Assembly (NCBI GenBank): GCA_044326465.1
Contig: JBIRBD010000001.1
Span: 1 to 41,762, forward strand
DNA: 41,762 nucleotides
Direction: 5' to 3'
Source of the DNA: Chthoniobacterales bacterium
Lineage (GTDB): Bacteria; Verrucomicrobiota; Verrucomicrobiia; Chthoniobacterales; UBA6821
Shown here: one piece after another, positions 1 to 41,762 of the stretch
Layout of the letters: every line of letters begins with the position of its first letter
Position numbering within the stretch: position 1 is the stretch's first letter
Program-made: the position numbers and the translations under genes
The notes under the pieces: generated by a model
The model's input: only the letters and a program-made list of their open reading frames with translations
The model's database searches: none
What the model was told of the DNA's origin: nothing

Positions 1-28
1 CCACCTGTACCCCTTGCCGTCACTTAAT
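1..28 (-). repeat. Family C repeat, partial copy cut by the window edge
   Basis: ccacctgtaccccttgccgtcacttaat is repeated 28/28 at 220..247. Its reverse complement (ttaagtgacggcaagggg...) is the conserved core also seen at 20918..20935 and 41487..41504. Confidence 0.7.
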
Positions 29-115
29 CACGTATTTTCAAAAACTTGGTAGTTGATCTTGCTGGTCTCAGTTCCTGACAAATCTATTTTTATTCGCTCT
101 TACTTTTCCGCTCAC

Positions 116-279
116 GTGAACGAACAATGGCGTCAACTTAAGACAATTAAGACAAAACTCGTCGAATAAAATTTGCTCTTTTTTCCGTAGGCCTTACTTA
201 CCTGTCATCTGAACCCCTGCCACCTGTACCCCTTGCCGTCACTTAATTCGTTAAATTTTAACGGCATTGCGTGAACGAA
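116..279 (-). repeat. Family C palindromic element, full copy (C1)
   Basis: Read on the minus strand it runs ttcgttcac-gc-aatgccgtt..ttaagtgacggcaagggg, then a GG-rich heptamer run (ggtacag gtggcag gggttca gatgaca ggtaagt), aaaaaaga, an AT-rich stretch, and cttaagttgacgccattgttcgttcac. The architecture matches 41466..41595, and the ends are inverted repeats of each other. Confidence 0.6.
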
Positions 280-295
280 TACGACCCAAAAGGTG

Positions 296-943
296 CTAAG
301 AGGCGATTTTTACTCCCTGTGCGGCGTTCCAGATTTTCATCTGCTCAGGTGTTAGAACTTCGAGCATTTTTTTCGCATGTTTTTGACGATTTTTATGCAG
401 AGCCATTACTTGTTGATGGTAATTTAATTTCCCTTGATCTGCGCAAAAATTAATTGTTGCTGCTTTTGCTTGGGCATCTTTTTGAATTACAGCGATTTGA
501 TTTTTTTGTTGATCGCTCAGACCTAAAAATTCTTGCTCTGATGGAGAGGTGAGTAAAGTACCACCGAGCATTTGTCGTTCAATTTCGCGGAGACGACGAC
601 ATTGAGTTGCATTGAGAATGGCAAGTACGCGATGATTAAAAGTAGTAGAGAGGTTATCCAAATCTACTTGAGCCTGAGCCACCTCTGATGAGGTTTTATA
701 TTTTACCTGAGTTATTTTAAGAGCTGCTGCACGATAGTCACTGCGCAATCCTGCAACAACGCTCCTCTGAAGCGATGTCAGGTGAAGATCACTACTGATA
801 CGCTCAAGGCTAGCAAGTACCGGTAGTGAACCAGGATTTTCTTTAGCTGGCGGATGAGGAGAACAGGAGGTTGAGGTCGCAGAGAGGGGTGCAACGATAG
901 CTAAAAAAATTATTAATAAGCCAATAGCGTGATTTTTTTTCAT
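296..943 (-). CDS. Periplasmic Spy/CpxP-family (LTXXQ-motif) protein
   Basis: There is a signal peptide (MKKNHAIGLLIIFLAIVAPLSA) and four LTXXQ-like motifs (LTSLQ, LNATQ, LSDQQ, LTPEQ) in a helical Q/K-rich protein. I moved the start from the track value 1033 to the ATG at 941..943 that begins the signal peptide. Confidence 0.6.
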   Translation of the reverse strand: MKKNHAIGLLIIFLAIVAPLSATSTSCSPHPPAKENPGSLPVLASLERISSDLHLTSLQRSVVAGLRSDYRAAALKITQVKYKTSSEVAQAQVDLDNLSTTFNHRVLAILNATQCRRLREIERQMLGGTLLTSPSEQEFLGLSDQQKNQIAVIQKDAQAKAATINFCADQGKLNYHQQVMALHKNRQKHAKKMLEVLTPEQMKIWNAAQGVKIAS

Positions 944-1053
944 TATGAAGAGAGTTTGGCTGAAAAATTGAAAAAGCAAAAGACCTAATAGCCACAAAGA
1001 ACAGAGAAAAACACAAAAATGTTCTTTCTCCACTTTCTATCTGTTCTTGGTGT

Positions 1054-2628
1054 CTATAACCTCGTTTCAACAGAATCAATTACTCCATCACGAAATTCCG
1101 TCCGCAGCAAAGATCCTTTAGATACTTGTTTTGCTGAAGTTAAAACAGCGCCGGCTCCGTTTCTTGTAATGGTAAAACCCCGCGCCAAGGTTGCTTGAGG
1201 GCTCAGAGCAGCGAGCGAAGAACGAAGACGTTCTAGCGTGGCCATCAAAAGATCTTTTCGATGCAATAACTGGCGATCGAGCTGATATCGTAGTGCGGTT
1301 TGTCGCTCACGCGCTTGAAAAAGAAGATGTTTCGGATGACTTCCTCTTAATGAAGACGTTGCCATCATGATGGAGGTATGAAATTTTTCACACCGTCGCC
1401 GAACGTGTATGACAAGGACCTCTTCTAGCCGATCTATACTTTGCCACATTTGTGAAAAAAGACGTTCCGGCTCACGAAAGAGAACAGATTTTTTTAAATA
1501 ATCGAGTCTCTTCATGGCCAAGGTATGGCGTGCCATCAGCTCGCGAGTAATTTTCATCACCAAGGAAAAAATTTTCTCTTGTAGTGCGACTGCATCAGCA
1601 GCCAACAACTCTGCAGCAGCACTTGGCGTTGGCACGCGCACATCAGCCGCAAAATCGCAAATTGTAAAATCAATTTCGTGACCGACAGCACTCACGACCG
1701 GAATGCTACTGGCCACAATCGCTCTGGCAAGAACCTCTTCATTAAATTCCCAAAGATCTTCTAAACTCCCCCCCCCTCGCGTAACCACGATAACATCAAC
1801 AGAGCCGATAGGACTTTCTGCGTCAGAAAATTCGCTAATAGCTCTTGCTATCTCTTGCGCTGCCCCACGCCCTTGCACGCGCACCGGATTGATCACGACA
1901 CGTAAGCCTGGATGACGGCGATGCAACACGTTGAGAAAATCAGCCAACGCTGCACCTGTTGACGATGTTACAACACCAATGCGCTGCGGAAAACGAGGTA
2001 GTGAACGCTTTCGAGCCTGATCAAATAAGCCTTCTGAAGAGAGCCTTTGTTTTAGTGCTTCAAATTTTGCTTGCAACATCCCTTGCCCCTTGGCTTGGAC
2101 TAAACGCACGATCACTTGATATTGTCCACGCGGTTGATAAACGGTCACCGATCCGCAGAGCTCTACAGAAAGACCATCCGCAAGACACTCCTGCACTGTA
2201 TTGCCTTGCCTTTCTTTATAAAATTCAGATCCTTCGGGCTCTGAAGAAGGTGGACTTTTTGTGGTGTCCAGATTTCTAAATGAGCAACCTGCAAGCGCCA
2301 TCGCTGCGCTGCGAGCAAAAAGAACACAGGCAATTTGTGACTCTGCATCCTTGAGGGTGAAATAATGATGGCCGGAAGATTGACGCCGATAATTAGAAAT
2401 TTCTCCTTCAATCCAAACTTCACCAATTCCCTTTTCTAGTAACAAGGTTACACGTCGCGTGACTTCACTTACACTGAGTACTTGCCGAGAGGGGGTGATT
2501 TCAAGAGCCTCTGGAAGTGATTCACTTTTTTTCGGAATCTTATGCGTCCGTGTTCTCTTTTTTTCAAAAGGTAAAGCAGCCGGTTTCAATGGCCCCATGT
2601 CAAAACTAAGTTGGTGATGAGAATCCAT
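1054..2628 (-). CDS. xseA: Exodeoxyribonuclease VII large subunit
   Basis: It has the OB-fold N-terminus (VWIEGEISNYRRQSSGHHYFTLKD), the catalytic core (GVVTSSTGAALADF, VIVVTRGGGSLEDLWEFNEE, PVVSAVGHEIDFTICDFAADVRVPTPSAAAE) and a long coiled-coil C-terminus. A GAGAGG SD-like sequence lies 4 nt upstream. Confidence 0.92.
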   Translation of the reverse strand: MDSHHQLSFDMGPLKPAALPFEKKRTRTHKIPKKSESLPEALEITPSRQVLSVSEVTRRVTLLLEKGIGEVWIEGEISNYRRQSSGHHYFTLKDAESQIACVLFARSAAMALAGCSFRNLDTTKSPPSSEPEGSEFYKERQGNTVQECLADGLSVELCGSVTVYQPRGQYQVIVRLVQAKGQGMLQAKFEALKQRLSSEGLFDQARKRSLPRFPQRIGVVTSSTGAALADFLNVLHRRHPGLRVVINPVRVQGRGAAQEIARAISEFSDAESPIGSVDVIVVTRGGGSLEDLWEFNEEVLARAIVASSIPVVSAVGHEIDFTICDFAADVRVPTPSAAAELLAADAVALQEKIFSLVMKITRELMARHTLAMKRLDYLKKSVLFREPERLFSQMWQSIDRLEEVLVIHVRRRCEKFHTSIMMATSSLRGSHPKHLLFQARERQTALRYQLDRQLLHRKDLLMATLERLRSSLAALSPQATLARGFTITRNGAGAVLTSAKQVSKGSLLRTEFRDGVIDSVETRL

Positions 2629-2643
2629 GAACCTCTCAACTTT

Positions 2644-3849
2644 CTAGACTGTTTCCGCAATTGCTTTTACGACGGAAGCTATTTCATCTTGGCGCAACTC
2701 AGGAAAAATTGGCAATGCGAGTGTTTCTTCTGCGGCGTACTCGGATTCGGGAAAGTCTCCTTTTTTATAACCTAAGTAAGCAAAACATTCCTGTAGGTGT
2801 AGTGGCACTGGATAATAAATCGCATGGCCAATTTTTTTGTTTTTTAGATGGCTGATAATTTTTTCACGTGCCCCACTAGCAGAACTACCAATAACTCTAA
2901 TCACATATTGATGGTAAATGTGATGGTCACGCAACGCTGATGCTGCAAATGGCTCCTCAGGCAAGGTTATGCGATCGAGTAACCCAGCCGCAGTGAAGGC
3001 TGCTTTATAAACTGCAGCATTCGCACGACGTTTTGCATTCCATTCATTAATAAAGGGCAGCTTCGCATGCAAGATGGCAGCTTGTAAGGCATCCATACGA
3101 AAATTTCCACCGACCATTTTATGATAATAACGCTCTTCCATGCCATGATTGCGCAGACAACGAATCCGTTCTGCAATACCTGCATCGCGACAAACAGCAA
3201 GCCCAGCATCACCAGCGGCACCCAGATTTTTACTTGGATAAAAACTAAAATAAGAGGCATCTGCAATCGTTCCAGCTTTAATGCTTTTTCCATGACTTGG
3301 AAAGTCGGTGCCAATGACCTGCGCCGCATCTTCAATTACGAGCAAGCCATACTCCTTGGCAAGCGCGTTGATAGCGTCCATAGCGCAACAAGTTCCAAAG
3401 AGATGAATTGGTATGATCATCTTTACCTTATTTCCAGAGGCTGTGCGCAAGGTGCCATCGGTATCACGCAGAAAAGAAGCAAAAAGAGTTTTTAATTTTT
3501 CTGGATCCATCATGTAAGTCGCTGGATCAATATCACAAAAAACAATTTCTGCGCCAACGCGATGGACGCATCCTGCCGTTGCAAAAAAAGTATAAGGCGT
3601 TGTAATTACAGCATCACCAACACCAATCTCATAGGCCATTAGTAAAGTTAAAAGGCCATCGGTGCCAGAGGAGACAGCGATAACATCAGCACTATTTCCA
3701 AGAAAAGATTTTAGCGCTTGCTCTAAGGCAGTGACCTCCGGACCAAGAATAAATTGCTGATGAGTGAGCACACGCTCTACAGCTTTCTTTATTACGTCAT
3801 CAATAACAGGACCCTGGCGAGAGAGATCAAAAAGGGGGATGGGTTGCAT
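2644..3849 (-). CDS. DegT/DnrJ/EryC1/StrS-family PLP-dependent sugar aminotransferase
   Basis: The family signature is present throughout (LGPEVTALEQAL, SSGTDGL, HLFG, and FYPSKNLGAAGDAG with the PLP lysine). It is a full-length 401-aa ORF. Confidence 0.9.
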   Translation of the reverse strand: MQPIPLFDLSRQGPVIDDVIKKAVERVLTHQQFILGPEVTALEQALKSFLGNSADVIAVSSGTDGLLTLLMAYEIGVGDAVITTPYTFFATAGCVHRVGAEIVFCDIDPATYMMDPEKLKTLFASFLRDTDGTLRTASGNKVKMIIPIHLFGTCCAMDAINALAKEYGLLVIEDAAQVIGTDFPSHGKSIKAGTIADASYFSFYPSKNLGAAGDAGLAVCRDAGIAERIRCLRNHGMEERYYHKMVGGNFRMDALQAAILHAKLPFINEWNAKRRANAAVYKAAFTAAGLLDRITLPEEPFAASALRDHHIYHQYVIRVIGSSASGAREKIISHLKNKKIGHAIYYPVPLHLQECFAYLGYKKGDFPESEYAAEETLALPIFPELRQDEIASVVKAIAETV

Positions 3850-3885
3850 AAGAAATATTCTTTTAAAATTTGACCTTCATTGGAC

Positions 3886-4102
3886 GTAATTGCTCATCTC
3901 CTTCTGATCAAGAAGAGGAGCAAAAAGTTGTCGGTTGTTAGTTGTTTTTATTCGAAAAATTTATTTTTTAAGAGTCGCATTTTATTAGCCTCTTAGGGCG
4001 ATACTTTTTTTTAGCAGCTAAGAAAAAGTTATTTCTTTACTATCAAGCGAGAACCAATAACCAACAAGCATTGCTTATTTTCAGAAGGAGATGAGCAATT
4101 AC
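3886..4102. mobile_element. MITE family B, copy B1 (217 bp)
   Basis: It has perfect 21-bp terminal inverted repeats, gtaattgctcatctccttctg (3886..3906) and cagaaggagatgagcaattac (4082..4102). It is flanked by the 8-bp direct repeats cattggac (3878..3885) and cgttggac (4103..4110), matching 7/8. It aligns along its whole length to 18880..19091, and there is no ORF. Confidence 0.85.
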
Positions 4103-4153
4103 CGTTGGACAAGCTTTATATACCATTCGTGCGTGCGCCAGCCGCTATGGTTT

Positions 4154-4654
4154 TTATTTTACAATACCAAACTCAGCACGACGATTCTTAGCCCAAGCCG
4201 CATCGTTCTCGGCTGGATCAGCTGGCATTTCTTTGCCAAAACTCACCGTCTGAATTTTATTAGCAGACAAACCTTGTGCAATTAAGGCTTCGCGGACCGC
4301 TAAGGCACGTCTTTCTCCAAGGCTACGGTTGTACTCTTCGGTGCCGCGATCATCGGTGAAGCCTGCTACAATCACGGTTTTGCCAGAGCTTCGAACTCCT
4401 TGCACGACGCTTAGAATTTTGCTGGCTTGATTGGCGCCAACACTGGTGCTATCAAACGCAAAATAAACAGGTGAATATTCTCCACGCTCAACATTAGAAC
4501 CCATGAAGTTTGCGCTTTCCGACCGATCACTCAAGGGCGTTCCACTGACGTAGTCACCATCGACGCCAGCATACTGTTTATTTTTTTTATTCGCACATGC
4601 TGAGATCATCGTTGTCAGAAGGAGGAGAAGAACGAGAGAAAATTTATTTTTCAT
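4154..4654 (-). CDS. pal: Peptidoglycan-associated lipoprotein (OmpA-family)
   Basis: It has a lipoprotein signal with a lipobox (LLLLLTTMISAC) and a C-terminal OmpA-like domain (VAGFTDDRGTEEYNRSLGERRALAVREAL ... NRRAEF). tolB lies immediately upstream on the same strand. Confidence 0.88.
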   Translation of the reverse strand: MKNKFSLVLLLLLTTMISACANKKNKQYAGVDGDYVSGTPLSDRSESANFMGSNVERGEYSPVYFAFDSTSVGANQASKILSVVQGVRSSGKTVIVAGFTDDRGTEEYNRSLGERRALAVREALIAQGLSANKIQTVSFGKEMPADPAENDAAWAKNRRAEFGIVK

Positions 4655-4680
4655 AAAAGTGCATCACTGCTTGCTACAGA

Positions 4681-4711
4681 GAGGGGTTAAAGTTGAGCTG
4701 ATTTTAGTCGC
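4681..4711 (+). repeat. Module D, degenerate copy (D3)
   Basis: gaggggttaaagttgagctgattttagtcgc resembles ttgaggggttgag-tcgcgactaaagtcgc, the reverse complement of 17250..17296, and 23316..23345. It lies 26 nt upstream of the pal start, C-rich in pal sense. Confidence 0.45.
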
Positions 4712-4786
4712 ACAATGTTACATAAAATCTTGAAGTTTTATAGTTCTATTTTTAGCAGCAAAGTAACTTTGATCATTCAACTTGAC

Positions 4787-4957
4787 TTAAACCTAAAAAC
4801 GTGAATCAAAATAAAAATTTTGACGCAATATAGTCGGCCTGAAGCGGTTCGTTCTAAAGCCTCACTAACCATGCAGGTTAGCCACGGCTTCATAACAACC
4901 AGCTTCCAATCCAACTCCTTACGCCAACGTTCTCATTTTCATTCACGTTTTTAGTAA
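4787..4957 (+). repeat. Family A palindromic element, divergent subfamily copy (A4, 171 bp)
   Basis: Its termini, ttaaacctaaaaacgtgaat ... attcacgtttttagtaa, include a 14-bp perfect inverted repeat and are the same as those of A1-A3. It has the same length, a shared gacgcaatat block and an equivalent apical hairpin (ctaacc-atgc-aggttag). Confidence 0.7.
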
Positions 4958-4962
4958 CCACT

Positions 4963-6114
4963 CTAGCGAGACCAGGTAGGCTCTGTGACTTGACTCAGAC
5001 CACTAATGACAGAAATTGATTTTCCATTTTGCGTGTCAAACAGGATGAGGCTCTCTTTGGTACTAAAAATCAAATGCCGCGAGTCAGGACCCCAGACAGG
5101 ATTTTCACCTTGAGCCACAATGTGAGCGGAGCCACTTCCTAAATCAAGTACAGCTACCGAAAAAGCACCTGCTGAGCGGACATTGAAGGCGACACGTTTT
5201 CCATCAGGTGACCAATTAGGTTCTGTAGCATAACTAAATCCTGTTGAAAGGAGTCTGGCTGAGCCACCGGAAGAACTAACGCGATAAAGTTGAGGAGAGC
5301 CATTTTCGTCCGATGAATAAATTATTTCGTCTCCATTGGGTGACCACGTGCCGCATGATGCCGCACCACGTGTGCGCGTGACGCCTTGTACGCCACCACT
5401 CATGCTGACAACATAGAGCTCCGGACGCCCATCTTTACTCATAGTGCAGACTAAGCGCGTGCCATCAGGAGAAAAACGAGGTCCAGAATTAGTCCCTGGA
5501 TATTTTATCAAATGCAAACGCGATCCTGTGGCAATATCGATGAGATAAATATCGGCATAGCCACTTTGATAACCTGTGTAAGCTATTTTTCGGGCATCAG
5601 TGCTAAGTGACGGGGAAACGCTAATGGCATTGTCATGGGTAATTTGACGGCCATTGGATCCATCATAGTCGGCAGTATAAATCTCTTTGCGTCCGCTGCG
5701 TGTGCTGACAAAACCAATCTTGCTCATGGCAATGCCAGGTTTACCGGTTAATGTTTCTACAATGTCGTTACAAAAATGATGTGCCATGCTGCGCGCATCG
5801 CCGGAATAATTTTTTGTAAGTACTATCGAACCTGCGCGATCCACTACTTTGCCCTGTAACATTCCACCGGCGACGACCCCACTAATCACAAACGATGCCT
5901 TGTCGGCAGCCTGTAACGAAAACCAACCTGCCAGTGTAAGATCATTGGAGAGAATTTTGGAAACCGCTGAGCCATCACTGCCGCTAACACCACTCAATGT
6001 TACGTTGAGGGCATCGCTCTTGCGAACCGTGATAGTGGGGGCCTCCGAAGCTTGTAGAAAAACAGAAGGAACAATAAACGCGAAAGCAACAACAAAAAGA
6101 AAGAAATATTTCAT
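4963..6114 (-). CDS. tolB: Tol-Pal system beta-propeller protein TolB
   Basis: It has a signal peptide (MKYFFLFVVAFAFIVPSVFLQASEA), an N-terminal TolB domain and repeated SPDG/WSPDG propeller blades. The track start at 6129 is a TTG 5 codons upstream, and I prefer the ATG at 6112..6114. Confidence 0.88.
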   Translation of the reverse strand: MKYFFLFVVAFAFIVPSVFLQASEAPTITVRKSDALNVTLSGVSGSDGSAVSKILSNDLTLAGWFSLQAADKASFVISGVVAGGMLQGKVVDRAGSIVLTKNYSGDARSMAHHFCNDIVETLTGKPGIAMSKIGFVSTRSGRKEIYTADYDGSNGRQITHDNAISVSPSLSTDARKIAYTGYQSGYADIYLIDIATGSRLHLIKYPGTNSGPRFSPDGTRLVCTMSKDGRPELYVVSMSGGVQGVTRTRGAASCGTWSPNGDEIIYSSDENGSPQLYRVSSSGGSARLLSTGFSYATEPNWSPDGKRVAFNVRSAGAFSVAVLDLGSGSAHIVAQGENPVWGPDSRHLIFSTKESLILFDTQNGKSISVISGLSQVTEPTWSR

Positions 6115-6211
6115 TGCACTATGTTGCAATCAAAGCAGTGACTCTGGCAACCATGATTTATAGATCTGCTGCTCGAGAATAAACAAATTAACGCGATAAG
6201 TAATGACGTTC

Positions 6212-6239
6212 TTGCAGAAAAAAAAAAATCTGCCACAAT
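6212..6239 (+). promoter_or_regulatory. Candidate sigma-70-type promoter for tRNA-Thr
   Basis: TTGCAG (6212..6217), a 16-nt spacer and CACAAT (6234..6239), ending 12 nt before the mature tRNA 5' end. This rests on a pattern match only. Confidence 0.3.
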
Positions 6240-6251
6240 CGCAGTCTTGAA

Positions 6252-6327
6252 GCCGGCATAGCTCAGTTGGTAGAGCAGCTGATTTGTAATCAGCCGGTCG
6301 TCGGTTCGAGTCCGACTGCCGGCTCCA
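6252..6327 (+). tRNA. tRNA-Thr (anticodon TGT), CCA encoded
   Basis: I folded the cloverleaf by hand. The acceptor stem is gccggca/tgccggc, the D arm gctc-agttggta-gagc, the anticodon arm gctga-tTTGTAa-tcagc, the variable loop cggtc, and the T arm gtcgg-ttcgagt-ccgac. The discriminator is t and the 3' cca sits at 6325..6327. Confidence 0.93.
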
Positions 6328-6363
6328 TATTTTAATTAACCCGCAAAAGGGCTTGATAAAAAG

Positions 6364-6431
6364 GGGGCAGGCTACAAAAAATCACAAAAGCTGTTGATTT
6401 TGAAAAACTTTCGTTTTTTGTAGCCTGCCCC
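6364..6431. terminator. Long inverted repeat, probable bidirectional terminator (tRNA-Thr / lgt)
   Basis: It has 18-bp perfect arms, ggggcaggctacaaaaaa (6364..6381) and ttttttgtagcctgcccc (6414..6431). T-runs follow the stem on both strands, and it sits between a convergent tRNA and lgt. Confidence 0.55.
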
Positions 6432-6462
6432 TTATTTTCGCATAGGCGCTTAAGGTAGAGTT

Positions 6463-7422
6463 TTAAGAAAAACAGGCTTTGCGTTCAGCAAAGCTCCTCG
6501 GATACCGCGGACGAAGTAGCGCCGCGATGATGAATCCCATTCCGATTAAAATTAAAAAGAGTGAGAGAAATTGTCCTCGCGTGAGCATGCCTGTGAGTGG
6601 TGCATCAGGCTCGCGAAAAAATTCTCCTACGATACGAAGTAAAGCATAGGCAATAAAAAAAATGCCTGTGATAATACCATTTGGTAAGCGGCACCGCGTG
6701 CGCAACAACCAGAGTAGTGAAAAGAGAAGCACTCCTTCGAGCGCCGCTTCCAAGAGCTGAGAAGGATAACGTGGTGTTAAAATTGTTGCCAAATAATCGT
6801 GTAACGCGGGAGAAGAGCTGACTCCTTCGATTACGGCATCAACGTTGGAAAATTTCGGATCAATGGCGGCTGTATCTTCCAGCATGCGCAGCGTAAATCC
6901 TGGTGGAAAAAAAACAATCTCTTTAGGAAATTGTATGGCCCACCAAACCGTTGTGGCTCGGCCAAAAAGCTCCCCATTGATAAAATTGGCACAGCGACCT
7001 AGAAAGAGCCCAATCGGAGCAACAACAACGAGGTTATCTCCGAGGTTAAGCCATGAGACATGATGTCGCCACGAATACCAAAGCGTGTAAAGAGCCAGAC
7101 CAATGATGCCACCATGGCTTGCCATGCCACCTTCCCAGACACGGAAAATCAGGAAGGGATTTTGTAAAAATCCATCGAGATCATAAAGCAGCATATAGCC
7201 AAGCCTGCCTCCAAGCACCACGCCAAAGAGAGCTCCCCATGTTATAAAATCAGCGACTTGGTCTGGCGCAAGGTCTGAATAACCACGTTGTGCTAGCTTG
7301 CGATAAAGCAGCGTCCCCACAAGAAACCCTAAAATATAAGCAAGCCCATACCAGCGAATGCCAAAACCATCCCCAAAGCGGATTAGGAACGGACTGAGAT
7401 TGTGAACGTAAAAGGCGAGCAT
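6463..7422 (-). CDS. lgt: Prolipoprotein diacylglyceryl transferase
   Basis: It shows Lgt signatures (GIRWYGLAYILGF, ASHGGIIG, GRCANFINGELFGR) in a polytopic membrane protein. Confidence 0.92.
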   Translation of the reverse strand: MLAFYVHNLSPFLIRFGDGFGIRWYGLAYILGFLVGTLLYRKLAQRGYSDLAPDQVADFITWGALFGVVLGGRLGYMLLYDLDGFLQNPFLIFRVWEGGMASHGGIIGLALYTLWYSWRHHVSWLNLGDNLVVVAPIGLFLGRCANFINGELFGRATTVWWAIQFPKEIVFFPPGFTLRMLEDTAAIDPKFSNVDAVIEGVSSSPALHDYLATILTPRYPSQLLEAALEGVLLFSLLWLLRTRCRLPNGIITGIFFIAYALLRIVGEFFREPDAPLTGMLTRGQFLSLFLILIGMGFIIAALLRPRYPRSFAERKACFS

Positions 7423-7438
7423 AGATGGAAGGTTCTCT

Positions 7439-7473
7439 GTTGTTAGTTGTTGGTTGGTTTTGTTCGAAAATTT
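7439..7473 (+). repeat. Unpaired G/T-rich heptamer array, MITE-B subterminal-like fragment
   Basis: gttgtta gttgttg gttggtt ttgttcgaaaattt matches the B1 interior at 3934..3962 (gttgttagttgtttttattcgaaaaattt). It lies 16 nt from the lgt start codon, where it is C/A-rich in lgt sense, and no TIR is present. Confidence 0.55.
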
Positions 7474-7506
7474 GGGTATAAATTACAGTCTGTATTTTCT
7501 TATTTT

Positions 7507-8157
7507 ATGTTTCAACTCTTTCTCAAAGGTGGCCCTATTATGGGGCCGATTTTACTCATCTCCATCATAGCGCTCACCGTGGTGATCGAGCGAATAATCT
7601 TTCTTCTGCTGGAAGCAAAAAACAGCAACCCAAAAACTGTTAACGCAATGCTGGCAGCTGCGGAACATGACGACTACGAAAAAGCATGGAAGCTTGGCGC
7701 AGCTTCCAAGGATTTCATTGCGCGTGTACTTACGTATGGACTAGCACATCGCGCAACCTCCCTAAGCGAGGCCTTGCTCCAGGCTGCAAACCGCGAACTT
7801 TACCGTTTCAATCGAGGTCTCGCTATCCTTGACACCATCATCACTCTTGCGCCTTTATTGGGACTTCTTGGAACCGTTACCGGAATGATTCATGCTTTTA
7901 GTCTACTCGGAAATAATGAACTTAACGCACCGACAGCCATCACTGGAGGTATTGCAGAAGCCCTTATTGCAACAGCCTTCGGACTCAGTGTTGCCATTGT
8001 TGCGCTGATCCCTTTTAATTATCTTAATAGCCGTTTAGAAAAAGCACGCCTTCAAATCCAAGATGCAGCCTCTTTTCTCGAACTATGCCTGTTGAAGAGG
8101 TTACCCCCCTCAACCTCTCAACCCCTAAACTCTTTCCATGCAGATTCCATCTCTTAA
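7507..8157 (+). CDS. exbB: MotA/TolQ/ExbB proton-channel family protein
   Basis: It has three TM segments and the conserved LAPLLGLLGTVTGMI / GGIAEALIATAFGL core. The start is moved to the ATG at 7507, because the track start at 7447 is a TTG inside the repeat array. The last ~17 codons are array-derived. Confidence 0.85.
   Translation: MFQLFLKGGPIMGPILLISIIALTVVIERIIFLLLEAKNSNPKTVNAMLAAAEHDDYEKAWKLGAASKDFIARVLTYGLAHRATSLSEALLQAANRELYRFNRGLAILDTIITLAPLLGLLGTVTGMIHAFSLLGNNELNAPTAITGGIAEALIATAFGLSVAIVALIPFNYLNSRLEKARLQIQDAASFLELCLLKRLPPSTSQPLNSFHADSIS
8106..8130 (+). repeat. C-rich octamer array (CCCCTCAA CCTCTCAA CCCCTAAA) inside the exbB 3' end
   Basis: It uses the same unit as the arrays at 17250..17296 and 23491..23537. 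It ends 7 nt before the exbD ATG, and 8101..8137 contains no G. Confidence 0.7.
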
Positions 8158-8566
8158 TAGTCGTCGTAAGGCACGCATCGAAATTATCCCGCTAATCGAT
8201 ATTATTTTTTTTCTATTAGCAACCTTTGTCATGGTCTCGCTTTCCATGATTCAAAATCAAGGGATTGCTGTGCATCTGCCTAAAGCCTCCTCCGGATCAA
8301 CACAAGATCGATGCAATGACGTTACAATTACCGTAACAATCGATGGAAGTTATTTTTTTAATCACGAACCAATAACGCATGATCAGCTTTTAGATAAGCT
8401 ACTGGTTGTAAAAAAAACCTCTGTAGAACCACAGGTTTTTATCAATGCCGATACGAAGGCAGACTTTGGTTCTGTCGTCGAAGTTCTCAATGAAGTACGT
8501 AAGCAAGGTATCGAAAAAGTTGCCATTGAGACGAAACCAACTACTGATGTCATGAGTAATAGGTGA
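8138..8566 (+). CDS. exbD: Biopolymer transport protein ExbD/TolR
   Basis: The N-terminus (RRKARIEIIPLIDIIFFLLATFVMV) and a periplasmic ExbD domain are present. It overlaps the exbB end by 20 nt. Confidence 0.87.
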   Translation: MQIPSLNSRRKARIEIIPLIDIIFFLLATFVMVSLSMIQNQGIAVHLPKASSGSTQDRCNDVTITVTIDGSYFFNHEPITHDQLLDKLLVVKKTSVEPQVFINADTKADFGSVVEVLNEVRKQGIEKVAIETKPTTDVMSNR

Positions 8567-8631
8567 TTCAACGATAAATGTCTTCTCCTCATTACTCATT
8601 ACCCATTACTCGGTACTCATTACTCTTCACT
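8552..8631. repeat. Inverted heptamer-array pair spanning the exbD stop and tonB start
   Basis: The left arm atgagtaatagg (8552..8563) abuts the exbD stop codon. The right arm is six tandem heptamers, cattact cattacc cattact cggtact cattact cttcact (8590..8631), which encode TonB residues 5-18. Confidence 0.75.
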
Positions 8632-9255
8632 GCGCTTGCTTTTTTCCTCGCGGTGATTTTCCATGGCGCCCTCTTTCTTCTTGGGCGCTCCTTTTATAAG
8701 CCTCCAGAGTATGCCGTAAGAGAAGGCAATTCGAATCTAGAAGTAGGGCTTGTTGATGCGGCGTCTATGGGAAAAAATTCTTCTGCAACCATTGATGAGA
8801 AGGTAACAACTGCCAAAGTAAAACAAGCAGCAACCCTTGTTTCTGAAAAAAAACTTGAACTATCTTCCCGCACGCATCCAGGAGAAGCGAAAAAGATTTC
8901 TTCTGTTGCCTCAGAAAAAAAAATCGCTGGGCTTTTGAAGTCAGCCCCTAGCTATCTTCGTAACCCGCAACCAACCTATCCAGAAGCAGAGAGAATAAGC
9001 GGTCACGAGGGAGTTGTGTTGCTTCGTGTTGTAGTTACTAAGGAGGGAAAAATTCTAAAAGCTACCATTGAACACTCTTCAGGATATGACGCGCTCGATA
9101 AACGCGCGCTTGAAACAGTGTTAGATTCGTGGAGTTTTCGCCCTGCGCTATTAAATCAGGAGCCAGTTAAGACAGAAATTTTTATTCCAATTCATTTTTC
9201 TCTTAACTCTAAAAACTCAAATTCTAATAAAAAAGCCGGGCTCCTTAACCAATAA
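8578..9255 (+). CDS. tonB: Energy transducer TonB-family protein (in TolA-like position)
   Basis: It has an N-terminal TM anchor (LLFTALAFFLAVIFHGALFLL), a low-complexity linker and a C-terminal TonB_C domain (YPEAERISGHEGVVLLRVVVTKEGKILKATIEHSSGYDALDKRALETVLDSWSFRPA). It follows exbB-exbD. Confidence 0.78.
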   Translation: MSSPHYSLPITRYSLLFTALAFFLAVIFHGALFLLGRSFYKPPEYAVREGNSNLEVGLVDAASMGKNSSATIDEKVTTAKVKQAATLVSEKKLELSSRTHPGEAKKISSVASEKKIAGLLKSAPSYLRNPQPTYPEAERISGHEGVVLLRVVVTKEGKILKATIEHSSGYDALDKRALETVLDSWSFRPALLNQEPVKTEIFIPIHFSLNSKNSNSNKKAGLLNQ

Positions 9256-9260
9256 AAAAA

Positions 9261-9291
9261 GCAATCCTCTCTTACATAAAAAGAGGATTGC
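9261..9291. terminator. Bidirectional rho-independent terminator
   Basis: The stem is gcaatcctct / agaggattgc (10 bp) with an 11-nt loop. An A7 run precedes it and aatattttt follows, giving T-runs on both strands. It lies between convergent tonB and the 34-aa gene. Confidence 0.7.
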
Positions 9292-9316
9292 AATATTTTT
9301 GAAAAATAGAAAAGCC

Positions 9317-9421
9317 CTACGACTTGTAGCGCAACCGCTTCTTATGGCGATTAAGCTTCATGCGTTTACGGCGTTTATGTTTGGCTATTTTAGCTTTACG
9401 TTTCTTTTTAATGGATCCCAT
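9317..9421 (-). CDS. 34-aa highly basic peptide (AURKAIP1/COX24-domain-like small protein)
   Basis: My own translation of the minus strand gives MGSIKKKRKAKIAKHKRRKRMKLNRHKKRLRYKS, with the ATG at 9419..9421 and the TAG at 9317..9319. It is too short for the ORF track, and the overlapping + ORF 9299..9541 looks spurious. The family assignment is from memory of similar MGS(I/L)KKKRK..KHKRRKR peptides. Confidence 0.6.
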   Translation of the reverse strand: MGSIKKKRKAKIAKHKRRKRMKLNRHKKRLRYKS

Positions 9422-9594
9422 GGGACTTCTTTTCTGCTGACGTTAATAAATTTTGATAATCTTTTGCAAGATGAACTTACACTTTTGCGGAGAGAAGGCA
9501 ATGTCTCAAGAAGATTCTTTATTTTTTTATATCTATGGTAATCTATAACGTGGCTTGCCAAGGAACGGGATCCTGTCTTTTATCTCCTTTTTAT

Positions 9595-10302
9595 ATGCGT
9601 GAACTTATTGAAAAACTTCTTATTCTCCAACACTGTGATCAAAAAAATCGCGATGTTCTTCATTCGCTACAACAGCTTCCTCAGGAGAAATCAACCTGTG
9701 AGAGCGATCTTAAAAAATCTGATTATCAGTTAGAGCTCGCTCGCGCACGCCAGCGAGAGAATGAAATAGAACTCAAAAAACTCGAAGTCGATATTCTTTC
9801 AAAACAAGAACAGATTTTTCGTTATCGTCGTCAACAGCTTGAGACCCGAAAAAATGATGAGTATGCGGCCTTGAATCATGAGATTGCAGTTGGAGAAAAA
9901 AATATTTCTGCAATTGAAGATGCCCAGCTCGTCTTGATGGAGTTAGCGGAGACATTGTATGCTCAATTGCAGTCGGCTCAACAAGCACATCAGCTAGAGC
10001 AAACTCGAATCAATAATGTTTTAGGCTCGTTGGACCTGCGTCGTGCCAATTTGTTCGCGCGACAAGAAGAACTTGCAAAAGAGCGCTTGCGGCTTATTGA
10101 TGGCATTGACGAAGATCTTTTGGAGCGCTACGGCCGACTTTTTAAAAGCAAAAATGGAACAGCGATTGTTCCTGTAGAGCATCACACTTGCACTGGTTGC
10201 CATATGCAAGTTCCCATGCAAATAATCTTGGCAGCAAAGGCTGCTAAAGAATTAGTTCTCTGTTTGCAATGTGGAAGAGTTCTCTATTGCGAAGAAGAAT
10301 AA
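9595..10302 (+). CDS. Coiled-coil protein with C-terminal C4 zinc ribbon (COG1579/DUF164-like)
   Basis: A long heptad-rich region is followed by CTGCHMQVP...LCLQCGRVLY (CxxC-x21-CxxC). The start is moved to the ATG at 9595 (MRELIEKLL). Confidence 0.7.
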   Translation: MRELIEKLLILQHCDQKNRDVLHSLQQLPQEKSTCESDLKKSDYQLELARARQRENEIELKKLEVDILSKQEQIFRYRRQQLETRKNDEYAALNHEIAVGEKNISAIEDAQLVLMELAETLYAQLQSAQQAHQLEQTRINNVLGSLDLRRANLFARQEELAKERLRLIDGIDEDLLERYGRLFKSKNGTAIVPVEHHTCTGCHMQVPMQIILAAKAAKELVLCLQCGRVLYCEEE

Positions 10303-10319
10303 ATTTTCTTCTCTGTTAA

Positions 10320-11087
<768 letters not shown>

Positions 11088-11112
11088 AACTCCTAACCTT
11101 CTAAACTAACAC

Positions 11113-11673
11113 ATGAACACGGCAACTATTTTACTTGAAGCTGAAACGCATATGGAAAAATCCATTGATTTCATGATGCATGAATTTTCGGCGATTCGCA
11201 CAGGCAAGGCTTCTCCTGCCCTTGTAGAAACAATCGATGTCCATACTTATGGCAGCAGCATGAAACTCAAGCAGCTTGCTCTTATTACGAGCCCAGAATC
11301 TCGCTTGTTGATCATTCAACCCTTTGATGTAGGTACGTTGAAGGATATTGAAAAAGCACTCCTCGAAAGCAAAATTGGCATTACTCCGAATATCGATGGG
11401 AAAGTTATTCGCCTTCGTCTTCCTGAACTGAGCGAAGAACGTCGTAAAGATCTTGTTCGTACGATTCACAAGCTCGCGGAAGAAGGACGTGTTCGAATTC
11501 GTTCTTGCCGACGTGATGCTATTGATGCGATGAAAAAAATTCAAAAAGCGAGCACCATTACGGAAGATGATTTAGAGCGTGGTGAAAAAGAAGTTCAAAA
11601 ACTGACCGATAAATTTGTTGCCTCGATTGATAAACATGTTGAGCACAAAGAAGCTGAGTTGATGACCGTGTAG
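11113..11673 (+). CDS. frr: Ribosome recycling factor
   Basis: It shows full-length similarity to RRF (FSAIRTGKASPALVETIDV, LSEERRKDLVR, RRDAID). The 25-nt spacer upstream contains no G. Confidence 0.95.
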   Translation: MNTATILLEAETHMEKSIDFMMHEFSAIRTGKASPALVETIDVHTYGSSMKLKQLALITSPESRLLIIQPFDVGTLKDIEKALLESKIGITPNIDGKVIRLRLPELSEERRKDLVRTIHKLAEEGRVRIRSCRRDAIDAMKKIQKASTITEDDLERGEKEVQKLTDKFVASIDKHVEHKEAELMTV

Positions 11674-11688
11674 GTCTGGCTTGTGGAA

Positions 11689-11858
11689 TTAACCTAAAAA
11701 CGGCAATGGATCGTTATAAATTAGCGCAATATGCTCAGCCTCAAAATGATTTTTCAACCGGCTCACGTACCTTCCAGGTATGCTTCGCCGTTTTAAAAAT
11801 CACTTTTAGACCAAGCCTTTACGCTAATTTATTAACTCCCATCACCGTTTTTAGTTAA
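11689..11858 (+). repeat. Family A palindromic element, copy A1 (170 bp)
   Basis: Its termini are ttaacctaaaaacggcaatgg ... ccatcaccgtttttagttaa. The left half pairs with the right half along the whole element (for example gttataaattagcg / cgctaatttattaac), with the apical hairpin tacct-tcc-aggta. It is ~97% identical to 41634..41762. Confidence 0.85.
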
Positions 11859-11907
11859 GGTTGCAAGCTGAAGGAAGAAGAGACAATCACGATCAAAATA
11901 AAATGAC

Positions 11908-12423
11908 ATGCGTTTTTTTTTAGCACTCTTGGTTAGCTCATTCTTTTTTGGAACGCTCTGTTTTGCCGAAATAGAGTCTGTTTCGCAAGCTCATACAGAC
12001 TCTGTCATTACTCCTGCTCCTGATATTATGTGGCAAGAGAATGGAAGGTTGACGCATCTCTCATCGCTCCGAGGGAAGCCTGTTCTTTTGCTCATCGCTC
12101 CATCACCACAGAGTCATATTTTTCTTAGCCAGCTTAATGAACTTAAGGGAATGTATGGACGTCTCGCTAATCGTCAATTAATTTGTGTGGCTGCTTTTTA
12201 TGAAGAAGAAGGTCTTGTGCCGTCAAACATTCCTTTCATCACAGCAAATAAGGGCGCAGCAGTAGCAGCAGTCTATGGTGTGCAGAAAAATTCTTTTGCA
12301 GCAGCTCTCATCAGTGTTGATGGAAATCTTGATTGTCTTAGCACCAAGGTTCTTCCTGGTCAGCGCATTGATGATCTCATCGATGCTTCTTACGCAACGC
12401 AGCTAAAAATGCGTAAACCTTGA
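11908..12423 (+). CDS. Secreted thioredoxin-fold (redoxin/TlpA-like) protein lacking the CXXC motif
   Basis: A signal peptide (MRFFLALLVSSFFFGTLCFA) is followed by a redoxin-like pattern (LSSLRGKPVLLLIAPSPQSHIF...). SPQS sits where redoxins carry CxxC. The assignment rests on pattern recognition only. Confidence 0.45.
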   Translation: MRFFLALLVSSFFFGTLCFAEIESVSQAHTDSVITPAPDIMWQENGRLTHLSSLRGKPVLLLIAPSPQSHIFLSQLNELKGMYGRLANRQLICVAAFYEEEGLVPSNIPFITANKGAAVAAVYGVQKNSFAAALISVDGNLDCLSTKVLPGQRIDDLIDASYATQLKMRKP

Positions 12424-12434
12424 AGAATAAAAGT

Positions 12435-13379
12435 TTAGCTTCCAATATCTAACGCTCGAAGCTGCTCCCAGAGCACTTTCTCAGCCGGCGAAGGCTTTAT
12501 TGGAATTTTTATCTCTGTCACAGCAAAAAAATCTCCCCGTGTTCCTTTTGTCACCGGAAGACCCCGACCGGAAATGCGGAATTTTTTTCCATGCTCCGTG
12601 CCGGCTGGGATTTTCAGTTTGGCACGGCCATCAGGAGTTGGAATCGTGAGCTCGCCTCCTAGCACCGCTTGCCAAACTGGAATTTCGAGATCGTGGATGA
12701 TATTGCTTCCCTCAAAATAAAAATCAGGATGCTGTTGTAATTTTACCCGAAGATAGAGATCTCCTGCCTCGCCGCCAGGGCCACCTGTGTCGCCTTGACC
12801 AGCAAGACGAATCCGTTGACCTTCGCGTACACCTTCTGGAATTTTCACCGTATAAGTCTGCAGATCTTGTGAACCAGGCTTGCGGAAAGAAATTTGGCGC
12901 GTAGCTCCTTTAAGAACCTCTTCGAGCGTTACCAAAATATCAGCCTCGACATCGCTGCCTCTCTGTGGCGTTTCTTCAAAGTGTGTGCCTCCACCAAAAC
13001 CGCGTCCACGTCGCGTTCCAAAAAATTGTTCGAAAAAATCGCTATATCCAGTGCCTCCAAAATGAAATTCTTCTCCCCCACCAAAATCACTAAATCCACC
13101 TGACATGCCGTTTCCGCGAGCAGCACGTCCTGTTGCTCCAGTTCCGGCTTGCGACCAGTTGGCACCGTAGGAGTCGTATTTTTTACGATTCTCTGGATTA
13201 CTTAAAACTTCATAAGCCTCGTTAATTTCTTTAAATTTTTCCTCGGCAGTCTTTTTATCTTTAGCCAAATCAGGATGATGCTTTCGTGCTAATTTGCGAA
13301 AGGCGCTTTTAATCTCATCAGCAGAAGCTGTCTTGGCAACGCCAAGCGTTTCATAATAATCGCGGAATTGTGCAGGCAT
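12435..13379 (-). CDS. cbpA: J-domain co-chaperone, CbpA-type (DnaJ class II, no zinc finger)
   Basis: It has a J domain with HPD (DYYETLGV...ARKHHPDLAKD), a G/F-rich linker and two DnaJ C-terminal beta domains. There is no CxxCxGxG repeat. Confidence 0.85.
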   Translation of the reverse strand: MPAQFRDYYETLGVAKTASADEIKSAFRKLARKHHPDLAKDKKTAEEKFKEINEAYEVLSNPENRKKYDSYGANWSQAGTGATGRAARGNGMSGGFSDFGGGEEFHFGGTGYSDFFEQFFGTRRGRGFGGGTHFEETPQRGSDVEADILVTLEEVLKGATRQISFRKPGSQDLQTYTVKIPEGVREGQRIRLAGQGDTGGPGGEAGDLYLRVKLQQHPDFYFEGSNIIHDLEIPVWQAVLGGELTIPTPDGRAKLKIPAGTEHGKKFRISGRGLPVTKGTRGDFFAVTEIKIPIKPSPAEKVLWEQLRALDIGS

Positions 13380-13383
13380 AAAA

Positions 13384-13536
13384 GGAATTGAAGTGGAAAG
13401 TTGAAGTAGAATTTGGAATATCAGCTGAGTGCAAAATTACTGGAAAAATTCAACGTTGATATTAAGTTGATGTGCCAGACGGCAAGAACTATCTTCGTTT
13501 TAAATTACTTCAACTTCAACTTTCAACTTCAACTTC
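13384..13536. repeat. Inverted 6-7-nt array pair filling the cbpA/serS divergent spacer
   Basis: The left arm is ggaattgaagtggaaagttgaagtagaattt (13384..13414). The right arm is aaatt(acttca)(acttca)(actttca)(acttca)(acttc) at 13502..13536. The arms are reverse complements in several registers (gaaagttgaag / cttcaactttc is perfect), and the core is 87 nt. Confidence 0.75.
13467..13495 (+). promoter_or_regulatory. Candidate serS promoter inside the array core
   Basis: TTGATG (13467..13472), a 17-nt spacer and TATCTT (13490..13495). This would start transcription at about 13502, making the C-rich right array the whole serS leader. It rests on a pattern match only. Confidence 0.3.
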
Positions 13537-13545
13537 TGCATTCAA

Positions 13546-14811
13546 GTGCTCGACATTCGACTCCTTCGCGAAAATCCTCTCCACGTCAAAGAAGCTTTAG
13601 GGCGACGTTCTGCGACCTTTGATGCACTCATTAATCGCATTCTTCTTTGCGATGGAGAGCGTCGTGAGACCGAAACAGAGCTTCAGCAGTTACAAGCGCA
13701 GCGCAATCGACTCAGTAAAGAAATCGGCGGAATGAAGGCGCGCAACGAAAATTCTTTTGCGATCGAAGCGGAAGTAAAAAGTTTTGCAACACAAATAGAA
13801 GAGCTCAACAGCCTGGCAACCGAGCTGGATCTTCGTCAACGAAACTTGCTTCTTCAGTTGCCCAATATTCCAGAGATTTCTGTTCCTGATGGGAACGAAG
13901 CTACAGAAAATGTAACGATCCGCTCATGGGGAAAAATTTCTTCAGAAAAAAAAGAAGATCATATTGCCATAGGAAAACGTCTTGGTCTTTTTGATTTGGA
14001 TCGTGCTGTAAAAATTAGTGGCAGCGGTTTTGTCTGTTTTTCTAATGAGGGAGCACGGCTCGAGCGTGCATTGATTAATTTTTTACTCGATCTCCACACG
14101 CGCGAACATGGCTATACGGAAATGGGATTACCTCTTCTTGTGCGTCGCGACTGCATGGAAGGAACTGGCCAGCTTCCAAAATTTGTTGATGATATGTATG
14201 GCTTTGATGAAGGGGCTCATTTTCTTACGCCAACAGCGGAAGTTTCACTCACCAATTTGCGGCGCGATGAAATTATTGCTGAAAGTGAATTGCCAATTAA
14301 TATGACGGCCTGTACCGCTTGCTTCCGCCGAGAATCAGGCTCTGCTGGTCGTGACACGCGAGGCATTATTCGCATGCATCAATTCAACAAAGTTGAATTG
14401 GTTAAAATTTGTCGTCCCGAAGAAACAGAAGCCGAACTTGAAAAACTTACCAGCCATGCCGAGAGAGTGCTCCAATTGCTGGAGCTTCCCTACCGCGTGC
14501 TTGATCTTTGTGCTGGCGATTTGGGATTTACCTCTGCTCGTACCTATGATTTGGAAGTCTGGGCGCCAGGCCAAGGCTCTTTTTTAGAAGTCTCGAGCTG
14601 CTCACGCTTCAACGATTATCAAGCGCGTCGCATGAATCTTCGTTACAAAGATGTCGATGGTAAAAATAAATTTTGCCATACACTCAATGGTTCAGGAACG
14701 GCCCTACCTCGACTCTATGTTGCCCTTCTGGAAACACATACACAGCCAGGTGGAGCGTTGATATTGCCAAAGCCATTGCAGGCTTATTTTGGAAAAGAAA
14801 AAATCGGTTAA
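13546..14811 (+). CDS. serS: Serine--tRNA ligase
   Basis: It has a GTG start giving MLDIRLLRENP, an N-terminal coiled-coil arm and class II motifs (FRRESGSAGRDTRGIIRMHQFNKVE, GSGTALPR). Confidence 0.95.
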   Translation: MLDIRLLRENPLHVKEALGRRSATFDALINRILLCDGERRETETELQQLQAQRNRLSKEIGGMKARNENSFAIEAEVKSFATQIEELNSLATELDLRQRNLLLQLPNIPEISVPDGNEATENVTIRSWGKISSEKKEDHIAIGKRLGLFDLDRAVKISGSGFVCFSNEGARLERALINFLLDLHTREHGYTEMGLPLLVRRDCMEGTGQLPKFVDDMYGFDEGAHFLTPTAEVSLTNLRRDEIIAESELPINMTACTACFRRESGSAGRDTRGIIRMHQFNKVELVKICRPEETEAELEKLTSHAERVLQLLELPYRVLDLCAGDLGFTSARTYDLEVWAPGQGSFLEVSSCSRFNDYQARRMNLRYKDVDGKNKFCHTLNGSGTALPRLYVALLETHTQPGGALILPKPLQAYFGKEKIG

Positions 14812-14858
14812 AGGCAGAGAAATTTTTTTTTATAGGAAAATACTTTTTCTCCATCCCT

Positions 14859-15788
14859 GTGAAATTTTCTCTCTCTCTTCCTTTGGGAGAACCGTTACTC
14901 CTCGGTATTTCTGGTGGTCTCGACTCGGTAGCCTTATTTTATCTGCTTCTAGAGCTTGGCTATCAAAAAATCATCCTTTGCCACTTTGATCATCAGCTCC
15001 GTGGCGAAGAATCACGAGCAGACGCTTCCTTTGTGAAAGCGCTAGCAATAGTCCATCATCTTGCTTACGAAATCGGCAGTGAAGATGTTGCTGGACGTGC
15101 GGCACGCGAGCATCTTTCACTAGAAACAGCAGCCCGTGCGGCTCGCTATGAATTTTTTGCAGCCGTTGCAAAAAAGAAAAATATTAAAACGATCCTTCTG
15201 GCGCACCATGCAGATGATCAAGTGGAAACAATTTTTTTTAATTTTTTGCGCGGCTCAGGTTCTAGCGGTCTCGCCGGTATGCTTCCCATTTCTACGCGAA
15301 AAATCAACGACATTGAACTTCGGATTATTCGTCCCCTACTCACTGTTTCAAAAAAAGAGCTTGCTGATTTTTTAGCAGAAAAAAACATTCCCTTTCGTCA
15401 TGATTCCAGCAACGACACTCTTCTTCCAACACGCAATCGTCTGCGTCATCGCTTGATACCATTGCTTGATCAAATTTTTGGGACAAGCTATCGCGATGCC
15501 GTCAGGCGTGCAGCCTCTATTTTAAGCGAAGAGGATGATTTTCTTCAGTCACTGGCGGCTCCTCTTGCTGCAAAAGAAGAATTGCCTACGCATGAACTCG
15601 CAAAACTCCCGCTTGCGCTCCAACGGCGTGTTGTTTACACATGGCTACGCCATCACGGTTTTGAAGATATTGGTTTTGCAGAAGTCGAAAGGATCCTTTC
15701 TCTACAAAATCTTGATGGCCCCGCGAAGGTCAATCTACCAACCTGTCGTCATGCACGGCGTCGTGCTGGCGTTATTTTTGTGGAGTAG
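14859..15788 (+). CDS. tilS: tRNA(Ile)-lysidine synthase
   Basis: It has the PP-loop (LLLGISGGLDSVAL) followed by the HFDHQLRGEES and LLAHHADDQVET motifs. The track ORF starts at 14673 inside serS with no internal ATG, so I chose the first in-frame start after the serS stop, GTG at 14859. The 3' end overlaps convergent purD by 17 nt. Confidence 0.78.
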   Translation: MKFSLSLPLGEPLLLGISGGLDSVALFYLLLELGYQKIILCHFDHQLRGEESRADASFVKALAIVHHLAYEIGSEDVAGRAAREHLSLETAARAARYEFFAAVAKKKNIKTILLAHHADDQVETIFFNFLRGSGSSGLAGMLPISTRKINDIELRIIRPLLTVSKKELADFLAEKNIPFRHDSSNDTLLPTRNRLRHRLIPLLDQIFGTSYRDAVRRAASILSEEDDFLQSLAAPLAAKEELPTHELAKLPLALQRRVVYTWLRHHGFEDIGFAEVERILSLQNLDGPAKVNLPTCRHARRRAGVIFVE

Positions 15789-17049
15789 TAACCTTCCCAA
15801 TATCTAGCCGGAGCTGTTTACCTTCAAAACTAATTTGATCTGCCGCGTCGTAGGCTTTGGTACGAGCTTCTGCAAGTGTTGGTCCGATTGCAGTAACGCC
15901 TAAAACACGTCCTCCACTCGTAAGGAGTTGTTCTTTTTTGCGGGTGACGCCAGCATGAAAAACGATAACATTATGATCGGCGCTTGTTGCAACCTCAATT
16001 CCTTCGATGACTTTTCCTTTTTCAATCGATCCAGGATAGCCACCGGAAGCCAAAACAATACAGATCGCAGGCTGTTCATCCCAAACAGGCTCTTGTGTTG
16101 AGAGTGTCCCATCAATCGTTGCTTCGATAAGATCAAGCAAATCACTCTTAAGACGTCGCATCAAAACCTGTGTCTCGGGATCTCCAAAACGGCAATTAAA
16201 TTCAATCACTTTCGGACCTTCTGCAGTTACCATAATTCCTGGGAAAAGCATGCCTTGAAAAAACAAGCCGTCAGCTGCAATGCCTCGCAAAAATGGTTGT
16301 AGAATTTCATCATGGATCCGTCTTTCTGTTGCAGCATCGATAGCTCCCGATGGACTAATCGTTCCCATGCCGCCTGTGTTTAAGCCTTGGTCGTTATCAA
16401 GCGCCCGTTTGTGATCGCGTGCGTCAGGAAAAAGCAAATAATTTTTGCCATCAACAAGGGCATGGAGAGAACATTCTGAGCCGACGAGGAACTCTTCAAT
16501 GACAATAGTTGCTCCTGCATCACCAAAAACCTTTTCCTCCATTGCTTGTTTGATTGCTTCAATCGCCTCAACTTGATTTTTTGCAATCACTACTCCTTTG
16601 CCAAGGGCTAGGCCATCAGCTTTAATTACGAGCGGATAGGAAGCCTTGCACGCATGATGATAGGCTTTTGTAGCGTCAGTGAATGTTGCCGAAGTAGCTG
16701 TTGGAATTCCATGGCGCACCATGAAATCTTTTGCAAAAGATTTAGACGATTCCAAACGTGCCGCCGCAGCTGTAGGGCCAAAAATTTTTATTCCAGCAGC
16801 TTGAAAAATATCCACAATTCCGGCAGCTAGTGGATCATCGGGTCCAACAATTGTTAGATCCATTTGATTTTCCTGAGCAAAGCGAAGAAGACTTCTGCTA
16901 TCAGTTGCTGCGATAGGAATATTTTCAGCTACCTGTGCTGTTCCGGAATTTCCTGGTGCACAAAAAATTTTTGTCACACGCGGACTTTGTTTTAATTTCC
17001 AAGCAAGGGCATGCTCACGACCACCAGAACCGATAATAAGAAGCTTCAT
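15772..17049 (-). CDS. purD: Phosphoribosylamine--glycine ligase
   Basis: MKLLIIGSGGREHALAWKL, an ATP-grasp core and a full-length 425 aa. Confidence 0.95.
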   Translation of the reverse strand: MKLLIIGSGGREHALAWKLKQSPRVTKIFCAPGNSGTAQVAENIPIAATDSRSLLRFAQENQMDLTIVGPDDPLAAGIVDIFQAAGIKIFGPTAAAARLESSKSFAKDFMVRHGIPTATSATFTDATKAYHHACKASYPLVIKADGLALGKGVVIAKNQVEAIEAIKQAMEEKVFGDAGATIVIEEFLVGSECSLHALVDGKNYLLFPDARDHKRALDNDQGLNTGGMGTISPSGAIDAATERRIHDEILQPFLRGIAADGLFFQGMLFPGIMVTAEGPKVIEFNCRFGDPETQVLMRRLKSDLLDLIEATIDGTLSTQEPVWDEQPAICIVLASGGYPGSIEKGKVIEGIEVATSADHNVIVFHAGVTRKKEQLLTSGGRVLGVTAIGPTLAEARTKAYDAADQISFEGKQLRLDIGKVTTPQK

Positions 17050-17115
17050 GTCGTGATGATAGTGAAAATAATGACAAAGGACAAAAACAAAGGCTCTGTT
17101 TTAAAAGTAAAAAAA

Positions 17116-17160
17116 GTTGAGGGGTTGAGGGGGTGCTGCCAAACCTCTCTCTCCCTCAAC
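17116..17160. repeat. GTTGAGGG / CCCTCAAC octamer hairpin
   Basis: gttgaggggttgaggggg (17116..17133) faces cctctctctccctcaac (17144..17160) across a 10-nt loop. The G-rich arm is 5'. Confidence 0.65.
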
Positions 17161-17172
17161 TTCGCAATTAAA

Positions 17173-17296
17173 GGGGTTTGAGGGGAAAAAAGTTGAGGGG
17201 GTGAGCATATTACGTTAATTTGTCACGATCCATTGCCGTTTTTAGATAGCCCCTCAACCTCTCAACAGCGACTTTAGTCGCGACTCAACCCCTCAA
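17173..17296. repeat. Composite: G-rich octamer arm + inverted family-A left-end fragment + module D (D2)
   Basis: 17173..17201 is ggggtttgaggggaaaaaagttgaggggg. The reverse complement of 17202..17245 equals ctaaaaacggcaatggatcgtgacaaattaacgtaatatgctca, a family A left end truncated after atatgctca. 17250..17296 is cccctcaacctctcaac-agcgactttagtcgc-gactcaacccctcaa, which is module D in reverse. It ends 8 nt before the purH ATG. Confidence 0.7.
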
Positions 17297-17304
17297 TTTT
17301 TTTT

Positions 17305-18837
17305 ATGAAAATTCAACGTGCTCTTCTTTCTGTCTCTAATAAAACAGGCCTTATCGATTTTGCTCGCGGTCTTTCTGATCGAGGAGTCGAACTCATCGCC
17401 AGTGGAGGTACAGCCAAAGCACTTGCTGCAGTTGGTATTCCTGTTAGTGAGATTTCAGACTTCACAGGCTTTCCTGAAATGATGGATGGTCGTGTTAAAA
17501 CGCTTCATCCAAAAGTCCATGGGGGATTGCTCTACCTACGCGACAATCCTACACACGTTATGGAAGCTGAAAAACATAACATCCTTCCCATTGATCTGGT
17601 TTGCGTAAATCTTTATCCGTTTGTCGAGACGATCTCAAAAAAAGGAACGACGCTTGAGGAAGCAATTGAAAAAATTGATATTGGCGGTCCTTCAATGATT
17701 CGCAGTGCTGCTAAAAATCAACATGCCGTTACTGTTGTCGTCGATCCTGCTGACTACTCACGCATTCTTGATTCTATGACGGCTCATGGAGGAAGCACAA
17801 CCCCTGAATTGCGCGCACGCCTTGCTGTAAAAGCCTTTGCATTAACGGCCTCTTATGATCATGCGATTAGCTCTTACCTTGATGGTGAAATGGTTTCGAA
17901 CAATTTGTTTTCCCTTGCGTTACCGCAAGTAAGCCACCTTCGCTACGGCGAAAATCCACATCAACAGGCAGAGCTCTATGGAGATTTCTTTGACTATTTT
18001 GAAAAGCTGCATGGCAAAGAACTTTCTTTTAATAATATTCTCGATATCACTGCGGCAACACGATTGATTTCTGAATTTCAAAAACCGACGGTTGCCATTC
18101 TAAAACATACCAACCCATGTGGTGTTGGAAGTGATATGGATCTCTGTGTCGCTTGGGAGAAGGCGTTTGCGACCGATCGTTCCGCTCCCTTTGGAGGCAT
18201 CATCATCATCAACCGACCCGTTGATGAGAATTTAGCACGTATGATTTCAGAAATTTTTAGCGAGGTAATTATTGCTCCTGAATTCACGGCTGAAGCACGG
18301 GCTCTGTTGCAAAAGAAAAAAAATCTTCGATTAATGCGCCTGATTCAAGAAATACCTACTGCGACACGCGATATTCGTTCCGTTATTGGAGGGCTTTTAA
18401 TTCAAGATGCTGACACTGATGATGGAAGTACGATTGGAAAAATGGAACATCACGTTGTCAGCAGCCGCCCACCGACTCGGGAGGAGCTTGAAGCAATGGA
18501 ATTTGGCTGGAAAGTTGTCAAACATGTGAAAAGTAATGCCATTGTTTATGTTGCCCGTGATCGCACACTTGGTATTGGTGCAGGGCAGATGTCACGCGTT
18601 GACGCCTCACGCATTGCTGTTTGGAAAGCCGCAGAAGCAGGTCTCTCGCTCAAAGGAAGCGTTGTTTGCAGCGATGCTTTCTTTCCATTTGCTGACGGCC
18701 TTGTTGCTGCCGCCGACGCTGGTGCAACAGCCGCGATTCAACCGGGTGGGTCAGTACGCGATCCTGAAGTAATTACTGCTGCCAATGAACGGGGTCTTGC
18801 AATGGTCTTTACCGGCATGCGTCATTTTAGGCACTGA
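17305..18837 (+). CDS. purH: Bifunctional AICAR transformylase / IMP cyclohydrolase
   Basis: It has the MGS-like N-terminal domain ([11 protein letters not shown]), an AICARFT domain and the C-terminal ...GMRHFRH. Confidence 0.95.
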
Positions 18838-18879
18838 AATATCTCTGAAAGCAGTGTTAAGGTTATTCATCCTCTGGTT

Positions 18880-19091
18880 GTAATTGCTCATCTCCTTCTG
18901 GCGAAGAAGACGAGCAAGAAGTTGTCGGTTGTCGGTTGTTCGAAAGATTTTTTTTTTAAAAATCCTATTTTATCAGCCTCTTAGGGCAACGCTTCTTTTT
19001 TAGCAGCTAAGAAAAAGTTATTTCTTCACTACCAACCGAGAACCGAGAACCAATAACCATTGCTTATCTCCAGAAGGAAATGAGCAATTAC
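18880..19091. mobile_element. MITE family B, copy B2 (212 bp)
   Basis: The TIRs are gtaattgctcatctccttctg (18880..18900) and cagaaggaaatgagcaattac (19071..19091), matching 20/21. A perfect 8-bp target-site duplication ctctggtt sits at 18872..18879 and 19092..19099. The element fills the purH/aspS convergent spacer and ends 8 nt from the aspS stop codon. Confidence 0.88.
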
Positions 19092-19099
19092 CTCTGGTT

Positions 19100-20872
19100 T
19101 TATTTTAGTTGATGCGTTGAAGCAATGGAGAGCATCTTCAAATCATTCGCAGGAATAAGCGACGGTGAATTAGTCATCAATTCTGCGCCACGATTATTTT
19201 TTGGAAAAGCGATGACATCGCGGATCGATTCTTCATAAGCTAGGAGTGCAACTAATCGATCCAGACCTAGTGCAAGACCACCATGTGGTGGAGCTCCATA
19301 ACGGAAGGCTTCGAGGAGGTGGCCGAAAAGTTTTTTTTGCTTTTCTTCATCAATGCCGAGCACCGCAAAAAGTTGCGCTTGTAAATCTCCTTCATGAATA
19401 CGCAGGCTGCCACCGCCAAGCTCGACACCGTTGAGTACGATGTCATAGGCTTCGGCACGAATTTCTCCAAATTCACCTGACTCAAGCAGGTGATGATCTT
19501 CTTGTTTAGGGCGAGTAAAGGGATGATGGACCGCATTCCATTTTTGATCTTCGAGACTGAATGCCAGTAGAGGAAAATCAACCACCCAAAGAAAATCGAG
19601 TCGTTCGCGATCGATTGGAATTTTTTGTAGCTTTGCCGTGTGCAGGCGTACACGACCGAGCGCTGTACAGGCTATTTCCCAAGTATCAGCACCAAAAAGA
19701 ATGAGGTCGCCCTCCTCAATGTTGAGCCGTTCTACCAGGGCAGCTTTTTCGGCATCACTAAAAAACTTAACAATGGGGGATTTCCATTCGTTGTTTTCAA
19801 CTTTGATAAAAGCGAGCCCCTTAGCTCCAGCGCTTTTAGCGATGCCTGTTAGTTCTTCAATCTGCCCCGTTGTGATTTCGGCAAAGCCTTTAGCATTAAT
19901 CGCCTTTACCACACCTTTATTATCAAGCGCGCCACGAAAAACTTTAAATTCGCTCTGAGAAAAGATATCACTGACGTCTTGTAGCTCCCTATCAAAGCGC
20001 ATATCAGGCTTATCGCTACCAAAGCGATTCATAACATCTTTGTACGTGAGCCTTAAAAAAGGTGTTCTAATTTCGATACCGCGCGCTTCGCGGAAAACTT
20101 TTTGAAATATTCGTTCAATGAGGCCGAAGATTTTTTCTGCAGAAATAAAGGAGGCTTCAATATCAACCTGCGTAAATTCGGGCTGGCGATCCGCGCGTAA
20201 ATCCTCATCGCGGAAGCAGCGCGCAATTTGAAAATAGCGATCAACGCCACTGACCATGAGCAATTGTTTATATTGCTGCGGAGCTTGCGGCAGGGCGTAG
20301 AAGTGACCAGGGTTTAATCTTGAGGGAACAATAAAATCGCGTGCTCCTTCCGGTGTGCTTTTAAAAAGAAGAGGGGTTTCAACTTCCCAAAATCCTTCTT
20401 CGTCGAGTTGGTCACGGATGATTTTTGTTACGCGATGCCGAAGCCGCAAATTAGCAGTCATCTCAGGGCGACGTAAATCGAGGTAGCGATAGGTCAATCG
20501 TAAATCTTCATTCGCAATACGCTCTTCCATTGGAAAAGGGGGCACTTCGGAGTGATTAAGAAGTGTCAGCATGGAGGCAACAACTTCTATTTCACCGGTT
20601 GCAAGTTTTGGATTTTCTGTACCAGTAAGGCGGCCAATAACTTCACCTTTTACGGTGATGACATCTTCTGAACGCAAACAATGAGCTGCTGTAGTAGCCT
20701 CTGGATAAAGTTCAGGACGAAAGACAATCTGTGTCATTCCATCGCGATCGCGTAGATCGATAAAAATCAAACCGCCATGATCACGTCGTGATGCAACCCA
20801 GCCACTCAAGGTTACTTGACGGCCAATATCTAAAGCGCGTAACGCGCCACAATGACAATCTCTATAATGCAT
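19100..20872 (-). CDS. aspS: Aspartate--tRNA ligase
   Basis: It has an OB anticodon-binding domain (QVTLSGWVASRRDHGGLIFIDLRD), class II motifs (FRDEDLRADRQPEFTQVD, GGGSLRIH, GLALGLDR) and a GAD insertion. The start is set to the ATG giving MHYRDCHCGALR. The track start at 20908 is a TTG inside the family C repeat. Confidence 0.93.
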   Translation of the reverse strand: MHYRDCHCGALRALDIGRQVTLSGWVASRRDHGGLIFIDLRDRDGMTQIVFRPELYPEATTAAHCLRSEDVITVKGEVIGRLTGTENPKLATGEIEVVASMLTLLNHSEVPPFPMEERIANEDLRLTYRYLDLRRPEMTANLRLRHRVTKIIRDQLDEEGFWEVETPLLFKSTPEGARDFIVPSRLNPGHFYALPQAPQQYKQLLMVSGVDRYFQIARCFRDEDLRADRQPEFTQVDIEASFISAEKIFGLIERIFQKVFREARGIEIRTPFLRLTYKDVMNRFGSDKPDMRFDRELQDVSDIFSQSEFKVFRGALDNKGVVKAINAKGFAEITTGQIEELTGIAKSAGAKGLAFIKVENNEWKSPIVKFFSDAEKAALVERLNIEEGDLILFGADTWEIACTALGRVRLHTAKLQKIPIDRERLDFLWVVDFPLLAFSLEDQKWNAVHHPFTRPKQEDHHLLESGEFGEIRAEAYDIVLNGVELGGGSLRIHEGDLQAQLFAVLGIDEEKQKKLFGHLLEAFRYGAPPHGGLALGLDRLVALLAYEESIRDVIAFPKNNRGAELMTNSPSLIPANDLKMLSIASTHQLK

Positions 20873-20896
20873 AAAATCTAGTTTGGAGTTTAGCCC

Positions 20897-20997
20897 CAAT
20901 GCCGTCAACTTAAGGCGTTAAGTGACGGCAAGGGGTTCAGGTGACAGGGTTATAGGCTACAGGTAAGTAGGCCTACGGCAAAAAGAAAAAAATTTAT
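20897..20997 (+). repeat. Family C element, copy C2 (distal end missing)
   Basis: The sequence begins caatgccgtcaacttaag-gcg-ttaagtgacggcaagggg, in which gccgtcaacttaaggcgttaagtgacggc (20901..20929) folds as a 12-bp stem with a 1-nt bulge. A heptamer run follows (ggttcag gtgacag ggttata ggctaca ggtaagt aggccta), then cggcaaaaagaaaaaaatttat. It is collinear with C1 and C3 up to that point. Confidence 0.65.
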
Positions 20998-21173
20998 CGG
21001 ATTATACAGTGTTTCGCTACGAATTAGTATGAAATATTCGGGCTAGTTTTTAAATTCATGAACCAATCCTGGAAGCCTTTGTCTAACGCGCCTATTTCAT
21101 ACTTTATCTGGTGATGCTTGCAAAGCCTGACGAGTATATATGCTATCCGCCTATTTTTAAACTCCTAAGTTAC

Positions 21174-22451
21174 TCAATAGTGGCTATTTCCATTGGCGAT
21201 AGCTGCTTTTACCCATTCAAGAAGTGCTTCTTGTGGCAATACAATTTCTTCTCGAGTGCTTAGACGTTTGATTTTTAGTTGAGGCCATTCAGCTCCAACT
21301 ATCACGGCAAAGAGTGCATTGGTATTTTCGGCAGCGCTAAATTGTTTTCCAATGCGCTCTGCCGATAGTGAAAAAGAAGTACGGATGCCAGCATTACGTA
21401 ATTGTTGAGCAGCTTGTAGAGCCTCATTTCGTCTAGTCTCCTCAGCAATGACGAAATAAACATGGCAGGCTGGATCAGCCTTCATGGCTGCTTCTTCTTG
21501 CGCTGCGGCATGAGGGCATTCTTTAATTAATTCAAGCAACACGGCATCGCCCATGCCAAAACCAACAGCTGGAAGGTTTGCCGCACCATCGCTCAAATCA
21601 TGAATAAGGCGATCATAACGGCCTCCTCCAGCCACTGCACGGAGGCCTCCACGCAAGGCAAACGCTTCAAAAACAACGCCTGTGTAGTAGGCAAGTCCAC
21701 GTACAATCGAAAGATCAGGTTTTACAAATTCCCTCAACCCTCGCGCCGATAGATCAGCTAGCAATGGGCTTAGTACAGGAATTGAGGAGGATAGCATAAA
21801 TTCTTTTAATGCAGTCACTGTTAACGTTGGTGCATTAAAAGCAGTCAACTTTTCAGAAGTTTTATCTTCTGGCTCACGTTCCATTTTGTCGATGATTCCA
21901 AGAAATGCTGGCATTTGCTCACTTGAGATTTGATGAGATTCCAAAAAATGCTGCCATGCCAAGCGATCACTTATTCTGATAACAACATCACCTGGACCAA
22001 ATCCAAAACTTTTTAATAAATCAATGAGGAGTGCAATTATCTCTGCATCTGCTGCTGGAGAGCTTTCGCCAAGAAGATCAGCATTGAATTGCAAAAATTC
22101 ACGCAAGCGTCCACGTTGTTGCCGCTCATAGCGAAAACAACTTCCTGCATTAAACCAACGCAACGGTTTTACAAATTCTCGATGATGCATTGCCACAATC
22201 CGAGCTAACGTAGGCGTCATTTCAGGCCGAAGTGCAACATCACGTTCTCCTCGATCGGTGAACTGGTAAAGCTGCGTAAGAATTTCACCACCGCTATTTT
22301 TTTTCTGATAAAGTTCCGCTGATTCCAACATTGGGCCATCAAACTCCATGAAGCCATAACAGCGCGCTGTTTCACGCCAATGATCAACAACATAACGCCG
22401 CCGTGCATAGTCGCTGGGAAGAAGATCTCGAAATCCAGAAAGGGTTTTCAT
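21174..22451 (-). CDS. hisS: Histidine--tRNA ligase
   Basis: It has class II HisRS motifs (LRPEMTPTLAR, CFRYERQQRGRLREFLQFN, GGGRYD) and an anticodon-binding C-terminal domain. Confidence 0.93.
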   Translation of the reverse strand: MKTLSGFRDLLPSDYARRRYVVDHWRETARCYGFMEFDGPMLESAELYQKKNSGGEILTQLYQFTDRGERDVALRPEMTPTLARIVAMHHREFVKPLRWFNAGSCFRYERQQRGRLREFLQFNADLLGESSPAADAEIIALLIDLLKSFGFGPGDVVIRISDRLAWQHFLESHQISSEQMPAFLGIIDKMEREPEDKTSEKLTAFNAPTLTVTALKEFMLSSSIPVLSPLLADLSARGLREFVKPDLSIVRGLAYYTGVVFEAFALRGGLRAVAGGGRYDRLIHDLSDGAANLPAVGFGMGDAVLLELIKECPHAAAQEEAAMKADPACHVYFVIAEETRRNEALQAAQQLRNAGIRTSFSLSAERIGKQFSAAENTNALFAVIVGAEWPQLKIKRLSTREEIVLPQEALLEWVKAAIANGNSHY

Positions 22452-22530
22452 AAAAATAAGGCTTGCACCTTAGCACGTGAGAAGGTAACTACCAGCCTCT
22501 TATTTTTTCAAATACACGTATATTTCCATT

Positions 22531-23304
22531 ATGGCCAAGAAAAATATTGTTTCTACAAAGAAGGTTTCTAAGGCACCTCAAAAAGCTAAGGCACCTCAAA
22601 AAGTTGTCGCAAAGAAATCTGTGAAAGCACCCGCTAAAAAAATCATTGCCGAAAAATCCGTGAAAGCACCCGCTAAAAAAATCATAGCGGAAAAGTCTGC
22701 TGTTAAAATTTCTCCCGTAAAAAAATCTGTTCCCGTTAAAAAAACAGTTTCTAGCAAACGTTCTGTAAAGCCAGTTGTTCAAGAAAGCCGCGGTGTTTTG
22801 CGGCAGACTTTTGTTAGAGAGCCGAAGATAAAGAGAGGTCCTGAACTTACTCCCTTTTTTGAAAAACAGCGTGTACGTCTCTTGCTTCTTAAGGATACAT
22901 TGCTTGATTCCATGAAAGGAGTAGCTCGTGATAACCTTCATGCAGGAAGTGATGCCTCGGCTTTTGGTATGCACCAAGCTGATGCAGGGAGTGATGCTTA
23001 TGATCGCGATTTTGCTCTAAGTATTTTGTCCCAAGAGCAAAATTCACTTTATGAGATTGACGAAGCGCTCCGTCGCATCGATGATGGGACCTATGGAGTT
23101 TGCGAAATTTCTAATAAGCCAATCTCCCGTGCTCGACTTGAGGCTCGCCCTTTTACTCGCTATACTGTAGAGTGCCAGGCTGAGCTCGAAAAAAGGCAAC
23201 ACTTTTCAGGGGTGCGTTTAGCTGTAAGCTCCCTCTTTGGTCTCACAGAAGAAGAAACTGAAAATGAGGACGACGATAACATCATCGAAAACACAAAAGA
23301 TTAA
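22531..23304 (+). CDS. DksA/TraR-family protein with lysine-rich histone-H1-like N-terminal repeats
   Basis: The C-terminal part matches the DksA zinc-finger region (IDDGTYGVCEISNKPISRARLEARPFTRYTVECQAELE) but has only 2 of the 4 Cys (CxxS...TxxC). The N-terminal ~85 aa are K/A/P/V repeats. Confidence 0.75.
   Translation: MAKKNIVSTKKVSKAPQKAKAPQKVVAKKSVKAPAKKIIAEKSVKAPAKKIIAEKSAVKISPVKKSVPVKKTVSSKRSVKPVVQESRGVLRQTFVREPKIKRGPELTPFFEKQRVRLLLLKDTLLDSMKGVARDNLHAGSDASAFGMHQADAGSDAYDRDFALSILSQEQNSLYEIDEALRRIDDGTYGVCEISNKPISRARLEARPFTRYTVECQAELEKRQHFSGVRLAVSSLFGLTEEETENEDDDNIIENTKD
22570..22695 (+). repeat. In-frame coding tandem repeats (2 x 18 bp, 2 x 39 bp)
   Basis: aaggcacctcaaaaagct / aaggcacctcaaaaagtt lie at 22570..22605. 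tctgtgaaagcacccgctaaaaaaatcattgccgaaaaa / tccgtgaaagcacccgctaaaaaaatcatagcggaaaag lie at 22618..22695. They encode KAPQKA x2 and SVKAPAKKIIAEK x2. Confidence 0.85.
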
Positions 23305-23315
23305 TCATTAAGGAA

Positions 23316-23362
23316 GTTGAGGAGTTGAGTTGCGACTACGTCGCTGTTGAGAAGTTGAGGAG
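23316..23362 (+). repeat. Module D, copy D1 (G-rich arm after the dksA-like stop)
   Basis: gttgaggagttgag-ttgcgactacgtcgc-tgttgagaagttgaggag aligns at ~85% with the reverse complement of 17250..17296. The central hairpin is gcgac-tac-gtcgc. Confidence 0.75.
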
Positions 23363-23490
23363 TTTGGAAGCGCCGCTATTGCGGTAAAATAAGAGTTTAT
23401 TTAACAGACAAAAAAATTTAAAAATTTATTCATTCAAACAGTCTTAAATAAAGACATTCAACTTCTCAAAAAATATTTACTTTAAATTTT

Positions 23491-23551
23491 TCAACCCTCT
23501 CAACCTCTCACATTTAACCCTCTCAACATCTAAACCCGCCGCGATAGCGGC
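23491..23551 (+). repeat. C-rich octamer array plus GC hairpin upstream of rpmG
   Basis: tcaaccct ctcaacct ctcacatt taaccctc tcaacatc taaaccc (23491..23537) contains no G and is the complement type of the D1 arm. It is followed by gccgc-gata-gcggc (23538..23551), which mirrors ccgc-tatt-gcgg at 23373..23384. Confidence 0.7.
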
Positions 23552-23562
23552 TTTATCAATTC

Positions 23563-23736
23563 ATGGCTCGCGATATTATTACACTAGAATGCACAGAAGC
23601 AACGGCTGAGGGAAAACCTGTTTCCCGATACGTCACAACGCGCAATAAGAAAAGTCTCAATACCCCAGGACGTCTCGAAAAGAAAAAGTATAATCCTAAT
23701 CTTCGCCGCCACACTCTTCACCGGGAGACCAAGTAA
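23563..23736 (+). CDS. rpmG: 50S ribosomal protein L33
   Basis: My own translation gives [57 protein letters not shown] (57 aa), the typical L33 pattern. It is below the ORF-track size cut-off, and its TAA overlaps the rpsR ATG (TAATG). Confidence 0.85.
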
Positions 23737-23981
23737 TGCTCACTCAACCTAAGACCGCAAAACGTCGTTCTAACTTTCGTCGTGCTAACCGCTCGATGCC
23801 ACATCGTCGTATCGACATTGCTACAGAAGCTATCGATTTTAAAAATCCTGATCTGCTTAAGAAATTCACTACAGAGAATGGTAAAATTCTCTCTCGTCGT
23901 ACGACTGGCGTAGCAGCTCATCTTCATCGCAAGATTACACGGGCTATTAAGCGCTCTCGTGCAGCATTGATAATGAAGTAG
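23736..23981 (+). CDS. rpsR: 30S ribosomal protein S18
   Basis: [46 protein letters not shown] is a canonical S18 core. Confidence 0.9.
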
Positions 23982-23985
23982 TACT

Positions 23986-24169
23986 ACCCGTTCAGAAGAA
24001 CGGATCAGTGAAGAGTAAAGAGTGAAGGGTAGAGAGTATTTTTAGTCTGAAATTAGACGATCATTTGAAATCTACTCTCATACAATCCCTCTTTAGAAAA
24101 CAATTAATAGAAAATTTTGTTTTCACACGATTTACTCTTTATCCTTCACAACCGTTCTGCTGAACGGTT
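23986..24169. repeat. Composite palindrome filling the rpsR/gltB convergent spacer
   Basis: The outer inverted repeat is acccgttcagaagaacgg (23986..24003) and ccgttctgctgaacggtt (24152..24169), and each half is also a local hairpin ccgttc-N4-gaacgg. The inner heptamer arrays are gtgaaga gtaaaga gtgaagg gtagaga gta (24008..24038) and tactctttatccttcac (24133..24149). Confidence 0.75.
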
Positions 24170-24173
24170 ATTG

Positions 24174-27100
24174 TTACTTCCTTGGAGTTACCGTAATCGC
24201 TTCGGTAATAATGGTTGATGTTTGCTCATCCTCTTTTTTGATTTCAACTTCGATCGGTTTTGCAACCGGAATATGAGGTGTTACTTTCCAGAAATGAGGC
24301 CGGTAGAGTTGCCAGCTTGCGGAGATTTTTTTAGCAAGCGCGCTCTCCGTTTTTTCAGCATGATCTTTAATGAGTCCGCGAAGTAACACAGCATCATCAT
24401 CGGAGGTCAATCGCTCTGCCTTGATAAGTTGTGTGTTGTACCGAGAAAGAAAATCATCTCCTGGATCAAGCACATAAGCGGTTCCGCCCGTCATGCCTGC
24501 CCCAAAGTTTTTTCCGGTTGTTCCTAAAATTAAAACCGTTCCTGCAGTCATGTATTCGCAGCCATGATCACCGATGCCTTCAATAACGGCGGTGCCACCT
24601 GAATTCCGGACGCAGAAGCGTTCGCCTGCACGACCATTTGCAAAAAGTTTTCCTCCAATTGCCCCATACATTACGGTATTTCCAATGATGCTGTTCTCTT
24701 GTGCAAGAAATTGATTGCCCTTGCGTGGGCGAATAATAATTTCTCCACCGCTCATCGATTTACCAACATAATCATTTGCTTCTCCGGTGAGGATCATGCG
24801 TAGACCTGGGGCAAGAAAGGCGCCGAAGCTTTGTCCGGCAGTTCCTTCGAGGTTGAGTGTGATTGTATCCTCGGGCAATCCTTCTTCTCCATATTGGTAG
24901 GCGATCTCTCCAGAAATTTTTGTTCCAACCGAACGATTGGTGTTATCTATTTTGTAAGAAAGTGTCACCGGCTTGCTGTCGCGAAGCGCTTCTTCAGCAT
25001 CTTGTAAAATAATATCATCGAGTGGCTGATCATGTTCCGGATCATTGCGATCACGGGTTGCATAACGCACGGCGGTTGGATCTTCTGCCACAACATCGTA
25101 AATCATGCGATCTAAATTTAGCAAGTTAGCCTTGGGATGCCCTTCAATAATGCGCTGGCGAAGGTATTCCGTGCGACCAATCATTTCATCAATTGTGCGG
25201 AACCCAAGGCGAGCCATGATTTCACGAACTTCCTGCGCAACGGCATTGAAGAAATTAACAACATTGTCAGCTTTGCCTTTAAATTTTGCACGCAAGCGAT
25301 CATCCAGCGTGGCAACACCAACAGGGCAATTATTGAGATGACATTGGCGCACATAGACGCAACCCATTGCAATAAGCGCAGTCGTTCCAAAATTATATTC
25401 TTCCGCGCCGAGCAGCGTTGCATAAACAATATCTTCGCCTGTGCGCATGCCCCCATCAGTGCGTAGTGTAACGCGGTTGCGAAGCTGATTGAGCAAGAGA
25501 ACTTGATGGGTTTCGGCTACGCCGAGTTCCCATGGACCACCTGCATTTTTAATGGAGCTTAGTGGCGAAGCGCCTGTGCCACCTTCGTGCCCACTGACGA
25601 GGATAATATCGGCATGAGCCTTGACAACACCTGCAGCAATGGTTCCGATGCCAGCCTCAGCAACCAGCTTTACACAGACGCGTGCGCGAGGATTGACTTG
25701 TTTAAGGTCGTAAATAAGCTGAGCCAGATCTTCGATCGAATAAATATCGTGATGCGGCGGCGGGGAAATCAAGGTCACACCTGCTACTGCGTGTCGTAAC
25801 TTTGCAATGTAGAAATTAACTTTTTGGCCAGGGAGTTGCCCTCCTTCACCTGGCTTGGCTCCTTGTGCCATTTTGATTTCAATTTCTTTCGCGCTCGCCA
25901 AATAAGCGGCGCTGACACCAAAGCGGCCTGAAGCAACTTGCTTGATCGCACTATTAGCCCAGTCGCCATTCTCACGCCGCTTATAACGAAGAAGATCTTC
26001 GCCACCTTCGCCAGAGTTTGATTTTCCTCCAATGCGGTTCATGGCTATTGCCAAGGTTTCATGGGCTTCTGGGCTGAGTGCGCCAAGCGACATGCCTGCT
26101 GTGGTGAAGCGTCGACGAATGTCTTCAATCGATTCTACTTCACTAAGAGGCACAGGACCCGAGGGCTTTGGCACGAAGGTCAAAAGATTGCGTAGCGAAT
26201 GAGGCGTTGAAGTCAAGGCCGCATCAACATACGCCTTGTAATCTTCTGGTTTGTTACTTCGAATAAAGGTGTGGAAATTTTTGATTACCGGCGGCGTGAC
26301 GACATGTATTTCGCCTGCACGACGAAAACGGTAATATCCCGGATCGCTTAATTTAAGAGGTTCTTCGGCTGTTTTGTCACCATAAGCAAGGTGATGTCGT
26401 GTTAAACTTTCGATGGCAATTTCTTTAAATCCGATACCTTCAATTTGTGAGGAAGTGCCAGTAAAGCATTCTGCAATCAGGGAAGAAGAAAGTCCAACGG
26501 CTTCAAATGTCTGCGCGCCGCGATAACTTGAAATCACGGAAATGCCCATTTTGGACATGATTTTGAGGAGGCCGTTTGACAACGCTTTTTTATAATTAAG
26601 AAGAGCTGTGGGATAATCAACGGTGACAGTTCCTTTTTCGTGCAACTCACGGATGGTCTCGATAGCAAGATAAGGATTAATAGCACTACAGCCGTAACCA
26701 ATGAGGCAGGCCATTTGGTGGACATCGCGGGCTTCTCCGCTTTCACAAACAAGGCTGGCTTTCATTCGTTTTCCAGCACGAATTAAATGATGATGTACGG
26801 CCGCCACTGCTAAGAGCGAAGGAATTGCTAGCTGATGTTTGTTCACACCGCGATCGCTCAAAATAATGATGCGTGCACCTTGGTCGATCGCCTCTTCGGC
26901 TTGTTGACAAAGTTTTCTTACAGCAGGCTCCAATCCTCTCTCTTCATCGACTGCATTCCACAAGGAGGAGAGGGTAACGGTCAAATGAACCCCTCCAATG
27001 TTTTTTAAAATTTCTAACTCCTCATTTAATAAAATGGGTGAATCGAGCGTGATTTGTTCTGCATGTTCTGGTGTCTCAGCAAGCAGATTGCGCTTCCAGC

Positions 27101-28751
27101 CAAGTGCGGTGAAGAGCGACATGACGAGACGTTCGCGGATCGGATCAATCGGAGGATTGGTAACCTGGGCAAAGAGTTGGCTGAAGTAAGTGTAAAGTAA
27201 TCGCGGGCGCAGAGAAAGAACAGCAAGTGGTGTATCGTCTCCCATCGAACCGACAGCCTCCGCTCCATCGTTGAGCATTGGCTTAAAAATCATAGTGAGC
27301 TCTTCGCTTGTGTAGCCAAATGAAATTTGCTGCTGCGTTAATTTTGTAAGATCACATTCTCCCTCCGGAAGCTTTATCTTATCAGCCTCCAGAGGCTTGA
27401 TCTGAATAAGATATTGGTCAACCAACGCGCGATAGTTTCGTTGGATTGCAAGCGAATTTTTAATTTCATGGTCGCGTAAAAGCAGGCCTGCTTTGGTGTT
27501 GATGGCAATCATTTCACCGGGAGCAAGGCCTCCTTTTTCAATGATCCTACTCTGAGGAAGTCCGCTGACACCCATTTCGGAGCCAATCATAAAAATTCCA
27601 TCTTCGCTGATTTCGTAACGCGCAGGTCGTAATCCATTGCGATCAAGGCAAGCGCCAACAGTTATGCCATCAGTAAAAACGAGAGCAGCAGGCCCATCCC
27701 ATGGTTCAGAAATGCATGTGTGGTACTCATAAAACGCAGAAAGCTCAGAGGAAATTTCTTTGTCTGTACGCCAAGCTGGTGGGACCAGCATCGTCATTGC
27801 ATGGAGGAGTGAACGGCCTGACATGGTGAGAACTTCTAAAACATTGTCGAGGCTTGCAGAATCTGATCCTCCAGGCTGAATGATTGGTTTTAGCAAATCA
27901 ATATCAGTCCCCCAAAAGTCAGCTTTGAGCTCAGCCTCGCGGGCTATTGTCCAGTGACGATTCCCCCGCACAGTGTTGATTTCACCATTATGAGCCAGCA
28001 TGCGAAACGGATGTGCAAGGGGCCACGTTGGAAAAGTATTCGTGCTGTAGCGCTGATGGTAAACGCAGAGGGCTGTTTCAAAATCAGAATCGGAGAGGTC
28101 TGGAAAAAACTTTTCTAGTGAGGCAGAAATCATCAATCCCTTGTAAACAATCATTCGATGAGAGAAGGAAAGAATATAAAAATCTTCGATCTTATCGATG
28201 GCGGCGCGATCCTCAATTTCATTGCGAGCGAGGAAAAGTCTCCGTTCATAATCATCGTCGTTCATCTCTTGAGGGCGACCGACGAGGACCTGCTCAATTT
28301 TTGGAAGTGTTAAAAGAGCCTTCGTTCCGAGGATTTGTACGTTCACAGGAACTTCGCGCCAGCCAAAAAGAAAAAGTCCTCGTTTAGCAATCACTTCTTC
28401 GGTAATGGCCTTCGCACGAGCCTGCGCGTAGGAATTTTGTCGGGGCAAAAACATCATGCCTACACCAAGATCAGCATTGCGATAGAGTTGATGACCAAGT
28501 CGTACAATTTTCTTGCGGAAAATTTTGTAGGGAAGTTGTGTTGTGATGCCTGCGCCATCACCCGTACGCGCGTCCGCGTCGAGCGCGCCGCGATGCATGA
28601 GGTTACAAATAGAACGCAATCCAATGCGAAGAATTTCATTGGAGCGATCTCCATTAATCTGTGCCACCATGCCAACGCCACAAGCATCATGTTCATTAAC
28701 AGGATCATAAAGGCTAAAGAGACCTTGGTAGTGTGGCAGAGATTTATTCAT
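24174..28751 (-). CDS. gltB: Glutamate synthase large subunit (GltB/GlsF-type, ~1525 aa)
   Basis: It has the Ntn amidotransferase Cys (NEHDACGVG), a central domain, an FMN/Fe-S domain (HEGGTGASPLSS) and a C-terminal GXGXG beta-helix. The start is set to the ATG at 28749..28751 (MNKSLPHYQ), because the upstream 33 codons of the track ORF begin with TTG and look non-coding. No gltD is adjacent. Confidence 0.92.
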   Translation of the reverse strand: MNKSLPHYQGLFSLYDPVNEHDACGVGMVAQINGDRSNEILRIGLRSICNLMHRGALDADARTGDGAGITTQLPYKIFRKKIVRLGHQLYRNADLGVGMMFLPRQNSYAQARAKAITEEVIAKRGLFLFGWREVPVNVQILGTKALLTLPKIEQVLVGRPQEMNDDDYERRLFLARNEIEDRAAIDKIEDFYILSFSHRMIVYKGLMISASLEKFFPDLSDSDFETALCVYHQRYSTNTFPTWPLAHPFRMLAHNGEINTVRGNRHWTIAREAELKADFWGTDIDLLKPIIQPGGSDSASLDNVLEVLTMSGRSLLHAMTMLVPPAWRTDKEISSELSAFYEYHTCISEPWDGPAALVFTDGITVGACLDRNGLRPARYEISEDGIFMIGSEMGVSGLPQSRIIEKGGLAPGEMIAINTKAGLLLRDHEIKNSLAIQRNYRALVDQYLIQIKPLEADKIKLPEGECDLTKLTQQQISFGYTSEELTMIFKPMLNDGAEAVGSMGDDTPLAVLSLRPRLLYTYFSQLFAQVTNPPIDPIRERLVMSLFTALGWKRNLLAETPEHAEQITLDSPILLNEELEILKNIGGVHLTVTLSSLWNAVDEERGLEPAVRKLCQQAEEAIDQGARIIILSDRGVNKHQLAIPSLLAVAAVHHHLIRAGKRMKASLVCESGEARDVHQMACLIGYGCSAINPYLAIETIRELHEKGTVTVDYPTALLNYKKALSNGLLKIMSKMGISVISSYRGAQTFEAVGLSSSLIAECFTGTSSQIEGIGFKEIAIESLTRHHLAYGDKTAEEPLKLSDPGYYRFRRAGEIHVVTPPVIKNFHTFIRSNKPEDYKAYVDAALTSTPHSLRNLLTFVPKPSGPVPLSEVESIEDIRRRFTTAGMSLGALSPEAHETLAIAMNRIGGKSNSGEGGEDLLRYKRRENGDWANSAIKQVASGRFGVSAAYLASAKEIEIKMAQGAKPGEGGQLPGQKVNFYIAKLRHAVAGVTLISPPPHHDIYSIEDLAQLIYDLKQVNPRARVCVKLVAEAGIGTIAAGVVKAHADIILVSGHEGGTGASPLSSIKNAGGPWELGVAETHQVLLLNQLRNRVTLRTDGGMRTGEDIVYATLLGAEEYNFGTTALIAMGCVYVRQCHLNNCPVGVATLDDRLRAKFKGKADNVVNFFNAVAQEVREIMARLGFRTIDEMIGRTEYLRQRIIEGHPKANLLNLDRMIYDVVAEDPTAVRYATRDRNDPEHDQPLDDIILQDAEEALRDSKPVTLSYKIDNTNRSVGTKISGEIAYQYGEEGLPEDTITLNLEGTAGQSFGAFLAPGLRMILTGEANDYVGKSMSGGEIIIRPRKGNQFLAQENSIIGNTVMYGAIGGKLFANGRAGERFCVRNSGGTAVIEGIGDHGCEYMTAGTVLILGTTGKNFGAGMTGGTAYVLDPGDDFLSRYNTQLIKAERLTSDDDAVLLRGLIKDHAEKTESALAKKISASWQLYRPHFWKVTPHIPVAKPIEVEIKKEDEQTSTIITEAITVTPRK

Positions 28752-28948
28752 AAAAAACGAGACTATAGCCAAAAGCCGAAGAATTAGGACAAAAAGATGC
28801 CAAATTTTGAGATTGCAAAGAACCTTATGCTCTTGTTTGCAAGGCATCAAGCTTGGGTGAAGTTTTCTCGTAGCGTGAGAGCCTTCCTGGGTTCTCTCAG
28901 TTTATGATTGATCCCACTTCCTTCATCATCGCATACTGTCTTGCTGCT

Positions 28949-29120
28949 TTAAGCTGAAAACGGCAATGGATCGTGGTAAGTTAACGCAATATGCTCAGGC
29001 TCAAAATAAATATTTAACCGGTTTACCTACCCATTGGGTATGCTTCACCGTTTTAAAAATTATTTTTAGACTAAGCCTTTAAGTTAATTTTATCACTCCC
29101 ATCACCCTTTTTAGGTTTAA
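28949..29120 (+). repeat. Family A palindromic element, copy A2 (172 bp, diverged)
   Basis: ttaagctgaaaacggcaatggatcgtggtaagttaacgcaatatgctcagg ... cactcccatcaccctttttaggtttaa is collinear with A1. Substitutions in the left arm are mirrored in the right arm. Confidence 0.8.
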
Positions 29121-29153
29121 AAATAAAATTTCTTCCCCTTTTCTTTAGCCTTC

Positions 29154-31769
29154 ATGTACCACCAAAACGAAAAAGTAGAGCTCATCGATGTTTCTGAGGA
29201 AATGTCGCGGTCCTTCCTCGACTACTCCATGTCGGTTATTATTTCGCGGGCACTTCCTGATGCGCGCGATGGTCTCAAACCCTCCCAACGACGTATTCTC
29301 TACGCCATGCATGAGCTCGGTGTCATGCCGACACGCAAACATCTTAAATGCGCAAAAATCGTCGGTGAGACGATGGGTAATTATCATCCTCACGGCGATC
29401 AAGCAATTTATCCAACGCTTGTTCACATGGCACAGCGTTGGGCGATGCGTGAGACATTGATCGAAGGTCAAGGAAATTTCGGTTCTGTAGAAGGTGATCC
29501 TCCAGCCTCAATGCGTTATACGGAAGCTCGTCTGAGGCCGCTTGGCGCGTTGCTCATGGAAGACATGGAACATGACACAGTGAACTTTGTTCCAAACTAT
29601 GATGATACACGAGAAGAGCCAACCGTCTTTCCTGCGGCATTCCCAAATCTTCTTGTTAATGGTGGTACTGGTATTGCTGTTGGTATGGCAACAAACATGC
29701 CGCCTCATAATTTGAGTGAAGCGATCGATGCAATTTGTGCGCAAATTGATCAGCCCGAAATCACGCTCGATGAGATCATGCACTTTATGAAAGGGCCTGA
29801 CTTTCCAACGGGTTGTCAACTCTGTGGCGTCACTGGTATTCGTCAATATTTTGAGACGGGACGCGGTTCAGTGAAGGTTCGTGGTCGTGCTGGTATTGAA
29901 GAAATCAAAGGCGGTCGTGAGCAAATCGTCATCACCGAAATTCCGTACAACGTCAATCGCGCAACACTAGTTGAAAAAATTGCAGGACTTGTTAACGAAA
30001 AAACAATTCCAGAAATCAGCGCGATTCGCGATGAATCGGATGAAAATACGCGCGTCGTTGTGGAACTGAAACGGGATGCGATTCCAAAAGTCGTCATCAA
30101 TAATCTTTACAAGTATACCGCGCTGGAATCCTCCTTTTCAGTAACAATGCTGGCGATTGATCGTGGTCGTCCAAAACTTCTCTCGCTCAAAGAAGCAATT
30201 GCATGCTTCATTGAACATCGTCGTGAAGTAATCTTGCGCCGCACCCGTTTTCTTTTGAATCAGGCAGAAGCGCGGGCCGAGAAACTCGAAGGTTATCTCA
30301 TTGCACTGGCTAACATCGATCAATTCATTAAGATCATTCGTGATTCCGTCAACCGCGAGGAAGCAAAAGTAAAATTACTTGCGTTTGAATTTACGAAAAA
30401 ACAAGTCGAGCATTTTGGAATTTTTCTGCGTCATGCAGAGCGTTTGACCGACGGCAGCTACTTGATGAGTGAGGCGCAAGTCGATGCAATTTTAGAACTA
30501 CGCCTCTATCAATTAACCGGTCTCGAGCGTGATAAAATCATCGCGGAATATACGGAGTTGTTAAAAGTTATTGCCGACCTCATCGATATTTTAAATAGTG
30601 AGGAGCGGGTGCTTAGCCTGATGAAATCAGAGCTTTTGGCAATCAAAGCAAAACATGGTCGTCCACGGTTAACCGAAATTATTTCTCAGGAAGGAGAAAT
30701 TTCTATTGAAGATCTTATTGCTAATGAAGGCTCGATCATTACTATCACGCATAAGGGATTTATTAAACGGACGGCCGTAAGCTCCTATCGCGCGCAGAGG
30801 CGCGGTGGCAAAGGCGTAATTGGCATGACAACGCGCGAGGCTTCTAGTGAAACAGATGAAGATGATTTTGTAGAACATCTTTTCACCGTGAGTACCCACG
30901 ACTATTTAGTGTTCTTTACCAAGAGTGGGCGCTGTTACGTTGAGCGTGTTTATGAAATTCCAGAAATGAGCCGTACCTCAAAAGGCCGCTCCATAGCCAA
31001 TATCCTTAATCTACAGCCAGGTGAGAAAATTGCAGCGACATTGCGCATTCAATCCAAAAACAGCGGTGGCGTTGGTGCTGTCGATACGACGTGGGATCCG
31101 AATTTTCACATCTTCTTTGCAACTCGTAGCGGTATTGTTAAAAAATCGAACCTTGGTGATTTTGCAAACATTCGCAAAGGAGGGATCATTGCCATTCAAA
31201 TTGAAGAAGGAGATGAGCTCATTAACGCTGTCCTCACTAACGGTCACGATGAAGTGGTGCTCGTCACCAAAGAAGGGCAAAGCATTCGTTTTAGTGAAGA
31301 AGAATTGCGCGATCAAGGACGCAACACCGTTGGAGTCTGGGGTATCCGTCCTGCAAAAGGAGATACGCTTGTCGCTATAGCCATCGTTTCCAATGATGCC
31401 ATGTTGCTTGTTGCCGGCGAAAATGGTATCGGCAAGCGGACAGTATTTGATGATTATCGGACGCAATCACGGGGAGGCAAAGGAATTATCACCATGAAGA
31501 CTGGTGATAAAACAGGTCTTGTCGTTGGTGCCTTGGCGGTTACTAATCATGACGAACTGATGCTAATTACAACCGGCGGCCAAATGGTCCGAACGCGTGT
31601 TGCCGAAATTCGCGAAACAGGCCGTAATACCATGGGCGTAAAATTAATTAATCTTCACGCTAGTGAAAAACTTCAGGCAATTGCTAGGGTTGTAAGTGAA
31701 ATAGAAGATAGGAAATCGGAGATAGAAGATAAGAGATCGGAGATAGAAGATAGGAGTATTGCTTCGTAA
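29154..31769 (+). CDS. gyrA: DNA gyrase subunit A
   Basis: [45 protein letters not shown], the active-site RYTEARL and C-terminal beta-pinwheel repeats are present. The last 21 codons are a 3 x 21-bp repeat ([21 protein letters not shown]). Confidence 0.96.
31698..31760 (+). repeat. 3 x 21-bp tandem repeat (heptamer-based, G/A-rich) forming the gyrA C-terminal tail
   Basis: The three units are gaaatagaagataggaaatcg, gagatagaagataagagatcg and gagatagaagataggagtatt. Each is 3 x 7 nt, so the array stays in frame. Confidence 0.85.
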
Positions 31770-31898
31770 GACGATTACAATCTCATCATTTATCAACAAT
31801 CTGTTGCTTTATCATTTATCCTAATTTTTATTTGTGATGAGTATACATCAGTCGCATTTGATTTTTAGGTTTTGTTAGTATTAGATTTCGTAAAAAAA

Positions 31899-31923
31899 CT
31901 CCTATCTTCCATCTTCTATCTCC
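31899..31923 (+). repeat. C/T-rich array complementary to the gyrA tail repeat, 6 nt upstream of the secA ATG
   Basis: The reverse complement of ctcctatcttccatcttctatctcc is ggagatagaagatggaagataggag. It gives 13 contiguous bp plus 9 bp of complementarity to 31739..31756. 31891..31929 contains no G. Confidence 0.8.
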
Positions 31924-31929
31924 TAATTA

Positions 31930-34900
31930 ATGTTCAACTGGATCACAAAAAAAATTATTGGTTCTAAAAACCAACGCGAAATTCGGCGCATGGTGCCGAT
32001 AGTGAAGCGTATTAATGAAATAGAATTGGGTTTTCAAACATTGCCTGAGGAAGCCTTGCGCGAAAAGACGGCATTCTGGAAACAGCAACTCGCAGGCATC
32101 ACCGATCATGAGGAACTTGAGCGACAACTTGAGGCTTTGTTACCAGAGGCTTTTGCTCTTGTAAAAAATGGAGCTCGTCGTTTGTGTGGAAAGAAATTTT
32201 TAGTTTGTGATCAAGAAATGACTTGGAACATGGTGCACTTTGATGTGCAGCTTGTTGGAGGCATTGTACTTCATCATGGGCGTATTGCCGAAATGGCCAC
32301 TGGTGAGGGAAAAACCTTGGTTGCGACGCTTCCTATTTATCTGAATGCACTCGCCGGTCGTGGTGTTCATCTTGTCACCGTTAATGACTATCTCGCTAGA
32401 CGTGATGCAGAATGTATGGGGCAGCTCTATGCATTTCTTGGACTCACCGTTGGTATCATCCAGCATGATCAGTCACCTGAAGAACGTCGCGCACAATATG
32501 AATGCGATATTACGTATGGCACGAACAGTGAATTTGGATTCGATTATCTTCGTGATAACGGCATGGCCACAAGCCGTGGTCAGCAAGTGCAGCGTGGGCA
32601 TTATTTTGCCATCGTTGATGAGGTCGATTCTATTTTAATTGATGAAGCGCGTACTCCTCTTATCATTAGTGGGCCTGCAACAATTTCAACGCACCAGTAT
32701 GATCGCTTCAAACCGCTCGTTGCACAGCTCGTACGCAATCAGTCGATGTTTTGCACGCGGTTGATCAATGAGGCGAAGGAGCTTCGAGAAAAAGGAGGGA
32801 AGGAAAAAGTCGGCTTGCTCTTATTTAAAGTAAAACTCGGCCAGCCTAGGAATAAAGGACTTCTTCGGGTGATGGAAGATCATGAGATGCGTAAGCTCAT
32901 CGATAAAGCGGAGCTCTCTTTTTACCAAGATAGTTCCAAAGATGCGTTAGTGAAACTTAAAGAGGAATTATTTTTTACGATCGAGGAGCGACAGCATGAC
33001 GCTGATCTCACGGAGCTCGGGCGTAATTTTTTGAATCCTGAGGATCCGAATGCGTTTGTTTTGCCCGATCTCTTAACGGAATTTGCCGACATTGAAAATG
33101 ATGTCACGCTGAGTCCTTCAGAAAAAGAGATGCAGAAGCAGGCGCGTCAACAACATTGTGATACGCAAGCAGAGAGGATCCACAATATTACGCAGCTGCT
33201 CAAGGCCTACTGCCTTTATGAAAAGGATGTTGAATATGTCGTCGAAGAAAACAAGGTGATCATTGTTGATACTTTCACCGGACGTAAGATGGCAGGTCGT
33301 CGATGGAGCGATGGACTTCACCAAGCCGTCGAGGCGAAAGAGGGGGTGCAGATTGACCGCGAGACCCAGACGCTGGCAACGATTACCATTCAAAATTATT
33401 TTCGGCTTTACGAAAAACTTGCAGGAATGACGGGAACTGCGGAGACCGAAGCCAATGAGTTTCACGATATTTATAACCTCGATGTAACGGTGATACCAAC
33501 GAATAAGCCTGTTTGTAGGGTTGATCAAAACGATCGCATTTATAAAACACGACGTGAAAAATATGCGGCAGTCATTGAGGAGATAAAAATTTCTCATGGT
33601 AGAGGGCAACCTGTACTTGTTGGAACAGCGAGTGTAGAGGCTTCTGAGCTCGTGAGTCGCATGCTCAAGCGAGAAAAAATTCCGCATGCAGTTCTGAATG
33701 CAAAATTTCATAAGCAAGAGGCCGAGATCATCGCGCGCGCAGGTTGGCGTGGAGGGGTCACTATTTCTACGAACATGGCAGGTCGTGGTACCGATATTAA
33801 ATTGGGTGAGGGGGTCGCTGACCTGGGTGGCCTTTTTGTACTTGGCACCGAGCGTCACGAGTCACGGCGCATTGACCGGCAGCTCCGAGGGCGTTGTGCG
33901 CGTCAAGGTGATCCAGGACTTTCTCGTTTTTATATTAGTTTTGAAGATGATCTCATGCGAAATTTTGGTGCAAGCGATCGTATGACAAAAATCATGGAGA
34001 CCTTTGGTATCAAGGAGGGAGAAGAGCTTGAACATCCATGGCTCAATCGTAGCGTAGAGACAGCACAGAAGAGGGTTGAGCAGCGGAACTATTTAGCGCG
34101 TCGTCGCACATTGGAATATGACGATGTCATGAATCAACAACGGGAGATTGTTTATAGTTATCGCAATGAAGTAATGGATTCAGAGGCCCCACGGCAAATG
34201 ATTCACGAAGTTATTGCGGAAGTGGTTCCTAAAAAAGTGAGCGCCTTTTTAGAAGTGCAAAATGACGAGCAGCCTGATGTTTTGGGGCTTTTGCAATGGA
34301 TCAACAATACGTTTCCACTTGGGCTTACCGCGGAGAAAGCCAATTTTTCAGAGCGTAGTGTTGAGGAGAATAGTCAGTTTTTAACGGAGATATTAGTTGC
34401 TGCCTATGACAAAAAAACAGGATTCGAAGATAATGCTGCTCGGAGTGGCTTGGAACGTTATGTGATTTTGAATGCTATTGATCGACTTTGGCAGGAGCAT
34501 CTCTACGCAATGGATGGCTTGCGTGATGCTGTTAACCTCCGTGCTTACGGGCAGAAAGATCCTCTTACCGAATATAAAACAGAGGCTTACACGATGTTTG
34601 TCGACTTGATGCAAAACATCAAAGATGAAGTTCTTAATAATCTTTTTCGAAGTGTGAGCACGTTGCAGTCTTTTGAAACGCTATTGGCCACGTTACCCCA
34701 TAAGCTCACAGGGCCTGAACTTTTATTGCAGCAATCATCACCTTCTGGAGGATATCCAGAAAATTCTGCGCAAGATAGCAATGCTGCCGAACAGCAAAAA
34801 GCTGATCAAGAATTTGCAAAAGCCTTTACAATTCAACGCGAAGTTCCGAAAATCGGTCGCAATGATTTATGTCCTTGCGGCAGTGAAAAGAAGTTTAAGA

Positions 34901-34938
34901 GTTGTTGTGGAAAAACTATCTCTTTTCATCCTCATTAA
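31930..34938 (+). CDS. secA: Preprotein translocase ATPase SecA
   Basis: MATGEGKTLVATLP (Walker A), DEVDSILIDEARTPLIISG, TNMAGRGTDIKLG and the C-terminal zinc motif CPCGSEKKFKSCCG are present. Confidence 0.96.
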   Translation: MFNWITKKIIGSKNQREIRRMVPIVKRINEIELGFQTLPEEALREKTAFWKQQLAGITDHEELERQLEALLPEAFALVKNGARRLCGKKFLVCDQEMTWNMVHFDVQLVGGIVLHHGRIAEMATGEGKTLVATLPIYLNALAGRGVHLVTVNDYLARRDAECMGQLYAFLGLTVGIIQHDQSPEERRAQYECDITYGTNSEFGFDYLRDNGMATSRGQQVQRGHYFAIVDEVDSILIDEARTPLIISGPATISTHQYDRFKPLVAQLVRNQSMFCTRLINEAKELREKGGKEKVGLLLFKVKLGQPRNKGLLRVMEDHEMRKLIDKAELSFYQDSSKDALVKLKEELFFTIEERQHDADLTELGRNFLNPEDPNAFVLPDLLTEFADIENDVTLSPSEKEMQKQARQQHCDTQAERIHNITQLLKAYCLYEKDVEYVVEENKVIIVDTFTGRKMAGRRWSDGLHQAVEAKEGVQIDRETQTLATITIQNYFRLYEKLAGMTGTAETEANEFHDIYNLDVTVIPTNKPVCRVDQNDRIYKTRREKYAAVIEEIKISHGRGQPVLVGTASVEASELVSRMLKREKIPHAVLNAKFHKQEAEIIARAGWRGGVTISTNMAGRGTDIKLGEGVADLGGLFVLGTERHESRRIDRQLRGRCARQGDPGLSRFYISFEDDLMRNFGASDRMTKIMETFGIKEGEELEHPWLNRSVETAQKRVEQRNYLARRRTLEYDDVMNQQREIVYSYRNEVMDSEAPRQMIHEVIAEVVPKKVSAFLEVQNDEQPDVLGLLQWINNTFPLGLTAEKANFSERSVEENSQFLTEILVAAYDKKTGFEDNAARSGLERYVILNAIDRLWQEHLYAMDGLRDAVNLRAYGQKDPLTEYKTEAYTMFVDLMQNIKDEVLNNLFRSVSTLQSFETLLATLPHKLTGPELLLQQSSPSGGYPENSAQDSNAAEQQKADQEFAKAFTIQREVPKIGRNDLCPCGSEKKFKSCCGKTISFHPH

Positions 34939-35857
34939 TTATCTTTTGCTTTTTGGCGCCGGCATCCTTTGGGGATCCCAATATTTTTTCACCAAGCTTG
35001 CACTGGAAAGTTTTTCTGCACCTGCAATTGCAGTAGGAAGAATAAGCATTGGAGCAATTGTGCTGACCATTTTACTTGCCACAGGTGTTAAAACATCAGC
35101 CTGTTCAAATCGTCAACAACGTTCTTTCTGGAGTTGCTTTCCTGATTTTATTCTCATTGGTTTATTGGAAGGAACGATTCCGTGTGTCTTTGTCGGCTGG
35201 GCCCAAAGAGAGATTGCCAGTAGTGTTACAGCTATTCTCATTGGCTCTGTTCCATTATTTACGATTTTGCTAGAGGCTCTTTTTATGAAGGAGAATAGGC
35301 TAACAGCAAAAAAAGTAGCTGGTGTTATTCTTGGTTTTTTTGGCATTGTTGTTCTTCTCAGAGTGGGATTGGACATTATGTCTTCCTCATCCGCAGAAGG
35401 CCATTTTATGCTCGTTCCCGTGCTAGCTGTTTTAACTTCTGCTCTCTGTTTTGCAATTTCGATGCTCTTAATCAAAGTTCGCTTGGGTTCTAGCTTAGCT
35501 CCCATTCGCTCTACGCAAGGAATTCTTTTAGGAGCTCTCGTCACTCTTTTACCGCTTTCATTCTGGCTTACAAAACCGTGGATGATCACTTCTTTTCATT
35601 GCTCTTTTTCGGCTTTAATGGGGGTGGTATTACTCGGTATTTTTTGCAGCGGATCGGCCTATACTCTTTTTGTAATATTGATCAACAGAGCAGGGCCTAC
35701 TGTTGCTTCCATGACGAATTATCTGGTCCCACCAATCGGTGCATTTATCGGGATTACCTTCAGCGGCGAAAAGCTAACCACTTCCCTAATTTATTCATTG
35801 CTACTGATCCTCTTTGCACTCTGGCTGGCAAGTTCTCAACAAAAAGAGAAGGCCTAA
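34907..35857 (+). CDS. EamA/DMT-superfamily transporter
   Basis: It has ten predicted TM segments and two EamA-like halves (GAGILWGSQYFFTKLAL...). The start is uncertain. I chose GTG at 34907, which overlaps secA by 32 nt. The alternatives are ATG at 34862 (77-nt overlap) or TTG at 34946. Confidence 0.7.
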   Translation: MEKLSLFILINYLLLFGAGILWGSQYFFTKLALESFSAPAIAVGRISIGAIVLTILLATGVKTSACSNRQQRSFWSCFPDFILIGLLEGTIPCVFVGWAQREIASSVTAILIGSVPLFTILLEALFMKENRLTAKKVAGVILGFFGIVVLLRVGLDIMSSSSAEGHFMLVPVLAVLTSALCFAISMLLIKVRLGSSLAPIRSTQGILLGALVTLLPLSFWLTKPWMITSFHCSFSALMGVVLLGIFCSGSAYTLFVILINRAGPTVASMTNYLVPPIGAFIGITFSGEKLTTSLIYSLLLILFALWLASSQQKEKA

Positions 35858-35884
35858 GTAAGTGTTTGCCCTCCATGCATAGCC

Positions 35885-35914
35885 TTGACACTATTGATTT
35901 ATTACATCTAGATA
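35885..35914 (+). promoter_or_regulatory. Candidate sigma-70-type promoter for the APC permease gene
   Basis: A consensus -35 TTGACA (35885..35890) is followed by an 18-nt spacer and TAGATA (35909..35914, overlapping GATAAT). It lies ~95 nt upstream of the ATG at 36011. This rests on a pattern match only. Confidence 0.35.
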
Positions 35915-36010
35915 ATTTTCTTGCTTTGTTCACGTTAAAAACTACTAATCTAGCTTCGTAGCTAATCACAGATATTCTTTTAAAAGTTAATATTTAACAA
36001 CGCTTTCCCA

Positions 36011-37420
36011 ATGAATCCGACTAAGAAAAAAACATTAAGCGTTTTCAGCCTCGTAATGATGAATGTCATTGCCATTGATAGCCTGAAAACATTATCAACT
36101 AGTGCAGAATATGGATTCTCTTTGGTCTTTTATTTTTTAGCGGCTGGACTTGTTTTCTTTGTTCCCTTAGCACTTGTCTCCGCGGAACTTGCCACAGGCT
36201 GGCCTGAGACCGGGGGTATCTACGTTTGGACGCGTGAGGCTTTCGGGAAAAAATGGGGTTTTTTTACGATCTGGTTGCAATGGTTTAATAACATCCTCTG
36301 GTTTCTGACAATAATGTCGTTTATTGCAGCGACGCTCGCTTATTGCATCAATCAAAACCTCGTCAACAATCCTTTCTATATGTTGATTGTCGTTTTTATT
36401 TTTTTCTGGGCTGCGACTATTATTAATTTTTGGGGGATTCATGCTTCTTCATTTTTTTGTAATATTGCGGCAATAGCAGGAACTATTATCCCCATGATCT
36501 TAGTTACGGTTCTCGCTGGTATTTGGATGATGATGGGAAAACCGATTTCCATTCACCTTGACTGGCATAGTTTTCTTCCTGACCTCAGCAACATCAATAA
36601 TTTGGTTTTATTAACAGCAATGCTCTATGGTTTGACGGGCATGGAGATGTCGGCCGTCCATGCAGGGGATGTTGAAAATCCACAGCACAATTATCCTAAG
36701 GCTATTTTTTGGTCGGCTCTGATTATTTTATCCACGTTGATATTATCATCCTTAGCTATCGCCTTAGTGATTCCCCAGCAACAGATCGATCTTGTTACTG
36801 CCTTATTGCAAGCGTTTCAGGTTTTCTTTACCACGTTTCATATGACCTGGTTGATGCCTATCTTGGCCTTTTTAATCATCCTCAGCTCGCTTGGTGTCTC
36901 TAATGCCTGGATCTTGGGACCAAGCAGAAGCCTGTTAATTGCAAGCCACGATAGATGCTTGCCTCAAAGCTGGGCATTCAAAAATAAACATCAGATGCCT
37001 GTTGCTATTCTTTTAATTCAAGGAGCTATTTTTACGCTTTTGTGCGCTGTTTTCTTTTTGATGCCGAGCATCAGTAGTAGCTTCTGGCTCTTAACAGATG
37101 TTGCTGCAATTTTGCAACTGATGTTTTATTTTGCGATGTTTATGACGGCTATAAAGCTTCGTTACAAATATCCTGAGGTAAAACGGACCTTCACAATACC
37201 AGGCGGAAAACCAGGCTTATGGCTGGTGTGCGGATTAGGAATGGCAGGGTGTCTTTTCACTATGGTCGTTGGATTTTTTCCACCTAGTCAAATTCCCGTC
37301 GGAAATTTAATGACTTACGAAACACTCATTATTGCTGGTATCTGCATTTGCTGCATCATTCCATTTATCTTGTATCGCCAGGCCCGCAAAAGCCGCTTGG
37401 ATGCTGGTGAACTGGCGTAA
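36011..37420 (+). CDS. APC-superfamily amino-acid permease (GadC-like glutamate/GABA antiporter family)
   Basis: It has 12 or more TM segments, and the N-terminal region resembles GadC-type transporters (GFSLVFYFLAAGLVFFVPLALVSAELATGWPETGGIYVWTREAFGKKWGF). Confidence 0.82.
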   Translation: MNPTKKKTLSVFSLVMMNVIAIDSLKTLSTSAEYGFSLVFYFLAAGLVFFVPLALVSAELATGWPETGGIYVWTREAFGKKWGFFTIWLQWFNNILWFLTIMSFIAATLAYCINQNLVNNPFYMLIVVFIFFWAATIINFWGIHASSFFCNIAAIAGTIIPMILVTVLAGIWMMMGKPISIHLDWHSFLPDLSNINNLVLLTAMLYGLTGMEMSAVHAGDVENPQHNYPKAIFWSALIILSTLILSSLAIALVIPQQQIDLVTALLQAFQVFFTTFHMTWLMPILAFLIILSSLGVSNAWILGPSRSLLIASHDRCLPQSWAFKNKHQMPVAILLIQGAIFTLLCAVFFLMPSISSSFWLLTDVAAILQLMFYFAMFMTAIKLRYKYPEVKRTFTIPGGKPGLWLVCGLGMAGCLFTMVVGFFPPSQIPVGNLMTYETLIIAGICICCIIPFILYRQARKSRLDAGELA

Positions 37421-37459
37421 AAGAAGGTATCCGTTTTTTAGGTTAAACGTTGAAAAAAA

Positions 37460-38443
37460 TTACTCTTCACCAAGATGCTTTCCGGTCATGAGATAGTTTC
37501 TAACATAGTCGCTAACAGACTGTTCGAGCGATGTCGTTTTTTCCATATAGCCTGTCGCTTTCAGAAGTGAGATGTCAGCACAGGTGTAATATTGATATTG
37601 ATCACGAAGTTTTTCAGGCATCTCGATAAATTCAATCGCCGGCTCACGGCCAAGTGCTCTGAATAAAGCTGTTGCAAGAGCAATCCAAGTGCGGGGTTTG
37701 CCAGTGCCGATATTAAAAAGTCCTTTTGCGCTTTTGGTATCAGCAAGATGAAGCGTCATTGCAACAGCATCTTTAACATAAACAAAATCGCGCACCTGCT
37801 CACCATCGCGATAATCAGAATGGTAACTTTTGAAAAGACGTACTTTTCCTGTCTCCATGATTTGCTCATAGGCTTTAGAAACAAGGCTACGCATCTCTTT
37901 TTTGTGACCTTCGTTTGGTCCAAAGACATTAAAATATTTTAACCCAACGATGCGATCGAACCACCCCATTTCACGGGCATAGAGATCAAAAAGTTGTTTT
38001 GATTCTCCATACAAATTAAGCGGCCTCAATTTTTCTATTTTCTCGATGCCATCGTTCATTCCTTCGGAACCGTCGCCATAAGTGGCTGCAGAACTTGCGT
38101 AGACAAATCGTACATCACGCAGCAAGGCCCACTCAGCCAAACGCTTTGTATACTCAAAATTATTTTCCATCAAATAATCGCGATTCGTTTCTGTCGTCGA
38201 AGAACAGGCTCCTAAATGAAAAATCGTCTTAATACCTTGTAGCGATAACGGATTTTTATCCAAAGCTTTTAGCAAAGCATCTGCCGAAAGATATTCTGTA
38301 TACTTGAGCGGGCGAAGATGCTGTTTTTTCTCTTCATCAAGCAAAACATCCGTCACAAGAATTTCTGTTTCGCCTCGCTCGTTGAGCGCATGAATAAGTG
38401 CACTTCCAATAAATCCTGCGCCACCGGTTACTATTATTTTCAT
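37460..38443 (-). CDS. hldD: ADP-L-glycero-D-manno-heptose 6-epimerase
   Basis: MKIIVTGGAGFIGSALIHALNERG (Rossmann fold), the SDR catalytic pattern SSAATYG...YGESK, and length and C-terminus typical of HldD/RfaD. Confidence 0.87.
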   Translation of the reverse strand: MKIIVTGGAGFIGSALIHALNERGETEILVTDVLLDEEKKQHLRPLKYTEYLSADALLKALDKNPLSLQGIKTIFHLGACSSTTETNRDYLMENNFEYTKRLAEWALLRDVRFVYASSAATYGDGSEGMNDGIEKIEKLRPLNLYGESKQLFDLYAREMGWFDRIVGLKYFNVFGPNEGHKKEMRSLVSKAYEQIMETGKVRLFKSYHSDYRDGEQVRDFVYVKDAVAMTLHLADTKSAKGLFNIGTGKPRTWIALATALFRALGREPAIEFIEMPEKLRDQYQYYTCADISLLKATGYMEKTTSLEQSVSDYVRNYLMTGKHLGEE

Positions 38444-38452
38444 AACAGTGAA

Positions 38453-38482
38453 GGCTACAGCCTACAGGCTACAGGTTACAGG
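38453..38482 (+). repeat. Unpaired heptamer array GGCTACA GCCTACA GGCTACA GGTTACA GG
   Basis: These are four tandem heptamers 9 nt from the hldD start codon, where they read cctgtaa cctgtag cctgtag gctgtag in hldD sense. They are related to the heptamer runs inside family C (ggctaca ggtaagt). Confidence 0.7.
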
Positions 38483-38546
38483 AATTTTTTTCGCAAAGTG
38501 CCGCTTGTAATAAATCCACTCGGCTCCAGTTCTAGAGTAGCCTGGG

Positions 38547-38564
38547 TTCCCGCCTTCGCGGGAA
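38547..38564. repeat. GC-rich palindrome ttcccgccttcgcgggaa (ATTCCC-N8-GGGAAY type)
   Basis: It is a 7-bp stem with a 4-nt loop. The reverse complement reads cATTCCCGCGAAGGCGGGAAC. It is a single copy in this window, lying between the secDF stop and the hldD start. Confidence 0.5.
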
Positions 38565-38646
38565 TGACAGGAATTGTAGTGATGCTATTTCGTCGCTGTT
38601 TAGAGTAGGGTGCTAATACGCTATTAGAAACAGTCTTTAGCTCTAA

Positions 38647-40935
38647 TCATTGTAATTTTTTTCCACTCCACCTCGACCACCAGAGCACAATGGGTGAGGC
38701 GACGAAGACTGAGGAGTAAGTTCCGACTAAAATTCCAAGAAGAATAGCAAAAGCAAAATCTTTGAGCACCGCTCCTCCAAAAAAGAAAAGCGCAGCGACC
38801 GAAAGCAATGTCATGCCACCAGTAAGCATGGTGCGGCCTAGGGTTTCATTAATGCTACGATTCATGAGACTTTCTACTGTTCCGCTTTTTTGATGACGCA
38901 GACCTTCACGAATACGGTCATAAACAACAATTGTGTCGTTAATCGAATATCCAGCGATCGTTAAAATAGCACCGACCATCACGAGCGACAATTCACCACC
39001 AAGCAAGGAAAACAGGCCCACGGTGATAATCACATCGTGTAATAAAGCAACGAGAGCACCAACCGCAAACGAAAGTCCGAAGCGGAAGGAGACATAAAAT
39101 AAAATTCCAATCATTCCAAGGCCAAGTGCCAGAAAGGCTTTGCGAGCAAACTCGCGGCCGATCTGCGCTCCGACTTTTTCTTGTTGTACTGGAATGATAT
39201 TTGTCTTAGGAAAACTCCCTTGAAGCTGCTGCAGAATTTTATTCGATGTATCTTCTGCACTCCGGACCATCATCATCTGCTTTCCACCAGTTAGTTCATT
39301 TTGAATTGTGGTTTCGCTCAGTTTAAGTGGGATCAGCGCTTGACGAACCTCTGCAACCGTGAGTGCGGGTTGTGTATCAAGAACTAAAAGATCGCCACCA
39401 CGAAAATCGATACCAAAATTATTCGCGCCCCGTTTTGCAAAAATCACAAACGATCCGACAAAAAAGAGGAGCGAAATAATGATCGCTGTATGGCGATGTT
39501 TCAAAAATTGAAACTGCTTTTTGAAGGCAAAATCAGCCATTGTTAAGCGTTTTAATTCTCCCTTAGCCATCATCCAGCGGAAGGCAGTGCGTGTAAAAAG
39601 TACGGCGGAGAAGAGCGAGGCGATAACACCCAGGACAAGCGTGATCGAAAATCCTCGCACCGGACCAGAGGCCTGCCAGAAAAGAATTCCGGCCGTAATG
39701 AGTGTCGTAGCATTAGCATCGAAGATCGCGCTGAACGCCTTGCTATAAGCGCCTTGAATGGCTGGCGCGAGCGTCTTGCCTGAGGCTAGTTCTTCTCGAA
39801 GCCGCTCATAGAGAAGGACATTAGAATCCACAGCAAGACCAATTGTTAAAATAATACCGGCAATACCAGGTAGCGTCAGAACAAAATGAAACATGCTCAT
39901 CATTCCAAAAAGCAAAATGATGTTGATGCCCAATCCAACAAGCGCAATTAAGCCTGCAAGGCGATAATAAATAAGCACAAATAACATCACGAGTCCAAGA
40001 CCAAGCAATCCTGAAACAACGCCAGCCCTAATAGAATCAGCTCCGAGCGTTGGTGAGACACTGCGCGTCTCTTCAATTTCGACCGGCGTGCGCAATGGGT
40101 TTTCGAGAGCACTGGCAAGTTCACGTGCTTCAGCATCGCTGAAGTGACCGGTGATTTGAGCTTGTCCACCAGGAATCGGGTTTTTTACTTCAGGAGCACT
40201 TTGAATTTTTCCATCCAATAAAATAGCAAGCCTTCCACGATGTGGTGCAAGCTCTGAAGTTACTTCAAAAAACTTAGCGGAGCCTTCGCCATCCATTGAA
40301 AGAGAGACCCCATAGCCCCCTTGGTCAAAAAAAGCGTAGGCTTTTGTCACATGCTCTCCAGCAATAGCTGCATTTTTTTTGACGAGCAACCGCTGTAGTG
40401 GTCCCTCTTCTTTGTTGCGAGCGATAAAGGTTTTAATTTCGTAGCCAGGAGGCATCATTGCTTCCCCTTTTTCAATTTCGGCAATCAAGCTTTCATTACC
40501 TGGATAGACTTGAGAAAATTCTAACTTTGCGACGCGCTTGAGTGTCTCACGCGTTGCCTCGATTTGCGCAGGGTTGAGACCTGGAATTTGCACGAGGATT
40601 CGTTCAGAACCTTGCGGCGCAATGACCGGCTCACCGACACCAAATTGATCGACGCGCTTGCGAATAACTTCTACAGCCTGTTGTAACATGTCAGTGGTGA
40701 TCTTTTGCCCAGGCTGGGGAATAAGGCGCAACAAAAACGATGTGCCGCCACGAAGATCGAGGCCGAGACGAATTTTTTCCGACGTTGGCGTTGTTAATTG
40801 AAAACAAAATGTCACGAGCAACAGTGTCAACAGAAGGCCTAGCCAGCGTTTACGAACATCACTCTCGGCAATAAAATACCAAGCAAAAAGTCCGAGAAGA
40901 AAAAGCCCAATAAAAAAAGTAAGCAGCGGCGTCAT
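38647..40935 (-). CDS. secDF: Fused protein-export membrane protein SecDF
   Basis: The SecD part has an N-terminal TM, a large periplasmic P1 domain and 5 TM (GIAGIILTIGLAVDSNVLLYERLREE). The SecF part follows (GIDFRGG..., GYSINDTIVVYDRIRE) in one 762-aa ORF, which lies downstream of yajC. Confidence 0.93.
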   Translation of the reverse strand: MTPLLTFFIGLFLLGLFAWYFIAESDVRKRWLGLLLTLLLVTFCFQLTTPTSEKIRLGLDLRGGTSFLLRLIPQPGQKITTDMLQQAVEVIRKRVDQFGVGEPVIAPQGSERILVQIPGLNPAQIEATRETLKRVAKLEFSQVYPGNESLIAEIEKGEAMMPPGYEIKTFIARNKEEGPLQRLLVKKNAAIAGEHVTKAYAFFDQGGYGVSLSMDGEGSAKFFEVTSELAPHRGRLAILLDGKIQSAPEVKNPIPGGQAQITGHFSDAEARELASALENPLRTPVEIEETRSVSPTLGADSIRAGVVSGLLGLGLVMLFVLIYYRLAGLIALVGLGINIILLFGMMSMFHFVLTLPGIAGIILTIGLAVDSNVLLYERLREELASGKTLAPAIQGAYSKAFSAIFDANATTLITAGILFWQASGPVRGFSITLVLGVIASLFSAVLFTRTAFRWMMAKGELKRLTMADFAFKKQFQFLKHRHTAIIISLLFFVGSFVIFAKRGANNFGIDFRGGDLLVLDTQPALTVAEVRQALIPLKLSETTIQNELTGGKQMMMVRSAEDTSNKILQQLQGSFPKTNIIPVQQEKVGAQIGREFARKAFLALGLGMIGILFYVSFRFGLSFAVGALVALLHDVIITVGLFSLLGGELSLVMVGAILTIAGYSINDTIVVYDRIREGLRHQKSGTVESLMNRSINETLGRTMLTGGMTLLSVAALFFFGGAVLKDFAFAILLGILVGTYSSVFVASPIVLWWSRWSGKKLQ

Positions 40936-40988
40936 GGATTTGATGTTAGGAGTTTTTTTATAGCAAAGATTTTGACTTTCTAGAGCGG

Positions 40989-41324
40989 TTAGATTTCTTC
41001 TTCTTTGTCTCGCTCAATGCTGGTTACCGCTGCACGATCAAATTCAATTTTTACATTGTCAGCAATTTTGAGTAAAAAAGTTCGATCTTTAACATTCGCA
41101 ACAATGCCATGAATGCCACTGCTTGTAACAACTTTATCTCCCGTCTTGAGTGAACTGATTAATAGTTGATGGGCCTTTTTTTGTTTTTGCTGCGGACGAA
41201 TCAGCAAGAAGTAAAAAATCACACCGATGAAAAGCATGAACGGAATTTGCTGCATCATCGGATTGGCAGATGCTCCTGCAGGTGCTGCTTGAGCGAGAAG
41301 AAAAGCGATAGAGTTTAATTTCAT
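40989..41324 (-). CDS. yajC: Preprotein translocase subunit YajC
   Basis: It has a single TM plus the conserved FYFLLIRPQQKQKKAHQLLISSLKTGDKVVTSSGIHG. It precedes secDF. Confidence 0.88.
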   Translation of the reverse strand: MKLNSIAFLLAQAAPAGASANPMMQQIPFMLFIGVIFYFLLIRPQQKQKKAHQLLISSLKTGDKVVTSSGIHGIVANVKDRTFLLKIADNVKIEFDRAAVTSIERDKEEEI

Positions 41325-41327
41325 AAG

Positions 41328-41335
41328 CCCTCCTT
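41328..41335 (-). promoter_or_regulatory. Shine-Dalgarno sequence of yajC (AAGGAGGG)
   Basis: In minus-strand sense the sequence reads ctaaaAAGGAGGGcttATG, with 3 nt between the SD and the ATG. It is the only strong SD I found in the window. Confidence 0.6.
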
Positions 41336-41465
41336 TTTAGCGTGATCGCTAGTGGGAGTCGAAGTAAAAAAACCTAAAACTCGCACGCAAATGGTACATC
41401 TGATGAATATTCACCATATTGTTCCAATATGCTTTAACTGATGCAAAATAGGGATGGGTAACCCT

Positions 41466-41595
41466 CAATGGTATCAACTTAAGGAAATAAGTGACGGCAA
41501 GGGGCTAGAGGCACCAGGTTTGAATAGGTCTTCGACAAAAAGAAGAGAATATAGTTAACACATTTTCTCTTAAGTTGACGGCATTATGTGAACGA
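41466..41595 (+). repeat. Family C palindromic element, full copy (C3, 130 bp)
   Basis: The order is caatggtatcaacttaagg-aaa-taagtgacggcaagggg, then gctagag gcaccag gtttgaa taggtct, then tcgacaaaaagaagagaat..., then tcttaagttgacggcattatgtgaacga. The two ends are inverted repeats (caatgNNNtcaacttaag / cttaagttgacggcatt). Confidence 0.7.
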
Positions 41596-41633
41596 GAAAA
41601 AAATTATTTAAAGTGTTTTCAATAACTTAATGC

Positions 41634-41762
41634 TTAACCCTAAAAACGGCAATGGTTCGTTATAAATTAGCGCAATATGCTCAGCCTCAAAATGATTTTT
41701 CAACCGGCTAACGTACCTTCCAGGTATGCTTCGCCGTTTTAAAAATCATTTTTAGACCAAGC
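41634..41762 (+). repeat. Family A palindromic element, copy A3 (truncated by window end)
   Basis: Its 129 nt align with A1 (11689..) with 3 substitutions and 1 single-base indel. Confidence 0.85.

Follow-up and report, generated by a model that had tools for sequence, protein, structure and literature searches.

The window, by which we mean the whole stretch of 41,762 nucleotides analyzed here, carries four copies of a short repeat, family C, all of them at the places where a sequence-only reading of the same DNA had put them. The first, C1, is a full-length copy of 145 bp on the minus strand (positions 125-269; nhmmer model positions 1-134, E=2e-35). From its sequence and alignment it comprises a right inverted repeat (125-142), the core of a conserved module that we call M (177-193), a heptamer tract seen here as its C-rich complement (about 199-228), an inner repeat (229-246) and a degenerate left inverted repeat (252-269). 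Two identical 10-bp segments bracket it, at 115-124 (CGTGAACGAA, or TTCGTTCACG in the orientation of the element) and at 270-279. The "GTGAACGA" ends, previously taken for a part of the element, are this 10-bp target-site duplication, and the element proper covers 125-269. At the very edge of the window, positions 1-28 (minus strand) hold heptamers and an inner repeat (core match at 10-27, weak nhmmer hit at 2-34) and are identical to 220-247 at 28/28 nucleotides, as had been reported; the left inverted repeat is absent from this fragment and the contig begins there.

The two other copies lie on the plus strand, close to genes. C2 (20897-21002; nhmmer model positions 1-107, E=1.3e-25) is truncated and has no right inverted repeat. 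Its left inverted repeat (20897-20914) and inner repeat (20918-20935) are separated by a loop at 20915-20917 and followed by the heptamer tract (about 20935-20962) and the M module (20963-20986). This copy lies between hisS and aspS, with 24 nt separating it from the ATG of aspS. The distance of 28 nt given earlier between its hairpin and that ATG was recovered, as was the false TTG start, which falls at 20906-20908 inside the repeat end. C2 was missing from the syntenic hisS-aspS spacers of five congeners, whose spacers are unalignable with this one (coding identity about 70-75%). C3 (41466-41586; nhmmer model positions 1-133, E=1.4e-26), upstream of yajC, is a degenerate full-length copy of 121 bp with its left inverted repeat at 41466-41483, inner repeat at 41487-41504 and right inverted repeat at 41569-41586. 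Its flanks show no recognizable duplication (4/10 matches).

The window's own genome (G000) is a 1.96-Mb verrucomicrobial (Chthoniobacterales) assembly in 218 contigs, 96.7% complete and with 42.7% G+C. The 18-nt core TTAAGTGACGGCAAGGGG has 25 matches in it at up to 2 mismatches while the reversed control has none, and a profile built from ten full copies recovered 80 copies or fragments with nhmmer, 54 of them with E<1e-8. The core is thus repeated elsewhere in the genome, as had been supposed. Of these hits, 22 run from end to end (118-145 bp), and the whole set sums to 7.3 kb, or 0.37% of the genome. The copies are spread over many contigs and are mostly intergenic (judged with an ORF-based gene proxy). 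As many as 28 of the 80 hits are located at most 250 bp from a contig end, versus an expectation of 5.6%. Family C is a major cause of assembly breaks in this MAG, and since the assembly breaks at this repeat, the counts are lower bounds.

We derived the anatomy of the element from an alignment of the 22 full-length copies. The left end is an 18-bp inverted repeat, CAATGCCGTCAACTTAAG, followed after 3-4 nt by an inner inverted copy of itself, TTAAGT(T)GACGGCA, whose last bases are altered (..GGCAAGGGG versus ..GGCATTG), AGGGG replacing TTG. These two repeats pair into a local hairpin of 12-13 bp; the hairpin described earlier in C2 has about 13 bp and a single bulge. After the inner copy come a tract of NNN(N)CAGG units of 7-8 nt each, the conserved M module TAAGTAAGGCCTACGGCAAAAAGA, an AT-rich segment that exists in two or three discrete sub-family versions and, finally, the right inverted repeat CTTAAGTTGACGCCATTG. 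This order agrees with the one deduced from the window, that is, left end, hairpin, heptamers, AAAAAGA with an AT-rich stretch and right end. All 22 full-length copies have 18-bp ends of the form CAATGCCGTCAACTTAAG / CTTAAGTTGACG(C/G)CATTG, which are terminal inverted repeats, and the inverted repeat has 79 matches in the genome at up to 3 mismatches. In a second sub-family (CAATGCTGGTTACTTAAT ... TTAAGTAACAGCA) all three repeats have changed in step. The M module can itself fold into a mini-hairpin, GCC-TAC-GGC, of which GTC-TTC-GAC is a compensatory variant (for instance at 20970-20986 and 41528-41544 of the window), and conservation of its core GGCCTTCGGC extends to the heptamer-bearing spacers of congeners that have no IS4-type ends.

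The flanks of the element carry the signature of transposition. A duplication of exactly 10 bp was perfect in 8 of 21 copies and matched at 7/10 or better in 15 of 21, compared to a mean of 3.8/10 across copies and of 2.8/10 for the next 10 nt outward, and no perfect flank match occurred in any other register among these 21 copies. The duplicated sequences vary from locus to locus (TCCGTTCACA, AACAAACAGC, TGTTTAGGAG, AACCTAAACT and others), and it is because they differ between loci that they can be regarded as true target duplications.

Filled and empty versions of one site were also recovered. The genome contains 12 copies of a heptamer-armed palindromic repeat of roughly 200 bp, and three of them, on contigs C117, C178, and C188, carry family C at one and the same position, the left terminal hairpin of the palindromic repeat (CCGTTCA-N-GAACGG), into which family C preferentially lands, with the duplication TCCGTTCACA. 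The nine others are uninterrupted and serve as empty paralogous sites with precise boundaries; one of these empty copies lies in the window at 23986-24169. Since at least two sub-types are represented among the three inserts, this site must have been hit more than once.

Most of the duplications read nnCGTTCAnn, and CGTTCA is the left arm of small hairpins of the form (GTA)CCCGTTCA-N-TGAACGGG(TA). In sense orientation, CCCGTTCA occurs 16 times in 3' flanks, after stop codons, and once in 5' flanks. A minority of family C copies is found in GGGYTARCCC-like sites, the target of the partner insertion sequence (IS) described below. A strict requirement for a hairpin at the target holds only partly: YGTTYA is present in the duplication in 15 of 35 right flanks and the complementary arm in 6-10, versus a background of 6%. 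The target was reversed in four of the right flanks examined.

A candidate for the enzyme is present in the same assembly. Contig C149 carries at 171-1665 an IS of 1,495 bp with ends CAATGCCGTTTACTTAAT / CTTAAGTAAACGGCATTG and a single ORF of 419 aa, which matches the Pfam families DDE_Tnp_1 (1.7e-16) and Nterm_IS4 (1.9e-16) and the NCBIfam family transpos_IS4_1 (226 bits, cutoff 115). It displays the Y-x2-R-x3-E-x6-K (YREK) signature in the form Y-PQ-R-WEI-E-LMFDEI-K. The ORF is full length and intact, given that its homologues measure 392-412 aa, and these same homologues rule out a frameshifted transposase, which a second, C-terminal ORF had led us to suspect. Among the eight DDE_Tnp_1 loci of the genome, only C149 is flanked by the family C inverted repeat. 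The IS4 subgroup is defined by a size of 1400-1650 bp, ends of the type -AATR--------WTW and direct repeats of 10-13 bp (Table 1 in PMC2266710). With a size of 1,488-1,495 bp, AATG at positions 2-5 and TTA at positions 14-16 of CAATGCCGTTTACTTAAT, and duplications of 10 bp, the partner IS fits, from its sequence, the IS4 subgroup of the IS4 family in size, ends and duplication length.

The ends of the C149 IS match those of the main MITE sub-family (..GTCAAC..) at 15 of 18 positions, and those of related IS copies, CAATGC(C/T)GGTTACTTAAG, match the second sub-family at 17 of 18 (L052 and L047). The 10-bp duplications of these related copies are perfect for L050 and L052 and agree at 9/10 for L047; their sites are either of the GGGYTARCCC type (L050 and L047) or end in TTAACCC (L052) and are located inside a conserved 30-bp palindrome. 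Beyond the ends of about 18 bp we detected no homology between MITE and IS, including no subterminal similarity, and the exact GTCAAC end was on none of the nine related IS copies from the own assembly, congeners, a mis-labelled MAG contig and metagenome contigs. Since the MITE and the IS have only their ends in common, and since none of these nine IS copies bears the exact GTCAAC end, mobilization by the C149 enzyme is inferred. The C149 IS, which is found on a 1.9-kb contig of a MAG, could be mis-binned. The same IS, with a 79% identical transposase, sits in the verrucomicrobial palindrome motif on a 2-kb contig (L041, CAIKYO010000408.1) of a MAG labelled Burkholderiales, and that contig is probably mis-binned. 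The motif GTATGAAATATTCGGGCTAG of this palindrome is also present in the window at 21026-21045, with an inverted partner near 21095-21110, and in about 24 copies in the genome. In six congeners, 33-mers spanning GTATGAAATATTCGGGCTAG are 86-100% identical, and it is into the full palindrome, TGAAATATCCGGGTTAACCCGGATATTTCA, that the IS4-type insertion sequence inserts.

From the terminal repeats, the target duplications, the filled and empty sites and the partner IS, we conclude with a probability of roughly 0.88 that family C is a non-autonomous DNA transposon (MITE) moved in trans by an IS4-family transposase and that its interior was captured. The IS4-subgroup DDE transposase of C149 would act in trans on family C. 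By analogy with Tn5 and Tn10, it would bind the two outer repeats, excise the element and reinsert it at a staggered cut of 10 bp, from which the 10-bp duplication would result. The cut-and-paste transposition of Tn5 and Tn10 is established knowledge.

A small, abundant, palindromic and intergenic repeat associated with REP-like CCGTTCA hairpins could also bring to mind a REP/REPIN element moved by a RAYT (Y1) tyrosine transposase. We found no match to Y1_Tnp (PF01797) in this 96.7%-complete assembly, and neither a fixed 10-bp duplication nor 18-bp repeats common to a DDE insertion sequence are features of REPINs, the ends of family C having moreover neither a GTAG nor a CGTC tag (PMC3733652). 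For want of a Y1 transposase, this explanation can be considered effectively refuted, and we give it almost no weight.

The position of the copies relative to genes and their capacity to fold raise the question of a role as RNA. According to simple ORF-based calls, the left end faces the stop codon of the neighboring gene in 29 of 35 cases (29 versus 6, p about 1e-4), usually at less than 30 nt. In 29 distinct left modules, 92% of the cells of the local hairpin are paired and 4 of its pairs have changes in both partners, and the left and right ends can pair into a hairpin of the whole element (-42 kcal/mol, z = -4.4; whole-element folds range from z -4.4 to -5). These observations would suit a selected structured RNA or regulatory element, such as a 3' UTR stabilizer, a terminator or a processing site, whose inverted ends would be incidental. 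However, three repeats changing in step are expected of a structure and equally of three co-evolving transposase-binding sites, so this covariation provides no evidence for a role as RNA. C1 folds no better than shuffled sequence, and Rfam 15 at its gathering threshold yielded no match to the element, the sole hit in the window being the tRNA at 6252-6324. In one sense the left hairpin is followed by AAGGGG, in the other by ATTG and the target; as no T-run follows it, the hairpin is not a canonical intrinsic terminator, and the terminator scan called none there. The orientation bias results at least partly from the target hairpins located after stop codons, where CCCGTTCA is present in sense orientation 16 times, versus once upstream of genes. 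Finally, the 10-bp duplications, the IS with the same ends and the filled and empty sites all speak for transposition. We thus regard a selected RNA element as very improbable compared to a MITE.

The same data clarify the polarity of the element. The sequence-only reading had proposed that the C-rich strand lies in the sense of the adjoining gene, which is correct for C2 and C3 but is contradicted by the genome as a whole: among 22 gene starts facing a copy, the G-rich strand is in sense in 16 and the C-rich strand in 6. C2 and C3 are among the six of 35 cases in which the left end does not face a stop codon, and this is why the opposite rule had been derived from them. Six ORFs end inside the left inverted repeat of a family C copy, from which they take their last codons and stop (..MPST*, ..MPPT*, ..MPLT*, ..MQVT*); these are C172:7328-8464, C196:8332-8919, C43:10779-11960, C27:7938-9563, C74:6452-7168, and C65:35109-36143. 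Two annotation traps can thereby be corrected, the false TTG starts in the repeat end and the element-derived stops of these six ORFs. Hairpins in 3' UTRs, newly acquired stop codons and changes to leaders are the likely effects of family C on its host, and they are incidental.

The heptamer tract is the most variable part of the element. Its mean pairwise identity is 0.54, compared to 0.68 for the AT-rich segment and 0.82-0.86 for the ends, the hairpin and the M module. Far from being no more variable than the rest, the tract thus has the lowest identity of all segments, although it is not the sole hypervariable one as had been proposed, the AT-rich segment varying as well. Tract lengths cluster at 20-23, 27-29, 35-37, 57, and 80 nt, which correspond to whole 7-8-nt units. 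Most copies have 2-4 heptamers and a few up to about 10, rather than the 4-6 per copy announced earlier.

We found 91 NNN(N)CAGG arrays of at least three units in the genome and none in shuffled sequence. Every intact family C copy carries such an array, 35 of the 91 adjoin a family C module, and MITEs of sister species with the same inverted repeats have CACAAAG arrays next to their ends, all of which could suggest that family C is the source of the CAGG-type arrays and that solitary ones, such as 38453-38482 in the window, are its remnants. But 56 of the 91 arrays have no family C module nearby, and the array at 38453-38482 has neither a hairpin head nor an M module beside it, so that its interpretation as a remnant was not retained. 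Arrays with an M-like core but without these inverted repeats also exist in four congeners devoid of family C, and a second type of head precedes the same arrays. Of the earlier idea that family C is a vehicle that carries and seeds heptamer arrays, the first half stands, the element being mobile and carrying an array that varies in length, whereas the seeding does not agree with the 56 separate arrays, and we consider it improbable.

Two heads occur before the arrays, the family C hairpin (H2) and a CCGTTCA hairpin (H1), and two tails after them, the M module (T2) and ATTTTTGCTTTGGTCATTCAGTAC... (T1). The four combinations were all recovered (H1T1 11, H1T2 5, H2T1 4, and H2T2 27; heads and tails are associated, Fisher p = 2e-4). 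Of 26 internal 3' truncation points of family C, 11 coincide with the 3' edge of the tract (model positions 64-70), and three or four of the H2T1 chimeras are flanked on the left by the left arm of an H1 hairpin. The tract is a junction at which element halves swap. The H2T1 form may have arisen when a MITE inserted into the hairpin of an H1T1 element and a deletion followed between the two directly repeated arrays. More generally, the tract would change in length by slipped-strand mispairing and would recombine with similar arrays of other elements, producing head/tail chimeras. The H1-T1 combination forms a repeat family of its own, GTACCCGTTCA-N-TGAACGGGTAAGGGG, a nearly invariant CTCAGGCACCAGGTTTACAGGCTACAGG and then ATTTTTGCTTTGGTCATTCAGTACTTAGAA..., with at least 11 copies, several directly after stop codons, on contigs C14, C92, C94, C110, C125, C133, C145, C187, C203, and others. 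In the congener G002, a 266-bp MITE bounded by the same IS4-type ends has an interior similar to the tail of this H1-T1 family.

One could go further and view the tract as a recombination hub that grafts a transposase-recognized head onto hairpin-heptamer elements without family C inverted repeats and works in the opposite direction as well; the MITE and the array-armed spacer elements found throughout the genus would then form a single exchanging pool. We put this forward tentatively, as an unlikely but conceivable extension of the MITE reading. If it were true, the IS4-type ends would be a dispersal route of array-plus-core units to new gene junctions, and the doubled left end would offer the transposase, through an inner repeat that is not cleavable, a third site of binding that biases the choice of ends. 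The swapping of heads and tails across a microsatellite-like tract is only a mildly unusual point in what is otherwise an ordinary MITE/IS pair.

MITEs derived from insertion sequences are well described (reviewed in PMC3184786 and PMC10969869). The partner of family C shares with the IS4-subgroup insertion sequences the -AATR...WTW ends and the DDE/YREK transposase with Nterm_IS4, and the 10-bp duplication of family C compares to 10-13 bp in this subgroup, about one helical turn (PMC2266710). As in the MIC231/IS231 cassettes of Bacillus cereus, IS ends bracket an unrelated cargo (PMC2266710). Unlike MIC231, however, family C has a non-coding cargo (hairpin, heptamer tract and core) and no passenger gene, and it differs from IS4-subgroup systems by its left end doubled into a hairpin and by its host, a verrucomicrobium. 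In the survey of 2008, Chlamydiae/Verrucomicrobia were pooled with other phyla as "Others" (PMC2266710). Our literature search found no paper on MITEs in Chthoniobacterales.

Other modular repeats resemble family C in part. The BOX elements of Streptococcus pneumoniae, with the structure boxA-boxB(n)-boxC, have variable internal units between conserved ends, and partial or chimeric forms of them are common. No transposase partner has, to our knowledge, been assigned to them, nor has a target duplication been defined. Family C is modular like BOX but has an inferred transposase partner and a defined target duplication. A further parallel is offered by the heptamer repeats (STRR) of cyanobacteria, in which small dispersed repeats and minitransposons are embedded (reportedly described by Elhai et al. 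in 2008), and by the Nezha MITE. Tiny mobile elements beside intergenic tandem heptamer arrays and nested insertions are common to that system and to family C, although the phylum, the sequences and the assigned transposase family differ.

IS1397 and ISKpn1 are insertion sequences that target REP palindromes, and ISs of this kind are reported to belong mainly to families other than IS4. Family C differs from them in being an IS4-type MITE that uses the left arm of the hairpin (CGTTCA) and generates a 10-bp duplication, in a genome without RAYT. Insertion into REP palindromes is known (PMC1525189), and family C likewise prefers a small repeated extragenic hairpin downstream of genes. By targeting such a hairpin, an element avoids coding sequence and inserts in a set orientation. 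Like the BrickBuilt MITE of Porphyromonas gingivalis, which is always intergenic, family C is restricted to one species and has small inverted ends and a variable internal tandem repeat (PMC4596501). BrickBuilt consists mostly of its repeat, with a unit of 23 nt, whereas the units of family C are of 7-8 nt, imperfect and few, and the duplication length, the target and the partner IS are not the same (PMC4596501).

The full family C element was in none of 40 relatives and thus only in the genome of the window among 41. A 29-mer of family C had no match in the collection of species-representative genomes, and an 18-mer recovered only four contigs in public metagenomes, all of unrelated sequence. 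Family C is species-specific. The inverted repeat, for its part, numbers 63 in this genome versus 1-4 per genome in six of the twelve species of the genus, and in the congeners it bounds other cargo (CACAAAG arrays) at the same CGTTCA target. Four congeners (G002, G007, G009, and G011) have CAGG heptamers and the AAGTAAGGCCTWCGGCAAAAA core without the family C inverted repeats; the weak profile matches in these genomes span only "CAGG heptamers + AAGTAAGGCCTTCGGCAAAAA", and a complementary C-rich arm follows such array-plus-core spacers in two of the four. Since the array-plus-core unit exists without the inverted repeats in four congeners, it was probably captured by the MITE rather than made by it. 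In this scenario, a genus-wide pair of IS4-type ends would have captured, in this lineage, one half of an array-plus-core spacer element that was already present, before amplifying.

The best pair of copies is 94% identical, most pairs are 79-89% identical and no two copies are the same; many duplications have one to three mismatches. MITEs of another family, A (CTAAAAACGG... ends), lie inside family C copies at several sites (C52:2488-2800, C196:8903-9113, C172:1-191, and C86:141-248), and family A was active after family C at these nested sites. The divergence of the copies, the decay of the duplications and the nesting of family A all indicate that the expansion is not recent, and family C may no longer be active.

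This work names the enzyme family, the CGTTCA hairpin target and the exact borders of the repeat. The transposon probably acquired the heptamer arrays of this lineage and did not produce them, which narrows the search for the maker of the arrays.

What the first reader, a model, noticed from the sequence alone, without database searches (positions are those of the whole stretch)
3878..4110. Family B is a bona fide MITE with 21-bp TIRs and 8-bp target-site duplications, and no transposase is in sight
Seen: two copies (3886-4102 and 18880-19091) share near-identical 21-bp TIRs (gtaattgctcatctccttctg). Their interiors are collinear at roughly 80% identity by eye. Both are flanked by 8-bp direct repeats of unrelated sequence, ctctggtt/ctctggtt (perfect) and cattggac/cgttggac (7/8), which is the hallmark of transposition. 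Both copies sit exactly between genes, and B2 ends 8 nt from the aspS stop. Interior fragments without TIRs occur at 7439-7473 and 4746-4770. Each TIR reads AAGGAGATGAGC inward-out, which is an SD-like GGAG fused to an ATG. That created the spurious ORF at 4091. Inference: an 8-bp TSD and a ~20-bp TIR point to mobilisation in trans by an IS element elsewhere in the genome. The element's subterminal heptamer arrays link it to the array palindromes of the first finding.
Basis: seen in the sequence. Interest (0 to 1): 0.65.

Follow-up and report, generated by a model that had tools for sequence, protein, structure and literature searches.

The report
Small IS66-type transposon remnant (MITE)
Two 212-217 bp palindromic repeats between genes are non-coding "hitch-hiker" transposons that carry the exact end sequence of an IS66-family insertion sequence found in related freshwater bacteria; this is an ordinary kind of mobile DNA, now with a parent family named.

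Summary
B1 (3886-4102) and B2 (18880-19091) have 21-nt terminal inverted repeats (GTAATTGCTCATCTCCTTCTG). They are 84% identical. Their similarity stops exactly at the repeat ends. Each is flanked by its own 8-bp direct repeat, 7/8 for B1 and 8/8 for B2.

New here: the same 21-mer forms both ends of a 1,725-bp insertion sequence in lake metagenomes. That element encodes one 450-aa IS66-family DDE transposase. Its flanks reconstruct an 8-bp target duplication (CTTACAAA) across one continuous ORF. A 620-bp internal-deletion derivative sits in a Verrucomicrobia MAG. Published single-ORF IS66 elements (ISBst12 group, e.g. ISDge4) have near-identical ends (GTAACTGCTCAGCA) and 8-bp duplications.

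The window comes from a Chthoniobacterales relative. No transposase lies in the window. Family B is therefore a MITE of the IS66/ISBst12 type. Its repeat ends are conserved (41/42) far better than its interior (143/176).

Not shown: an exact empty site, because the orthologous spacers in relatives lack B but cannot be aligned. Also not shown: the parent IS in this genome. Of the two "interior fragments", one is weak and one is not significant.

The verdict is a new member of a known kind, of modest interest. The unexplained part is the heptamer-array cargo.

The parts
3878..3885 (.). B1 left target-site duplication CATTGGAC
   Evidence: 7/8 match to 4103-4110
3886..4102 (+). MITE copy B1 (217 bp), no coding capacity
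   Evidence: folds as a long hairpin on both strands, z = -7.7 and -8.2
3886..3906 (+). B1 left TIR GTAATTGCTCATCTCCTTCTG, 21/21 identical to the ends of the IS66-family element in L041
3910..3923 (+). Degenerate inner arm of the left terminal palindrome (AAGAAGAGGAGCAA). It pairs with the TIR and is homologous to the perfect 19-bp terminal palindrome of the IS
3927..3946 (+). Left subterminal heptamer array GTTGTCG GTTGTTA GTTGTT
4007..4037 (+). Central 31-nt block identical in B1 and B2 (TTTTTTAGCAGCTAAGAAAAAGTTATTTCTT); role unknown
4048..4068 (+). Right subterminal array CGAGAAC CAATAAC CAACAAG, roughly complementary to the left array
4082..4102 (-). B1 right TIR (perfect)
4103..4110 (.). 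B1 right target-site duplication CGTTGGAC
18872..18879 (.). B2 left target-site duplication CTCTGGTT
18880..19091 (+). MITE copy B2 (212 bp), same orientation as B1, between the convergent genes purH and aspS
18880..18900 (+). B2 left TIR (perfect)
19071..19091 (-). B2 right TIR (20/21)
19092..19099 (.). B2 right target-site duplication CTCTGGTT, directly abutting the aspS stop codon (19100-19102)
7439..7502 (+). Weak B-like stretch (array plus TTCGAAAA) in the lgt/tolQ spacer, 74% over 65 nt. It could be a decayed fragment or related spacer sequence
   Evidence: E = 2e-5

Best explanation
Family B is a non-autonomous transposon (MITE) of the single-ORF branch of the IS66 family (ISBst12-like). 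Shown: each copy keeps about 40 bp of each IS terminus and has no transposase gene. That terminus is the 21-bp TIR plus a degenerate copy of the IS's inner palindrome arm. Each copy is bracketed by its own 8-bp duplication. Inferred: an IS66-type DDE transposase supplied in trans, from a full-length IS elsewhere in the genome now or in the past, binds the TIRs. It inserts the element at 8-bp staggered cuts. Repair of those cuts gives CATTGGAC/CGTTGGAC at B1 and CTCTGGTT at B2. The interior is cargo unrelated to the IS. It consists of complementary heptamer arrays around an A+T-rich centre, and it resembles the 'array palindromes' that fill native spacers in this clade. The most economical origin is two IS ends that came to flank such a spacer-type palindrome. 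The 16-19% divergence between copies and the 7/8 TSD of B1 indicate old insertions. The near-perfect TIRs indicate that only copies with intact ends get propagated. Once inserted, the element is a ~215-nt hairpin in any transcript that crosses it. Its effect on pal/DegT and purH/aspS expression (insulation, termination or stability) is plausible but untested.
For: TIRs, collinearity and TSDs. No ORF above 41 aa lies within the elements, and there is no IS66 transposase in the window. The identical 21-mer lies at both ends of a 1,725-bp element, L041/L053. That element holds one transposase ORF (450 aa as called, 461 aa from an upstream TTG). The ORF matches Pfam DDE_Tnp_IS66 at 2e-36 plus DUF6444. 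It also matches NCBIfam 'IS66 family transposase' at 249 bits against a cutoff of 180. A second IS variant (80% aa; L019, L057) has the same 21-mer ends, and homology between the variants stops exactly at ...GCAATTAC. IS target duplication: the left flank ...CTTACAAA|IS (L053, L054) and the right flank IS|CTTACAAA... (L055) join into one uninterrupted ORF. A 55%-identical relative (L058) has ends GTAGCTGCTCATCGCC/GTATTTGCTCAACTGG and an 8/8 TSD, GCCCCATA. Literature: ISDge4 is ISBst12-group, with a single 449-aa transposase, TIR GTAACTGCTCAGCA and an 8-bp DR seen on experimental transposition (PMC12898284). Classic IS66 ends start GTAAGCG/GTAACCG (PMC12888890). A 620-bp deletion derivative that keeps the transposase C-terminus lies in a Verrucomicrobia MAG, L001 2946-3565. 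The window is from a Chthoniobacterales relative, and the closest MAG has the same TIR. TIRs are 41/42 identical against 143/176 for the interior, Fisher p = 0.008. Five short-read contigs from the window's own samples stop 28-100 nt inside B. One of these (L064) instead switches after 32 nt of the B1 end into a different locus upstream of an ABC1-kinase gene, so at least a third TIR-bearing locus exists in that sample.
Against: Only two complete copies were seen. I recovered no exact empty site. The parent IS was found in other metagenomes, not in this genome, and only two close transposase clusters exist in the protein database. The full IS contigs L053, L054 and L057 do not show matching TSDs within a single contig. 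The CTTACAAA duplication is reconstructed across contigs that I take to be assembled chimerically over a repeat. The divergence between copies means the family may be long dead here.
Confidence: 0.87

Rival explanations
1. B is mainly a host regulatory module that happens to carry IS ends. On this view the clade's usual 'array palindrome plus hairpin' spacer architecture acts as a leader, insulator or bidirectional terminator. The IS-type terminal hairpin has been taken over as the hairpin that sits just upstream of start codons. Mobility would be secondary or lost.
For: Native spacers of this genome and its relatives have complementary heptamer arrays and a short hairpin about 10 nt before the ATG. 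In relatives, 'TIR hairpin plus array' modules with no partner TIR lie 2-45 nt upstream of start codons, facing the gene. This holds at all six distinct sites: L004/L011, L005/L014, L008, L022 (before rpmG), L023 and L031. B1's left end faces the DegT start 36 nt away. Relatives have their own array palindrome at that same spacer. B2 supplies a long hairpin between convergent genes that were previously about 50 bp apart.
Against: It does not explain the site-specific 8-bp duplications. Three of the four B ends face gene 3' ends. No promoter-like or terminator-like site lies within or beside either copy; the only two terminator-like matches (4209-4226) fall inside the pal ORF, 107 nt beyond B1's right end, and none was found around B2. 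GGAG abuts the ATG, which is poor spacing for initiation. The six sites were found by an exact-TIR search, which favours conserved copies. This reading adds to the MITE reading and does not replace it.
Confidence: 0.15
2. B is mobilised by a different IS family that also makes 8-bp duplications (for example IS1595, ISL3, IS256 or IS6), and the match to the IS66-type ends is convergent.
For: Several families give 8-bp TSDs (general knowledge). The parent IS was not seen in this genome.
Against: The match is 21/21 to both ends of two variants of an IS66-family element. About 40 bp of terminal palindrome is shared. The GTA..TGCTCA end motif recurs in three independent single-ORF IS66 elements.
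Confidence: 0.04
3. The two copies arose by ordinary duplication or gene conversion of a structured intergenic palindrome (REP/BIME-like or a small-RNA gene), and the flanking 8-mers are coincidence.
For: The element is a strong hairpin on both strands. Both copies are intergenic.
Against: Two independent flanking repeats of 7/8 and 8/8, different at each site, have a joint chance of about 1e-8. Similarity ends exactly at the TIRs. No Rfam family matches. The ends are those of a transposase-bearing IS.
Confidence: 0.02

Closest known systems
ISBst12-group (single-ORF) members of the IS66 family, e.g. ISDge4 of Deinococcus geothermalis
   Same: The end motif matches: B has GTAATTGCTCATCT and ISDge4 has GTAACTGCTCAGCA. 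Both give an 8-bp target duplication. The putative parent (L041) has a single ~450-aa DDE_Tnp_IS66 transposase and no TnpA/TnpB accessory genes.
   Different: B has no transposase. The Verrucomicrobial parent IS has each terminus folded back as a near-perfect 19-bp palindrome. It also carries a conserved 71-aa zinc-ribbon ORF upstream of and antisense to tnp. A 55%-identical relative has no terminal palindromes. The ISDge4 paper reports neither feature.
Classic IS66 elements (IS66, IS679, ISPa75; three ORFs tnpA-tnpB-tnpC)
   Same: The ends begin GTAA. The 8-bp TSD and DDE_Tnp_IS66 catalytic domain are shared features as far as I recall, plus for the domain.
   Different: The parent here has one transposase ORF. 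The ends are GTAATTGC, not GTAAGCG/GTAACCG.
Bacterial MITEs such as MITEAba12, Correia elements, RUP and ERIC
   Same: Small, non-coding, TIR-bounded, TSD-flanked, intergenic and strongly hairpin-forming, with ends copied from an IS (PMC6382973 and PMC10969869 for the class).
   Different: The parent family is different. A 2024 review of prokaryotic MITEs does not mention IS66 at all. My text searches found no paper holding both 'ISBst12' and 'MITE', and none of the top-ranked papers holding 'IS66' with MITE terms describes an IS66-derived MITE.
MITEs that carry internal tandem repeats (the P. gingivalis minisatellite MITE, PMC4596501; clam DTC84, PMC3879986)
   Same: Short tandem arrays lie inside a TIR-bounded element.
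   Different: Here the arrays are two short, mutually complementary heptamer runs next to the termini. They mirror arrays found in the host's ordinary spacers.

Membership tests
MITE (miniature inverted-repeat transposable element) | Small size (tens to a few hundred bp) and no transposase | tested here: met
   217 and 212 bp. The longest ORF that overlaps either copy and is not driven by flanking sequence is at most 41 aa. tblastn with the IS66 transposase finds nothing in the window.
MITE (miniature inverted-repeat transposable element) | Terminal inverted repeats | tested here: met
   21-nt TIRs, perfect in B1 and 20/21 in B2. There are 4 hits against 0 expected.
MITE (miniature inverted-repeat transposable element) | Target-site duplication of fixed length, different at each site | tested here: met
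   8 bp at both copies (7/8 and 8/8), with unrelated sequences.
MITE (miniature inverted-repeat transposable element) | Multiple dispersed copies in the genome | tested here: inconclusive
   Two copies lie in 41.8 kb. Contig L064 from the same sample joins B1's terminal 32 nt to a third locus. Short-read contigs break 28-100 nt inside B. The whole genome was not available.
MITE (miniature inverted-repeat transposable element) | An autonomous element with the same ends | tested here: met
   The 1,725-bp IS in L041/L053-L055 and the variant in L057 have the identical 21-mer at both ends. These come from other metagenomes. Presence in this genome is not testable with these tools.
MITE (miniature inverted-repeat transposable element) | Presence/absence polymorphism with a single copy of the TSD at empty sites | tested here: inconclusive
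   Relatives at 81%, 76% and 74% DegT identity keep pal-DegT synteny and lack B. Their spacers cannot be aligned to define an empty site. Relatives have pdxJ, not aspS, after purH.
IS66 family, ISBst12-like group (for the parent IS, and for B as its derivative) | DDE transposase of the IS66 type | tested here: met
   Pfam PF03050 at 2.2e-36. NCBIfam NF033517 at 249 bits against a cutoff of 180. This applies to the L041 IS, not to B itself.
IS66 family, ISBst12-like group (for the parent IS, and for B as its derivative) | Ends beginning GTAA | tested here: met
   B and the IS have GTAATTGCTCAT... Published ends are GTAACTGCTCAGCA (ISDge4) and GTAAGCGTCC/GTAACCGTCC (classic IS66).
IS66 family, ISBst12-like group (for the parent IS, and for B as its derivative) | 8-bp target duplication | tested here: met
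   B1 and B2. The IS gives CTTACAAA, reconstructed across L053/L055 with a continuous ORF. L058 gives GCCCCATA. ISDge4 gives CCTCGATG.
IS66 family, ISBst12-like group (for the parent IS, and for B as its derivative) | Single transposase ORF, with no TnpA/TnpB accessory proteins | tested here: met
   Only one long ORF lies between the ends of L041. The gene calls in L053-L057 show the transposase plus one 71-aa antisense ORF with no family match.
IS66 family, ISBst12-like group (for the parent IS, and for B as its derivative) | Transposase actually binds and moves the element | not testable with these tools
   This needs a mobilisation assay.

The most novel reading that the evidence does not exclude
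B may be more than a dead MITE. It could be a mobile copy of a clade-specific spacer architecture: complementary heptamer arrays plus a hairpin just upstream of the start codon. In Chthoniobacterales the palindromic IS66-type terminus would then have been recruited repeatedly as that leader hairpin. For example, it sits 8 nt before rpmG in L022, where the window has an unrelated hairpin in the same place. A transposon would thus be distributing, or mimicking, a so far undescribed 5'-leader or insulator module.
Probability: 0.15. Interest if true: 0.6.

Novelty: new member of a known kind. Interest (0 to 1): 0.3.

Why it matters
This gives a concrete, well-bounded MITE family for a poorly studied phylum (Verrucomicrobiota, order Chthoniobacterales). 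It ties that family to the little-characterised single-ORF branch of IS66, for which I found no MITE derivative reported in the searchable literature. Practically, it explains spurious ORF calls (4091-4285), short-read assembly breaks and at least one chimeric contig in this organism's data. It also marks a synteny breakpoint at the 3' end of purH. It supplies the one case in this window where a 'heptamer-array palindrome' is demonstrably delivered by transposition. That bears on how the much more widespread and unexplained array palindromes of this clade arise.

Tried and rejected
1. Copy counting in the source genome failed. The genome-contig scan with the TIR did not return the window's own genome, only relatives and chance coding hits.

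2. I looked for exact empty sites. I fetched orthologous pal-DegT spacers from three relatives and purH downstream regions from two. None contains B, but the spacers are unalignable or synteny differs, so no empty-site sequence was obtained.

3. I considered using a B-internal ORF as a protein handle to fish other copies. No consistent ORF exists.

4. Rfam gave no match at gathering score over the window, and only long-hairpin noise at E about 0.2-0.9 on B1.

5. The sigma-70 promoter and intrinsic-terminator scans found nothing inside B1 or B2.

6. I rejected the idea that the heptamer arrays are subterminal transposase-binding repeats. Both full-length IS variants lack any array next to their termini.

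7. I rejected the idea that the 42-bp terminal palindromes in relatives are independent mini-MITEs. None has a flanking 8-bp repeat.

8. The L005/L014 121-bp element with degenerate TIRs has no TSD and was left unclassified.

9. The B interior was not found in any of the 63 fetched loci (410 kb) apart from the window's own sample.

10. I searched for the parent transposase in the window's own sample. The protein search returned only two close clusters, from other samples.

Full report
OBSERVATION

The two copies are real and placed as stated. B1 spans 3886-4102 (217 bp) and B2 spans 18880-19091 (212 bp). The 21-mer GTAATTGCTCATCTCCTTCTG occurs four times in the window at up to 3 mismatches. 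It forms the two inverted ends of each copy, and only B2's right end has a mismatch. Dinucleotide shuffles expect no hits.

The copies are collinear and 84% identical over 218 columns. Similarity begins and ends exactly at the TIRs, and the flanks are unrelated. B1 is bracketed by CATTGGAC/CGTTGGAC (3878-3885 and 4103-4110). B2 is bracketed by CTCTGGTT/CTCTGGTT (18872-18879 and 19092-19099). Two different flanking repeats of 7/8 and 8/8 have a joint chance of roughly 1e-8.

Five independent short-read contigs from two sequencing runs of the same organism reproduce the flank/TSD/TIR junctions. L006, L047 and L048 cover the left ends. L064 and L065 cover the right ends. The insertions are therefore not artefacts of the window's assembly.

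CONTEXT

B1 lies between the stop of a pal/OmpA-family gene (4154-4654, minus strand) and the start of a DegT-type aminotransferase (2644-3849, minus strand). B2 lies between the convergent stops of purH (17305-18837) and aspS, and its right TSD touches the aspS stop codon.

Removing each element and one TSD copy leaves spacers of only about 78 and 50 bp.

The organism is a relative of Chthoniobacterales (Verrucomicrobiota). Its purH is 85% identical to that of MAG GCA_035287205.1, titled 'Chthoniobacterales bacterium'. The nearest named DegT homologues are also from Chthoniobacterales.

WHAT IT IS

A scan of public metagenome contigs with the outer 19 nt of the TIR gave 35 loci. Many are chance matches inside coding sequence. 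One subset has the TIR followed at once by its own complement.

One contig of that subset (L041, the same record as L053) has the exact 21-mer at both ends of a 1,725-bp segment. That segment contains one long ORF. The ORF is an IS66-family transposase. It matches Pfam DDE_Tnp_IS66 at 2e-36 plus DUF6444. It scores 249 bits against a cutoff of 180 for NCBIfam 'IS66 family transposase'.

A second variant, 80% identical in protein (L019, L057), has the same 21-mer ends. Nucleotide homology between the two variants stops exactly at ...GCAATTAC. This is the boundary that B uses.

Three contigs carry the first variant with different flank combinations. This pattern is expected when a repeat longer than the reads is assembled. 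L053 and L054 read ...GTTGCTTACAAA|IS, and L055 reads IS|CTTACAAAGAAGCG.... Joining those flanks with one copy of CTTACAAA gives a single uninterrupted reading frame. This IS therefore makes an 8-bp duplication.

A more distant single-ORF relative (55% identity, L058) has ends GTAGCTGCTCATCGCC and GTATTTGCTCAACTGG, with a perfect 8-bp duplication GCCCCATA.

The literature agrees. ISDge4 belongs to the ISBst12 group of IS66 and has a single 449-aa transposase. It has ends GTAACTGCTCAGCA and made an 8-bp direct repeat when it was caught transposing (PMC12898284). Classic IS66 ends begin GTAAGCG or GTAACCG (PMC12888890).

A natural intermediate also exists. In a Verrucomicrobia MAG, L001 2946-3565 is a 620-bp element with these ends that still holds the last ~40 codons of the transposase.

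The window itself has no IS66 transposase, and B has no ORF of note. Family B is therefore a MITE derived from, or dependent on, an ISBst12-like IS66 element.

ANATOMY

In the full IS, each terminus is a near-perfect 19-bp palindrome. The outer arm is the TIR and the inner arm is its complement, with RNA folding energies of -27 to -29 kcal/mol. B keeps degenerate versions of these palindromes, so about 40 bp at each end is IS-derived. These are 3886-3923 and 4071-4102 in B1.

GGAG directly abuts the ATG, so I do not read it as a designed ribosome-binding site. It does seed spurious ORFs, including 4091-4285 and 18751-18891.

Inside the palindromes lie three or four heptamers (GTTGTCG, GTTGTTA...). 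Their approximate complement lies on the other side. Between them is an A+T-rich centre with a 31-nt block identical in both copies.

The whole element folds as one long hairpin on either strand. Energies are -71 and -66 kcal/mol, with z = -7.7 and -8.2.

The arrays are absent from both full IS variants. They are therefore cargo and not transposase-binding sites. The B interior was not found in any of the 410 kb of related loci I fetched.

MOBILITY AND AGE

TIR positions are 41/42 identical between the copies, against 143/176 for the interior (Fisher p = 0.008). This fits selection at the level of transposition. The 16-19% interior divergence and the 7/8 TSD of B1 point to old insertions.

There is evidence for further copies. 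All five short-read contigs that reach B stop 28-100 nt inside it or switch locus there. L064 runs from pal through the TSD and 32 nt of the B1 end. It then continues into unrelated sequence upstream of an ABC1-kinase gene. At least one more locus in that sample must therefore share the terminal 30 nt or more.

I could not obtain an exact empty site. Relatives with 81%, 76% and 74% DegT identity keep the pal-DegT-xseA order and lack B, but their spacers are unalignable. Relatives with 85-89% purH identity have pdxJ downstream of purH where the window has aspS. In the closest of them, L042 (89%), a dnaJ-serS-tilS-purD-purH block is shared with the window and ends exactly at B2 on one side. On the other side it ends at another repeat, 11676-11854.

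RIVALS

Plain duplication of a structured palindrome cannot explain site-specific 8-bp repeats or ends identical to those of a transposase-bearing IS. Another IS family with 8-bp TSDs is very unlikely given the 21/21 identity and the shared terminal palindrome.

One reading cannot be dismissed: that the element, or its terminal hairpin, has also been put to use by the host.

In relatives, 'TIR hairpin plus heptamer array' modules with no partner TIR sit 2-45 nt upstream of start codons at all six distinct sites found. One sits 8 nt before rpmG. The window has an unrelated hairpin in the same position before its own rpmG.

Native spacers in this clade have complementary arrays at orthologous positions whose heptamer differs between close relatives on both arms together. 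One example is GTTGAGG/CCTCAAC in the window against GTTTAGA/CCTAAAC in L042 at the purD|purH spacer.

The exact-TIR search biases that sample of six sites. Three of the four B ends in the window face gene 3' ends. No promoter-like or terminator-like site lies within either copy. I rate a host function as possible (about 0.15) and additional to the MITE reading, not an alternative to it.

COMPARISON AND NOVELTY

By structure and inferred mechanism, this is a standard bacterial MITE. What is new is the family assignment. A 2024 review of prokaryotic MITEs does not mention IS66. My text searches found no paper holding both 'ISBst12' and 'MITE', and none of the top-ranked papers holding 'IS66' with MITE terms describes an IS66-derived MITE. 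The host phylum and the palindromic IS termini are also new details. I file it as a new member of a known kind, of modest interest (0.3). The surrounding array-palindrome phenomenon is the more intriguing open question.

Noticed in passing
window 17050-17304 vs L042 9782-10000; window 13380-13545 vs L042 5780-6217: Orthologous divergent spacers in a close relative (purH 89% aa) keep the same layout: array, centre, complementary array, then a hairpin about 10 nt before the ATG. The heptamer, however, differs on both arms together (GTTGAGG/CCTCAAC vs GTTTAGA/CCTAAAC; GTTGAAG/CTTCAAC vs AACAGGGATGAA/TTCATCCCTGTT). This looks like concerted change or rapid turnover of 'array palindromes'.
   Followed up: partly
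L004 7812-7900, L008 8290-8367, L022 8890-8973, L023 3780-3871, L031 945-1010, L005 4679-4800: In Chthoniobacterales and Verrucomicrobia relatives, the IS66-type terminal palindrome followed by a heptamer array occurs without a partner TIR. At all six distinct sites it lies 2-45 nt upstream of a start codon and faces the gene (including rpmG and an SDR gene).
   Followed up: partly
window 11694-11854, 28954-29114, 41640-41762, 4793-4954, fragment 17202-17245; also L042 about 5925-6170: A second MITE-like family of about 161 bp has ends CTAAAAACGG.../...CCGTTTTTAG and apparent TTAA flanks. A copy is inserted in the dnaJ|serS spacer of the relative L042 but not in the window's.
   Followed up: no
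window 11676-11854 and 18880-19091: The dnaJ-serS-tilS-purD-purH block shared with relative L042 ends exactly at repeat elements on both sides in the window. Relatives have pdxJ after purH, where the window has B2 and then aspS-hisS.
   Followed up: partly
L041 1812-2026 (= L053 333-548), L057 183-398: The Verrucomicrobial IS66-type element carries a conserved 71-aa CxxC...CxxC zinc-ribbon ORF upstream of and antisense to the transposase. It has no significant Pfam match.
   Followed up: partly
L041 350-391 and 2033-2074; L057 135-176 and 1824-1865: Each terminus of the full IS is a near-perfect 19-bp palindrome (TIR, a 4-nt loop, then the complement of the TIR). Both arms change together in some copies (L022, L001 left end). 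A 55%-identical IS66 relative (L058) has no such palindrome.
   Followed up: partly
L064 735-850 (SRR21875704): A short-read contig joins pal, the TSD and 32 nt of B1's right end to an unrelated sequence upstream of an ABC1/UbiB-type kinase gene. This is either a chimeric join at a third TIR-bearing locus or a strain variant.
   Followed up: partly
window 8578-8632: A heptamer array (CATTACT/CATTACC...) lies inside the 5' end of the predicted ORF 8578-9255. The true start may be further downstream.
   Followed up: no
window 19100-20908: The mechanical aspS ORF starts at a TTG. The likely true start is the ATG at 20872 (MHYRDCHCGALR...). The 590-aa product from that start is the one on record in public assemblies.
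   Followed up: yes

Follow-up and report, generated by a model that had tools for sequence, protein, structure and literature searches.

Array-built palindromes in a Chthoniobacterales genome resemble MITE-like insertions whose start-side arm may act as an SD-less leader

Several gene junctions in the genomic stretch of 41,762 nt analyzed here (the window), which derives from a Chthoniobacterales verrucomicrobium, carry palindromes whose inverted arms are short tandem arrays. On balance, we favor the explanation that these are MITE-like palindromic insertions that have been filtered or co-opted, such that the arm on the start side would constitute an unstructured, SD-less leader. This reading draws on the anatomy of the elements, their family structure, insertion polymorphism in relatives, a conditional polarity, and the absence of SD motifs and depletion of G before start codons.

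The tandem arrays originally claimed for the window are real: TRF recovered arrays with a period of 6-8 nt at 8588, 13507, 17116, 18921, 19034, 23346, 23491, 24007, 31701 and 38452, and those at 7439 and 8106 were seen by eye in the sequence. That they fill most long spacers was an overstatement, given that a pair is present in 7 and any array in 9-10 of the 16 internal spacers of at least 100 nt, with 4 other spacers among the 16 containing a different MITE. Arrays also run through coding sequence, namely the tails of gyrA and tolQ and the first ~18 codons of a tonB-like gene. The features are as follows (palindromes without a strand are unstranded).

3886..4102: MITE B copy 1, in the spacer that separates the pal stop from the degT-like start; perfect terminal inverted repeats (TIRs) of 22 bp, GTAATTGCTCATCTCCTTCTGA; subterminal arrays at 3927-3947 (GTTGTCG GTTGTTA GTTGTTT) and 4049-4068; 8-bp target duplication CATTGGAC / CGTTGGAC at 3878-3885 and 4103-4110
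4676..4704, minus strand: short GTTGAGG-type array within the leader of pal and C-rich when read in that sense, ending ~25 nt upstream of the pal ATG (4654)
7439..7473, minus strand: unpaired array GTTGTTA GTTGTTG GTTGGTT.., the G-poor lgt leader on the minus strand, its end 16 nt from the lgt start; unit resembles the MITE B arrays
8106..8130, plus strand: unpaired GTTGAGG-family array CCCTCAAC CTCTCAAC CCCTAAAC, 7 nt upstream of the tolR/exbD ATG, in the part of the tolQ ORF that encodes the C-terminal tail
8545..8631, plus strand: pair 1 (weak), formed by a GAGTAAT-type remnant at the 3' end of tolR and the array (CTCATTA)x5.4 at 8588-8625, which falls in the first ~18 codons of the tonB-like gene
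13383..13540: pair 2, palindrome filling the divergent cbpA/serS spacer; G-arm 13383-13414, C-arm (ACTTCA/ACTTTCA)x5 at 13502-13540; each arm is the G-free leader of the gene beside it (cbpA, serS)
17108..17305: pairs 3 and 4, GTTGAGG family, in the divergent purD/purH spacer; G-arms 17108-17133 and 17173-17205, C-arms 17144-17160 and 17250-17296, the latter a 47-nt module ending 8 nt from the purH ATG, with a GCGAC..GTCGC hairpin surrounded by arrays
18880..19091: MITE B copy 2 (pair 9), between convergent purH and aspS; arrays at 18921-18940 (GTTGTCG x2.7) and 19031-19058 (AACCGAG x2.6); perfect 8-bp target duplication CTCTGGTT
23314..23538: pair 5, dksA-like to rpmG spacer; G-arm module 23316-23364, starting 11 nt after the dksA-like stop; C-arm 23491-23537, ending 25 nt before the rpmG ATG
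23972..24183: pair 6, large palindrome filling the convergent rpsR/gltB spacer; outer CCGTTC..GAACGG hairpins, then G-arm 24007-24038 (GTGAAGA GTAAAGA..) and C-arm 24133-24149
31698..31926: pair 7, gyrA to secA; G-arm 31698-31762, with a 21-nt super-period and encoding the GyrA tail (SEIEDRK)x3; C-arm 31893-31926, ending 6 nt before the secA ATG
38452..38482, minus strand: unpaired, self-complementary array (AGGCTAC)x4.4, not G-poor, 9 nt upstream of the hldD ATG

Contrary to the original prediction, the units are not specific to their loci: the GTTGAGG and GTTGTYG types each occur at at least 3 loci. The G-arm at 23316-23364 matches the C-arm at 17250-17296, 6 kb away, with a score of 62, compared to 19 for its own partner, and is ~90% identical to the reverse complement of that module; GTTGAGG-type arrays are additionally found at 8106 and ~4680. 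Judging from sequence comparison, the palindromes appear to be insertions with family structure, a property that the original prediction had missed. Both copies of MITE B are bounded by perfect TIRs and flanked by 8-bp target duplications. In relatives, the orthologous junctions either are empty or contain unrelated palindromes, and the arm families common to different genomes occupy different loci there. For instance, the iscA-like/hscB-like junction is empty (TAA TT GTG) in some close relatives and in others carries either of two unrelated palindromes or a 69-nt insert composed of an array and a hairpin; similarly, the dksA to rpmG spacer is 29 nt long in one relative (L128) and 258 nt in the window. 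In another relative (L123), the gyrA to secA spacer has the same architecture as in the window but a different unit, which belongs to a family that recurs at another L123 locus and, in the window, at rpsR/gltB. In genomes of the freshwater clade, several loci each have arms of the GGAACTCA type. MITE B and the GTTGAGG, GTAAAGA and GGAACTCA families are the only ones for which target duplications or extra copies could be demonstrated; in the sequence compared, pairs 2 and 7 each occur once, with no visible target duplication.

The G-rich arm comes first in every pair in the window, as predicted. However, the nine pairs represent only ~6-7 families when counted as independent, and the in-window polarity test thus reaches only p ~0.02-0.03. 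A survey of 64 non-redundant significant intergenic inverted repeats from the window and ~110 related loci (~1.3 Mb of relatives' sequence) gave a G-first ratio of 19:4 (p=0.003) for repeats within 40 nt of a start codon, compared to 9:10 for those not near a start; with the stricter skew cut-off of |G-C| >= 4, the ratios were 11:1 and 6:7, respectively. The data support the proposed tie between polarity and translation, the bias in relatives being confined to palindromes that abut a start codon. Most of the distances predicted between a C-rich, nearly G-free array and the following start codon were also recovered (tolR 7, lgt 16, cbpA 4, serS 9, purH 8, rpmG 25, secA 6 and hldD 9 nt). The exception was pal, where the array cited, 4049-4068, lies downstream of the gene and the start-near array is at ~4680; furthermore, the hldD array, with 8 G and 9 C, is not nearly G-free.

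The suggestion that such arrays form unstructured, SD-independent leaders fits the properties of the initiation regions. An SD-like motif (GGAG/GAGG/AGGA at -20..-4) precedes 3 of 28 genes, the G content at -40..-1 is 12.1% versus 21.9% genome-wide, and 14 of the 28 leaders have at most 2 G in 30 nt, whereas just one has at most 2 C. The mean folding energy of these regions is -4.8 kcal/mol, compared to -9.9 kcal/mol for random 60-mers (p=1e-8). Array-bearing leaders, however, showed no lower structure than the other leaders in the folding comparison, so that the tandem nature itself is not accounted for, and the start-near arrays of hldD, purH and rpmG are not G-poor or are structured. Verrucomicrobiales have been reported to lack SD motifs globally (PMC10798248), and SD-independent initiation in Bacteroidia and Verrucomicrobiales (PMC10798248; PMC10783764) likewise involves genome-wide scarcity of SD and unstructured, G-poor upstream sequence, which explains the composition rule behind the polarity. 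Those reports, in which Chthoniobacterales were not specifically included, concern composition rather than leaders built from repeats or derived from transposons.

Conservation is concentrated in the start-proximal arm. Across three orthologous spacers, 45 nt of C-arm and leader are 100% identical, whereas the loop and distal G-arm have diverged, as have even the first codons; the distal arm decays by both substitutions and indels. An array lies just upstream of the serS ATG in 12 of 52 non-redundant relatives, compared to 2.2% of random intergenic 70-mers, independently of the upstream neighbor and with turnover of units and changes in copy number. In soil-clade relatives, the serS arrays overlap the promoter of a probably leaderless mRNA; thus, acting as a leader is not their only role.

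We propose that the palindromes are small, non-coding, MITE-like insertion elements, apparently mobile, with inverted arms made of slippage-prone 6-9-nt tandem repeats. They would insert in, or persist only in, short gene junctions, so that one arm abuts the upstream stop and the other the downstream start. This Chthoniobacterales lineage, which does not use SD, would need G-poor, weakly structured sequence before start codons. A palindrome looks alike from either flank, and only a G-poor 3' arm would suit the genes on both. Elements with the G-rich arm first would accordingly be those that persist beside starts. The C/U/A-rich start-proximal arm would be transcribed as a conserved 5' UTR and promote SD-independent initiation, the distal G-rich arm being largely a relic, and after insertion unit sequence and copy number would drift by slippage within each arm.

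The elements are a variant on known MITEs/REPINs, heptameric STRR/LSSR arrays and TAACTGA leader repeats. Like MITEs and REPIN/BIME, they are small (100-260 bp), non-coding and intergenic, with hairpin-capable inverted arms, and form several copies and families per genome that are present or absent at orthologous sites. Unlike these, their arms are short tandem arrays that expand and contract, and neither a clear target duplication nor a conserved terminus is apparent in most copies; no transposase or RAYT gene cognate to the elements was seen. To our knowledge, no fixed G-first orientation beside start codons has been described for MITEs or REPINs. The cyanobacterial STRR, reportedly described by Mazel in 1990, and LSSR (5-11 nt; Mrazek 2007, as summarized in PMC4679880) are also lineage-abundant intergenic tandem heptamers that vary in copy number by slippage, but STRR have few fixed unit sequences, in heterocystous cyanobacteria, and are not known to be defined by start-codon-linked polarity or a paired inverted architecture. 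In marine Beggiatoaceae, TAACTGA heptamer direct repeats lie upstream of start codons and have been proposed to act in translation (MacGregor 2015, PMC4679880). These too are forward tandem heptamers a few nt from the starts of SD-less genes, including housekeeping ones; however, they have one fixed unit genome-wide, whereas the window has many unit families, and a single inverted set was reported, in a different phylum.

To evaluate the pairing of the arms, reverse complements within 250 nt of each array were compared to ~400 genomic windows and 200 dinucleotide shuffles. Of the nine inverted pairs predicted, 5-6 are clearly non-random, with strong partners in pair 2 (score 38, p=0), pairs 3/4 (25-29, p<=0.005), pair 7 (33-37, p=0) and pair 9 (26, p=0), whereas the remainder are marginal: pair 5 (19-24, p 0.005-0.035), pair 6 (24, p 0.005-0.01), pair 8 (17, p 0.01-0.02) and pair 1 (19, p 0.02-0.03). 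The arrays at 7439, 8106 and 38452 were unpaired, in agreement with the earlier claim.

Pairing could itself be the function: in read-through or polycistronic transcripts, the G-arm that follows a stop would bind the C-arm that precedes the next start, and the hairpin could insulate transcription units, be processed by RNase III, or couple translation by juxtaposing stop and start with the insert looped out. The arms do closely abut stop and start codons, spacers 2, 5 and 7 form long-range RNA hairpins (z = -3.7 to -5.1), some loops (29-57 nt) are too short for a promoter, and complementary arms are kept in orthologous gyrA-secA spacers despite a different unit. Furthermore, in the gyrB-GxxExxY-gyrA cassette, where the arms extend from the gyrB stop to within 11-14 nt of the gyrA start, orthologues differ by one double compensatory change (ACGGGATTT in both arms versus ACAGGATTT in both), a hint from sequence that pairing can matter. 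We nevertheless consider this explanation unlikely. Both strands of the palindrome spacers fold equally well, as expected of any DNA palindrome, and decay affects the distal arm but not the invariant start-proximal one, leaving the suggested selection for pairing unsupported. In MITE B copy 2, GGTTGTC faces GGTTCTC with the same mismatch in every unit, indicating that the arms expand independently, which also contradicts the alternative suggestion of local homogenization. Many leader arrays, including those at 7439, 8106 and 38452 and most serS arrays in relatives, have no partner, and divergent spacers place the arms in different transcripts unless the promoters are very distal.

Rather improbable, in our assessment, is that the arrays are neutral simple-sequence or MITE debris, tolerated without being used, with the polarity reflecting merely purifying selection against G (SD-like or structure-forming) upstream of starts. 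Consistent with such debris, array leaders are no less structured than array-free ones, junctions work when empty, units and copy numbers turn over fast, and in many bacteria heptamers outnumber every other class of long SSR, a predominance ascribed to slippage of the polymerase (Mrazek 2007, as summarized in PMC4679880). Debris would not, however, be expected to retain a perfectly conserved 45-nt C-arm and leader next to varying spacer and first codons, or, across genera, a ~ten-fold enrichment of arrays immediately before serS even though their units turn over and the neighbors change. A role at the DNA level, as tandem -35-like/UP-like promoter elements or as subterminal repeats bound by a transposase or regulator, the palindrome reflecting bidirectional promoter architecture or transposase-end recognition, strikes us as very improbable, even though several G-arm units contain TTG(A/T) (GTTGAGG, TTGAAGT, GTTGTCG), the MITE B arrays are subterminal and adjoin the TIRs, and a PD-(D/E)XK-family gene is flanked by arrays in relatives. 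The soil-clade serS TTCGTCA array also yields a TTGTCA-like -35; a -10 box follows it by 16-17 nt and is itself separated from the ATG by 6-7 nt. However, a sigma-70 consensus scan gave matches no better than chance, the units are too dissimilar from locus to locus to be recognized by one DNA-binding protein, arrays extend into coding sequence, and the strongest conservation is that of the strand-specific, G-poor, start-adjacent arm.

The original prediction described arrays of tandem 6-8-nt units in the spacers of the window, mostly facing a reverse-complementary array nearby, with a G-rich arm (G-arm) 5' of its G-poor reverse complement (C-arm), an order here called G-first. TRF confirmed arrays of period 6-8 at ten of the predicted places, and the remainder were seen by eye.

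Inverted tandem-array pairs and unpaired arrays of the window (forward-strand positions)
8545-8631: pair 1, from the tolR 3' end into the tonB-like gene
13383-13540: pair 2, between cbpA and serS
17108-17305: pairs 3 and 4, between purD and purH
23314-23538: pair 5, from the dksA-like gene to rpmG
23972-24183: pair 6, rpsR/gltB spacer
31698-31926: pair 7, from gyrA to secA
3886-4102: MITE B copy 1, whose subterminal arrays are pair 8
18880-19091: MITE B copy 2, whose subterminal arrays are pair 9
7439, 8106 and 38452: arrays claimed to be unpaired

Partners were sought as the reverse complement of each array within 250 nt, and the matches were compared with random genomic windows and dinucleotide-shuffled flanks. 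By this test, the inverted partners are clearly non-random for pairs 2, 3/4, 7 and 9 (p <= 0.005) and marginal for pairs 1, 5, 6 and 8 (p 0.005-0.035), and none of the three arrays claimed to be unpaired has a partner. The G-arm comes first in every pair of the window, and the C-arm ends 4-26 nt before the start codons of tolR, lgt, cbpA, serS, purH, rpmG, secA and hldD, as had been anticipated. The pairs do not, as had been thought, fill most long spacers: they occupy only 7 of the 16 long internal ones, and 4 others carry a different MITE. Nor are the repeat units specific to their loci. When arms were compared across loci, the G-arm at 23316-23364 scored 62 against the C-arm at 17250-17296, versus 19 against its own partner; the two segments are ~90% identical copies of a 47-nt module with arrays around a GCGAC..GTCGC hairpin. 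Further GTTGAGG-type arrays lie at 8106 and ~4680, the array at 7439 is similar to the MITE B arrays, and within the 41.7 kb of sequence available pairs 2 and 7 alone are confined to a single locus. When independent families are counted (about 6-7), the in-window polarity has p ~0.02-0.03.

Some arrays are translated: they lie in the stretches coding for the GyrA and TolQ tails and in the first ~18 codons of the tonB-like ORF. The gyrA ORF continues through the G-arm array at 31698-31769, whose 21-nt super-period is read as (SEIEDRK)x3, a charged C-terminal tail outside the part covered by GyrA homologues (93-96% query coverage). In the tonB-like gene, CTCATTA is repeated 5.4 times with a 7-nt period (8588-8625); gain or loss of one unit would shift the reading frame, which makes this array a potential on/off switch.

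Polarity was surveyed in 570 spacers, taken from about 1.3 Mb that comprised the window and some 110 related loci, the best inverted repeat of each spacer being compared with 40 dinucleotide shuffles and orthologous duplicates being removed. Among the resulting 64 non-redundant significant inverted repeats, polarity is conditional on the proximity of a start codon.

G-first:C-first inverted repeats at two thresholds of |G-C|
Arm <=40 nt from a start codon: 19:4 (p = 0.003) at >= 2; 11:1 (p = 0.006) at >= 4
No start adjoining: 9:10 at >= 2; 6:7 at >= 4

In this survey, the polarity that had been proposed as fixed is a bias confined to start-adjacent inverted repeats. Most C-first cases are CTCTTC/GAAGAG hairpins with short loops, located 3' of stops in soil genomes. 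An earlier classification of the relatives, based on all TRF arrays and greedy ORF calls (5'-proximal, 16:12) and noisy in high-GC soil genomes, is superseded by this survey and by the serS-anchored test described below.

A Shine-Dalgarno (SD) motif was found in only 3 of 28 window genes. The 40 nt upstream of starts contain 12.1% G, compared with 21.9% genome-wide, and 23.7% C; half of the window leaders have <=2 G per 30 nt, and the first 40 nt downstream of stops have 18% G. Initiation regions (-40..+20) fold at -4.8 kcal/mol versus -9.9 kcal/mol for random 60-mers (p = 1e-8), with no difference in folding between array-bearing and other leaders. Freshwater relatives are alike (leaders 16.5% G versus 26%; SD-like motifs in 6 of 60 genes), and the scarcity of SD motifs in both fits the global lack of SD sequences that has been reported for Verrucomicrobiales (PMC10798248; see also PMC10783764). 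Since leaders are G-depleted genome-wide, the C-rich, nearly G-free arrays are an extreme form of that leader rule. Moreover, a palindrome has the same face in both directions, so that only a G-first element offers a G-poor arm to a start on either side; the 'invariance' of polarity in tandem and divergent contexts is thereby explained without pairing.

Directly 5' of the serS ATG, a tandem array is present in 12 of 52 non-redundant relatives, versus 2.2% of random intergenic 70-mers. The units across relatives are ACTTCA(A), CTTTTCA, TTTCAGG, TTTCAGC, ATTCGTC, ACATTCG and AATTCTGTT, the copy number is 4 to 6 among close relatives, and serS keeps the array although its upstream neighbour changes. 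Across three orthologous spacers from the freshwater clade, a 45-nt stretch of C-arm and leader (TTCTTGAGTTCCTGAGTTCCATAT..TTTTCTGTTTCTGAT) is 100% identical; divergence affects the loop, the distal G-arm, where there are indels, and even the first codons.

Other signals were seen near start codons. A shared motif, AAAAACTCCTA(A/T)C, lies just 5' of the ATG of frr (11088-11112), secDF (40936-40960, minus strand) and secA (31893-31910). At purD (17047-17084, minus strand), TTGTCC-17-TATCAT is followed by 6 nt and then by the ATG, and many soil-clade serS loci (L016, L018, L020, L022, L025, L060 and others) carry a TACAAT/GATAAT/CATACT box 6-7 nt 5' of the ATG, with the heptamer array overlapping the -35 region. 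The purD and soil-clade serS boxes suggest that leaderless mRNAs may occur in Chthoniobacterales.

Terminal inverted repeats (TIRs) as in MITEs are represented by the significant arms of pairs 2, 3/4, 7 and 9, in addition to the TIRs of MITE B. Both copies of MITE B have perfect 22-bp TIRs and 8-bp target duplications (CATTGGAC/CGTTGGAC and CTCTGGTT/CTCTGGTT); no target duplication is recognisable at pairs 2, 5, 6 and 7. Loops are homologous only between the two MITE B copies and weakly among GTAAAGA-family copies. Dispersed copies comprise the 2 of MITE B, the GTTGAGG module at 3-4 loci, GTAAAGA arms in the window and at two loci of the relative L123 and, in other relatives, GGAACTCA arms (terminus ATATGG), of which each genome has several loci. 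Furthermore, one junction varies among close relatives, in which the upstream protein is 93-100% identical.

Four states of the iscA-like/hscB-like junction
State 1: empty (TAA TT GTG)
State 2: 100-nt GGGATGAAG palindrome
State 3: 188-nt GGAACTCA palindrome, unrelated to the GGGATGAAG one
State 4: 69-nt insert, array and hairpin

The spacer between the dksA-like gene and rpmG is 29 nt long and G-poor in the related locus L128, versus 258 nt with pair 5 in the window. Among relatives, such palindromes are polymorphic in presence and absence at orthologous junctions. Insertion into very short junctions also accounts for arms that abut both the stop and the start. The gyrA-secA spacer of L123 (GyrA 81% identical) is built like pair 7, with the G-arm over the gyrA stop and the C-arm adjoining the secA ATG; its unit is GTGAAGA/GTAAAGA, a family that recurs at another L123 locus and, in the window, at rpsR/gltB.

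Two further dispersed repeats were noted. 'MITE A', a second family of about 160 nt, occurs at 4793-4954, 11694-11854, ~28951-29113 and 41640-41762 (cut by the window end), with ends CTAAAAACG...CGTTTTTAG, an inner palindrome GCTCAGCCTCAAAATGATTTTT..AAAAATCATTTTTAGACCAAGC and arms without G/C skew. A third repeat, AAGTGACGGCAAGGGG(T/C).. or its reverse complement CCCCTTGCCGTCACTTAA, lies at 1-30, 218-250, 20918-20950 and 41489-41512 and often adjoins CCTG.CA.CTG arrays.

We propose that gene junctions receive insertions of MITE-like palindromes whose tandem-repeat arms are prone to slippage and that, beside start codons, only G-first elements would suit the SD-less, G-poor, unstructured initiation regions of this lineage. 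The start-side arm would then act as a leader and be conserved, perhaps, we infer, as an S1-type standby site, and the distal arm would be mostly a relic.

The window contains no transposase gene, and only one gene-bearing relative was found, a cassette of the soil clade whose 9-mer arms are related. Between gyrB and gyrA, soil Chthoniobacterales have a gene for a GxxExxY protein of 139-145 aa (TIGR04256, PF13366 PDDEXK_3); the family has a PD-(D/E)XK fold and is uncharacterised (PMC3424549).

GxxExxY cassettes in related loci
L127: 8425-8881
L129-L140: e.g. L137, 1477-1960

The cassette is flanked by inverted tandem 9-mers, TTTAG/ACAGGATTA ACAGGATTT ACGGGATTG ... AATCC.GTAAATCC.GTTAATCCTGT/CTAAA, which begin at the stop codon of gyrB, reach to within 11-14 nt of the gyrA start and are G-first. 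Among orthologues, one unit is changed on both arms in a compensatory manner, and in others one arm is degenerate. ORF-less elements with cassette-type arms and terminus follow gyrA in locus L125 (11431-11614) and lie at cbpA/serS in locus L008 (1029-1093). Every gene-bearing copy retrieved belongs to one orthologous gyrB-gyrA locus, with no paralogous locus among them, and tblastn detected no GxxExxY ORF remnants in the window loops (E > 1).

The arms could alternatively form a functional RNA hairpin serving insulation, processing or coupling, which we consider unlikely. As RNA, spacers 2, 5 and 7 fold into long-range hairpins (z = -3.7 to -5.1), and the compensatory change in the GxxExxY cassette hints that pairing may matter. 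However, strand asymmetry of folding, a sign of RNA-level selection, was not found, z being similar on both strands, as any DNA palindrome gives. Among known RNA families, Rfam at the gathering threshold identified only tRNA-Thr in the window. In MITE B copy 2, GGTTGTC faces GGTTCTC, one mismatch recurring in each unit through within-arm slippage, and in pair 2 the right arm is two units longer than the left. Together with the decay of the distal arm in orthologues, these features contradict the local homogenisation that had been suggested and leave selection for pairing, its stated alternative, undemonstrated; the arms thus appear to be of common origin. Neutral debris under a composition filter is a doubtful account that we rank below the hairpin; the array frequency at serS and the identity of the start-side arm in the freshwater clade speak against it and for a function of that arm.

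A bolder reading would unite the palindromes and the GxxExxY cassettes in an undescribed class of operon-junction mobile elements that insert precisely in the gap separating a stop from the start that follows. Pairing of their arms in mRNA would re-join stop to start or let the insert excise, with the start-side arm also acting as an SD-less leader; the elements would be mobilised, or their arrays bound, by the GxxExxY nuclease, and the copies without an ORF would be MITEs derived from the cassette. We regard this reading as quite improbable. Less probable again, and very unlikely, are promoter or transposase sites acting at the DNA level. A sigma-70 consensus scan (29 and 28 matches versus 27.6 and 30.1 expected) was uninformative on promoter placement.

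Intrinsic terminators have a short GC-rich stem, a 3-8 nt loop and a U-tract. The pairs were rejected as such: their loops are 10-170 nt, no T-run follows the C-arms, and the terminator scan did not call them. True terminator-like hairpins occur elsewhere, at 6358-6437 (bidirectional, with A/T runs, between tRNA-Thr and lgt) and 9261-9291; the region 9261-9421 includes a basic ORF of just 34 aa (MGSIKKKRKAKIAKHKRRKRMKLNRHKKRLRYKS) that is convergent with the tonB-like gene, and a terminator-like hairpin of 13 bp separates the two.

The proposed mobile palindromes are alike in origin to MITEs and REPINs. In REPIN/BIME elements, a short palindromic REP unit forms an inverted doublet, of high copy number and linked to a RAYT gene; within its 41.7 kb, the window has inverted doublets of modules with a small GC hairpin (17250, 23316). 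In their position just 5' of starts, the arrays resemble the heptameric TAACTGA repeats in leaders of Beggiatoaceae (PMC4679880). Broadly, they can be classed with STRR and heptamer-rich long SSRs, but differences in unit and taxon exclude them from both the STRR and the TAACTGA family: no window unit is TAACTGA, and STRR are heptamers such as CCCCAGT of heterocystous cyanobacteria, whereas the window is from Verrucomicrobiota. Phase-variable contingency SSRs lie in promoters or 5' coding regions of surface or virulence genes, where length changes switch expression; arrays of the window type vary in copy number among relatives, one lies within the tonB-like coding sequence, and the genes concerned are mostly housekeeping. 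Arms built from tandem repeats, a multitude of unit families and an orientation set by SD-less leaders form a combination that appears to be undescribed in the literature searched. If the proposal is correct, mobile palindromes can be tolerated in compact operon junctions of non-SD bacteria and even recruited as translation leaders, and a simple rule, no G upstream of the start, can impose a genome-wide orientation on selfish DNA. The elements supply testable sequences for SD-independent initiation in Verrucomicrobia, and inverted ends made of tandem repeats may be connected with the GxxExxY nucleases, an uncharacterised and highly expanded family.

The window genes are housekeeping ones: xseA, pal, tolB, lgt, tolQR, tonB-like, pyrH, frr, cbpA, serS, tilS, purD, purH, aspS, hisS, dksA-like, rpmG, rpsR, gltB, gyrA, secA, hldD, secDF and yajC. 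All SerS and GyrA relatives belong to Verrucomicrobiota, order Chthoniobacterales ('Spartobacteria'), with best identities of 69-80% for SerS (80% being a partial match) and 85% for the C-terminal part of GyrA. No very close relative was present in the collections searched, so that the window's own loci are comparable only with relatives at <=80% identity; an exact window protein was found only on one 7-kb Logan contig, which itself covers part of the window. A chlamydial origin, prompted by a CdsZ-like match, was ruled out by the SerS and GyrA relatives, all from Chthoniobacterales. That match, of the protein encoded at 9535-10302 to the chlamydial CdsZ zinc-ribbon regulator model NF047363 (E = 6e-18), is below the cut-off (65 bits versus 275). 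Finally, perfect in-frame tandem repeats of 18 nt (x2) and 39 nt (x2) at 22568-22694 lie in a long N-terminal extension of the dksA-like gene.

What the first reader, a model, noticed from the sequence alone, without database searches (positions are those of the whole stretch)
8101..8631. Repeat arrays are embedded in the coding ends of exbB, exbD and tonB
Seen: exbB ends with the octamer array CCCCTCAA CCTCTCAA CCCCTAAA (8106-8130), translated as ...PPSTSQPLNSF. This is the same unit found upstream of purH and rpmG. The array ends 7 nt before the exbD ATG (8138), and 8101-8137 has no G. The last exbD codons (atg agt aat agg, immediately before the tga stop) are the short G-rich arm. Six CATTACT-type heptamers (8590-8631) form the C-rich arm and encode TonB residues 5-18, giving the near-repeat HYSLPIT / RYSLLFT that runs into the TM anchor. 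So three consecutive genes of one operon have termini made from array DNA. Inference: arrays either insert at or expand across gene boundaries and are tolerated in disordered termini, or the gene-boundary location is itself the selected feature (translation re-initiation without an SD).
Basis: partly seen in the sequence, partly recalled or inferred. Interest (0 to 1): 0.62.

Follow-up and report, generated by a model that had tools for sequence, protein, structure and literature searches.

The report
Paired repeat arms straddling exbB-exbD-tonB junctions
The ends of three neighbouring genes in an uncultured freshwater bacterium are partly written in short repeated DNA that also fills the gaps between its other genes. 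This DNA comes as complementary G-rich and C-rich halves that can pair across each gene junction and probably tune how the downstream gene is translated; similar repeats are already known in cyanobacteria, Beggiatoa and Xanthomonas.

Summary
The exbB ORF reads through a three-unit octamer array (8106-8129). It continues 27 nt further and stops at 8155-8157, 20 nt inside exbD. The last exbD codons (8549-8567) are a 12-14 nt complement of the six-unit heptamer array (8588-8631) that encodes TonB residues 5-18.

These are not local oddities. The contig comes from a Verrucomicrobiota-like freshwater organism with few Shine-Dalgarno (SD) sites. Most of its intergenic regions are hairpin-capable pairs: a G-rich arm after the stop codon and a C-rich, G-free arm before the next start. 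Both unit families recur elsewhere in the genome.

The nearest relatives carry different but internally complementary arms at the same two junctions. In one of them (L088) the arms again lie in the exbD tail and the TonB N-terminus, with unit changes matched on both arms.

In thermodynamic models, each start region opens only when the upstream arm is held single-stranded. I read this as repeat-built junction hairpins that couple or gate SD-independent translation and are tolerated in unconstrained protein tails. The function is inferred, not shown. The closest known elements are the heptamer repeats of cyanobacteria, Beggiatoa and Xanthomonas, and REP elements that overlap ORF ends.

The parts
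7507..8157 (+). exbB (MotA/ExbB family). Its last 18 codons (LPPSTSQPLNSFHADSIS) lie beyond the point where the closest relatives stop.
   Evidence: Pfam PF01618, E = 8e-31. ORF and stop codon. Tail comparison. Similarity to solved TolQ/ExbB structures ends at about residue 186-199.
8094..8103 (+). Short G-rich arm GTTGAAGAGG inside the conserved LLKR codons of exbB. It pairs with CCTCTCAAC in the array.
   Evidence: Fold of 8080-8145: -11.5 kcal/mol, z = -2.3. Holding 8088-8104 single-stranded lowers the opening energy of the exbD start region from 8.4 to 0.2 kcal/mol.
8101..8139 (+). G-free run of 39 nt holding the octamer array CCCCTCAA CCTCTCAA CCCCTAAA (8106-8129). It is at once the exbB tail coding sequence and the SD-less leader of exbD.
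   Evidence: It is one of 7 start codons with a G-free run of 20 nt or more abutting them.
8138..8566 (+). exbD. The start MQIPS... is conserved in all close relatives. The tail after IETKP (TTDVMSNR) is variable.
   Evidence: Pfam PF02472, E = 9e-28. Sequences of relatives.
8549..8567 (+). G-rich arm GTCATGAGTAATAGGTGAT, covering the last exbD codons and the TGA stop. It is complementary to the tonB heptamer array and contains the SD-like AGGTGA.
   Evidence: Inverted repeats I1 and I3. Hairpin -13.9 kcal/mol, z = -2.5. Masking it lowers the opening energy of the tonB start from 11.2 to 2.5 kcal/mol.
8578..9255 (+). tonB (TonB_C domain, one N-terminal transmembrane helix with the conserved His).
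   Evidence: Pfam PF03544, E = 2.5e-20. Alignment A2.
8588..8631 (+). C-rich arm of six CATTACT-type heptamers. It encodes TonB residues 5-18 and is open in all three sense frames.
   Evidence: TRF. Orthologous array in L088. Copies of 33-42 nt on other contigs of equal depth.
9176..9234 (+). G-free, low-complexity run of 59 nt. It encodes most of a TonB C-terminal tail (NSKNSNSNKKAGLLNQ) that is absent from relatives.
17116..17296 (.). Same octamer family in the divergent purD/purH intergenic region. GTTGAGGG-type arms lie at 17116-17135 and 17170-17205. CCCTCAAC-type arms lie at 17139-17163 and 17250-17296.
   Evidence: The intergenic region folds with z = -4.9.
23307..23537 (+). Same octamer family between the dksA-like gene and rpmG. 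The G arm (23307-23370) follows the stop codon. The C arm (23491-23537) precedes the rpmG start.
   Evidence: Base counts (G, C) are (32, 14) in the first half and (8, 37) in the second half.
24007..24153 (.). Heptamer family of the tonB array in the convergent rpsR/gltB spacer. The G arm AGTGAAG/AGTAAAG lies at 24007-24038 and the C arm at 24130-24153.
   Evidence: The region folds with z = -6.7. This G arm pairs best with the tonB C arm (-36.5 kcal/mol).
31701..31929 (+). Second case of the same architecture. The G arm (ATAGGAG-type, 8 units, 31701-31756) encodes the gyrA C-terminal tail EIEDRKS x3. The C arm (CTCCTAT-type, 31891-31929) abuts the secA ATG.
   Evidence: (z = -3.4).

Best explanation
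What it is (shown).
- The three 'embedded arrays' are local members of a lineage-wide class of dispersed short tandem repeats with 7-9 nt units.
- These repeats sit at gene boundaries as complementary pairs. A G-rich arm follows or overlaps the upstream stop codon. A C-rich, G-free arm abuts or overlaps the downstream start codon.
- Where genes are tightly packed, as in exbB-exbD-tonB, the arms fall inside the coding ends.
- They are tolerated there for two reasons. G-free repeats can only produce TAA stops. The heptamer array is open in all three frames, and the octamer array in two. The regions hit are unconserved tails: the ExbB C-tail, the ExbD C-tail and the TonB tail before the membrane anchor.

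How it most likely works (inferred).
- This genome has few SD sites. The G-free arm gives an unstructured landing site for the ribosome.
- Pairing with the upstream G arm closes that site on a polycistronic RNA.
- A ribosome finishing the upstream gene melts the G arm and opens the downstream start.
- ExbD and TonB synthesis would thus be coupled to, and set below, the synthesis of the upstream subunit.
- In relatives with long spacers the same hairpins lie wholly between genes. There they may act mainly as intercistronic stability or attenuation elements.

How the arms stay matched (inferred). Either by selection for pairing or by conversion between the arms.
For: Genome context.
- G makes up 12.6% of positions -30..-1 before 29 start codons, against 21.9% overall (110 G against 192 +/- 12.6 expected; 0 of 5000 random sets reach this). 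SD-like motifs occur at only 5 of 29 starts.
- Seven of 29 starts abut a G-free run of 20 nt or more (expected 0.34; P = 4e-8).
- Intergenic regions fold with a mean z of -2.8, and 12 of 22 fall below -3. Matched coding controls average -0.1.
- G > C in the first half and C > G in the second half holds in most intergenic regions, whatever the gene orientation.

Dispersal.
- The octamer array shares an identical 17-mer with the purH leader.
- The heptamer array recurs on at least four other contigs at the same depth. On at least two of these an ATG follows within 20 nt, where the sequence beyond the array was readable.
- The octamer family is also present in relative L087.

Orthologous junctions.
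- L088 exbB-exbD hairpin: -46.1 kcal/mol, z = -7.4.
- L088 exbD-end/tonB-start hairpin: -46.9 kcal/mol, z = -4.3. Its G arm (GCGAGTA x4) spans the exbD stop. Its C arm lies in the probable TonB N-terminal codons.
- L004 exbB-exbD hairpin: -44.1 kcal/mol, z = -7.0.
- L001 exbD-tonB spacer: a 22-bp stem, z = -4.7.
- The window and L088 tonB arrays align unit by unit (CATTACT against CGCCACT). The G arms changed to match (AGTAATG-type against AGTAGCG-type).
- Each G arm pairs best with its own C arm in 7 of 11 junctions. All four exceptions pair best with a C arm of their own unit family.
- The feature is clade-specific. Across 141 more distant exbD loci the 40 nt upstream average 10 G, and only 1 locus has a G-free run of 25 nt or more.

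Accessibility model.
- Opening energy of -20..+15 falls from 8.4 to 0.2 kcal/mol for exbD, and from 11.2 to 2.5 for tonB, when only the upstream arm is held open. Control masks have no effect.
- Relatives go the same way at 4 of 5 junctions.

Literature.
- The same positional rule is described for heptamer repeats in Xanthomonas and Nostoc (PMC4692102).
- Heptamers abutting SD-less start codons and sitting at ORF peripheries are described in Beggiatoaceae (PMC4679880).
- Some Verrucomicrobia are SD-scarce (PMC10783764).
- Low structure around start codons matters for non-SD genes (PMC5397173).
Against: - There are no expression data of any kind. No RNA run holds the stretch.
- The window's own two hairpins are weak (z = -2.3 and -2.5), and inverted repeats of 12-14 nt are common.
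- Sense RNA is not consistently more stable than antisense RNA (9 of 14 regions favour antisense). There is therefore no G-U signature of selection at the RNA level. Palindromy at the DNA level, or conversion between arms, could explain the matched arms without any function.
- In L088 and L004 the exbB-exbD hairpin lies wholly in the spacer. In L088 it ends more than 20 nt before the ATG and masking it has no effect on the start. Coupling therefore cannot be the general role.
- L003 has no array at all at exbB-exbD (10-nt spacer).
- Start codons were called crudely, from ORFs and homology only.
Confidence: 0.55

Rival explanations
1. The arrays are selfish or conversion-driven repeat DNA with no function. 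Palindromic repeat elements of the MITE/REP kind insert or spread at gene boundaries. They persist in coding ends only because those tails are unconstrained. The arms stay complementary through the copying mechanism, not through selection.
For: - Long dispersed intergenic repeats occur in the same window: 3881-4108 and 18875-19097 are 82-88% identical; 11676-11854, 28936-29114 and 41639-41762 form a second family.
- Identical 17-42 nt array copies occur at unrelated loci.
- Unit sequences turn over fast between relatives.
- There is no sense-strand advantage in folding.
- One close relative lacks the exbB-exbD array.
- REPs are known to overlap or enter ORFs without an evident role (PMC3733652).
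Against: - The 'G arm first' polarity holds in most intergenic regions.
- G-free runs are strongly enriched exactly at start codons (P = 4e-8). This includes short spacers with no partner arm, such as pyrH-frr. Random insertion does not predict that.
- Hairpins are kept at the same two junctions in 3-4 lineages although the sequence has been replaced.
Confidence: 0.25
2. The junction hairpins act on the transcript rather than on translation. They would be partial terminators, RNase processing sites or 3'-end protectors that set ExbB > ExbD > TonB mRNA levels, as REP/BIME and other intercistronic stem-loops do.
For: - In L088 and L004 the exbB-exbD hairpins are strong (-46 and -44 kcal/mol), lie wholly between the genes, and in L004 are followed by T6.
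- The same arm pairs fill convergent spacers where no start codon exists: 18838-19099 (z = -6.4) and 23981-24173 (z = -6.7).
- ExbB, ExbD and TonB are needed in decreasing amounts (established knowledge of the complex).
Against: - In the window itself both hairpins are weak and lack T-runs. No terminator-like site was found at either junction.
- Both arms there lie in translated sequence, where ribosomes would keep melting them.
Confidence: 0.15
3. The tonB heptamer array is a contingency locus. A gain or loss of one 7-nt unit shifts the reading frame and switches TonB on and off (phase variation).
For: The unit length is not a multiple of 3, and the array lies in the first 18 codons. This is the classic layout of phase-variable genes (established knowledge; SSR phase variation is reviewed in PMC12721329).
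Against: - The units are imperfect; only 3 of 6 are exact CATTACT.
- There is no length difference between the window and two other assemblies that differ from it by 2 SNPs.
- The same arrays occur before housekeeping genes such as rpmG, purH and secA.
- Only contigs could be examined, not raw reads, so rare variants would be missed.
Confidence: 0.03
4. This is ordinary coding sequence. The ExbB tail is the diverged ancestral C-terminal tail, and its repeat look is coincidental low complexity.
For: - Thirty-three more distant ExbB carry a 16-residue tail, KRxPxCAFQTLETxxA, in the same place.
- The window tail shares P, Q, L and A with it in register (p = 0.012 at fixed register).
- The distance from the LLK codons to the exbD ATG is similar in both.
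Against: - p rises to 0.06 when register shifts are allowed.
- The four closest relatives have no tail.
- The DNA carries three tandem octamers and a 17-mer identical to the purH leader.
- A period of 8 or 7 nt cannot arise from selection on the peptide.
- This reading does not address the tonB array, which has exact copies elsewhere in the genome.
Confidence: 0.02

Closest known systems
TAACTGA heptamer direct repeats of marine Beggiatoaceae, some Cyanobacteria and some Bacteroidetes (MacGregor 2015, PMC4679880)
   Same: - Tandem 7-nt units dispersed over many intergenic loci.
- They end within a few nucleotides of start codons that lack an SD.
- A minority overlap ORF ends or encode peripheral peptides. 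The authors note that insertions survive mainly at protein peripheries.
- A role in translation was proposed, involving S1, Csp or CsrA.
   Different: - One fixed unit genome-wide, against several unit families here (CYCTCAAC, CATTACT, CTCCTAT, CTTCAAC and others).
- The repeats are direct only, with a single inverted case reported. Here nearly every array has a complementary partner arm.
- The forward TAACTGA unit carries stops in all three frames. The units here are largely stop-free.
G-rich GGGNATC heptamer repeats of Xanthomonas and Nostoc (Rehm et al. 2015, PMC4692102), and the cyanobacterial STRR heptamers (from my own knowledge)
   Same: - The positional rule is the same. [quoted passage not shown]
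- They are dispersed, variable in unit number, and mostly transcribed.
   Different: - Those repeats were interpreted as G-quadruplex formers with a preference for four units. Most G arms here (AGTAATG, ATAGGAG, AGTGAAG) have no G-tracts.
- They were not described as complementary pairs or as spanning cistron junctions.
- They occur in a different phylum.
REP/BIME/REPIN elements and Rickettsia palindromic elements (REP survey: PMC3733652; RPE from my own knowledge)
   Same: - Dispersed hairpin-forming intergenic repeats, mostly between co-directional and convergent genes.
- They are often transcribed, sometimes supply stop codons, and sometimes lie inside ORFs, where they add peptides to otherwise conserved proteins.
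   Different: - REPs are single 20-40 nt palindromes with a GTAG or CGTC tag, mobilised by RAYT transposases.
- The arms here are tandem arrays of 7-9 nt units, and loops between arms run from about 13 nt to 150 nt or more.
- No tag is present in the exb arrays, and no RAYT gene lies in the window.
- RPEs are 100-150 nt and insert in-frame in mid-protein.
Translational coupling by start-site sequestration (classical cases such as the MS2 coat-replicase junction and ribosomal-protein operons; from my own knowledge)
   Same: The downstream start region is paired with the terminal codons of the upstream gene, and the model predicts it opens when that segment is held single-stranded.
   Different: - Those pairings are unique sequences, not copies of dispersed repeat families.
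- Here the evidence is thermodynamic modelling only.

Membership tests
Dispersed short-tandem-repeat (heptamer/STRR-type) elements at gene boundaries | Head-to-tail copies of a 6-9 nt unit | tested here: met
   Three octamers lie at 8106-8129. The heptamer array at 8588-8625 has period 7 and 5.4 copies.
Dispersed short-tandem-repeat (heptamer/STRR-type) elements at gene boundaries | The same unit recurs at many unlinked loci of the genome, mostly outside genes | tested here: met
   The octamer family occurs at three loci in the 41.7 kb window. The heptamer family occurs at 24007-24038 and on at least four other contigs of equal depth. A genome-wide count was not possible because no complete genome is available.
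Dispersed short-tandem-repeat (heptamer/STRR-type) elements at gene boundaries | Fixed strand and position relative to start and stop codons | tested here: met
   The C-rich form lies in sense just before start codons and the G-rich form just after stop codons.
Dispersed short-tandem-repeat (heptamer/STRR-type) elements at gene boundaries | The downstream genes lack a canonical SD | tested here: met
   exbD and the other array-led genes have no SD-like motif. Only 5 of 29 starts have one.
G-quadruplex-forming heptamer repeats (GGGNATC type) | Four or more G-tracts of at least 3 G in the G-rich arm | tested here: not met
   The exb arms GTTGAAGAGG and GTCATGAGTAATAGGTGAT have no GGG tract. Only the purD/purH arms carry GGGG tracts.
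REP/REPIN (RAYT-mobilised) | A 20-40 nt imperfect palindrome with a terminal GTAG or CGTC tag | tested here: not met
   The exb arrays are not self-palindromic and carry no tag. GTAG-containing repeats exist elsewhere in the window (38452-38482) but belong to a different family.
REP/REPIN (RAYT-mobilised) | A cognate RAYT transposase gene in the genome | not testable with these tools
   None lies among the window's genes. The rest of the genome is not available.
Intrinsic terminator / attenuator | A G+C-rich stem-loop followed directly by a T-run | tested here: not met
   No terminator-like site lies at 8090-8140 or 8545-8635. The L004 orthologous hairpin is followed by T6.
Translational coupling by start-site sequestration | The downstream start region is paired with upstream coding sequence and is freed when that sequence is unpaired | tested here: inconclusive
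   In the model the opening energy falls from 8.4 to 0.2 kcal/mol (exbD) and from 11.2 to 2.5 (tonB), with controls unchanged. The hairpins are weak and there are no experimental data.
Translational coupling by start-site sequestration | Downstream translation depends on upstream translation | not testable with these tools
   This needs fusions or ribosome profiling. No RNA runs hold the stretch.
Phase-variable contingency locus | Unit-number polymorphism within or between populations | tested here: inconclusive
   There is no length difference among the window and two other assemblies. Only contigs were available, and these drop rare variants.
Rfam RNA families | A match to a curated covariance model | tested here: not met
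   Only tRNA-Thr matches at gathering score. Within 7300-9600 the only matches at E <= 1 are two chance-level hits far below their gathering scores.

The most novel reading that the evidence does not exclude
This verrucomicrobial lineage may use a general, repeat-built translation grammar. G-free tandem-repeat leaders would replace the SD as ribosome landing sites. Each would be clamped by a co-evolving complementary G-rich arm placed at the end of the upstream gene. A cistron would then be translated only when the upstream ORF is being translated, or when the RNA starts from a promoter lying between the arms. The clamp would be so constrained that it overwrites protein termini (ExbB, ExbD, TonB, GyrA).
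Probability: 0.2. Interest if true: 0.7.

Novelty: new variant of a known kind. Interest (0 to 1): 0.5.

Why it matters
Heptamer and octamer repeats at gene boundaries have been catalogued for decades in cyanobacteria and later in Beggiatoa and Xanthomonas, without an accepted function.

This lineage offers a cleaner handle for three reasons.
- The repeats come as complementary pairs.
- The pairs bridge cistron junctions of a well-understood three-gene operon with fixed subunit stoichiometry.
- Two species carry orthologous arms with matched unit changes.

That makes a concrete hypothesis directly testable with arm and compensatory mutations: start-site clamping and coupling in an organism with few SD sites.

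The case also shows how non-coding repeat DNA can become the N- or C-terminal peptide of conserved proteins. It carries a warning for annotation too. In L088 the gene caller placed the tonB start 99 nt too far downstream, apparently to avoid the array.

Tried and rejected
- Closer relatives. One scan each of GTDB species genomes and JGI metagenome contigs with ExbD found nothing closer than 61% identity. I used those loci only as an outgroup control.
- Close relatives actually used. Only four or five short ENA/Logan contigs are close enough.
- RNA evidence. No RNA run holds the window.
- Known RNA families. None matched.
- Promoter and terminator scan of 7300-9600. Counts were at shuffle level and no site fell at the junctions.
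- RNA-level selection. I compared sense with antisense folding; the results were mixed and inconclusive.
- Count of G-free runs of 24 nt or more over the whole window. It was barely above shuffles (33 against 25.7). The signal lies in where the runs sit, not in how many there are.
- Protein-level repeat. I rejected this for HYSLPIT/RYSLLFT, because the period is 7 nt and exact DNA copies occur in non-coding leaders elsewhere.
- Assembly error. I rejected this for the exbB tail.
- A tonB start downstream of 8631. I rejected this because it would cut the conserved transmembrane segment.
- Complementarity of the C-rich units to 16S rRNA. I considered it but could not test it, because no rRNA gene of this organism is available.
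- Laying contigs on the octamer region to find more copies. The array is too short for the aligner, so nothing was found.
Full report
**1. What is in the sequence**

The window is a 41.7 kb metagenome contig with 44% G+C.
- Named ExbB relatives are Chthoniobacter, Chthoniobacterales and Terrimicrobiaceae MAGs at 63-68% identity. The organism is therefore an uncultured member of Verrucomicrobiota.
- The only public runs that hold the stretch nearly whole are two freshwater metagenomes.

The three genes were identified with Pfam.

| Gene | Coordinates | Pfam family | E-value |
|---|---|---|---|
| exbB | 7507-8157 | MotA_ExbB | 8e-31 |
| exbD | 8138-8566 | ExbD | 9e-28 |
| tonB | 8578-9255 | TonB_C | 2.5e-20 |

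- CCCCTCAA CCTCTCAA CCCCTAAA lies at 8106-8129.
- 8101-8139 has no G.
- The period-7 array lies at 8588-8631. It encodes TonB residues 5-18.

There are two corrections.
- The exbB ORF does not end with the array. It runs 27 nt further to TAA 8155-8157 and overlaps exbD by 20 nt.
- The exbD 'arm' is only a 12-14 nt complement of the heptamer array.

ATG 8578 is the only possible tonB start.
- An in-frame TAA directly precedes it.
- The next in-frame start codon (GTG, codon 26) would cut the AFFLAV..H membrane segment that relatives conserve.

Two other assemblies of the same organism differ from the window by two substitutions and no indel over 5.3 kb. The unusual ORF ends are therefore not assembly errors.

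**2. The arrays belong to dispersed families**

- The octamer with up to 1 mismatch is nearly twice as frequent as in shuffles (48 against 25.9 +/- 4.8). It clusters in the purD/purH and dksA-like/rpmG spacers.
- The 17-mer CCCCTCAACCTCTCAAC is identical at 8106 and 17250.
- Stretches of 33-42 nt of the tonB array occur on at least four other contigs with the same depth as the window's contig, in both runs. On at least two of these an ATG follows within 20 nt, where the sequence beyond the array was readable.
- Its complementary form (AGTGAAG/AGTAAAG) lies at 24007-24038.
- The octamer family is also present in a relative with 80% ExbB identity (L087).
- Periods of 7 and 8 nt exclude an origin by selection on a repeated peptide.

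**3. The genome-wide pattern**

- Upstream of 29 start codons, G is 12.6% against 21.9% overall (0 of 5000 random sets are as low). SD-like motifs are seen at about 5 starts.
- Seven starts abut a G-free run of 20 nt or more, against 0.34 expected (P = 4e-8).
- Most spacers have G > C in their first half and C > G in their second half, whatever the orientation of the flanking genes. In other words, they are G-rich after a stop and C-rich before a start, each in the sense of the adjacent gene.
- The spacers are strongly structured (mean z = -2.8; 12 of 22 below -3). Coding controls average -0.1.
- The units of the two arms are complementary within a spacer but differ between spacers:
  - GTTGAGG / CCTCAAC
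  - ATAGGAG / CTCCTAT
  - AGTGAAG / CTTCACT
  - GTTGTCG / CCGAGAAC
- A second case of arms inside coding ends is gyrA. Its C-terminal EIEDRKS x3 tail is encoded by a G arm that pairs with the C arm abutting the secA ATG (z = -3.4).
- TonB also has an extra C-terminal tail, encoded by a 59-nt G-free run.

**4. Orthologous junctions**

Only a handful of close relatives exist, all on short contigs.

ExbB.
- The four closest homologues stop right after LLKKQ(G) or LLKQR, so they lack the window's tail.
- Their exbB-exbD spacers are as follows.

| Relative | Spacer | Array or hairpin |
|---|---|---|
| L003 | 10 nt | no array |
| L001 | 62 nt | TTCATCCCT x3; a 10-bp stem formed with the last exbB codons |
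| L004 | 118 nt | hairpin -44.1 kcal/mol, z = -7.0, followed by T6 |
| L088 | 121 nt | hairpin -46.1 kcal/mol, z = -7.4 |

ExbD-tonB junction.
- L001 has a 22-bp long-range stem that ends about 10 nt before the ATG (z = -4.7).
- L088 repeats the window's layout on a larger scale.
  - A G arm of four GCGAGTA units spans the exbD stop codon.
  - A C arm of ACTCGCC units lies just after an in-frame ATGATG at 1460. This must be the true tonB start, because the called start at 1559 truncates the membrane helix.
  - The two arms pair at -46.9 kcal/mol (z = -4.3).
- MAFFT aligns the window and L088 arrays unit by unit directly after the start codons: CTCATTACTCATTACCCATTACTCGGTAC against CTCGTTACTCGCCACTCGCCACTCGCTAC.
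- The unit changed from CATTACT to CGCCACT. The partner arm changed from AGTAATG-type to AGTAGCG-type. Both arms therefore moved together.
- In a duplex-energy matrix of 11 junctions, each G arm pairs best with its own C arm in 7 cases. All four exceptions pair best with a C arm of their own unit family.

Outgroup. The 141 more distant exbD loci show no G depletion upstream of exbD. The feature is therefore specific to this small clade.

**5. Are the termini lineage-specific extensions?**

Only in part.
- The ExbB tail is absent from the closest relatives. However, 33 more distant ExbB carry a 16-residue tail (KRxPxCAFQTLETxxA) in the same place and of similar length.
- The window's tail shares P, Q, L and A with it in register (p = 0.012 at fixed register; 0.06 with shifts).
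- I cannot exclude that the array remodelled an ancestral tail rather than creating a new one.
- Similarity to solved TolQ/ExbB structures ends near residue 186-199 of 216, so the tail lies outside the conserved fold.
- ExbD tails after IETK(P) differ in all five lineages.
- TonB's N-tail has ordinary length. Its sequence is shared only with L088, where it is also array-coded (SL..TR.SL).

**6. How it may work**

- Start regions in this contig are easier to open than coding controls (median 8.6 against 13.0 kcal/mol; P = 2e-6). The G-free leaders are the most open, at 1.7-4 kcal/mol.
- exbD (8.4) and tonB (11.2) are exceptions. In the model this is entirely due to pairing with the upstream arm.
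  - Holding 8088-8104 single-stranded drops the exbD value to 0.2 kcal/mol.
  - Holding 8545-8567 single-stranded drops the tonB value to 2.5 kcal/mol.
  - Masks of equal length further upstream do nothing.
- Four of five junctions in relatives behave the same way.
- A ribosome finishing the upstream gene would do exactly this unmasking. In the window, the exbB ribosome even passes over the exbD ATG and terminates 17 nt downstream of it.
- This fits translational coupling in an operon whose products are needed in decreasing amounts.

These steps are inference.
- There are no RNA data.
- The window's hairpins are weak.
- Sense RNA is not systematically more stable than antisense RNA.
- In L088 and L004 the exbB-exbD hairpins are purely intergenic. 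There an effect on mRNA stability or attenuation is the more natural reading.
- Non-functional, conversion-maintained palindromic repeats remain a serious rival. Long dispersed spacer repeats in the same window support it.

**7. Comparison with what is known**

- Rehm et al. describe the same positional rule for GGGNATC heptamers in Xanthomonas and Nostoc (PMC4692102).
- MacGregor describes TAACTGA heptamers that abut SD-less starts, overlap ORF ends and encode peripheral peptides, and proposes a translational role (PMC4679880).
- REPs are known to supply stop codons and to sit inside ORFs (PMC3733652).
- Some Verrucomicrobia are SD-scarce (PMC10783764).
- Low structure around start codons is characteristic of non-SD genes (PMC5397173).

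The following points differ from those precedents:
- the phylum;
- the use of several unit families;
- the systematic pairing of complementary arms;
- arms that straddle a cistron junction with both halves in coding sequence, conserved between two species with matched changes.

I therefore file this as a new variant of a known kind. It is not a REP (no tag; the arrays are not self-palindromic). It is not a quadruplex repeat (no G-tracts in the exb arms). It is not a terminator.

**8. Verdict**

- Interest is moderate. The phenomenon has precedents, but this operon makes a long-standing question about such repeats experimentally tractable.

Noticed in passing
window 31685-31929: The gyrA C-terminal tail ([20 protein letters not shown]) is encoded by eight ATAGGAG-type heptamers. 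These pair with a CTCCTAT-type array that abuts the secA start codon (z = -3.4). The architecture matches exbD/tonB.
   Followed up: partly
window 9176-9234: A 59-nt G-free, low-complexity run encodes most of a TonB C-terminal tail (NSKNSNSNKKAGLLNQ). The four closest TonB homologues lack this tail.
   Followed up: partly
window 3881-4108 and 18875-19097: A palindromic intergenic element of about 230 nt is present twice, with segments 82-88% identical. It contains GTTGTCG / AACCGAG heptamer arms and a GCTCATCTCCTTC...GAAGAAGACGAGC stem-loop. A fragment of it also lies in the lgt-exbB spacer (7429-7451). It looks like a MITE.
   Followed up: no
window 11676-11854, 28936-29114, 41639-41762: A structured element of about 180 nt is present three times (81-98% identity), upstream of a DUF4174 gene and of gyrA. 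The spacer folds with z = -6.1 and has no Rfam match. It could be a repeated leader, a promoter module or a small RNA.
   Followed up: no
window 11080-11112, 31893-31905, 40940-40960 (minus strand): The motif AAAACTCCTAWC recurs 20-33 nt upstream of the frr, secA and secDF start codons. It contains the anti-SD-like core CTCCT rather than an SD.
   Followed up: no
window 9317-9421 (minus strand): An uncalled 34-codon gene encodes a very basic peptide (MGSIKKKRKAKIAKHKRRKRMKLNRHKKRLRYKS). It has a weak COX24_C/AURKAIP1-type match (E = 1.3e-4) and is probably the small ribosomal protein bS22. A 13-bp hairpin with a T-run (9261-9291) follows it.
   Followed up: partly
window 22568-22694: The dksA/traR-type zinc-finger protein (22531-23304) has an N-terminal lysine-rich region built from 18-nt (x2, identical) and 39-nt (x2) tandem repeats.
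   Followed up: no
window 38452-38482; 1-28 and 220-247; 20894-20935 and 41463-41504: Further dispersed spacer repeats occur. GTAGCCT/AGGCTAC heptamers (with a REP-like GTAG tag) lie before the epimerase gene. CCCCTTGCCGTCACTTAA-type repeats are present in several copies.
   Followed up: no
L088 1460-1561: The database gene call for tonB in this relative starts at 1559, inside the membrane helix. The in-frame ATGATG at 1460, just before the repeat array, is the likely true start. Repeat arrays seem to mislead start-codon prediction.
   Followed up: partly
L001 7070-7370: The exbD-tonB spacer of this relative folds far better as antisense RNA (-120 kcal/mol) than as sense RNA (-79 kcal/mol). 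This hints at a structured element or gene on the opposite strand.
   Followed up: no
window 4154-6129 and 7507-9255: Genes like tolB (PD40 repeats) and pal (OmpA family) lie on the opposite strand. Only tRNA-Thr and lgt separate them from exbB-exbD-tonB. The triplet could therefore serve a Tol-like role as well. In relatives it follows a TonB-dependent receptor gene.
   Followed up: no

Follow-up and report, generated by a model that had tools for sequence, protein, structure and literature searches.

Family A, a dispersed hairpin repeat of about 163 bp in Verrucomicrobiota: a probable MITE with signs of a pairing constraint on one strand

The closest precedent for the repeat described here, Family A, is bcr1 of the Bacillus cereus group. 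According to those sections of PMC3184786 on which we draw, bcr1 resembles Family A in being about 155 bp long, non-coding, dispersed in intergenic DNA and flanked by 5-bp direct repeats, in being present or absent between strains, and in carrying compensatory changes that keep a folded single-stranded structure; bcr1 is transcribed, and there the compensatory changes were interpreted at the RNA level. The same sections mention neither strand-asymmetric fixation of wobbles nor an orientation bias with GC skew, whereas Family A has both. The Correia/NEMIS, ERIC/IRU and RUP elements (PMC3184786, PMC2229807) likewise share with Family A their TIRs and a target duplication; they too measure 100-170 bp, lie between genes and are predicted to form a long stem-loop. 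Correia elements, however, duplicate TA, while Family A has a strict 5-bp W-T-N-A-W duplication and unrelated ends. Neither an IHF site nor a functional promoter is so far known in Family A. Two further systems bear on what follows. The IS200/IS605 elements depend on folded single-stranded DNA of one strand, as Family A may, and have a replication-biased orientation (PMC3971601, PMC5027513), but they have no target-site duplication (TSD), no TIR, subterminal hairpins and a Y1 transposase, whereas Family A has a TSD and true TIRs; replication-linked orientation bias is documented for several IS families (PMC3971601). REPs, in the portion of PMC3733652 that we cite, are sequences of 20-40 bp with GTAG/CGTC tags.

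Family A, a repeat of roughly 163 bp, had been reported as a whole-length hairpin in an earlier note on the stretch of 41,762 nt analysed here, which as a whole we call the window. All four copies were confirmed at the coordinates claimed for them (A1, 11689-11858; A2, 28949-29120; A3, 41634-41762; A4, 4787-4957), and the window contains these four, A3 being cut by the window end, and one truncated copy (Table 1), at a density of roughly one copy per 10 kb. An independent repeat finder recovered the copies, with 98% identity between A1 and A3, 81% between A1 and A2, and complementary arms in each; a 39-nt degenerate left-arm pattern matched exactly the five left arms in the window, for a chance expectation of 0. 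Rechecking the difference between A1 and A3 gave the same 3 substitutions and 1 indel that had been counted before. A4, although of a different subfamily, is still a full hairpin, and its subfamily is widespread among other Chthoniobacterales MAGs. The inverted left-end fragment was real, but the 44 nt allotted to it was too short, the match extending over 60 nt at 82% identity (or 44 nt at 89%). A supposed solo right terminus at 37431-37446 did not hold up: it is a 16-nt near-match only, without a covariance model match, and is treated here as a chance match; CTAAAAACG-like 9-mers occur near the chance level (23 found, 15.5 expected). The gene context (frr, encoding RRF; gltB and gyrA; a TolB-like gene and an OmpA/Pal-like gene; yajC) was as described.

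Table 1. Positions of Family A copies, their junctions and other repeats within the window
Feature	Position	Strand	Description
A1	11693..11855	(-), better-folding strand	full length; covariance model 152 bits on - against 69 on +
A1 junctions	11688-11692; 11855-11858		left TSD copy ATTAA; right imperfect, TTAA, ~2 nt missing
Invariant motif in A1	11725..11733	(-)	TATATTGCG, in A1 subfamily CATATTGCG; + strand of A1 reads CGCAATATG
A2	28953..29115	(-)	83% identity to A1; covariance model 125 bits
A2 ends			mutated, GCTGAAAACG…CCTTTTTAGG; several pairs broken
A2 TSD	28948-28952; 29116-29120		perfect 5-bp TTTAA
A3	41638..41762	(-)	cut by window end; covariance model 97.7 bits on the truncated copy
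A4	4792..4954	(-)	different subfamily (cluster 12); 61% identity to A1; covariance model 156 bits
A4 junctions	4787-4791 (left)		left flank TTAAA; right junction imperfect
Truncated inverted copy	17186..17245	(+)	first 60 nt of left arm only; among GTTGAGGGG/CCCCTCAAC short repeats
Second repeat family	3881-4108; 18875-19097		about 215 bp
Inverted ends of second family	18880-18904; 19067-19091		25 nt
Third repeat family	1-28; 169-257; 220-247; 20894-20995; 41463-41504	both orientations	around CCCCTTGCCGTCACTTAA
Inverted repeat near gyrA	31713-31928		about 200 bp; GGAGATAGAAGATAGGAG… and complement
Inverted repeat with short units	13383-13537		GTTGAAG and GTTGAGGGG units and complements
Short units around truncated copy	17100-17300		GTTGAAG/GTTGAGGGG units

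The window holds other repeats as well (Table 1). The two copies of the second family are 82-88% identical and have inverted ends, and this family is probably another MITE. One copy of the third family lies directly upstream of A3, and the inverted repeat near gyrA fills the spacer from the end of that gene to the next. Short GTTGAAG and GTTGAGGGG units and their complements recur in intergenic DNA; they surround the truncated copy of Family A, and similar units flank copies in other genomes (L009, L033, L037, L041).

One scan of species-representative genomes and one of metagenomes, the latter constrained only in the two ends, of 14 nt each, and in overall length (143-173 nt), gave 110 copies, of which 98 were non-redundant and had usable flanks. 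The element proper runs from CCTAAAAACG to CGTTTTTAGG and is 159-164 bp in size, with hairpin arms throughout and no transposase gene inside. A perfect 5-bp direct repeat was present outside the ends of 61 of the 98 copies, compared with 0-1 copies for direct repeats of length 3, 4 or 6-9. The consensus of the duplication is W-T-N-A-W, with T at position 2 in 61/61 and A at position 4 in 60/61 perfect TSDs, and 21 different 5-mers were found duplicated among the copies (for example TTTAA, TTAAA, ATTAT, TTGAA, ATAAT and ATAAA); within the window the TSD is clean at A2 only, the right junctions of A1 and A4 being imperfect. This corrects two claims of the earlier note. The "TTAA termini" of an element of 170-172 bp are part of the 5-bp TSD, the element itself being about 163 bp, and instead of TA or TTAA targeting, the insertion-site analysis gave the 5-bp W-T-N-A-W duplication. 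C and G stand directly outside CTAAAAACG…CGTTTTTAG in 91/98 copies. The TIR is roughly 15-17 bp long, CCTAAAAACGNGAATGG pairing with CCATTCNCGTTTTTAGG, and its first 9 pairs are invariant across 49 copies. A 3-bp TNA duplication combined with a longer TIR was considered and excluded, since 13 perfect TSDs have non-complementary outer bases (e.g. ATAAA, four times) and the duplication length peaks sharply at 5.

True copies in the genome scan came from 8 species-level Verrucomicrobiota MAGs (labelled Chthoniobacterales, Chthoniobacter, Spartobacteria or "Verrucomicrobiia"), and the metagenome scan found copies in 105 stretches from soil and freshwater metagenomes; the total set comprises 96 independent insertion loci, and copies are almost all intergenic. 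Proteins of the window are 72-77% identical to proteins on the copy-bearing MAG contigs, which places the window in that group as well. A distribution across phyla, which matches in Bacteroidota and Planctomycetota had seemed to indicate, was rejected: 16 of the 46 loci of the first genome scan were false, 11 of them tracing to a single coding gene that is conserved (ggatt[t/c]aa[t/c]acaacaCT[A/G]AAAACGGTAAT…) and the remainder isolated chance matches. Viral contigs gave 0 matches to Family A, and a search of plasmids with an AT-rich and a GC-rich copy matched nothing. The literature search found no paper on this element or on MITEs of Verrucomicrobia, and searching with the terminal 10-mers gave unrelated primers only.

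Relatives were compared at the A1 site. The element is absent downstream of frr in L153, L154 (frr 92% identical) and L135; in all three the DUF4174 gene comes immediately after frr. The spacer between these genes measures 63 bp in L153 and L154 and 234 bp in the window, while in L135 the ORFs adjoin; the difference in spacer length equals the element plus its duplication, the intergenic sequence being too diverged for the exact empty site to be read. In a further observation, a short-read assembly of the same organism (L001, Logan contig SRR21875704_10386603) ends at locus position 2329, just inside the left end of A1, and this break indicates that the repeat fragments assemblies of these genomes.

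The features of the TIRs, the TSD, mobility, host range and intergenic location, taken together, make it very probable that Family A is a MITE, that is, a non-autonomous DNA transposon. The MITE option of the earlier note is thereby borne out, by the TIRs, the 5-bp TSD in 61/98 copies, the many dispersed copies in several species and the relatives without the element at the A1 site. To go by the TIR and TSD alone, a DDE-type transposase presumably acts in trans; it would recognise the TIRs and make 5-bp staggered cuts at W-T-N-A-W targets, so that each insertion would come to lie between two copies of a duplicated 5-mer. In the flanking DNA that was fetched, about 0.9 Mb, we found no partner transposase and no autonomous IS with matching ends, nor an IS1380-type transposase or a full-length IS with Family A ends, and the examination of these flanks for paired ends 0.2-5 kb apart, solo ends and ORFs of at least 200 aa repeated across loci turned up nothing convincing. 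Members of IS1380, as the family is defined in ISfinder, have ends beginning with CC and 4-5 bp duplications that are often A+T-rich; ISEcp1 has the IRL CCTAGATT… and a 5-bp duplication, and the target of piggyBac is TTAA. Family A and IS1380, on that ISfinder definition, have in common the CC ends, a TSD of 4-5 bp and an A+T-rich, TTAA-like target. IS1380 has been treated as a prokaryotic relative of piggyBac (PMC10813416), and its members carry outward promoters (PMC9330008). From the likeness in CC ends, TSD length and target flavour, the IS1380 family or piggyBac superfamily is a possible parent of Family A, which we offer as a lead only; the parent may instead belong to another family with 4-5 bp duplications. 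A candidate outward promoter in Family A, TTGAAA-18-CATATT, was discarded, since A1 alone has it, no more than chance would produce, and A4 lacks it.

Family A belongs to a wider superfamily with common ends, a central ACC-N4-GGT and a length of about 161 bp. The copies fell into about 22 clusters at 80% identity, and their lengths peak sharply at 159-164 nt within the allowed range. The A+T-rich clusters, including both subfamilies of the window, are whole-length hairpins, yet several G+C-rich clusters, which agree with them in their ends and in the central ACC-N4-GGT, form no whole-length hairpin; in these a stem of 17-26 bp closes the ends and the interior holds small hairpins, one of which (CCAUYGC-GGA-GCRAUGG) covaries and has its wobbles on the same strand. 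The existence of same-end sister families of this kind implies that whole-length palindromy is not needed for recognition of the ends. It had been suggested that the arms are kept complementary by the transposition mechanism; this cannot be upheld, given that sisters agreeing in termini and in length do not form a hairpin over their whole length and that the pairing constraint is strand-specific, the latter speaking against a double-stranded mechanism as the source of the constraint.

Some copies depart from the usual length at the apex of the hairpin. The apex has repeatedly been interrupted or extended (L044:3552-3866, L007:1-213, L045:5940-6178, L010:6931-7120, L040:4653-4815); the L044 copy is a 315-nt composite, and the apical insert of L045 has inverted ends of its own. 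The loop may be a preferred insertion target, or it may be the sole place where insertions are tolerated. Others have lost the apex symmetrically and are still hairpins, with lengths of 108-109 nt (L016:7378-7486, L031:3526-3634, L043:1654-1761) or 73 nt (L029:437-509, L065:1438-1510); a perfect 5-bp TSD flanks both of those 108-109-nt derivatives that could be checked (ATAAT in L016, TTGAA in L043), and such shortened derivatives may still have been mobile.

We examined the pairing of the arms in the palindromic copies. As the earlier note had claimed, the left half pairs with the right half in every copy to give a whole-length hairpin; folding of the + strand compared with shuffled sequence gave z = -8.5 for A1, z = -8.9 for A4 and z = -3.2 for the decayed A2. 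The invariant TATATTGCG motif (Table 1) lies opposite GCGTAARG of the other arm, its first bases being unpaired in a conserved internal loop. Covariation was assessed in an alignment of 49 distinct copies representing about 10 palindromic subfamilies, with 50 consensus pairs. The pair cells were paired in 96.0% of cases compared with 85.1% in partner shuffles, none of 500 shuffles reaching the observed value, and 23 pairs had changed on both sides; the covariation score was 0.336, compared with 0.146 in the shuffles and at most 0.092 where partners were slid by 1-3 columns, although the consensus structure was derived from the same 49 sequences, so that the test leans towards itself. The check by covariation on aligned copies thus came out above both the shuffled and the slid-partner controls.

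Comparison of single copies was in keeping with a difference between lineages and insertions. Between A1 and A4, both members of 8 pairs had changed with pairing retained, and 1 had broken; between A1 and A2, such double changes with retained pairing numbered 3, and 6 changes on one side only had broken a pair, from which we conclude that A2 is decaying. The mirrored changes pointed out earlier between A1 and A2 are therefore real but few, amounting to these 3 pairs, and they are differences between subfamilies. Selection on the hairpin, the second option of the earlier note, is supported by the covariation as acting along the lineages that spread; it is not seen on individual inserted copies, in which private mutations are symmetric and of which A2 is decaying.

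The palindromic families could also have been made by fold-back duplication of one arm, with no selection on the hairpin at all; the compensatory changes would then represent separate subfamily births or arm-to-arm conversion. Related sequences can indeed beat shuffle controls without any structure, and sisters with identical ends that are non-palindromic make palindromy an acquired state, as this explanation would have it. The slid-partner control, however, preserves relatedness and still did not exceed 0.092 where the observed score was 0.336, and the same asymmetric internal loop and register occur in the subfamilies, which indicates one imperfect palindrome as their ancestor and not separate fold-backs. 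We therefore regard an origin without selection as unlikely.

Selection along the spreading lineages appears to concern one strand. In all palindromic subfamilies, each copy folds better on one strand than on the other, by 10-33 kcal/mol, and for A1-A4 the better-folding strand is the minus strand of the window (for A1, -81 versus -54 kcal/mol). The asymmetry is kept with DNA parameters (-42.8 versus -31.7 kcal/mol), and because of this RNA and single-stranded DNA are not separable by energetics. Its source lies in the transition mismatches between the arms: with few exceptions these are G·T on the better strand, and hence A·C on its complement. When 11 family consensus sequences were aligned arm to arm in a strand-neutral way, 82 G·T and 18 A·C mismatches were counted, and the five families with at least 4 members gave 36 versus 8; counted as distinct positions, the 11 consensus sequences gave 30 G·T versus 13 A·C (p = 0.014), a moderate statistic once ascertainment is removed, in which some wobble positions are common to subfamilies by descent. 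Pairs defined by RNAalifold gave 16:2 for shared G·U versus A·C against 10:12 for singletons, a count biased by the failure of RNAalifold to call pairs in columns rich in A·C. The recount, which used strand-neutral symmetry pairing, gave 25 versus 10 for states in at least 3 sequences and 15 versus 22 for private states (Fisher p = 0.01). The mutational input thus looks symmetric, and the states kept in multiplying lineages are biased to pairing on one strand. We think it somewhat more probable than the contrary that pairing of the hairpin is constrained on one strand only, and in propagating lineages.

Were there no selection, the wobble asymmetry would have come from one ancestor or from strand-biased deamination. 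Wobble positions common to many subfamilies (for instance those at 34, 37 and 45 of the arm, which occur in 6-8 of 11 consensus sequences) are what a single ancestor would leave; yet 14 of the 30 wobble positions occur in a single consensus and many are specific to a subfamily. Deamination can be judged from the orientation of the copies, which we compared with the skew of the DNA around them.

Read in the direction of the better-folding strand, the flanks show negative GC skew at 42 of 57 independent loci (p = 0.0005), and this strand accordingly tends to be the C-rich one of the DNA around the copy; skew measured over a few kb serves only as a proxy for the direction of replication. When the skew was divided into components, the coding-strand component was about 0, and the component common to genes on both strands, which is replication-like, was negative in 25/36 loci. 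The split was 39 versus 15 for palindromic families and 5 versus 5 for the few non-palindromic copies with long flanks; the bias was also heterogeneous, being 30:6 for metagenome loci (L048-L152) against 12:9 for MAG loci (L002-L047) together with the window. A1, A3 and A4 appear to be in the minority orientation by window-wide skew, which was directly confirmed for A1 only. That orientation tracks local GC skew is thus suggestive. Deamination would require the wobble-rich strand to be the exposed, G-rich strand (of leading-strand sequence), but the strand observed tends to be C-rich; the relation to skew is opposite to the prediction and argues for selection over mutation pressure.

A constraint specific to one strand and an orientation bias with GC skew are both described for IS200/IS605 (PMC3971601), and Family A might on these grounds be the relic of a single-strand (HUH/Y1) transposon, either an IS200/IS605-type palindrome-associated element or a REP/RAYT-type repeat. 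This is very improbable, since the TSD contradicts it: 61/98 copies are flanked by a 5-bp duplication of variable sequence, and the TIRs are true ones. Direct reading of the ends of A1-A4 revealed no evident GTAG/CGTC tag, and the bias is opposite to the simplest expectation, the better strand not being the lagging-strand-template strand.

A more serious rival is that the hairpin functions as RNA, as has been proposed likewise for bcr1, ERIC and Correia elements; it would serve as a terminator, an mRNA stabiliser, an RNase III target or a small RNA, and the better strand would be the selected transcript. Tolerance of G·U with avoidance of A·C is the classic signature of RNA, the covariation is strong, and the G+C-rich sisters keep their covarying CCAUYGC-GGA-GCRAUGG hairpin with wobbles on the same strand. 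Each strand of A1-A4, read directly, consists of an A-tract, a hairpin and a T-tract and resembles a bidirectional terminator, and the transcription and RNA-level compensatory changes reported for bcr1, in the sections of PMC3184786 referred to above, provide a precedent. A better strand transcribed by the host as RNA should nevertheless be co-oriented with neighbouring genes, and it was not preferentially so: the ratio was 15:21 with respect to adjacent co-directional genes, without significant bias, and 30:45 with respect to the coding majority within 6 kb, if anything the reverse of the expectation. Furthermore, the flanks differ at every copy, which leaves no conserved upstream promoter for the whole hairpin, and the single internal promoter-like match is at chance level and absent from A4. 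The symmetric private mutations and the decay of A2 mean that the host does not keep single copies folded. The Rfam check that had been proposed matched no structured-RNA family: at gathering score and at E ≤ 10 only tRNAs were returned for the window, A1 and 16 loci, and the best sub-threshold match was to a plant miRNA model, with 28 bits against a gathering score of 149. We consider the RNA explanation possible but doubtful.

The constraint may instead reflect how Family A spreads. The interior of the A+T-rich families is one long imperfect hairpin whose pairing would be kept, along spreading lineages, on one strand; G·T(U) wobbles would accumulate on that strand and mirror-image A·C mismatches would not, while inserted copies would decay symmetrically. 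If this is so, one strand may be single-stranded at some stage, or be acted on as though it were, in a way that matters for propagation. We lean, tentatively and with less than even confidence, to single-stranded DNA, be it at the fork during replication or in an intermediate of transposition, as the relevant state, over a functional RNA, on the grounds that the orientation is linked to skew and not to genes and that the whole hairpin has no conserved promoter. Carried one step further, spread by a DDE-type transposon may need the one-strand hairpin as a transposition substrate besides the ends, with copies piling up in the orientation that leaves the strong hairpin unexposed; we put this forward as a rather unlikely extension. 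Should it be true, the element would form a hairpin from one strand during a single-stranded phase, such as passage of the replication fork or a copy-out intermediate, and its movement would be a hybrid of classical cut/copy-and-paste and single-strand transposition. To our knowledge such a hybrid has not been described for bacterial MITEs, and we know of no DDE transposon that needs a strand-specific whole-length hairpin.

Family A is new for Verrucomicrobiota and ordinary in kind as a MITE, though its hairpin seems to be preserved on one strand only. As far as our search goes, it represents the first characterised MITE superfamily of Verrucomicrobiota; it is abundant and breaks short-read assemblies, and it is worth knowing for annotators and binners. 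With about ten diverged subfamilies that have the same ends, some of them palindromic and others not, it also provides a natural data set for the question why many bacterial MITEs are whole-length hairpins; pairing on one strand, in propagating lineages only, and an orientation that tracks skew make that question testable by a mobilisation assay.

Follow-up and report, generated by a model that had tools for sequence, protein, structure and literature searches.

Introduction

The 23S rRNA intervening sequence (IVS) of Coxiella carries an S23p ORF, terminal inverted repeats and variable-number tandem heptamers, and is cut by RNase III at the first repeat (PMC4990558). Heptamers are also found in the 5'-UTR of Haemophilus influenzae hmw1A, where (ATCTTTC)n supplies one side of a long, RNase III-processed hairpin (PMC12721329), and as TAACTGA direct repeats that precede start codons in Beggiatoaceae, Cyanobacteria and Bacteroidetes (PMC4679880). 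MITEs and REP/BIME palindromes are a further kind of short intergenic element; they are non-coding and have inverted ends. Long-range translational coupling by a masked initiation region operates in the MS2 coat-replicase pair and in E. coli rpmI-rplT.

We analyzed a 41.8-kb stretch of DNA (41,762 nt; hereafter the window) from an unsampled Chthoniobacterales (Verrucomicrobiota) lineage, in which complementary heptamer arrays bound the spacer between gyrA and secA. As in the 23S rRNA IVSs with an S23p ORF (Coxiella burnetii, Leptospira), terminal inverted repeats provide a long closing stem, the stem region contains tandem heptamers whose copy number varies, and the insert is part of an essential transcript. 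The loop of such IVSs, like that of the cassettes in relatives described below, may hold a TIGR02436 ORF that is co-oriented with the host transcript and decays. IVSs occupy helix 25 or 45, whereas the cassettes lie between protein genes (gyrA-secA here; gyrB-gyrA in relatives) and have arrays as arms on both sides. The window copy differs further in that one arm is translated and in lacking an S23p/TIGR02436 ORF, although this ORF is optional and many IVSs are without one. IVSs are excised by RNase III, whereas the window hairpin is a predicted fold.

The hmw1A hairpin is alike in that leader heptamers (ATCTTTC there; ATCTTCC/ATCTTCT here, by prediction) pair with a purine-rich partner. The hmw1A partner is a G-rich non-repeat sequence in its own UTR, whereas that of the window lies inside an upstream essential ORF; in hmw1A, RNase III processing raises expression, and the repeat number phase-varies between strains, tuning expression. 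Like TAACTGA repeats, the arrays end a few nucleotides before a start codon in spacers without an SD, in some cases run into the 3' end of the preceding ORF, and have a unit that carries stop codons; TAACTGA is a single unit genome-wide with inverted pairs in 1 of 170 sets, whereas here there are many units, typically in inverted pairs. Unlike MITEs and REP/BIME palindromes, which are likewise short, non-coding and inverted at their ends, the cassettes have no core or conserved terminal repeat common to copies and no clear target duplication, and the tandem arrays that make up their arms vary between sites. The window separately holds true MITE-like families. As in masking-type coupling, the secA initiation region is predicted in silico to pair with the upstream ORF; unlike the MS2 and rpmI-rplT arrangements, that of the window is lineage-specific, made of repeat DNA and known as a predicted pairing. 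We found no earlier description of an intergenic intervening-sequence class in the literature searched.

Results and Discussion

The gyrA ORF (29154-31769, + strand; 871 aa) was assigned from the ORF call and the identity of its C-terminal domain, which is 86% identical to Chthoniobacterales GyrA; large searches returned no closer homologue. The start of the secA ORF (31930-34938, + strand) is confirmed by the conserved N-terminus MF(N/S)WI.KKIIGSKNQREIRR. The left arm (31695-31757, + strand) is purine-rich, C-poor and entirely within the gyrA ORF, and comprises three in-frame 21-nt units that encode SEIEDRK, SEIEDKR and SEIEDRS. The original prediction had described three such repeats as the last 21 codons of gyrA, starting at 31698. 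The three repeats are present, but the codon register begins at 31695 (AGT, Ser) and they occupy codons -24 to -4, with three further codons (IAS) between the third repeat and the TAA stop codon (31767-31769, + strand).

The heptamer unit is GAGATAG/CTATCTC, and the GyrA tail is coded by about nine copies of it (31698-31760, + strand): GAAATAG AAGATAG GAAATCG GAGATAG AAGATAA GAGATCG GAGATAG AAGATAG GAGTATT. TRF recovered both a period of 21 (31701-31755; 2.6 copies, 91% matches) and a period of 7 (31701-31756; 8.0 copies, 73% matches), and within the 41.8-kb window the GAGATAG-type array is confined to the gyrA-secA site. Units 3, 6 and 9, in which nucleotides 5-7 fall in frame, are the only ones without TAG or TAA. 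They read TCG (31716-31718, + strand; Ser where the heptamer consensus is TAG), TCG (31737-31739, + strand; again in place of TAG, with its C bounding the perfect 13-bp helix described below) and ATT. The array has been edited in frame, the TCG, TCG and ATT codons lying exactly at the in-frame heptamers.

The AT-rich core (31770-31898; 129 nt, 26% GC), which the arms would loop out, contains no ORF or detectable ORF remnant and has no similarity to four-helix-bundle genes, GxxExxY genes or other cores. The distance between the repeats on either side, given earlier as 142 nt, is 138 nt (31761-31898). Just within the arms, a 7-nt direct repeat, TTCGTAA (31763-31769 and 31887-31893, + strand), is a possible target duplication of core insertion that is not significant on its own; no direct repeat that could represent a target-site duplication was found outside the arms. 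The right arm, CTCCTATCTTCCATCTTCTATCTCC (31899-31923, + strand; CTCCTAT CTTCCAT CTTCTAT CTCC), is G-free and serves as the secA leader, spanning secA positions -31 to -7. It is followed by TAATTA and then the ATG at 31930, which confirms from the sequence that the complement array stops 6 nt short of secA.

The window contains exactly three copies of GGAGATAGAAGAT, at 31718-31730 (+), 31739-31751 (+) and 31911-31923 (-), and with up to two mismatches there are nine matches against 1.0 expected. A 9-bp pair between AGATAGGAG (31748-31756) and CTCCTATCT (31899-31907) is likewise exact. Each of the two pairings proposed originally, of 13 and 9 bp, is exact, although both cannot use the third repeat; in the minimum-free-energy fold the 13-bp helix is formed by the middle repeat. 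RNAfold gave -62.5 kcal/mol for 31690-31945 (z = -2.9), a value that 1 of 200 dinucleotide shuffles equalled, and the arm-arm duplex scored -42.7 kcal/mol compared with -21.2 ± 3.4 kcal/mol in composition-preserving per-arm shuffles (z = -6.4). In the best fold, 25 of the 33 nt from secA -30 to +3 are paired. The complementarity between the gyrA tail and the secA leader is real, its pairing is predicted to form, and it is far beyond chance; in a read-through transcript this predicted pairing would sequester the secA initiation region. The stem is modest (13 perfect base pairs, and about 23 of 27 Watson-Crick pairs when mismatches are included; closing stem z = -3.0) and might be cleaved only poorly by RNase III. 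Covariance-model matching found no rRNA or other Rfam family in the window, and a sub-threshold snoRNA match, the sole Rfam hit, was taken as chance.

Four relatives (L001, L002, L020 and L026) have arms at the same gyrA-secA junction that differ in sequence yet are complementary: GAGTAAA-type in L001, GTTGAANN in L002 and L026, and AGTGAAG/AGTAAAG in L020, where they overlap the last gyrA codons. Watson-Crick pairs number 35/39, 16/17, 34/40 and 16/18 in the four. For L001, L020 and L026 the fold predicted as best is a stem that joins the gyrA stop region to the nucleotides immediately ahead of the secA ATG (closing stem z = -9.2, -7.4 and -4.5, respectively), and the best fold of L002 does not use the long stem. 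Predicted stems are thus shown at the orthologous junction. The spacer of a further relative, L005, is 42 nt long and has no element. Larger cores hold cargo genes of two families, four-helix-bundle S23p (TIGR02436) and GxxExxY (TIGR04256). A TIGR02436 gene (E = 3e-26) lies in the L026 core and a truncated copy in that of L002, while gyrB-gyrA spacers carry TIGR02436 in L031 and L060 and TIGR04256 in L067; the L031 cassette begins 1 nt past the gyrB stop and leaves 14 nt ahead of the gyrA start. At every tblastn-hit locus except one, cargo and flanking genes point the same way. The kinship of the window core to these cargo-bearing cassettes would be one of position and architecture.

Such spacers form a class that exists in this clade. 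The window contains about six paired inverted arrays, and across 933 kb (window and genome loci) 62 of 245 non-codon-period arrays had a reverse-complement partner within 1.5 kb at a score of at least 11, against 7 in reversed and 3 in complemented controls; many counted pairs are orthologous copies, so that these counts are not independent events. Metagenome loci (478 kb) reproduced the result (29 partnered arrays vs 2 and 4 in controls), and in 150 kb of E. coli K-12 none of 19 arrays was partnered. Repeat units are 7-8 nt long and include CTATCTY, CTCAACYY and CTTYACT, among others. No shared cores were found between non-orthologous sites, and sequence comparison accordingly lends no support to mobility of the cassettes.

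We consider it about an even call that the gyrA-secA spacer is an ORF-less, IVS-like member of these clade-wide hairpin cassettes, with its left arm captured by gyrA. Cassette arms would bracket the whole spacer, from the upstream stop to a few nucleotides before the downstream start, and the architecture would be that of S23p-bearing 23S rRNA intervening sequences relocated between protein genes. The right arm is secA's ordinary G-free, SD-less leader, from which the left arm would have been copied, as could happen by template switching inside the palindrome. The leader 12-mer AAAACTCCTATC (31895-31906, + strand) lies 14-25 nt ahead of two further ATGs as well (11086, and 40956 on the minus strand) and thus precedes three ATGs; in the gyrA tail, GATAGGAGTATT (31749-31760, + strand) is the complement, with one mismatch, of the leader 12-mer AAAACTCCTAWC. 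Because the left arm holds the complement of a recurring leader motif, copying probably ran from right to left. The gyrA ORF would have passed through the array, the heptamers that placed TAG in frame having become TCG or ATT; the 21-nt (3 x 7) unit would then have been duplicated in frame and the short acidic tail of relatives replaced by (SEIED[RK][RK])3. In a read-through transcript, we infer, the arms would zip with the 129-nt core looped out, and the duplex might then be cut by RNase III, as in the rRNA IVS and hmw hairpin, be melted by ribosomes translating the tail, or meet neither fate. Cut or melted, the insert would be tolerated between two essential genes, and tandem arms would make the pairing tolerant of register shifts.

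The competitor that survives best is a palindrome formed and kept at the level of DNA, in which slippage makes the arrays, intrastrand template switching (quasipalindrome correction) keeps and extends complementarity up to the coding constraint, and the tail and the pairing are neutral by-products. The architecture is present in all gene orientations, including between divergent genes (13384-13537; 17116-17296) and convergent genes (23312-23535; 24006-24149), where the two arms cannot share one mRNA. Mismatches in the arms comprise 25 G:U, 20 A:C and 52 transversions; G:T and A:C mismatches being equally frequent, there is no wobble bias, and nothing points to strand-specific RNA selection. 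On account of this lack of bias and of the divergent pairs, a purely DNA-level origin and maintenance is equally compatible with the data. Such an origin would also fit the fast turnover of arm sequence between relatives with complementarity kept, the presence in the left arm of a leader-motif complement that gyrA has no reason to contain, and the slippage of heptamers, described as the most slippage-prone unit in literature cited in PMC4679880. We nevertheless think this reading fairly improbable, since among 17 co-directional cases whose arm composition is skewed, 13 have the G-poor arm next to the downstream ATG (4 are reversed), a polarity that together with the co-oriented cargo suggests transcript-level constraints, and since the analogues studied by experiment (IVS, hmw) are processed as RNA.

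The original prediction saw a dedicated coupling or insulation device, with the secA start locked by the end of gyrA and opened by ribosomes finishing gyrA, and with transcripts initiated in the core always open. Its long-range pairing is predicted, with the left arm wholly in the ORF and most of the secA start region paired, and we detected no intrinsic terminator (GC-rich hairpin plus U tract) on the + strand of 31400-32200. A scan for sigma-70 promoters on the + strand likewise gave none at threshold, but neither absence is evidence of co-transcription. The 39 nt ahead of the secA ATG (31891-31929) indeed contain no G and no SD, and masking should matter for a leader that is unstructured, SD-less and motif-bearing. 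G-free, SD-less start regions are, however, the norm in the source genome and are also found in secA leaders of relatives without the array; the trait is generic. A ribosome terminating at the gyrA stop would cover only the last few nucleotides of the left arm, and unmasking, if it occurs, would be the work of ribosomes moving along the tail codons. In relatives, the stems of L020 and L026 reach into the final codons of gyrA or its stop codon, but the left arms of L001, L002 and L026 lie 3' of the stop, where translation cannot open most of the arm. The architecture at divergent and convergent pairs shows that nothing is special to gyrA-secA; the lack of wobble bias and the restriction of the arrangement to one lineage, with no conservation arguing for function, weigh in the same direction. 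A dedicated device is in our view distinctly unlikely, and gyrA-secA coupling would be one of several possible RNA-level outcomes.

That the tail was selected as protein, altering gyrase behaviour, with the secA-leader complement an incidental result of Glu/Asp codons being able to pair with CU-rich leaders, appears very improbable. The acidic tail of E. coli GyrA, reportedly treated by Tretter and Berger in 2012, offers an analogy; all 80 of 80 genome relatives end in ...IAPVVSQ plus an acidic tail of variable length (2-25 aa), the tail in the window retains a net acidic character (9 acidic, 5 basic residues), and its duplications are in frame. The pairing is nevertheless not reproduced by composition-preserving shuffles, heptamer periodicity is seen in both arms, and the junctions of relatives show the architecture outside coding sequence. 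The SEIED tail is lineage-specific: it is repeat-derived, is absent from every relative compared and, in line with the original prediction, shows no conservation at the protein level.

A chance or compositional match, to which purine-rich tail codons and pyrimidine-rich leaders could partly lend themselves, has negligible probability and is refuted by the GGAGATAGAAGAT excess, the fold and duplex shuffles, the array-partner counts in both datasets and recurrence at the orthologous site.

Conclusion

On the preferred reading of the spacer as a hairpin cassette, Chthoniobacterales, and perhaps other groups, may harbour "intergenic intervening sequences", a joint interpretation that we offer tentatively and would sooner doubt than assert. 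If it is true, their stems would be register-tolerant zippers of 7-8-nt tandem units, and the cassettes would fill precisely the interval from the stop of one gene to the start of its neighbour, in pairs that are often essential and co-transcribed (gyrB-gyrA, gyrA-secA). Their cargo would be selfish four-helix-bundle/GxxExxY genes or the decayed remains of these, neutralised on RNA by stem formation and RNase III processing. One arm could be exapted as an SD-less leader and the other as a new C-terminal protein tail, and the GyrA tail of the window would be an example caught in the act.

Results

The gyrA (29154-31769) and secA (31930-34938) ORFs lie on the + strand, and the 3′ end of gyrA carries an array of the heptamer GAGATAG (the left arm), which Tandem Repeats Finder (TRF) resolved with a period of 21 nt (31701-31755, 2.6 copies, 91% matches) and also of 7 nt (31701-31756, 8.0 copies, 73% matches). 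The reverse-complement array in the secA leader (the right arm, CTCCTATCTTCCATCTTCTATCTCC, 31899-31923, + strand) has its own 7-nt period at 31904-31921, and its last nucleotide falls 6 nt short of the secA ATG. The original prediction had started the repeats at 31698, made them the last codons of gyrA and placed a 142-nt core between the arms; units in codon register begin at 31695, three further codons (IAS) come after the repeats, and the arms are 138 nt apart.

The proposed pairing of these arms was borne out. The 13-mer GGAGATAGAAGAT has three exact occurrences in 41.8 kb, two in the gyrA tail and one on the opposite strand in the secA leader, and RNAfold on 31690-31945 paired 31718-31730 with 31911-31923 and added flanking helices (-62.5 kcal/mol, z = -2.9). 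The arm-against-arm duplex scored z = -6.4 relative to shuffles preserving the composition of each arm; a chance match is thereby ruled out, and the complementarity is therefore not explained by purine-rich Glu/Asp codons opposite a pyrimidine-rich leader. The structural reasoning was thus sound, except that the 13-bp and 9-bp helices it combined cannot both occupy the third repeat. When the ends of spacers were tested for duplexes in fixed windows, only 13380-13545 and 31770-31929 were significant, because the arms are not always at the extreme ends of the spacers.

No terminator or sigma-70 promoter was predicted on the + strand of the gyrA-secA spacer at the threshold of the scan. A weak extended -10 candidate (TGTTAGTAT, 31874-31882) was seen by eye and is not claimed as a promoter, and Rfam searches at gathering and E-value thresholds returned nothing relevant in this spacer. 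A 7-nt direct repeat, TTCGTAA, which is not statistically significant alone, occurs just inside both arms (31763-31769 and 31887-31893). Removing one copy together with the intervening 117 nt (31770-31886) would yield a compact hairpin of -36.3 kcal/mol with a 36-nt spacer and the gyrA stop in its loop, and the stretch between the copies may have been inserted later into a small hairpin that was already there.

The same two genes are neighbors in the closest relatives, where the arms differ between genomes and are complementary within each (Watson-Crick pairs at 35/39, 16/17, 34/40 and 16/18 positions, and at 23/27 in the window). In locus L001, GAGTAAA-type heptamers begin about 12 nt past the gyrA stop and a complementary CTTTACY array stops shortly ahead of the secA ATG; L002 and L026 have a similar layout built from GTTGAANN / NNTTCAAC octamers; and in L020, AGTGAAG/AGTAAAG arrays run into the last gyrA codons (ISEE*), with the complement preceding the ATG. 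L005 has no element and a gyrA-secA spacer of 42 nt. The predicted folds of L001, L020, L026 and the window contain a closing stem that joins the region of the gyrA stop to a point a few nucleotides short of the secA start (z = -9.2, -7.4, -4.5 and -3.0, respectively, against mononucleotide shuffles); the best fold of L002 does not use the long stem. Nested in the L020 cassette, at 3006-3150, is a second, GC-rich inverted repeat of about 30 bp (GTCATTCCAGCGGACGCTGGAATCCAG...), which resembles a different repeat family.

The C-terminal domain of GyrA has its best match, at 86% identity, in Chthoniobacterales (Verrucomicrobiota) genomes. In 80/80 relatives, GyrA finishes with ...IAPVVSQ and then a short tail, 2-25 residues long and purely acidic, and none carries the SEIED repeat, so the repeat-derived tail is not conserved. 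It was also not found in a metagenome scan (best match 82% identity) or among 5.8 billion proteins (best match 84%, with the tail never in the alignment). Judged by these comparisons, the SEIED tail is lineage-specific.

The unit GAGATAG includes TAG, which the 7-nt period brings into frame every third unit. In units 1, 2, 4, 5, 7 and 8 of the tail, TAG or TAA stands out of frame; the three units that come into frame (3, 6 and 9), and no others, read TCG, TCG and ATT. Editing has thus kept the array open to translation in the frame of gyrA, which also explains the 21-nt super-period. Since the two TCG-bearing 21-mers are near-identical, their sequence makes a 21-nt in-frame duplication after capture likely. 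The perfect 13-bp complementarity ends at the C of each TCG, where pairing is overridden by coding constraint. The other two frames of the tail hit stops within a few codons, so that slippage by 7 nt would do no more than shorten it.

The right arm starts with AAAACTCCTATC. A leader 12-mer, AAAACTCCTAWC, occurs exactly at 11086-11097, 31895-31906 and 40945-40956 (minus strand), each time 14-25 nt ahead of a start codon; by chance, about 0.01 exact matches would be expected, and the motif is absent from all 160 loci of relatives. Because one copy is located at a 25-nt operon junction, the motif looks like a translation-initiation leader rather than a promoter. With one mismatch, its complement forms the gyrA codons at 31749-31760, which suggests that the secA leader served as the template for the left arm and not the reverse, a direction that we infer from the sequences.

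A strong Shine-Dalgarno (SD) sequence was present in one of the 30 start regions of the window (ORF 40989-41324, AAGGAGG), and G accounted for 13.7% of the bases between -25 and -1 of its ~30 ORFs compared with 21.9% genome-wide. G-free arrays serve as several other leaders in the window, and the secA leaders of array-less relatives (L005, L006 and L082) are CU-rich and SD-less as well. The lack of G and SD ahead of secA, correctly described in the original prediction, is therefore not a special feature but ordinary for this genome, and initiation in the lineage appears, from its leader sequences, to be SD-independent. In co-directional contexts with a clear G/C skew between the arms, the G-poor arm adjoins the downstream ATG in 13 cases and the polarity is reversed in 4; in the other co-directional cases the arms lack a clear skew.

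Spacers bracketed by inverted arrays, which we term cassettes, recur across the window. Divergent-gene spacers hold TTGAAGT arrays (13384-13411 / 13507-13537) and GTTGAGGG arrays (17116-17133 / 17250-17296), and a single convergent spacer holds both GTTGAGRR (23312-23364 / 23457-23535) and AGTRAAG arrays (24006-24038 / 24133-24149). CTCATTA arrays (8551-8566 / 8588-8631) cover the coding ends on both sides of an operon junction. GTTGAGRR double units number 14 against 0.64 expected.

ORFs 7447-8157, 8138-8566 and 8578-9255 form a three-ORF + strand cluster. ATGAGTAAT at the end of the second pairs with the CTCATTA x5 array over the annotated start of the third, whose true start may lie downstream, and a CTCAACCY array (8104-8130) within the 3′ end of the first is the leader of the second.

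Detectors based on autocorrelation, equal-period shared 5-mers, and seed-and-extend with a threshold on arm periodicity proved too stringent and passed over cases that are plain to the eye. They were replaced by a census of TRF arrays with a period not a multiple of three, for which a reverse-complement partner was sought within 1.5 kb (score >= 11), with the same arrays reversed or complemented as controls. Across the window and genome loci (933 kb), 62/245 arrays were partnered, against 7 reversed and 3 complemented; these reduce to 44 distinct pairs, many of which are orthologous copies, so the counts are not independent events. Independent metagenome loci (478 kb) gave 29 partnered arrays (controls 2 and 4), and 150 kb of E. 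coli K-12 gave 0/19.

Small GC-rich hairpins (e.g., GCGACTACGTCGC, CCGCCGCGATAGCGG and GTCGCCGCAGGCGAC) lie repeatedly beside or just outside arrays (window 23330-23345, 23536-23550 and 17267-17283; L026 2687-2701 and 3168-3182), and the two in L026 could pair locally or with each other, the latter lengthening the long stem. Among other repeats in the window, a MITE-like element of ~215 nt has two copies ~84% identical (3886-4102 and 18880-19091), with terminal inverted repeats of 21-25 nt (GTAATTGCTCATCTCCTTCTG) that include AAGGAG-ATG when read inward, interior inverted GTTGTCG / CGAGAAC heptamer arrays, and flanking direct repeats resembling target duplications (CTCTGGTT; TTGGAC). Another family of intergenic palindromes, with ends CTAAAAACG...CGTTTTTAG and a core that is shared in part, occurs at 4793-4954 and 11694-11854, in part at 41679-41762, and as a fragment near 17236-17249; a related end (CCATCACCCTTTTTAG) lies upstream of gyrA at about 29095-29115. 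ORF 22531-23304, possibly encoding a Lys/Ala-rich repeat protein, contains perfect tandem repeats (18-nt x2 and 39-nt x2) at 22568-22694.

Small genes are present in cassettes whose cores measure 400-520 nt. A TIGR02436 four-helix-bundle gene, of the S23p or "23S rRNA intervening sequence protein" family, is found in L026 (in the gyrA-secA spacer), L031, L060, L040 and L043, frameshifted in L030 and truncated in L002, and a TIGR04256 GxxExxY gene in L067, L079, L029, L058 and others. The L031 cassette occupies the gyrB-gyrA spacer (gyrB end 3969, arrays and four-helix-bundle gene 3971-4486, gyrA start 4501). In many Chthoniobacterales this slot is taken by a cassette of ~520 nt that has inverted heptamer arrays at its two ends, with either a four-helix-bundle (L031, L030, L040, L043, L060) or a GxxExxY gene (L067, L079, L029, L058, L024) as cargo. 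Cargo orientation matches that of gyrA in all matched loci but one. The gyrA-secA core of the window contains neither an ORF nor any detectable trace of a four-helix-bundle or GxxExxY gene, it is unmatched in other elements, and cores are not common to non-orthologous sites; its kinship to cargo cassettes therefore rests on position and architecture.

Discussion

The gyrA-secA pairing is to be read as a generic cassette property and does not by itself point to regulation tailored to these two genes. Our literature search found no description of inverted tandem-unit arms around essential-gene spacers, sometimes with S23p or GxxExxY genes. Nearest to this pattern come direct repeats of a single unit ahead of start codons (PMC4679880) and two RNase III-processed cases (PMC4990558; PMC12721329). 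The Coxiella burnetii 23S intervening sequence (IVS) has the same building plan as the cassettes: an S23p ORF lies between terminal inverted repeats forming a 28-bp stem, with three tandem GACAGAT heptamers, variable in number among strains, and an RNase III site where the first heptamer begins (PMC4990558). The second experimental precedent for a heptamer arm processed by RNase III is the Haemophilus influenzae hmw1A 5′-UTR, in which (ATCTTTC)n supplies one side of a long hairpin whose processing increases expression (PMC12721329). In a read-through transcript the arms would zip with the core looped out, and, by analogy with these two cases, the duplex might then be cut by RNase III. Alternatively, ribosomes translating the tail could open the duplex, or a promoter in the core could make most of the secA transcript.

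DNA-level palindrome dynamics (slippage and template switching) alone could maintain the arms. Two observations speak against RNA-specific selection: mismatches show no bias toward G:U over A:C (25 vs 20), and divergent gene pairs have the same architecture. The dedicated gyrA/secA coupling device of the original prediction is unlikely: the pairing it invoked is there, but the same arrangement recurs at other spacers, and coupling would be one among several outcomes of a generic cassette. A MITE is rejected for the gyrA-secA cassette, which has no shared core and no conserved terminal repeat.

For annotation in Verrucomicrobiota, the arrays account for unusual C-terminal extensions confined to single lineages and for ribosome-binding sites that seem to be "missing". 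Should the class hold at the RNA level, intervening sequences would be a concept for operon spacers of essential protein genes as well as for rRNA, and the small genes of the TIGR02436 (S23p) and GxxExxY families, which are widespread and unexplained, could be assigned a definite place in the genome. The GyrA tail would then show a concrete route from non-coding repeat DNA to a protein tail, one that involves removal of the repeat unit's stop codons in one frame.
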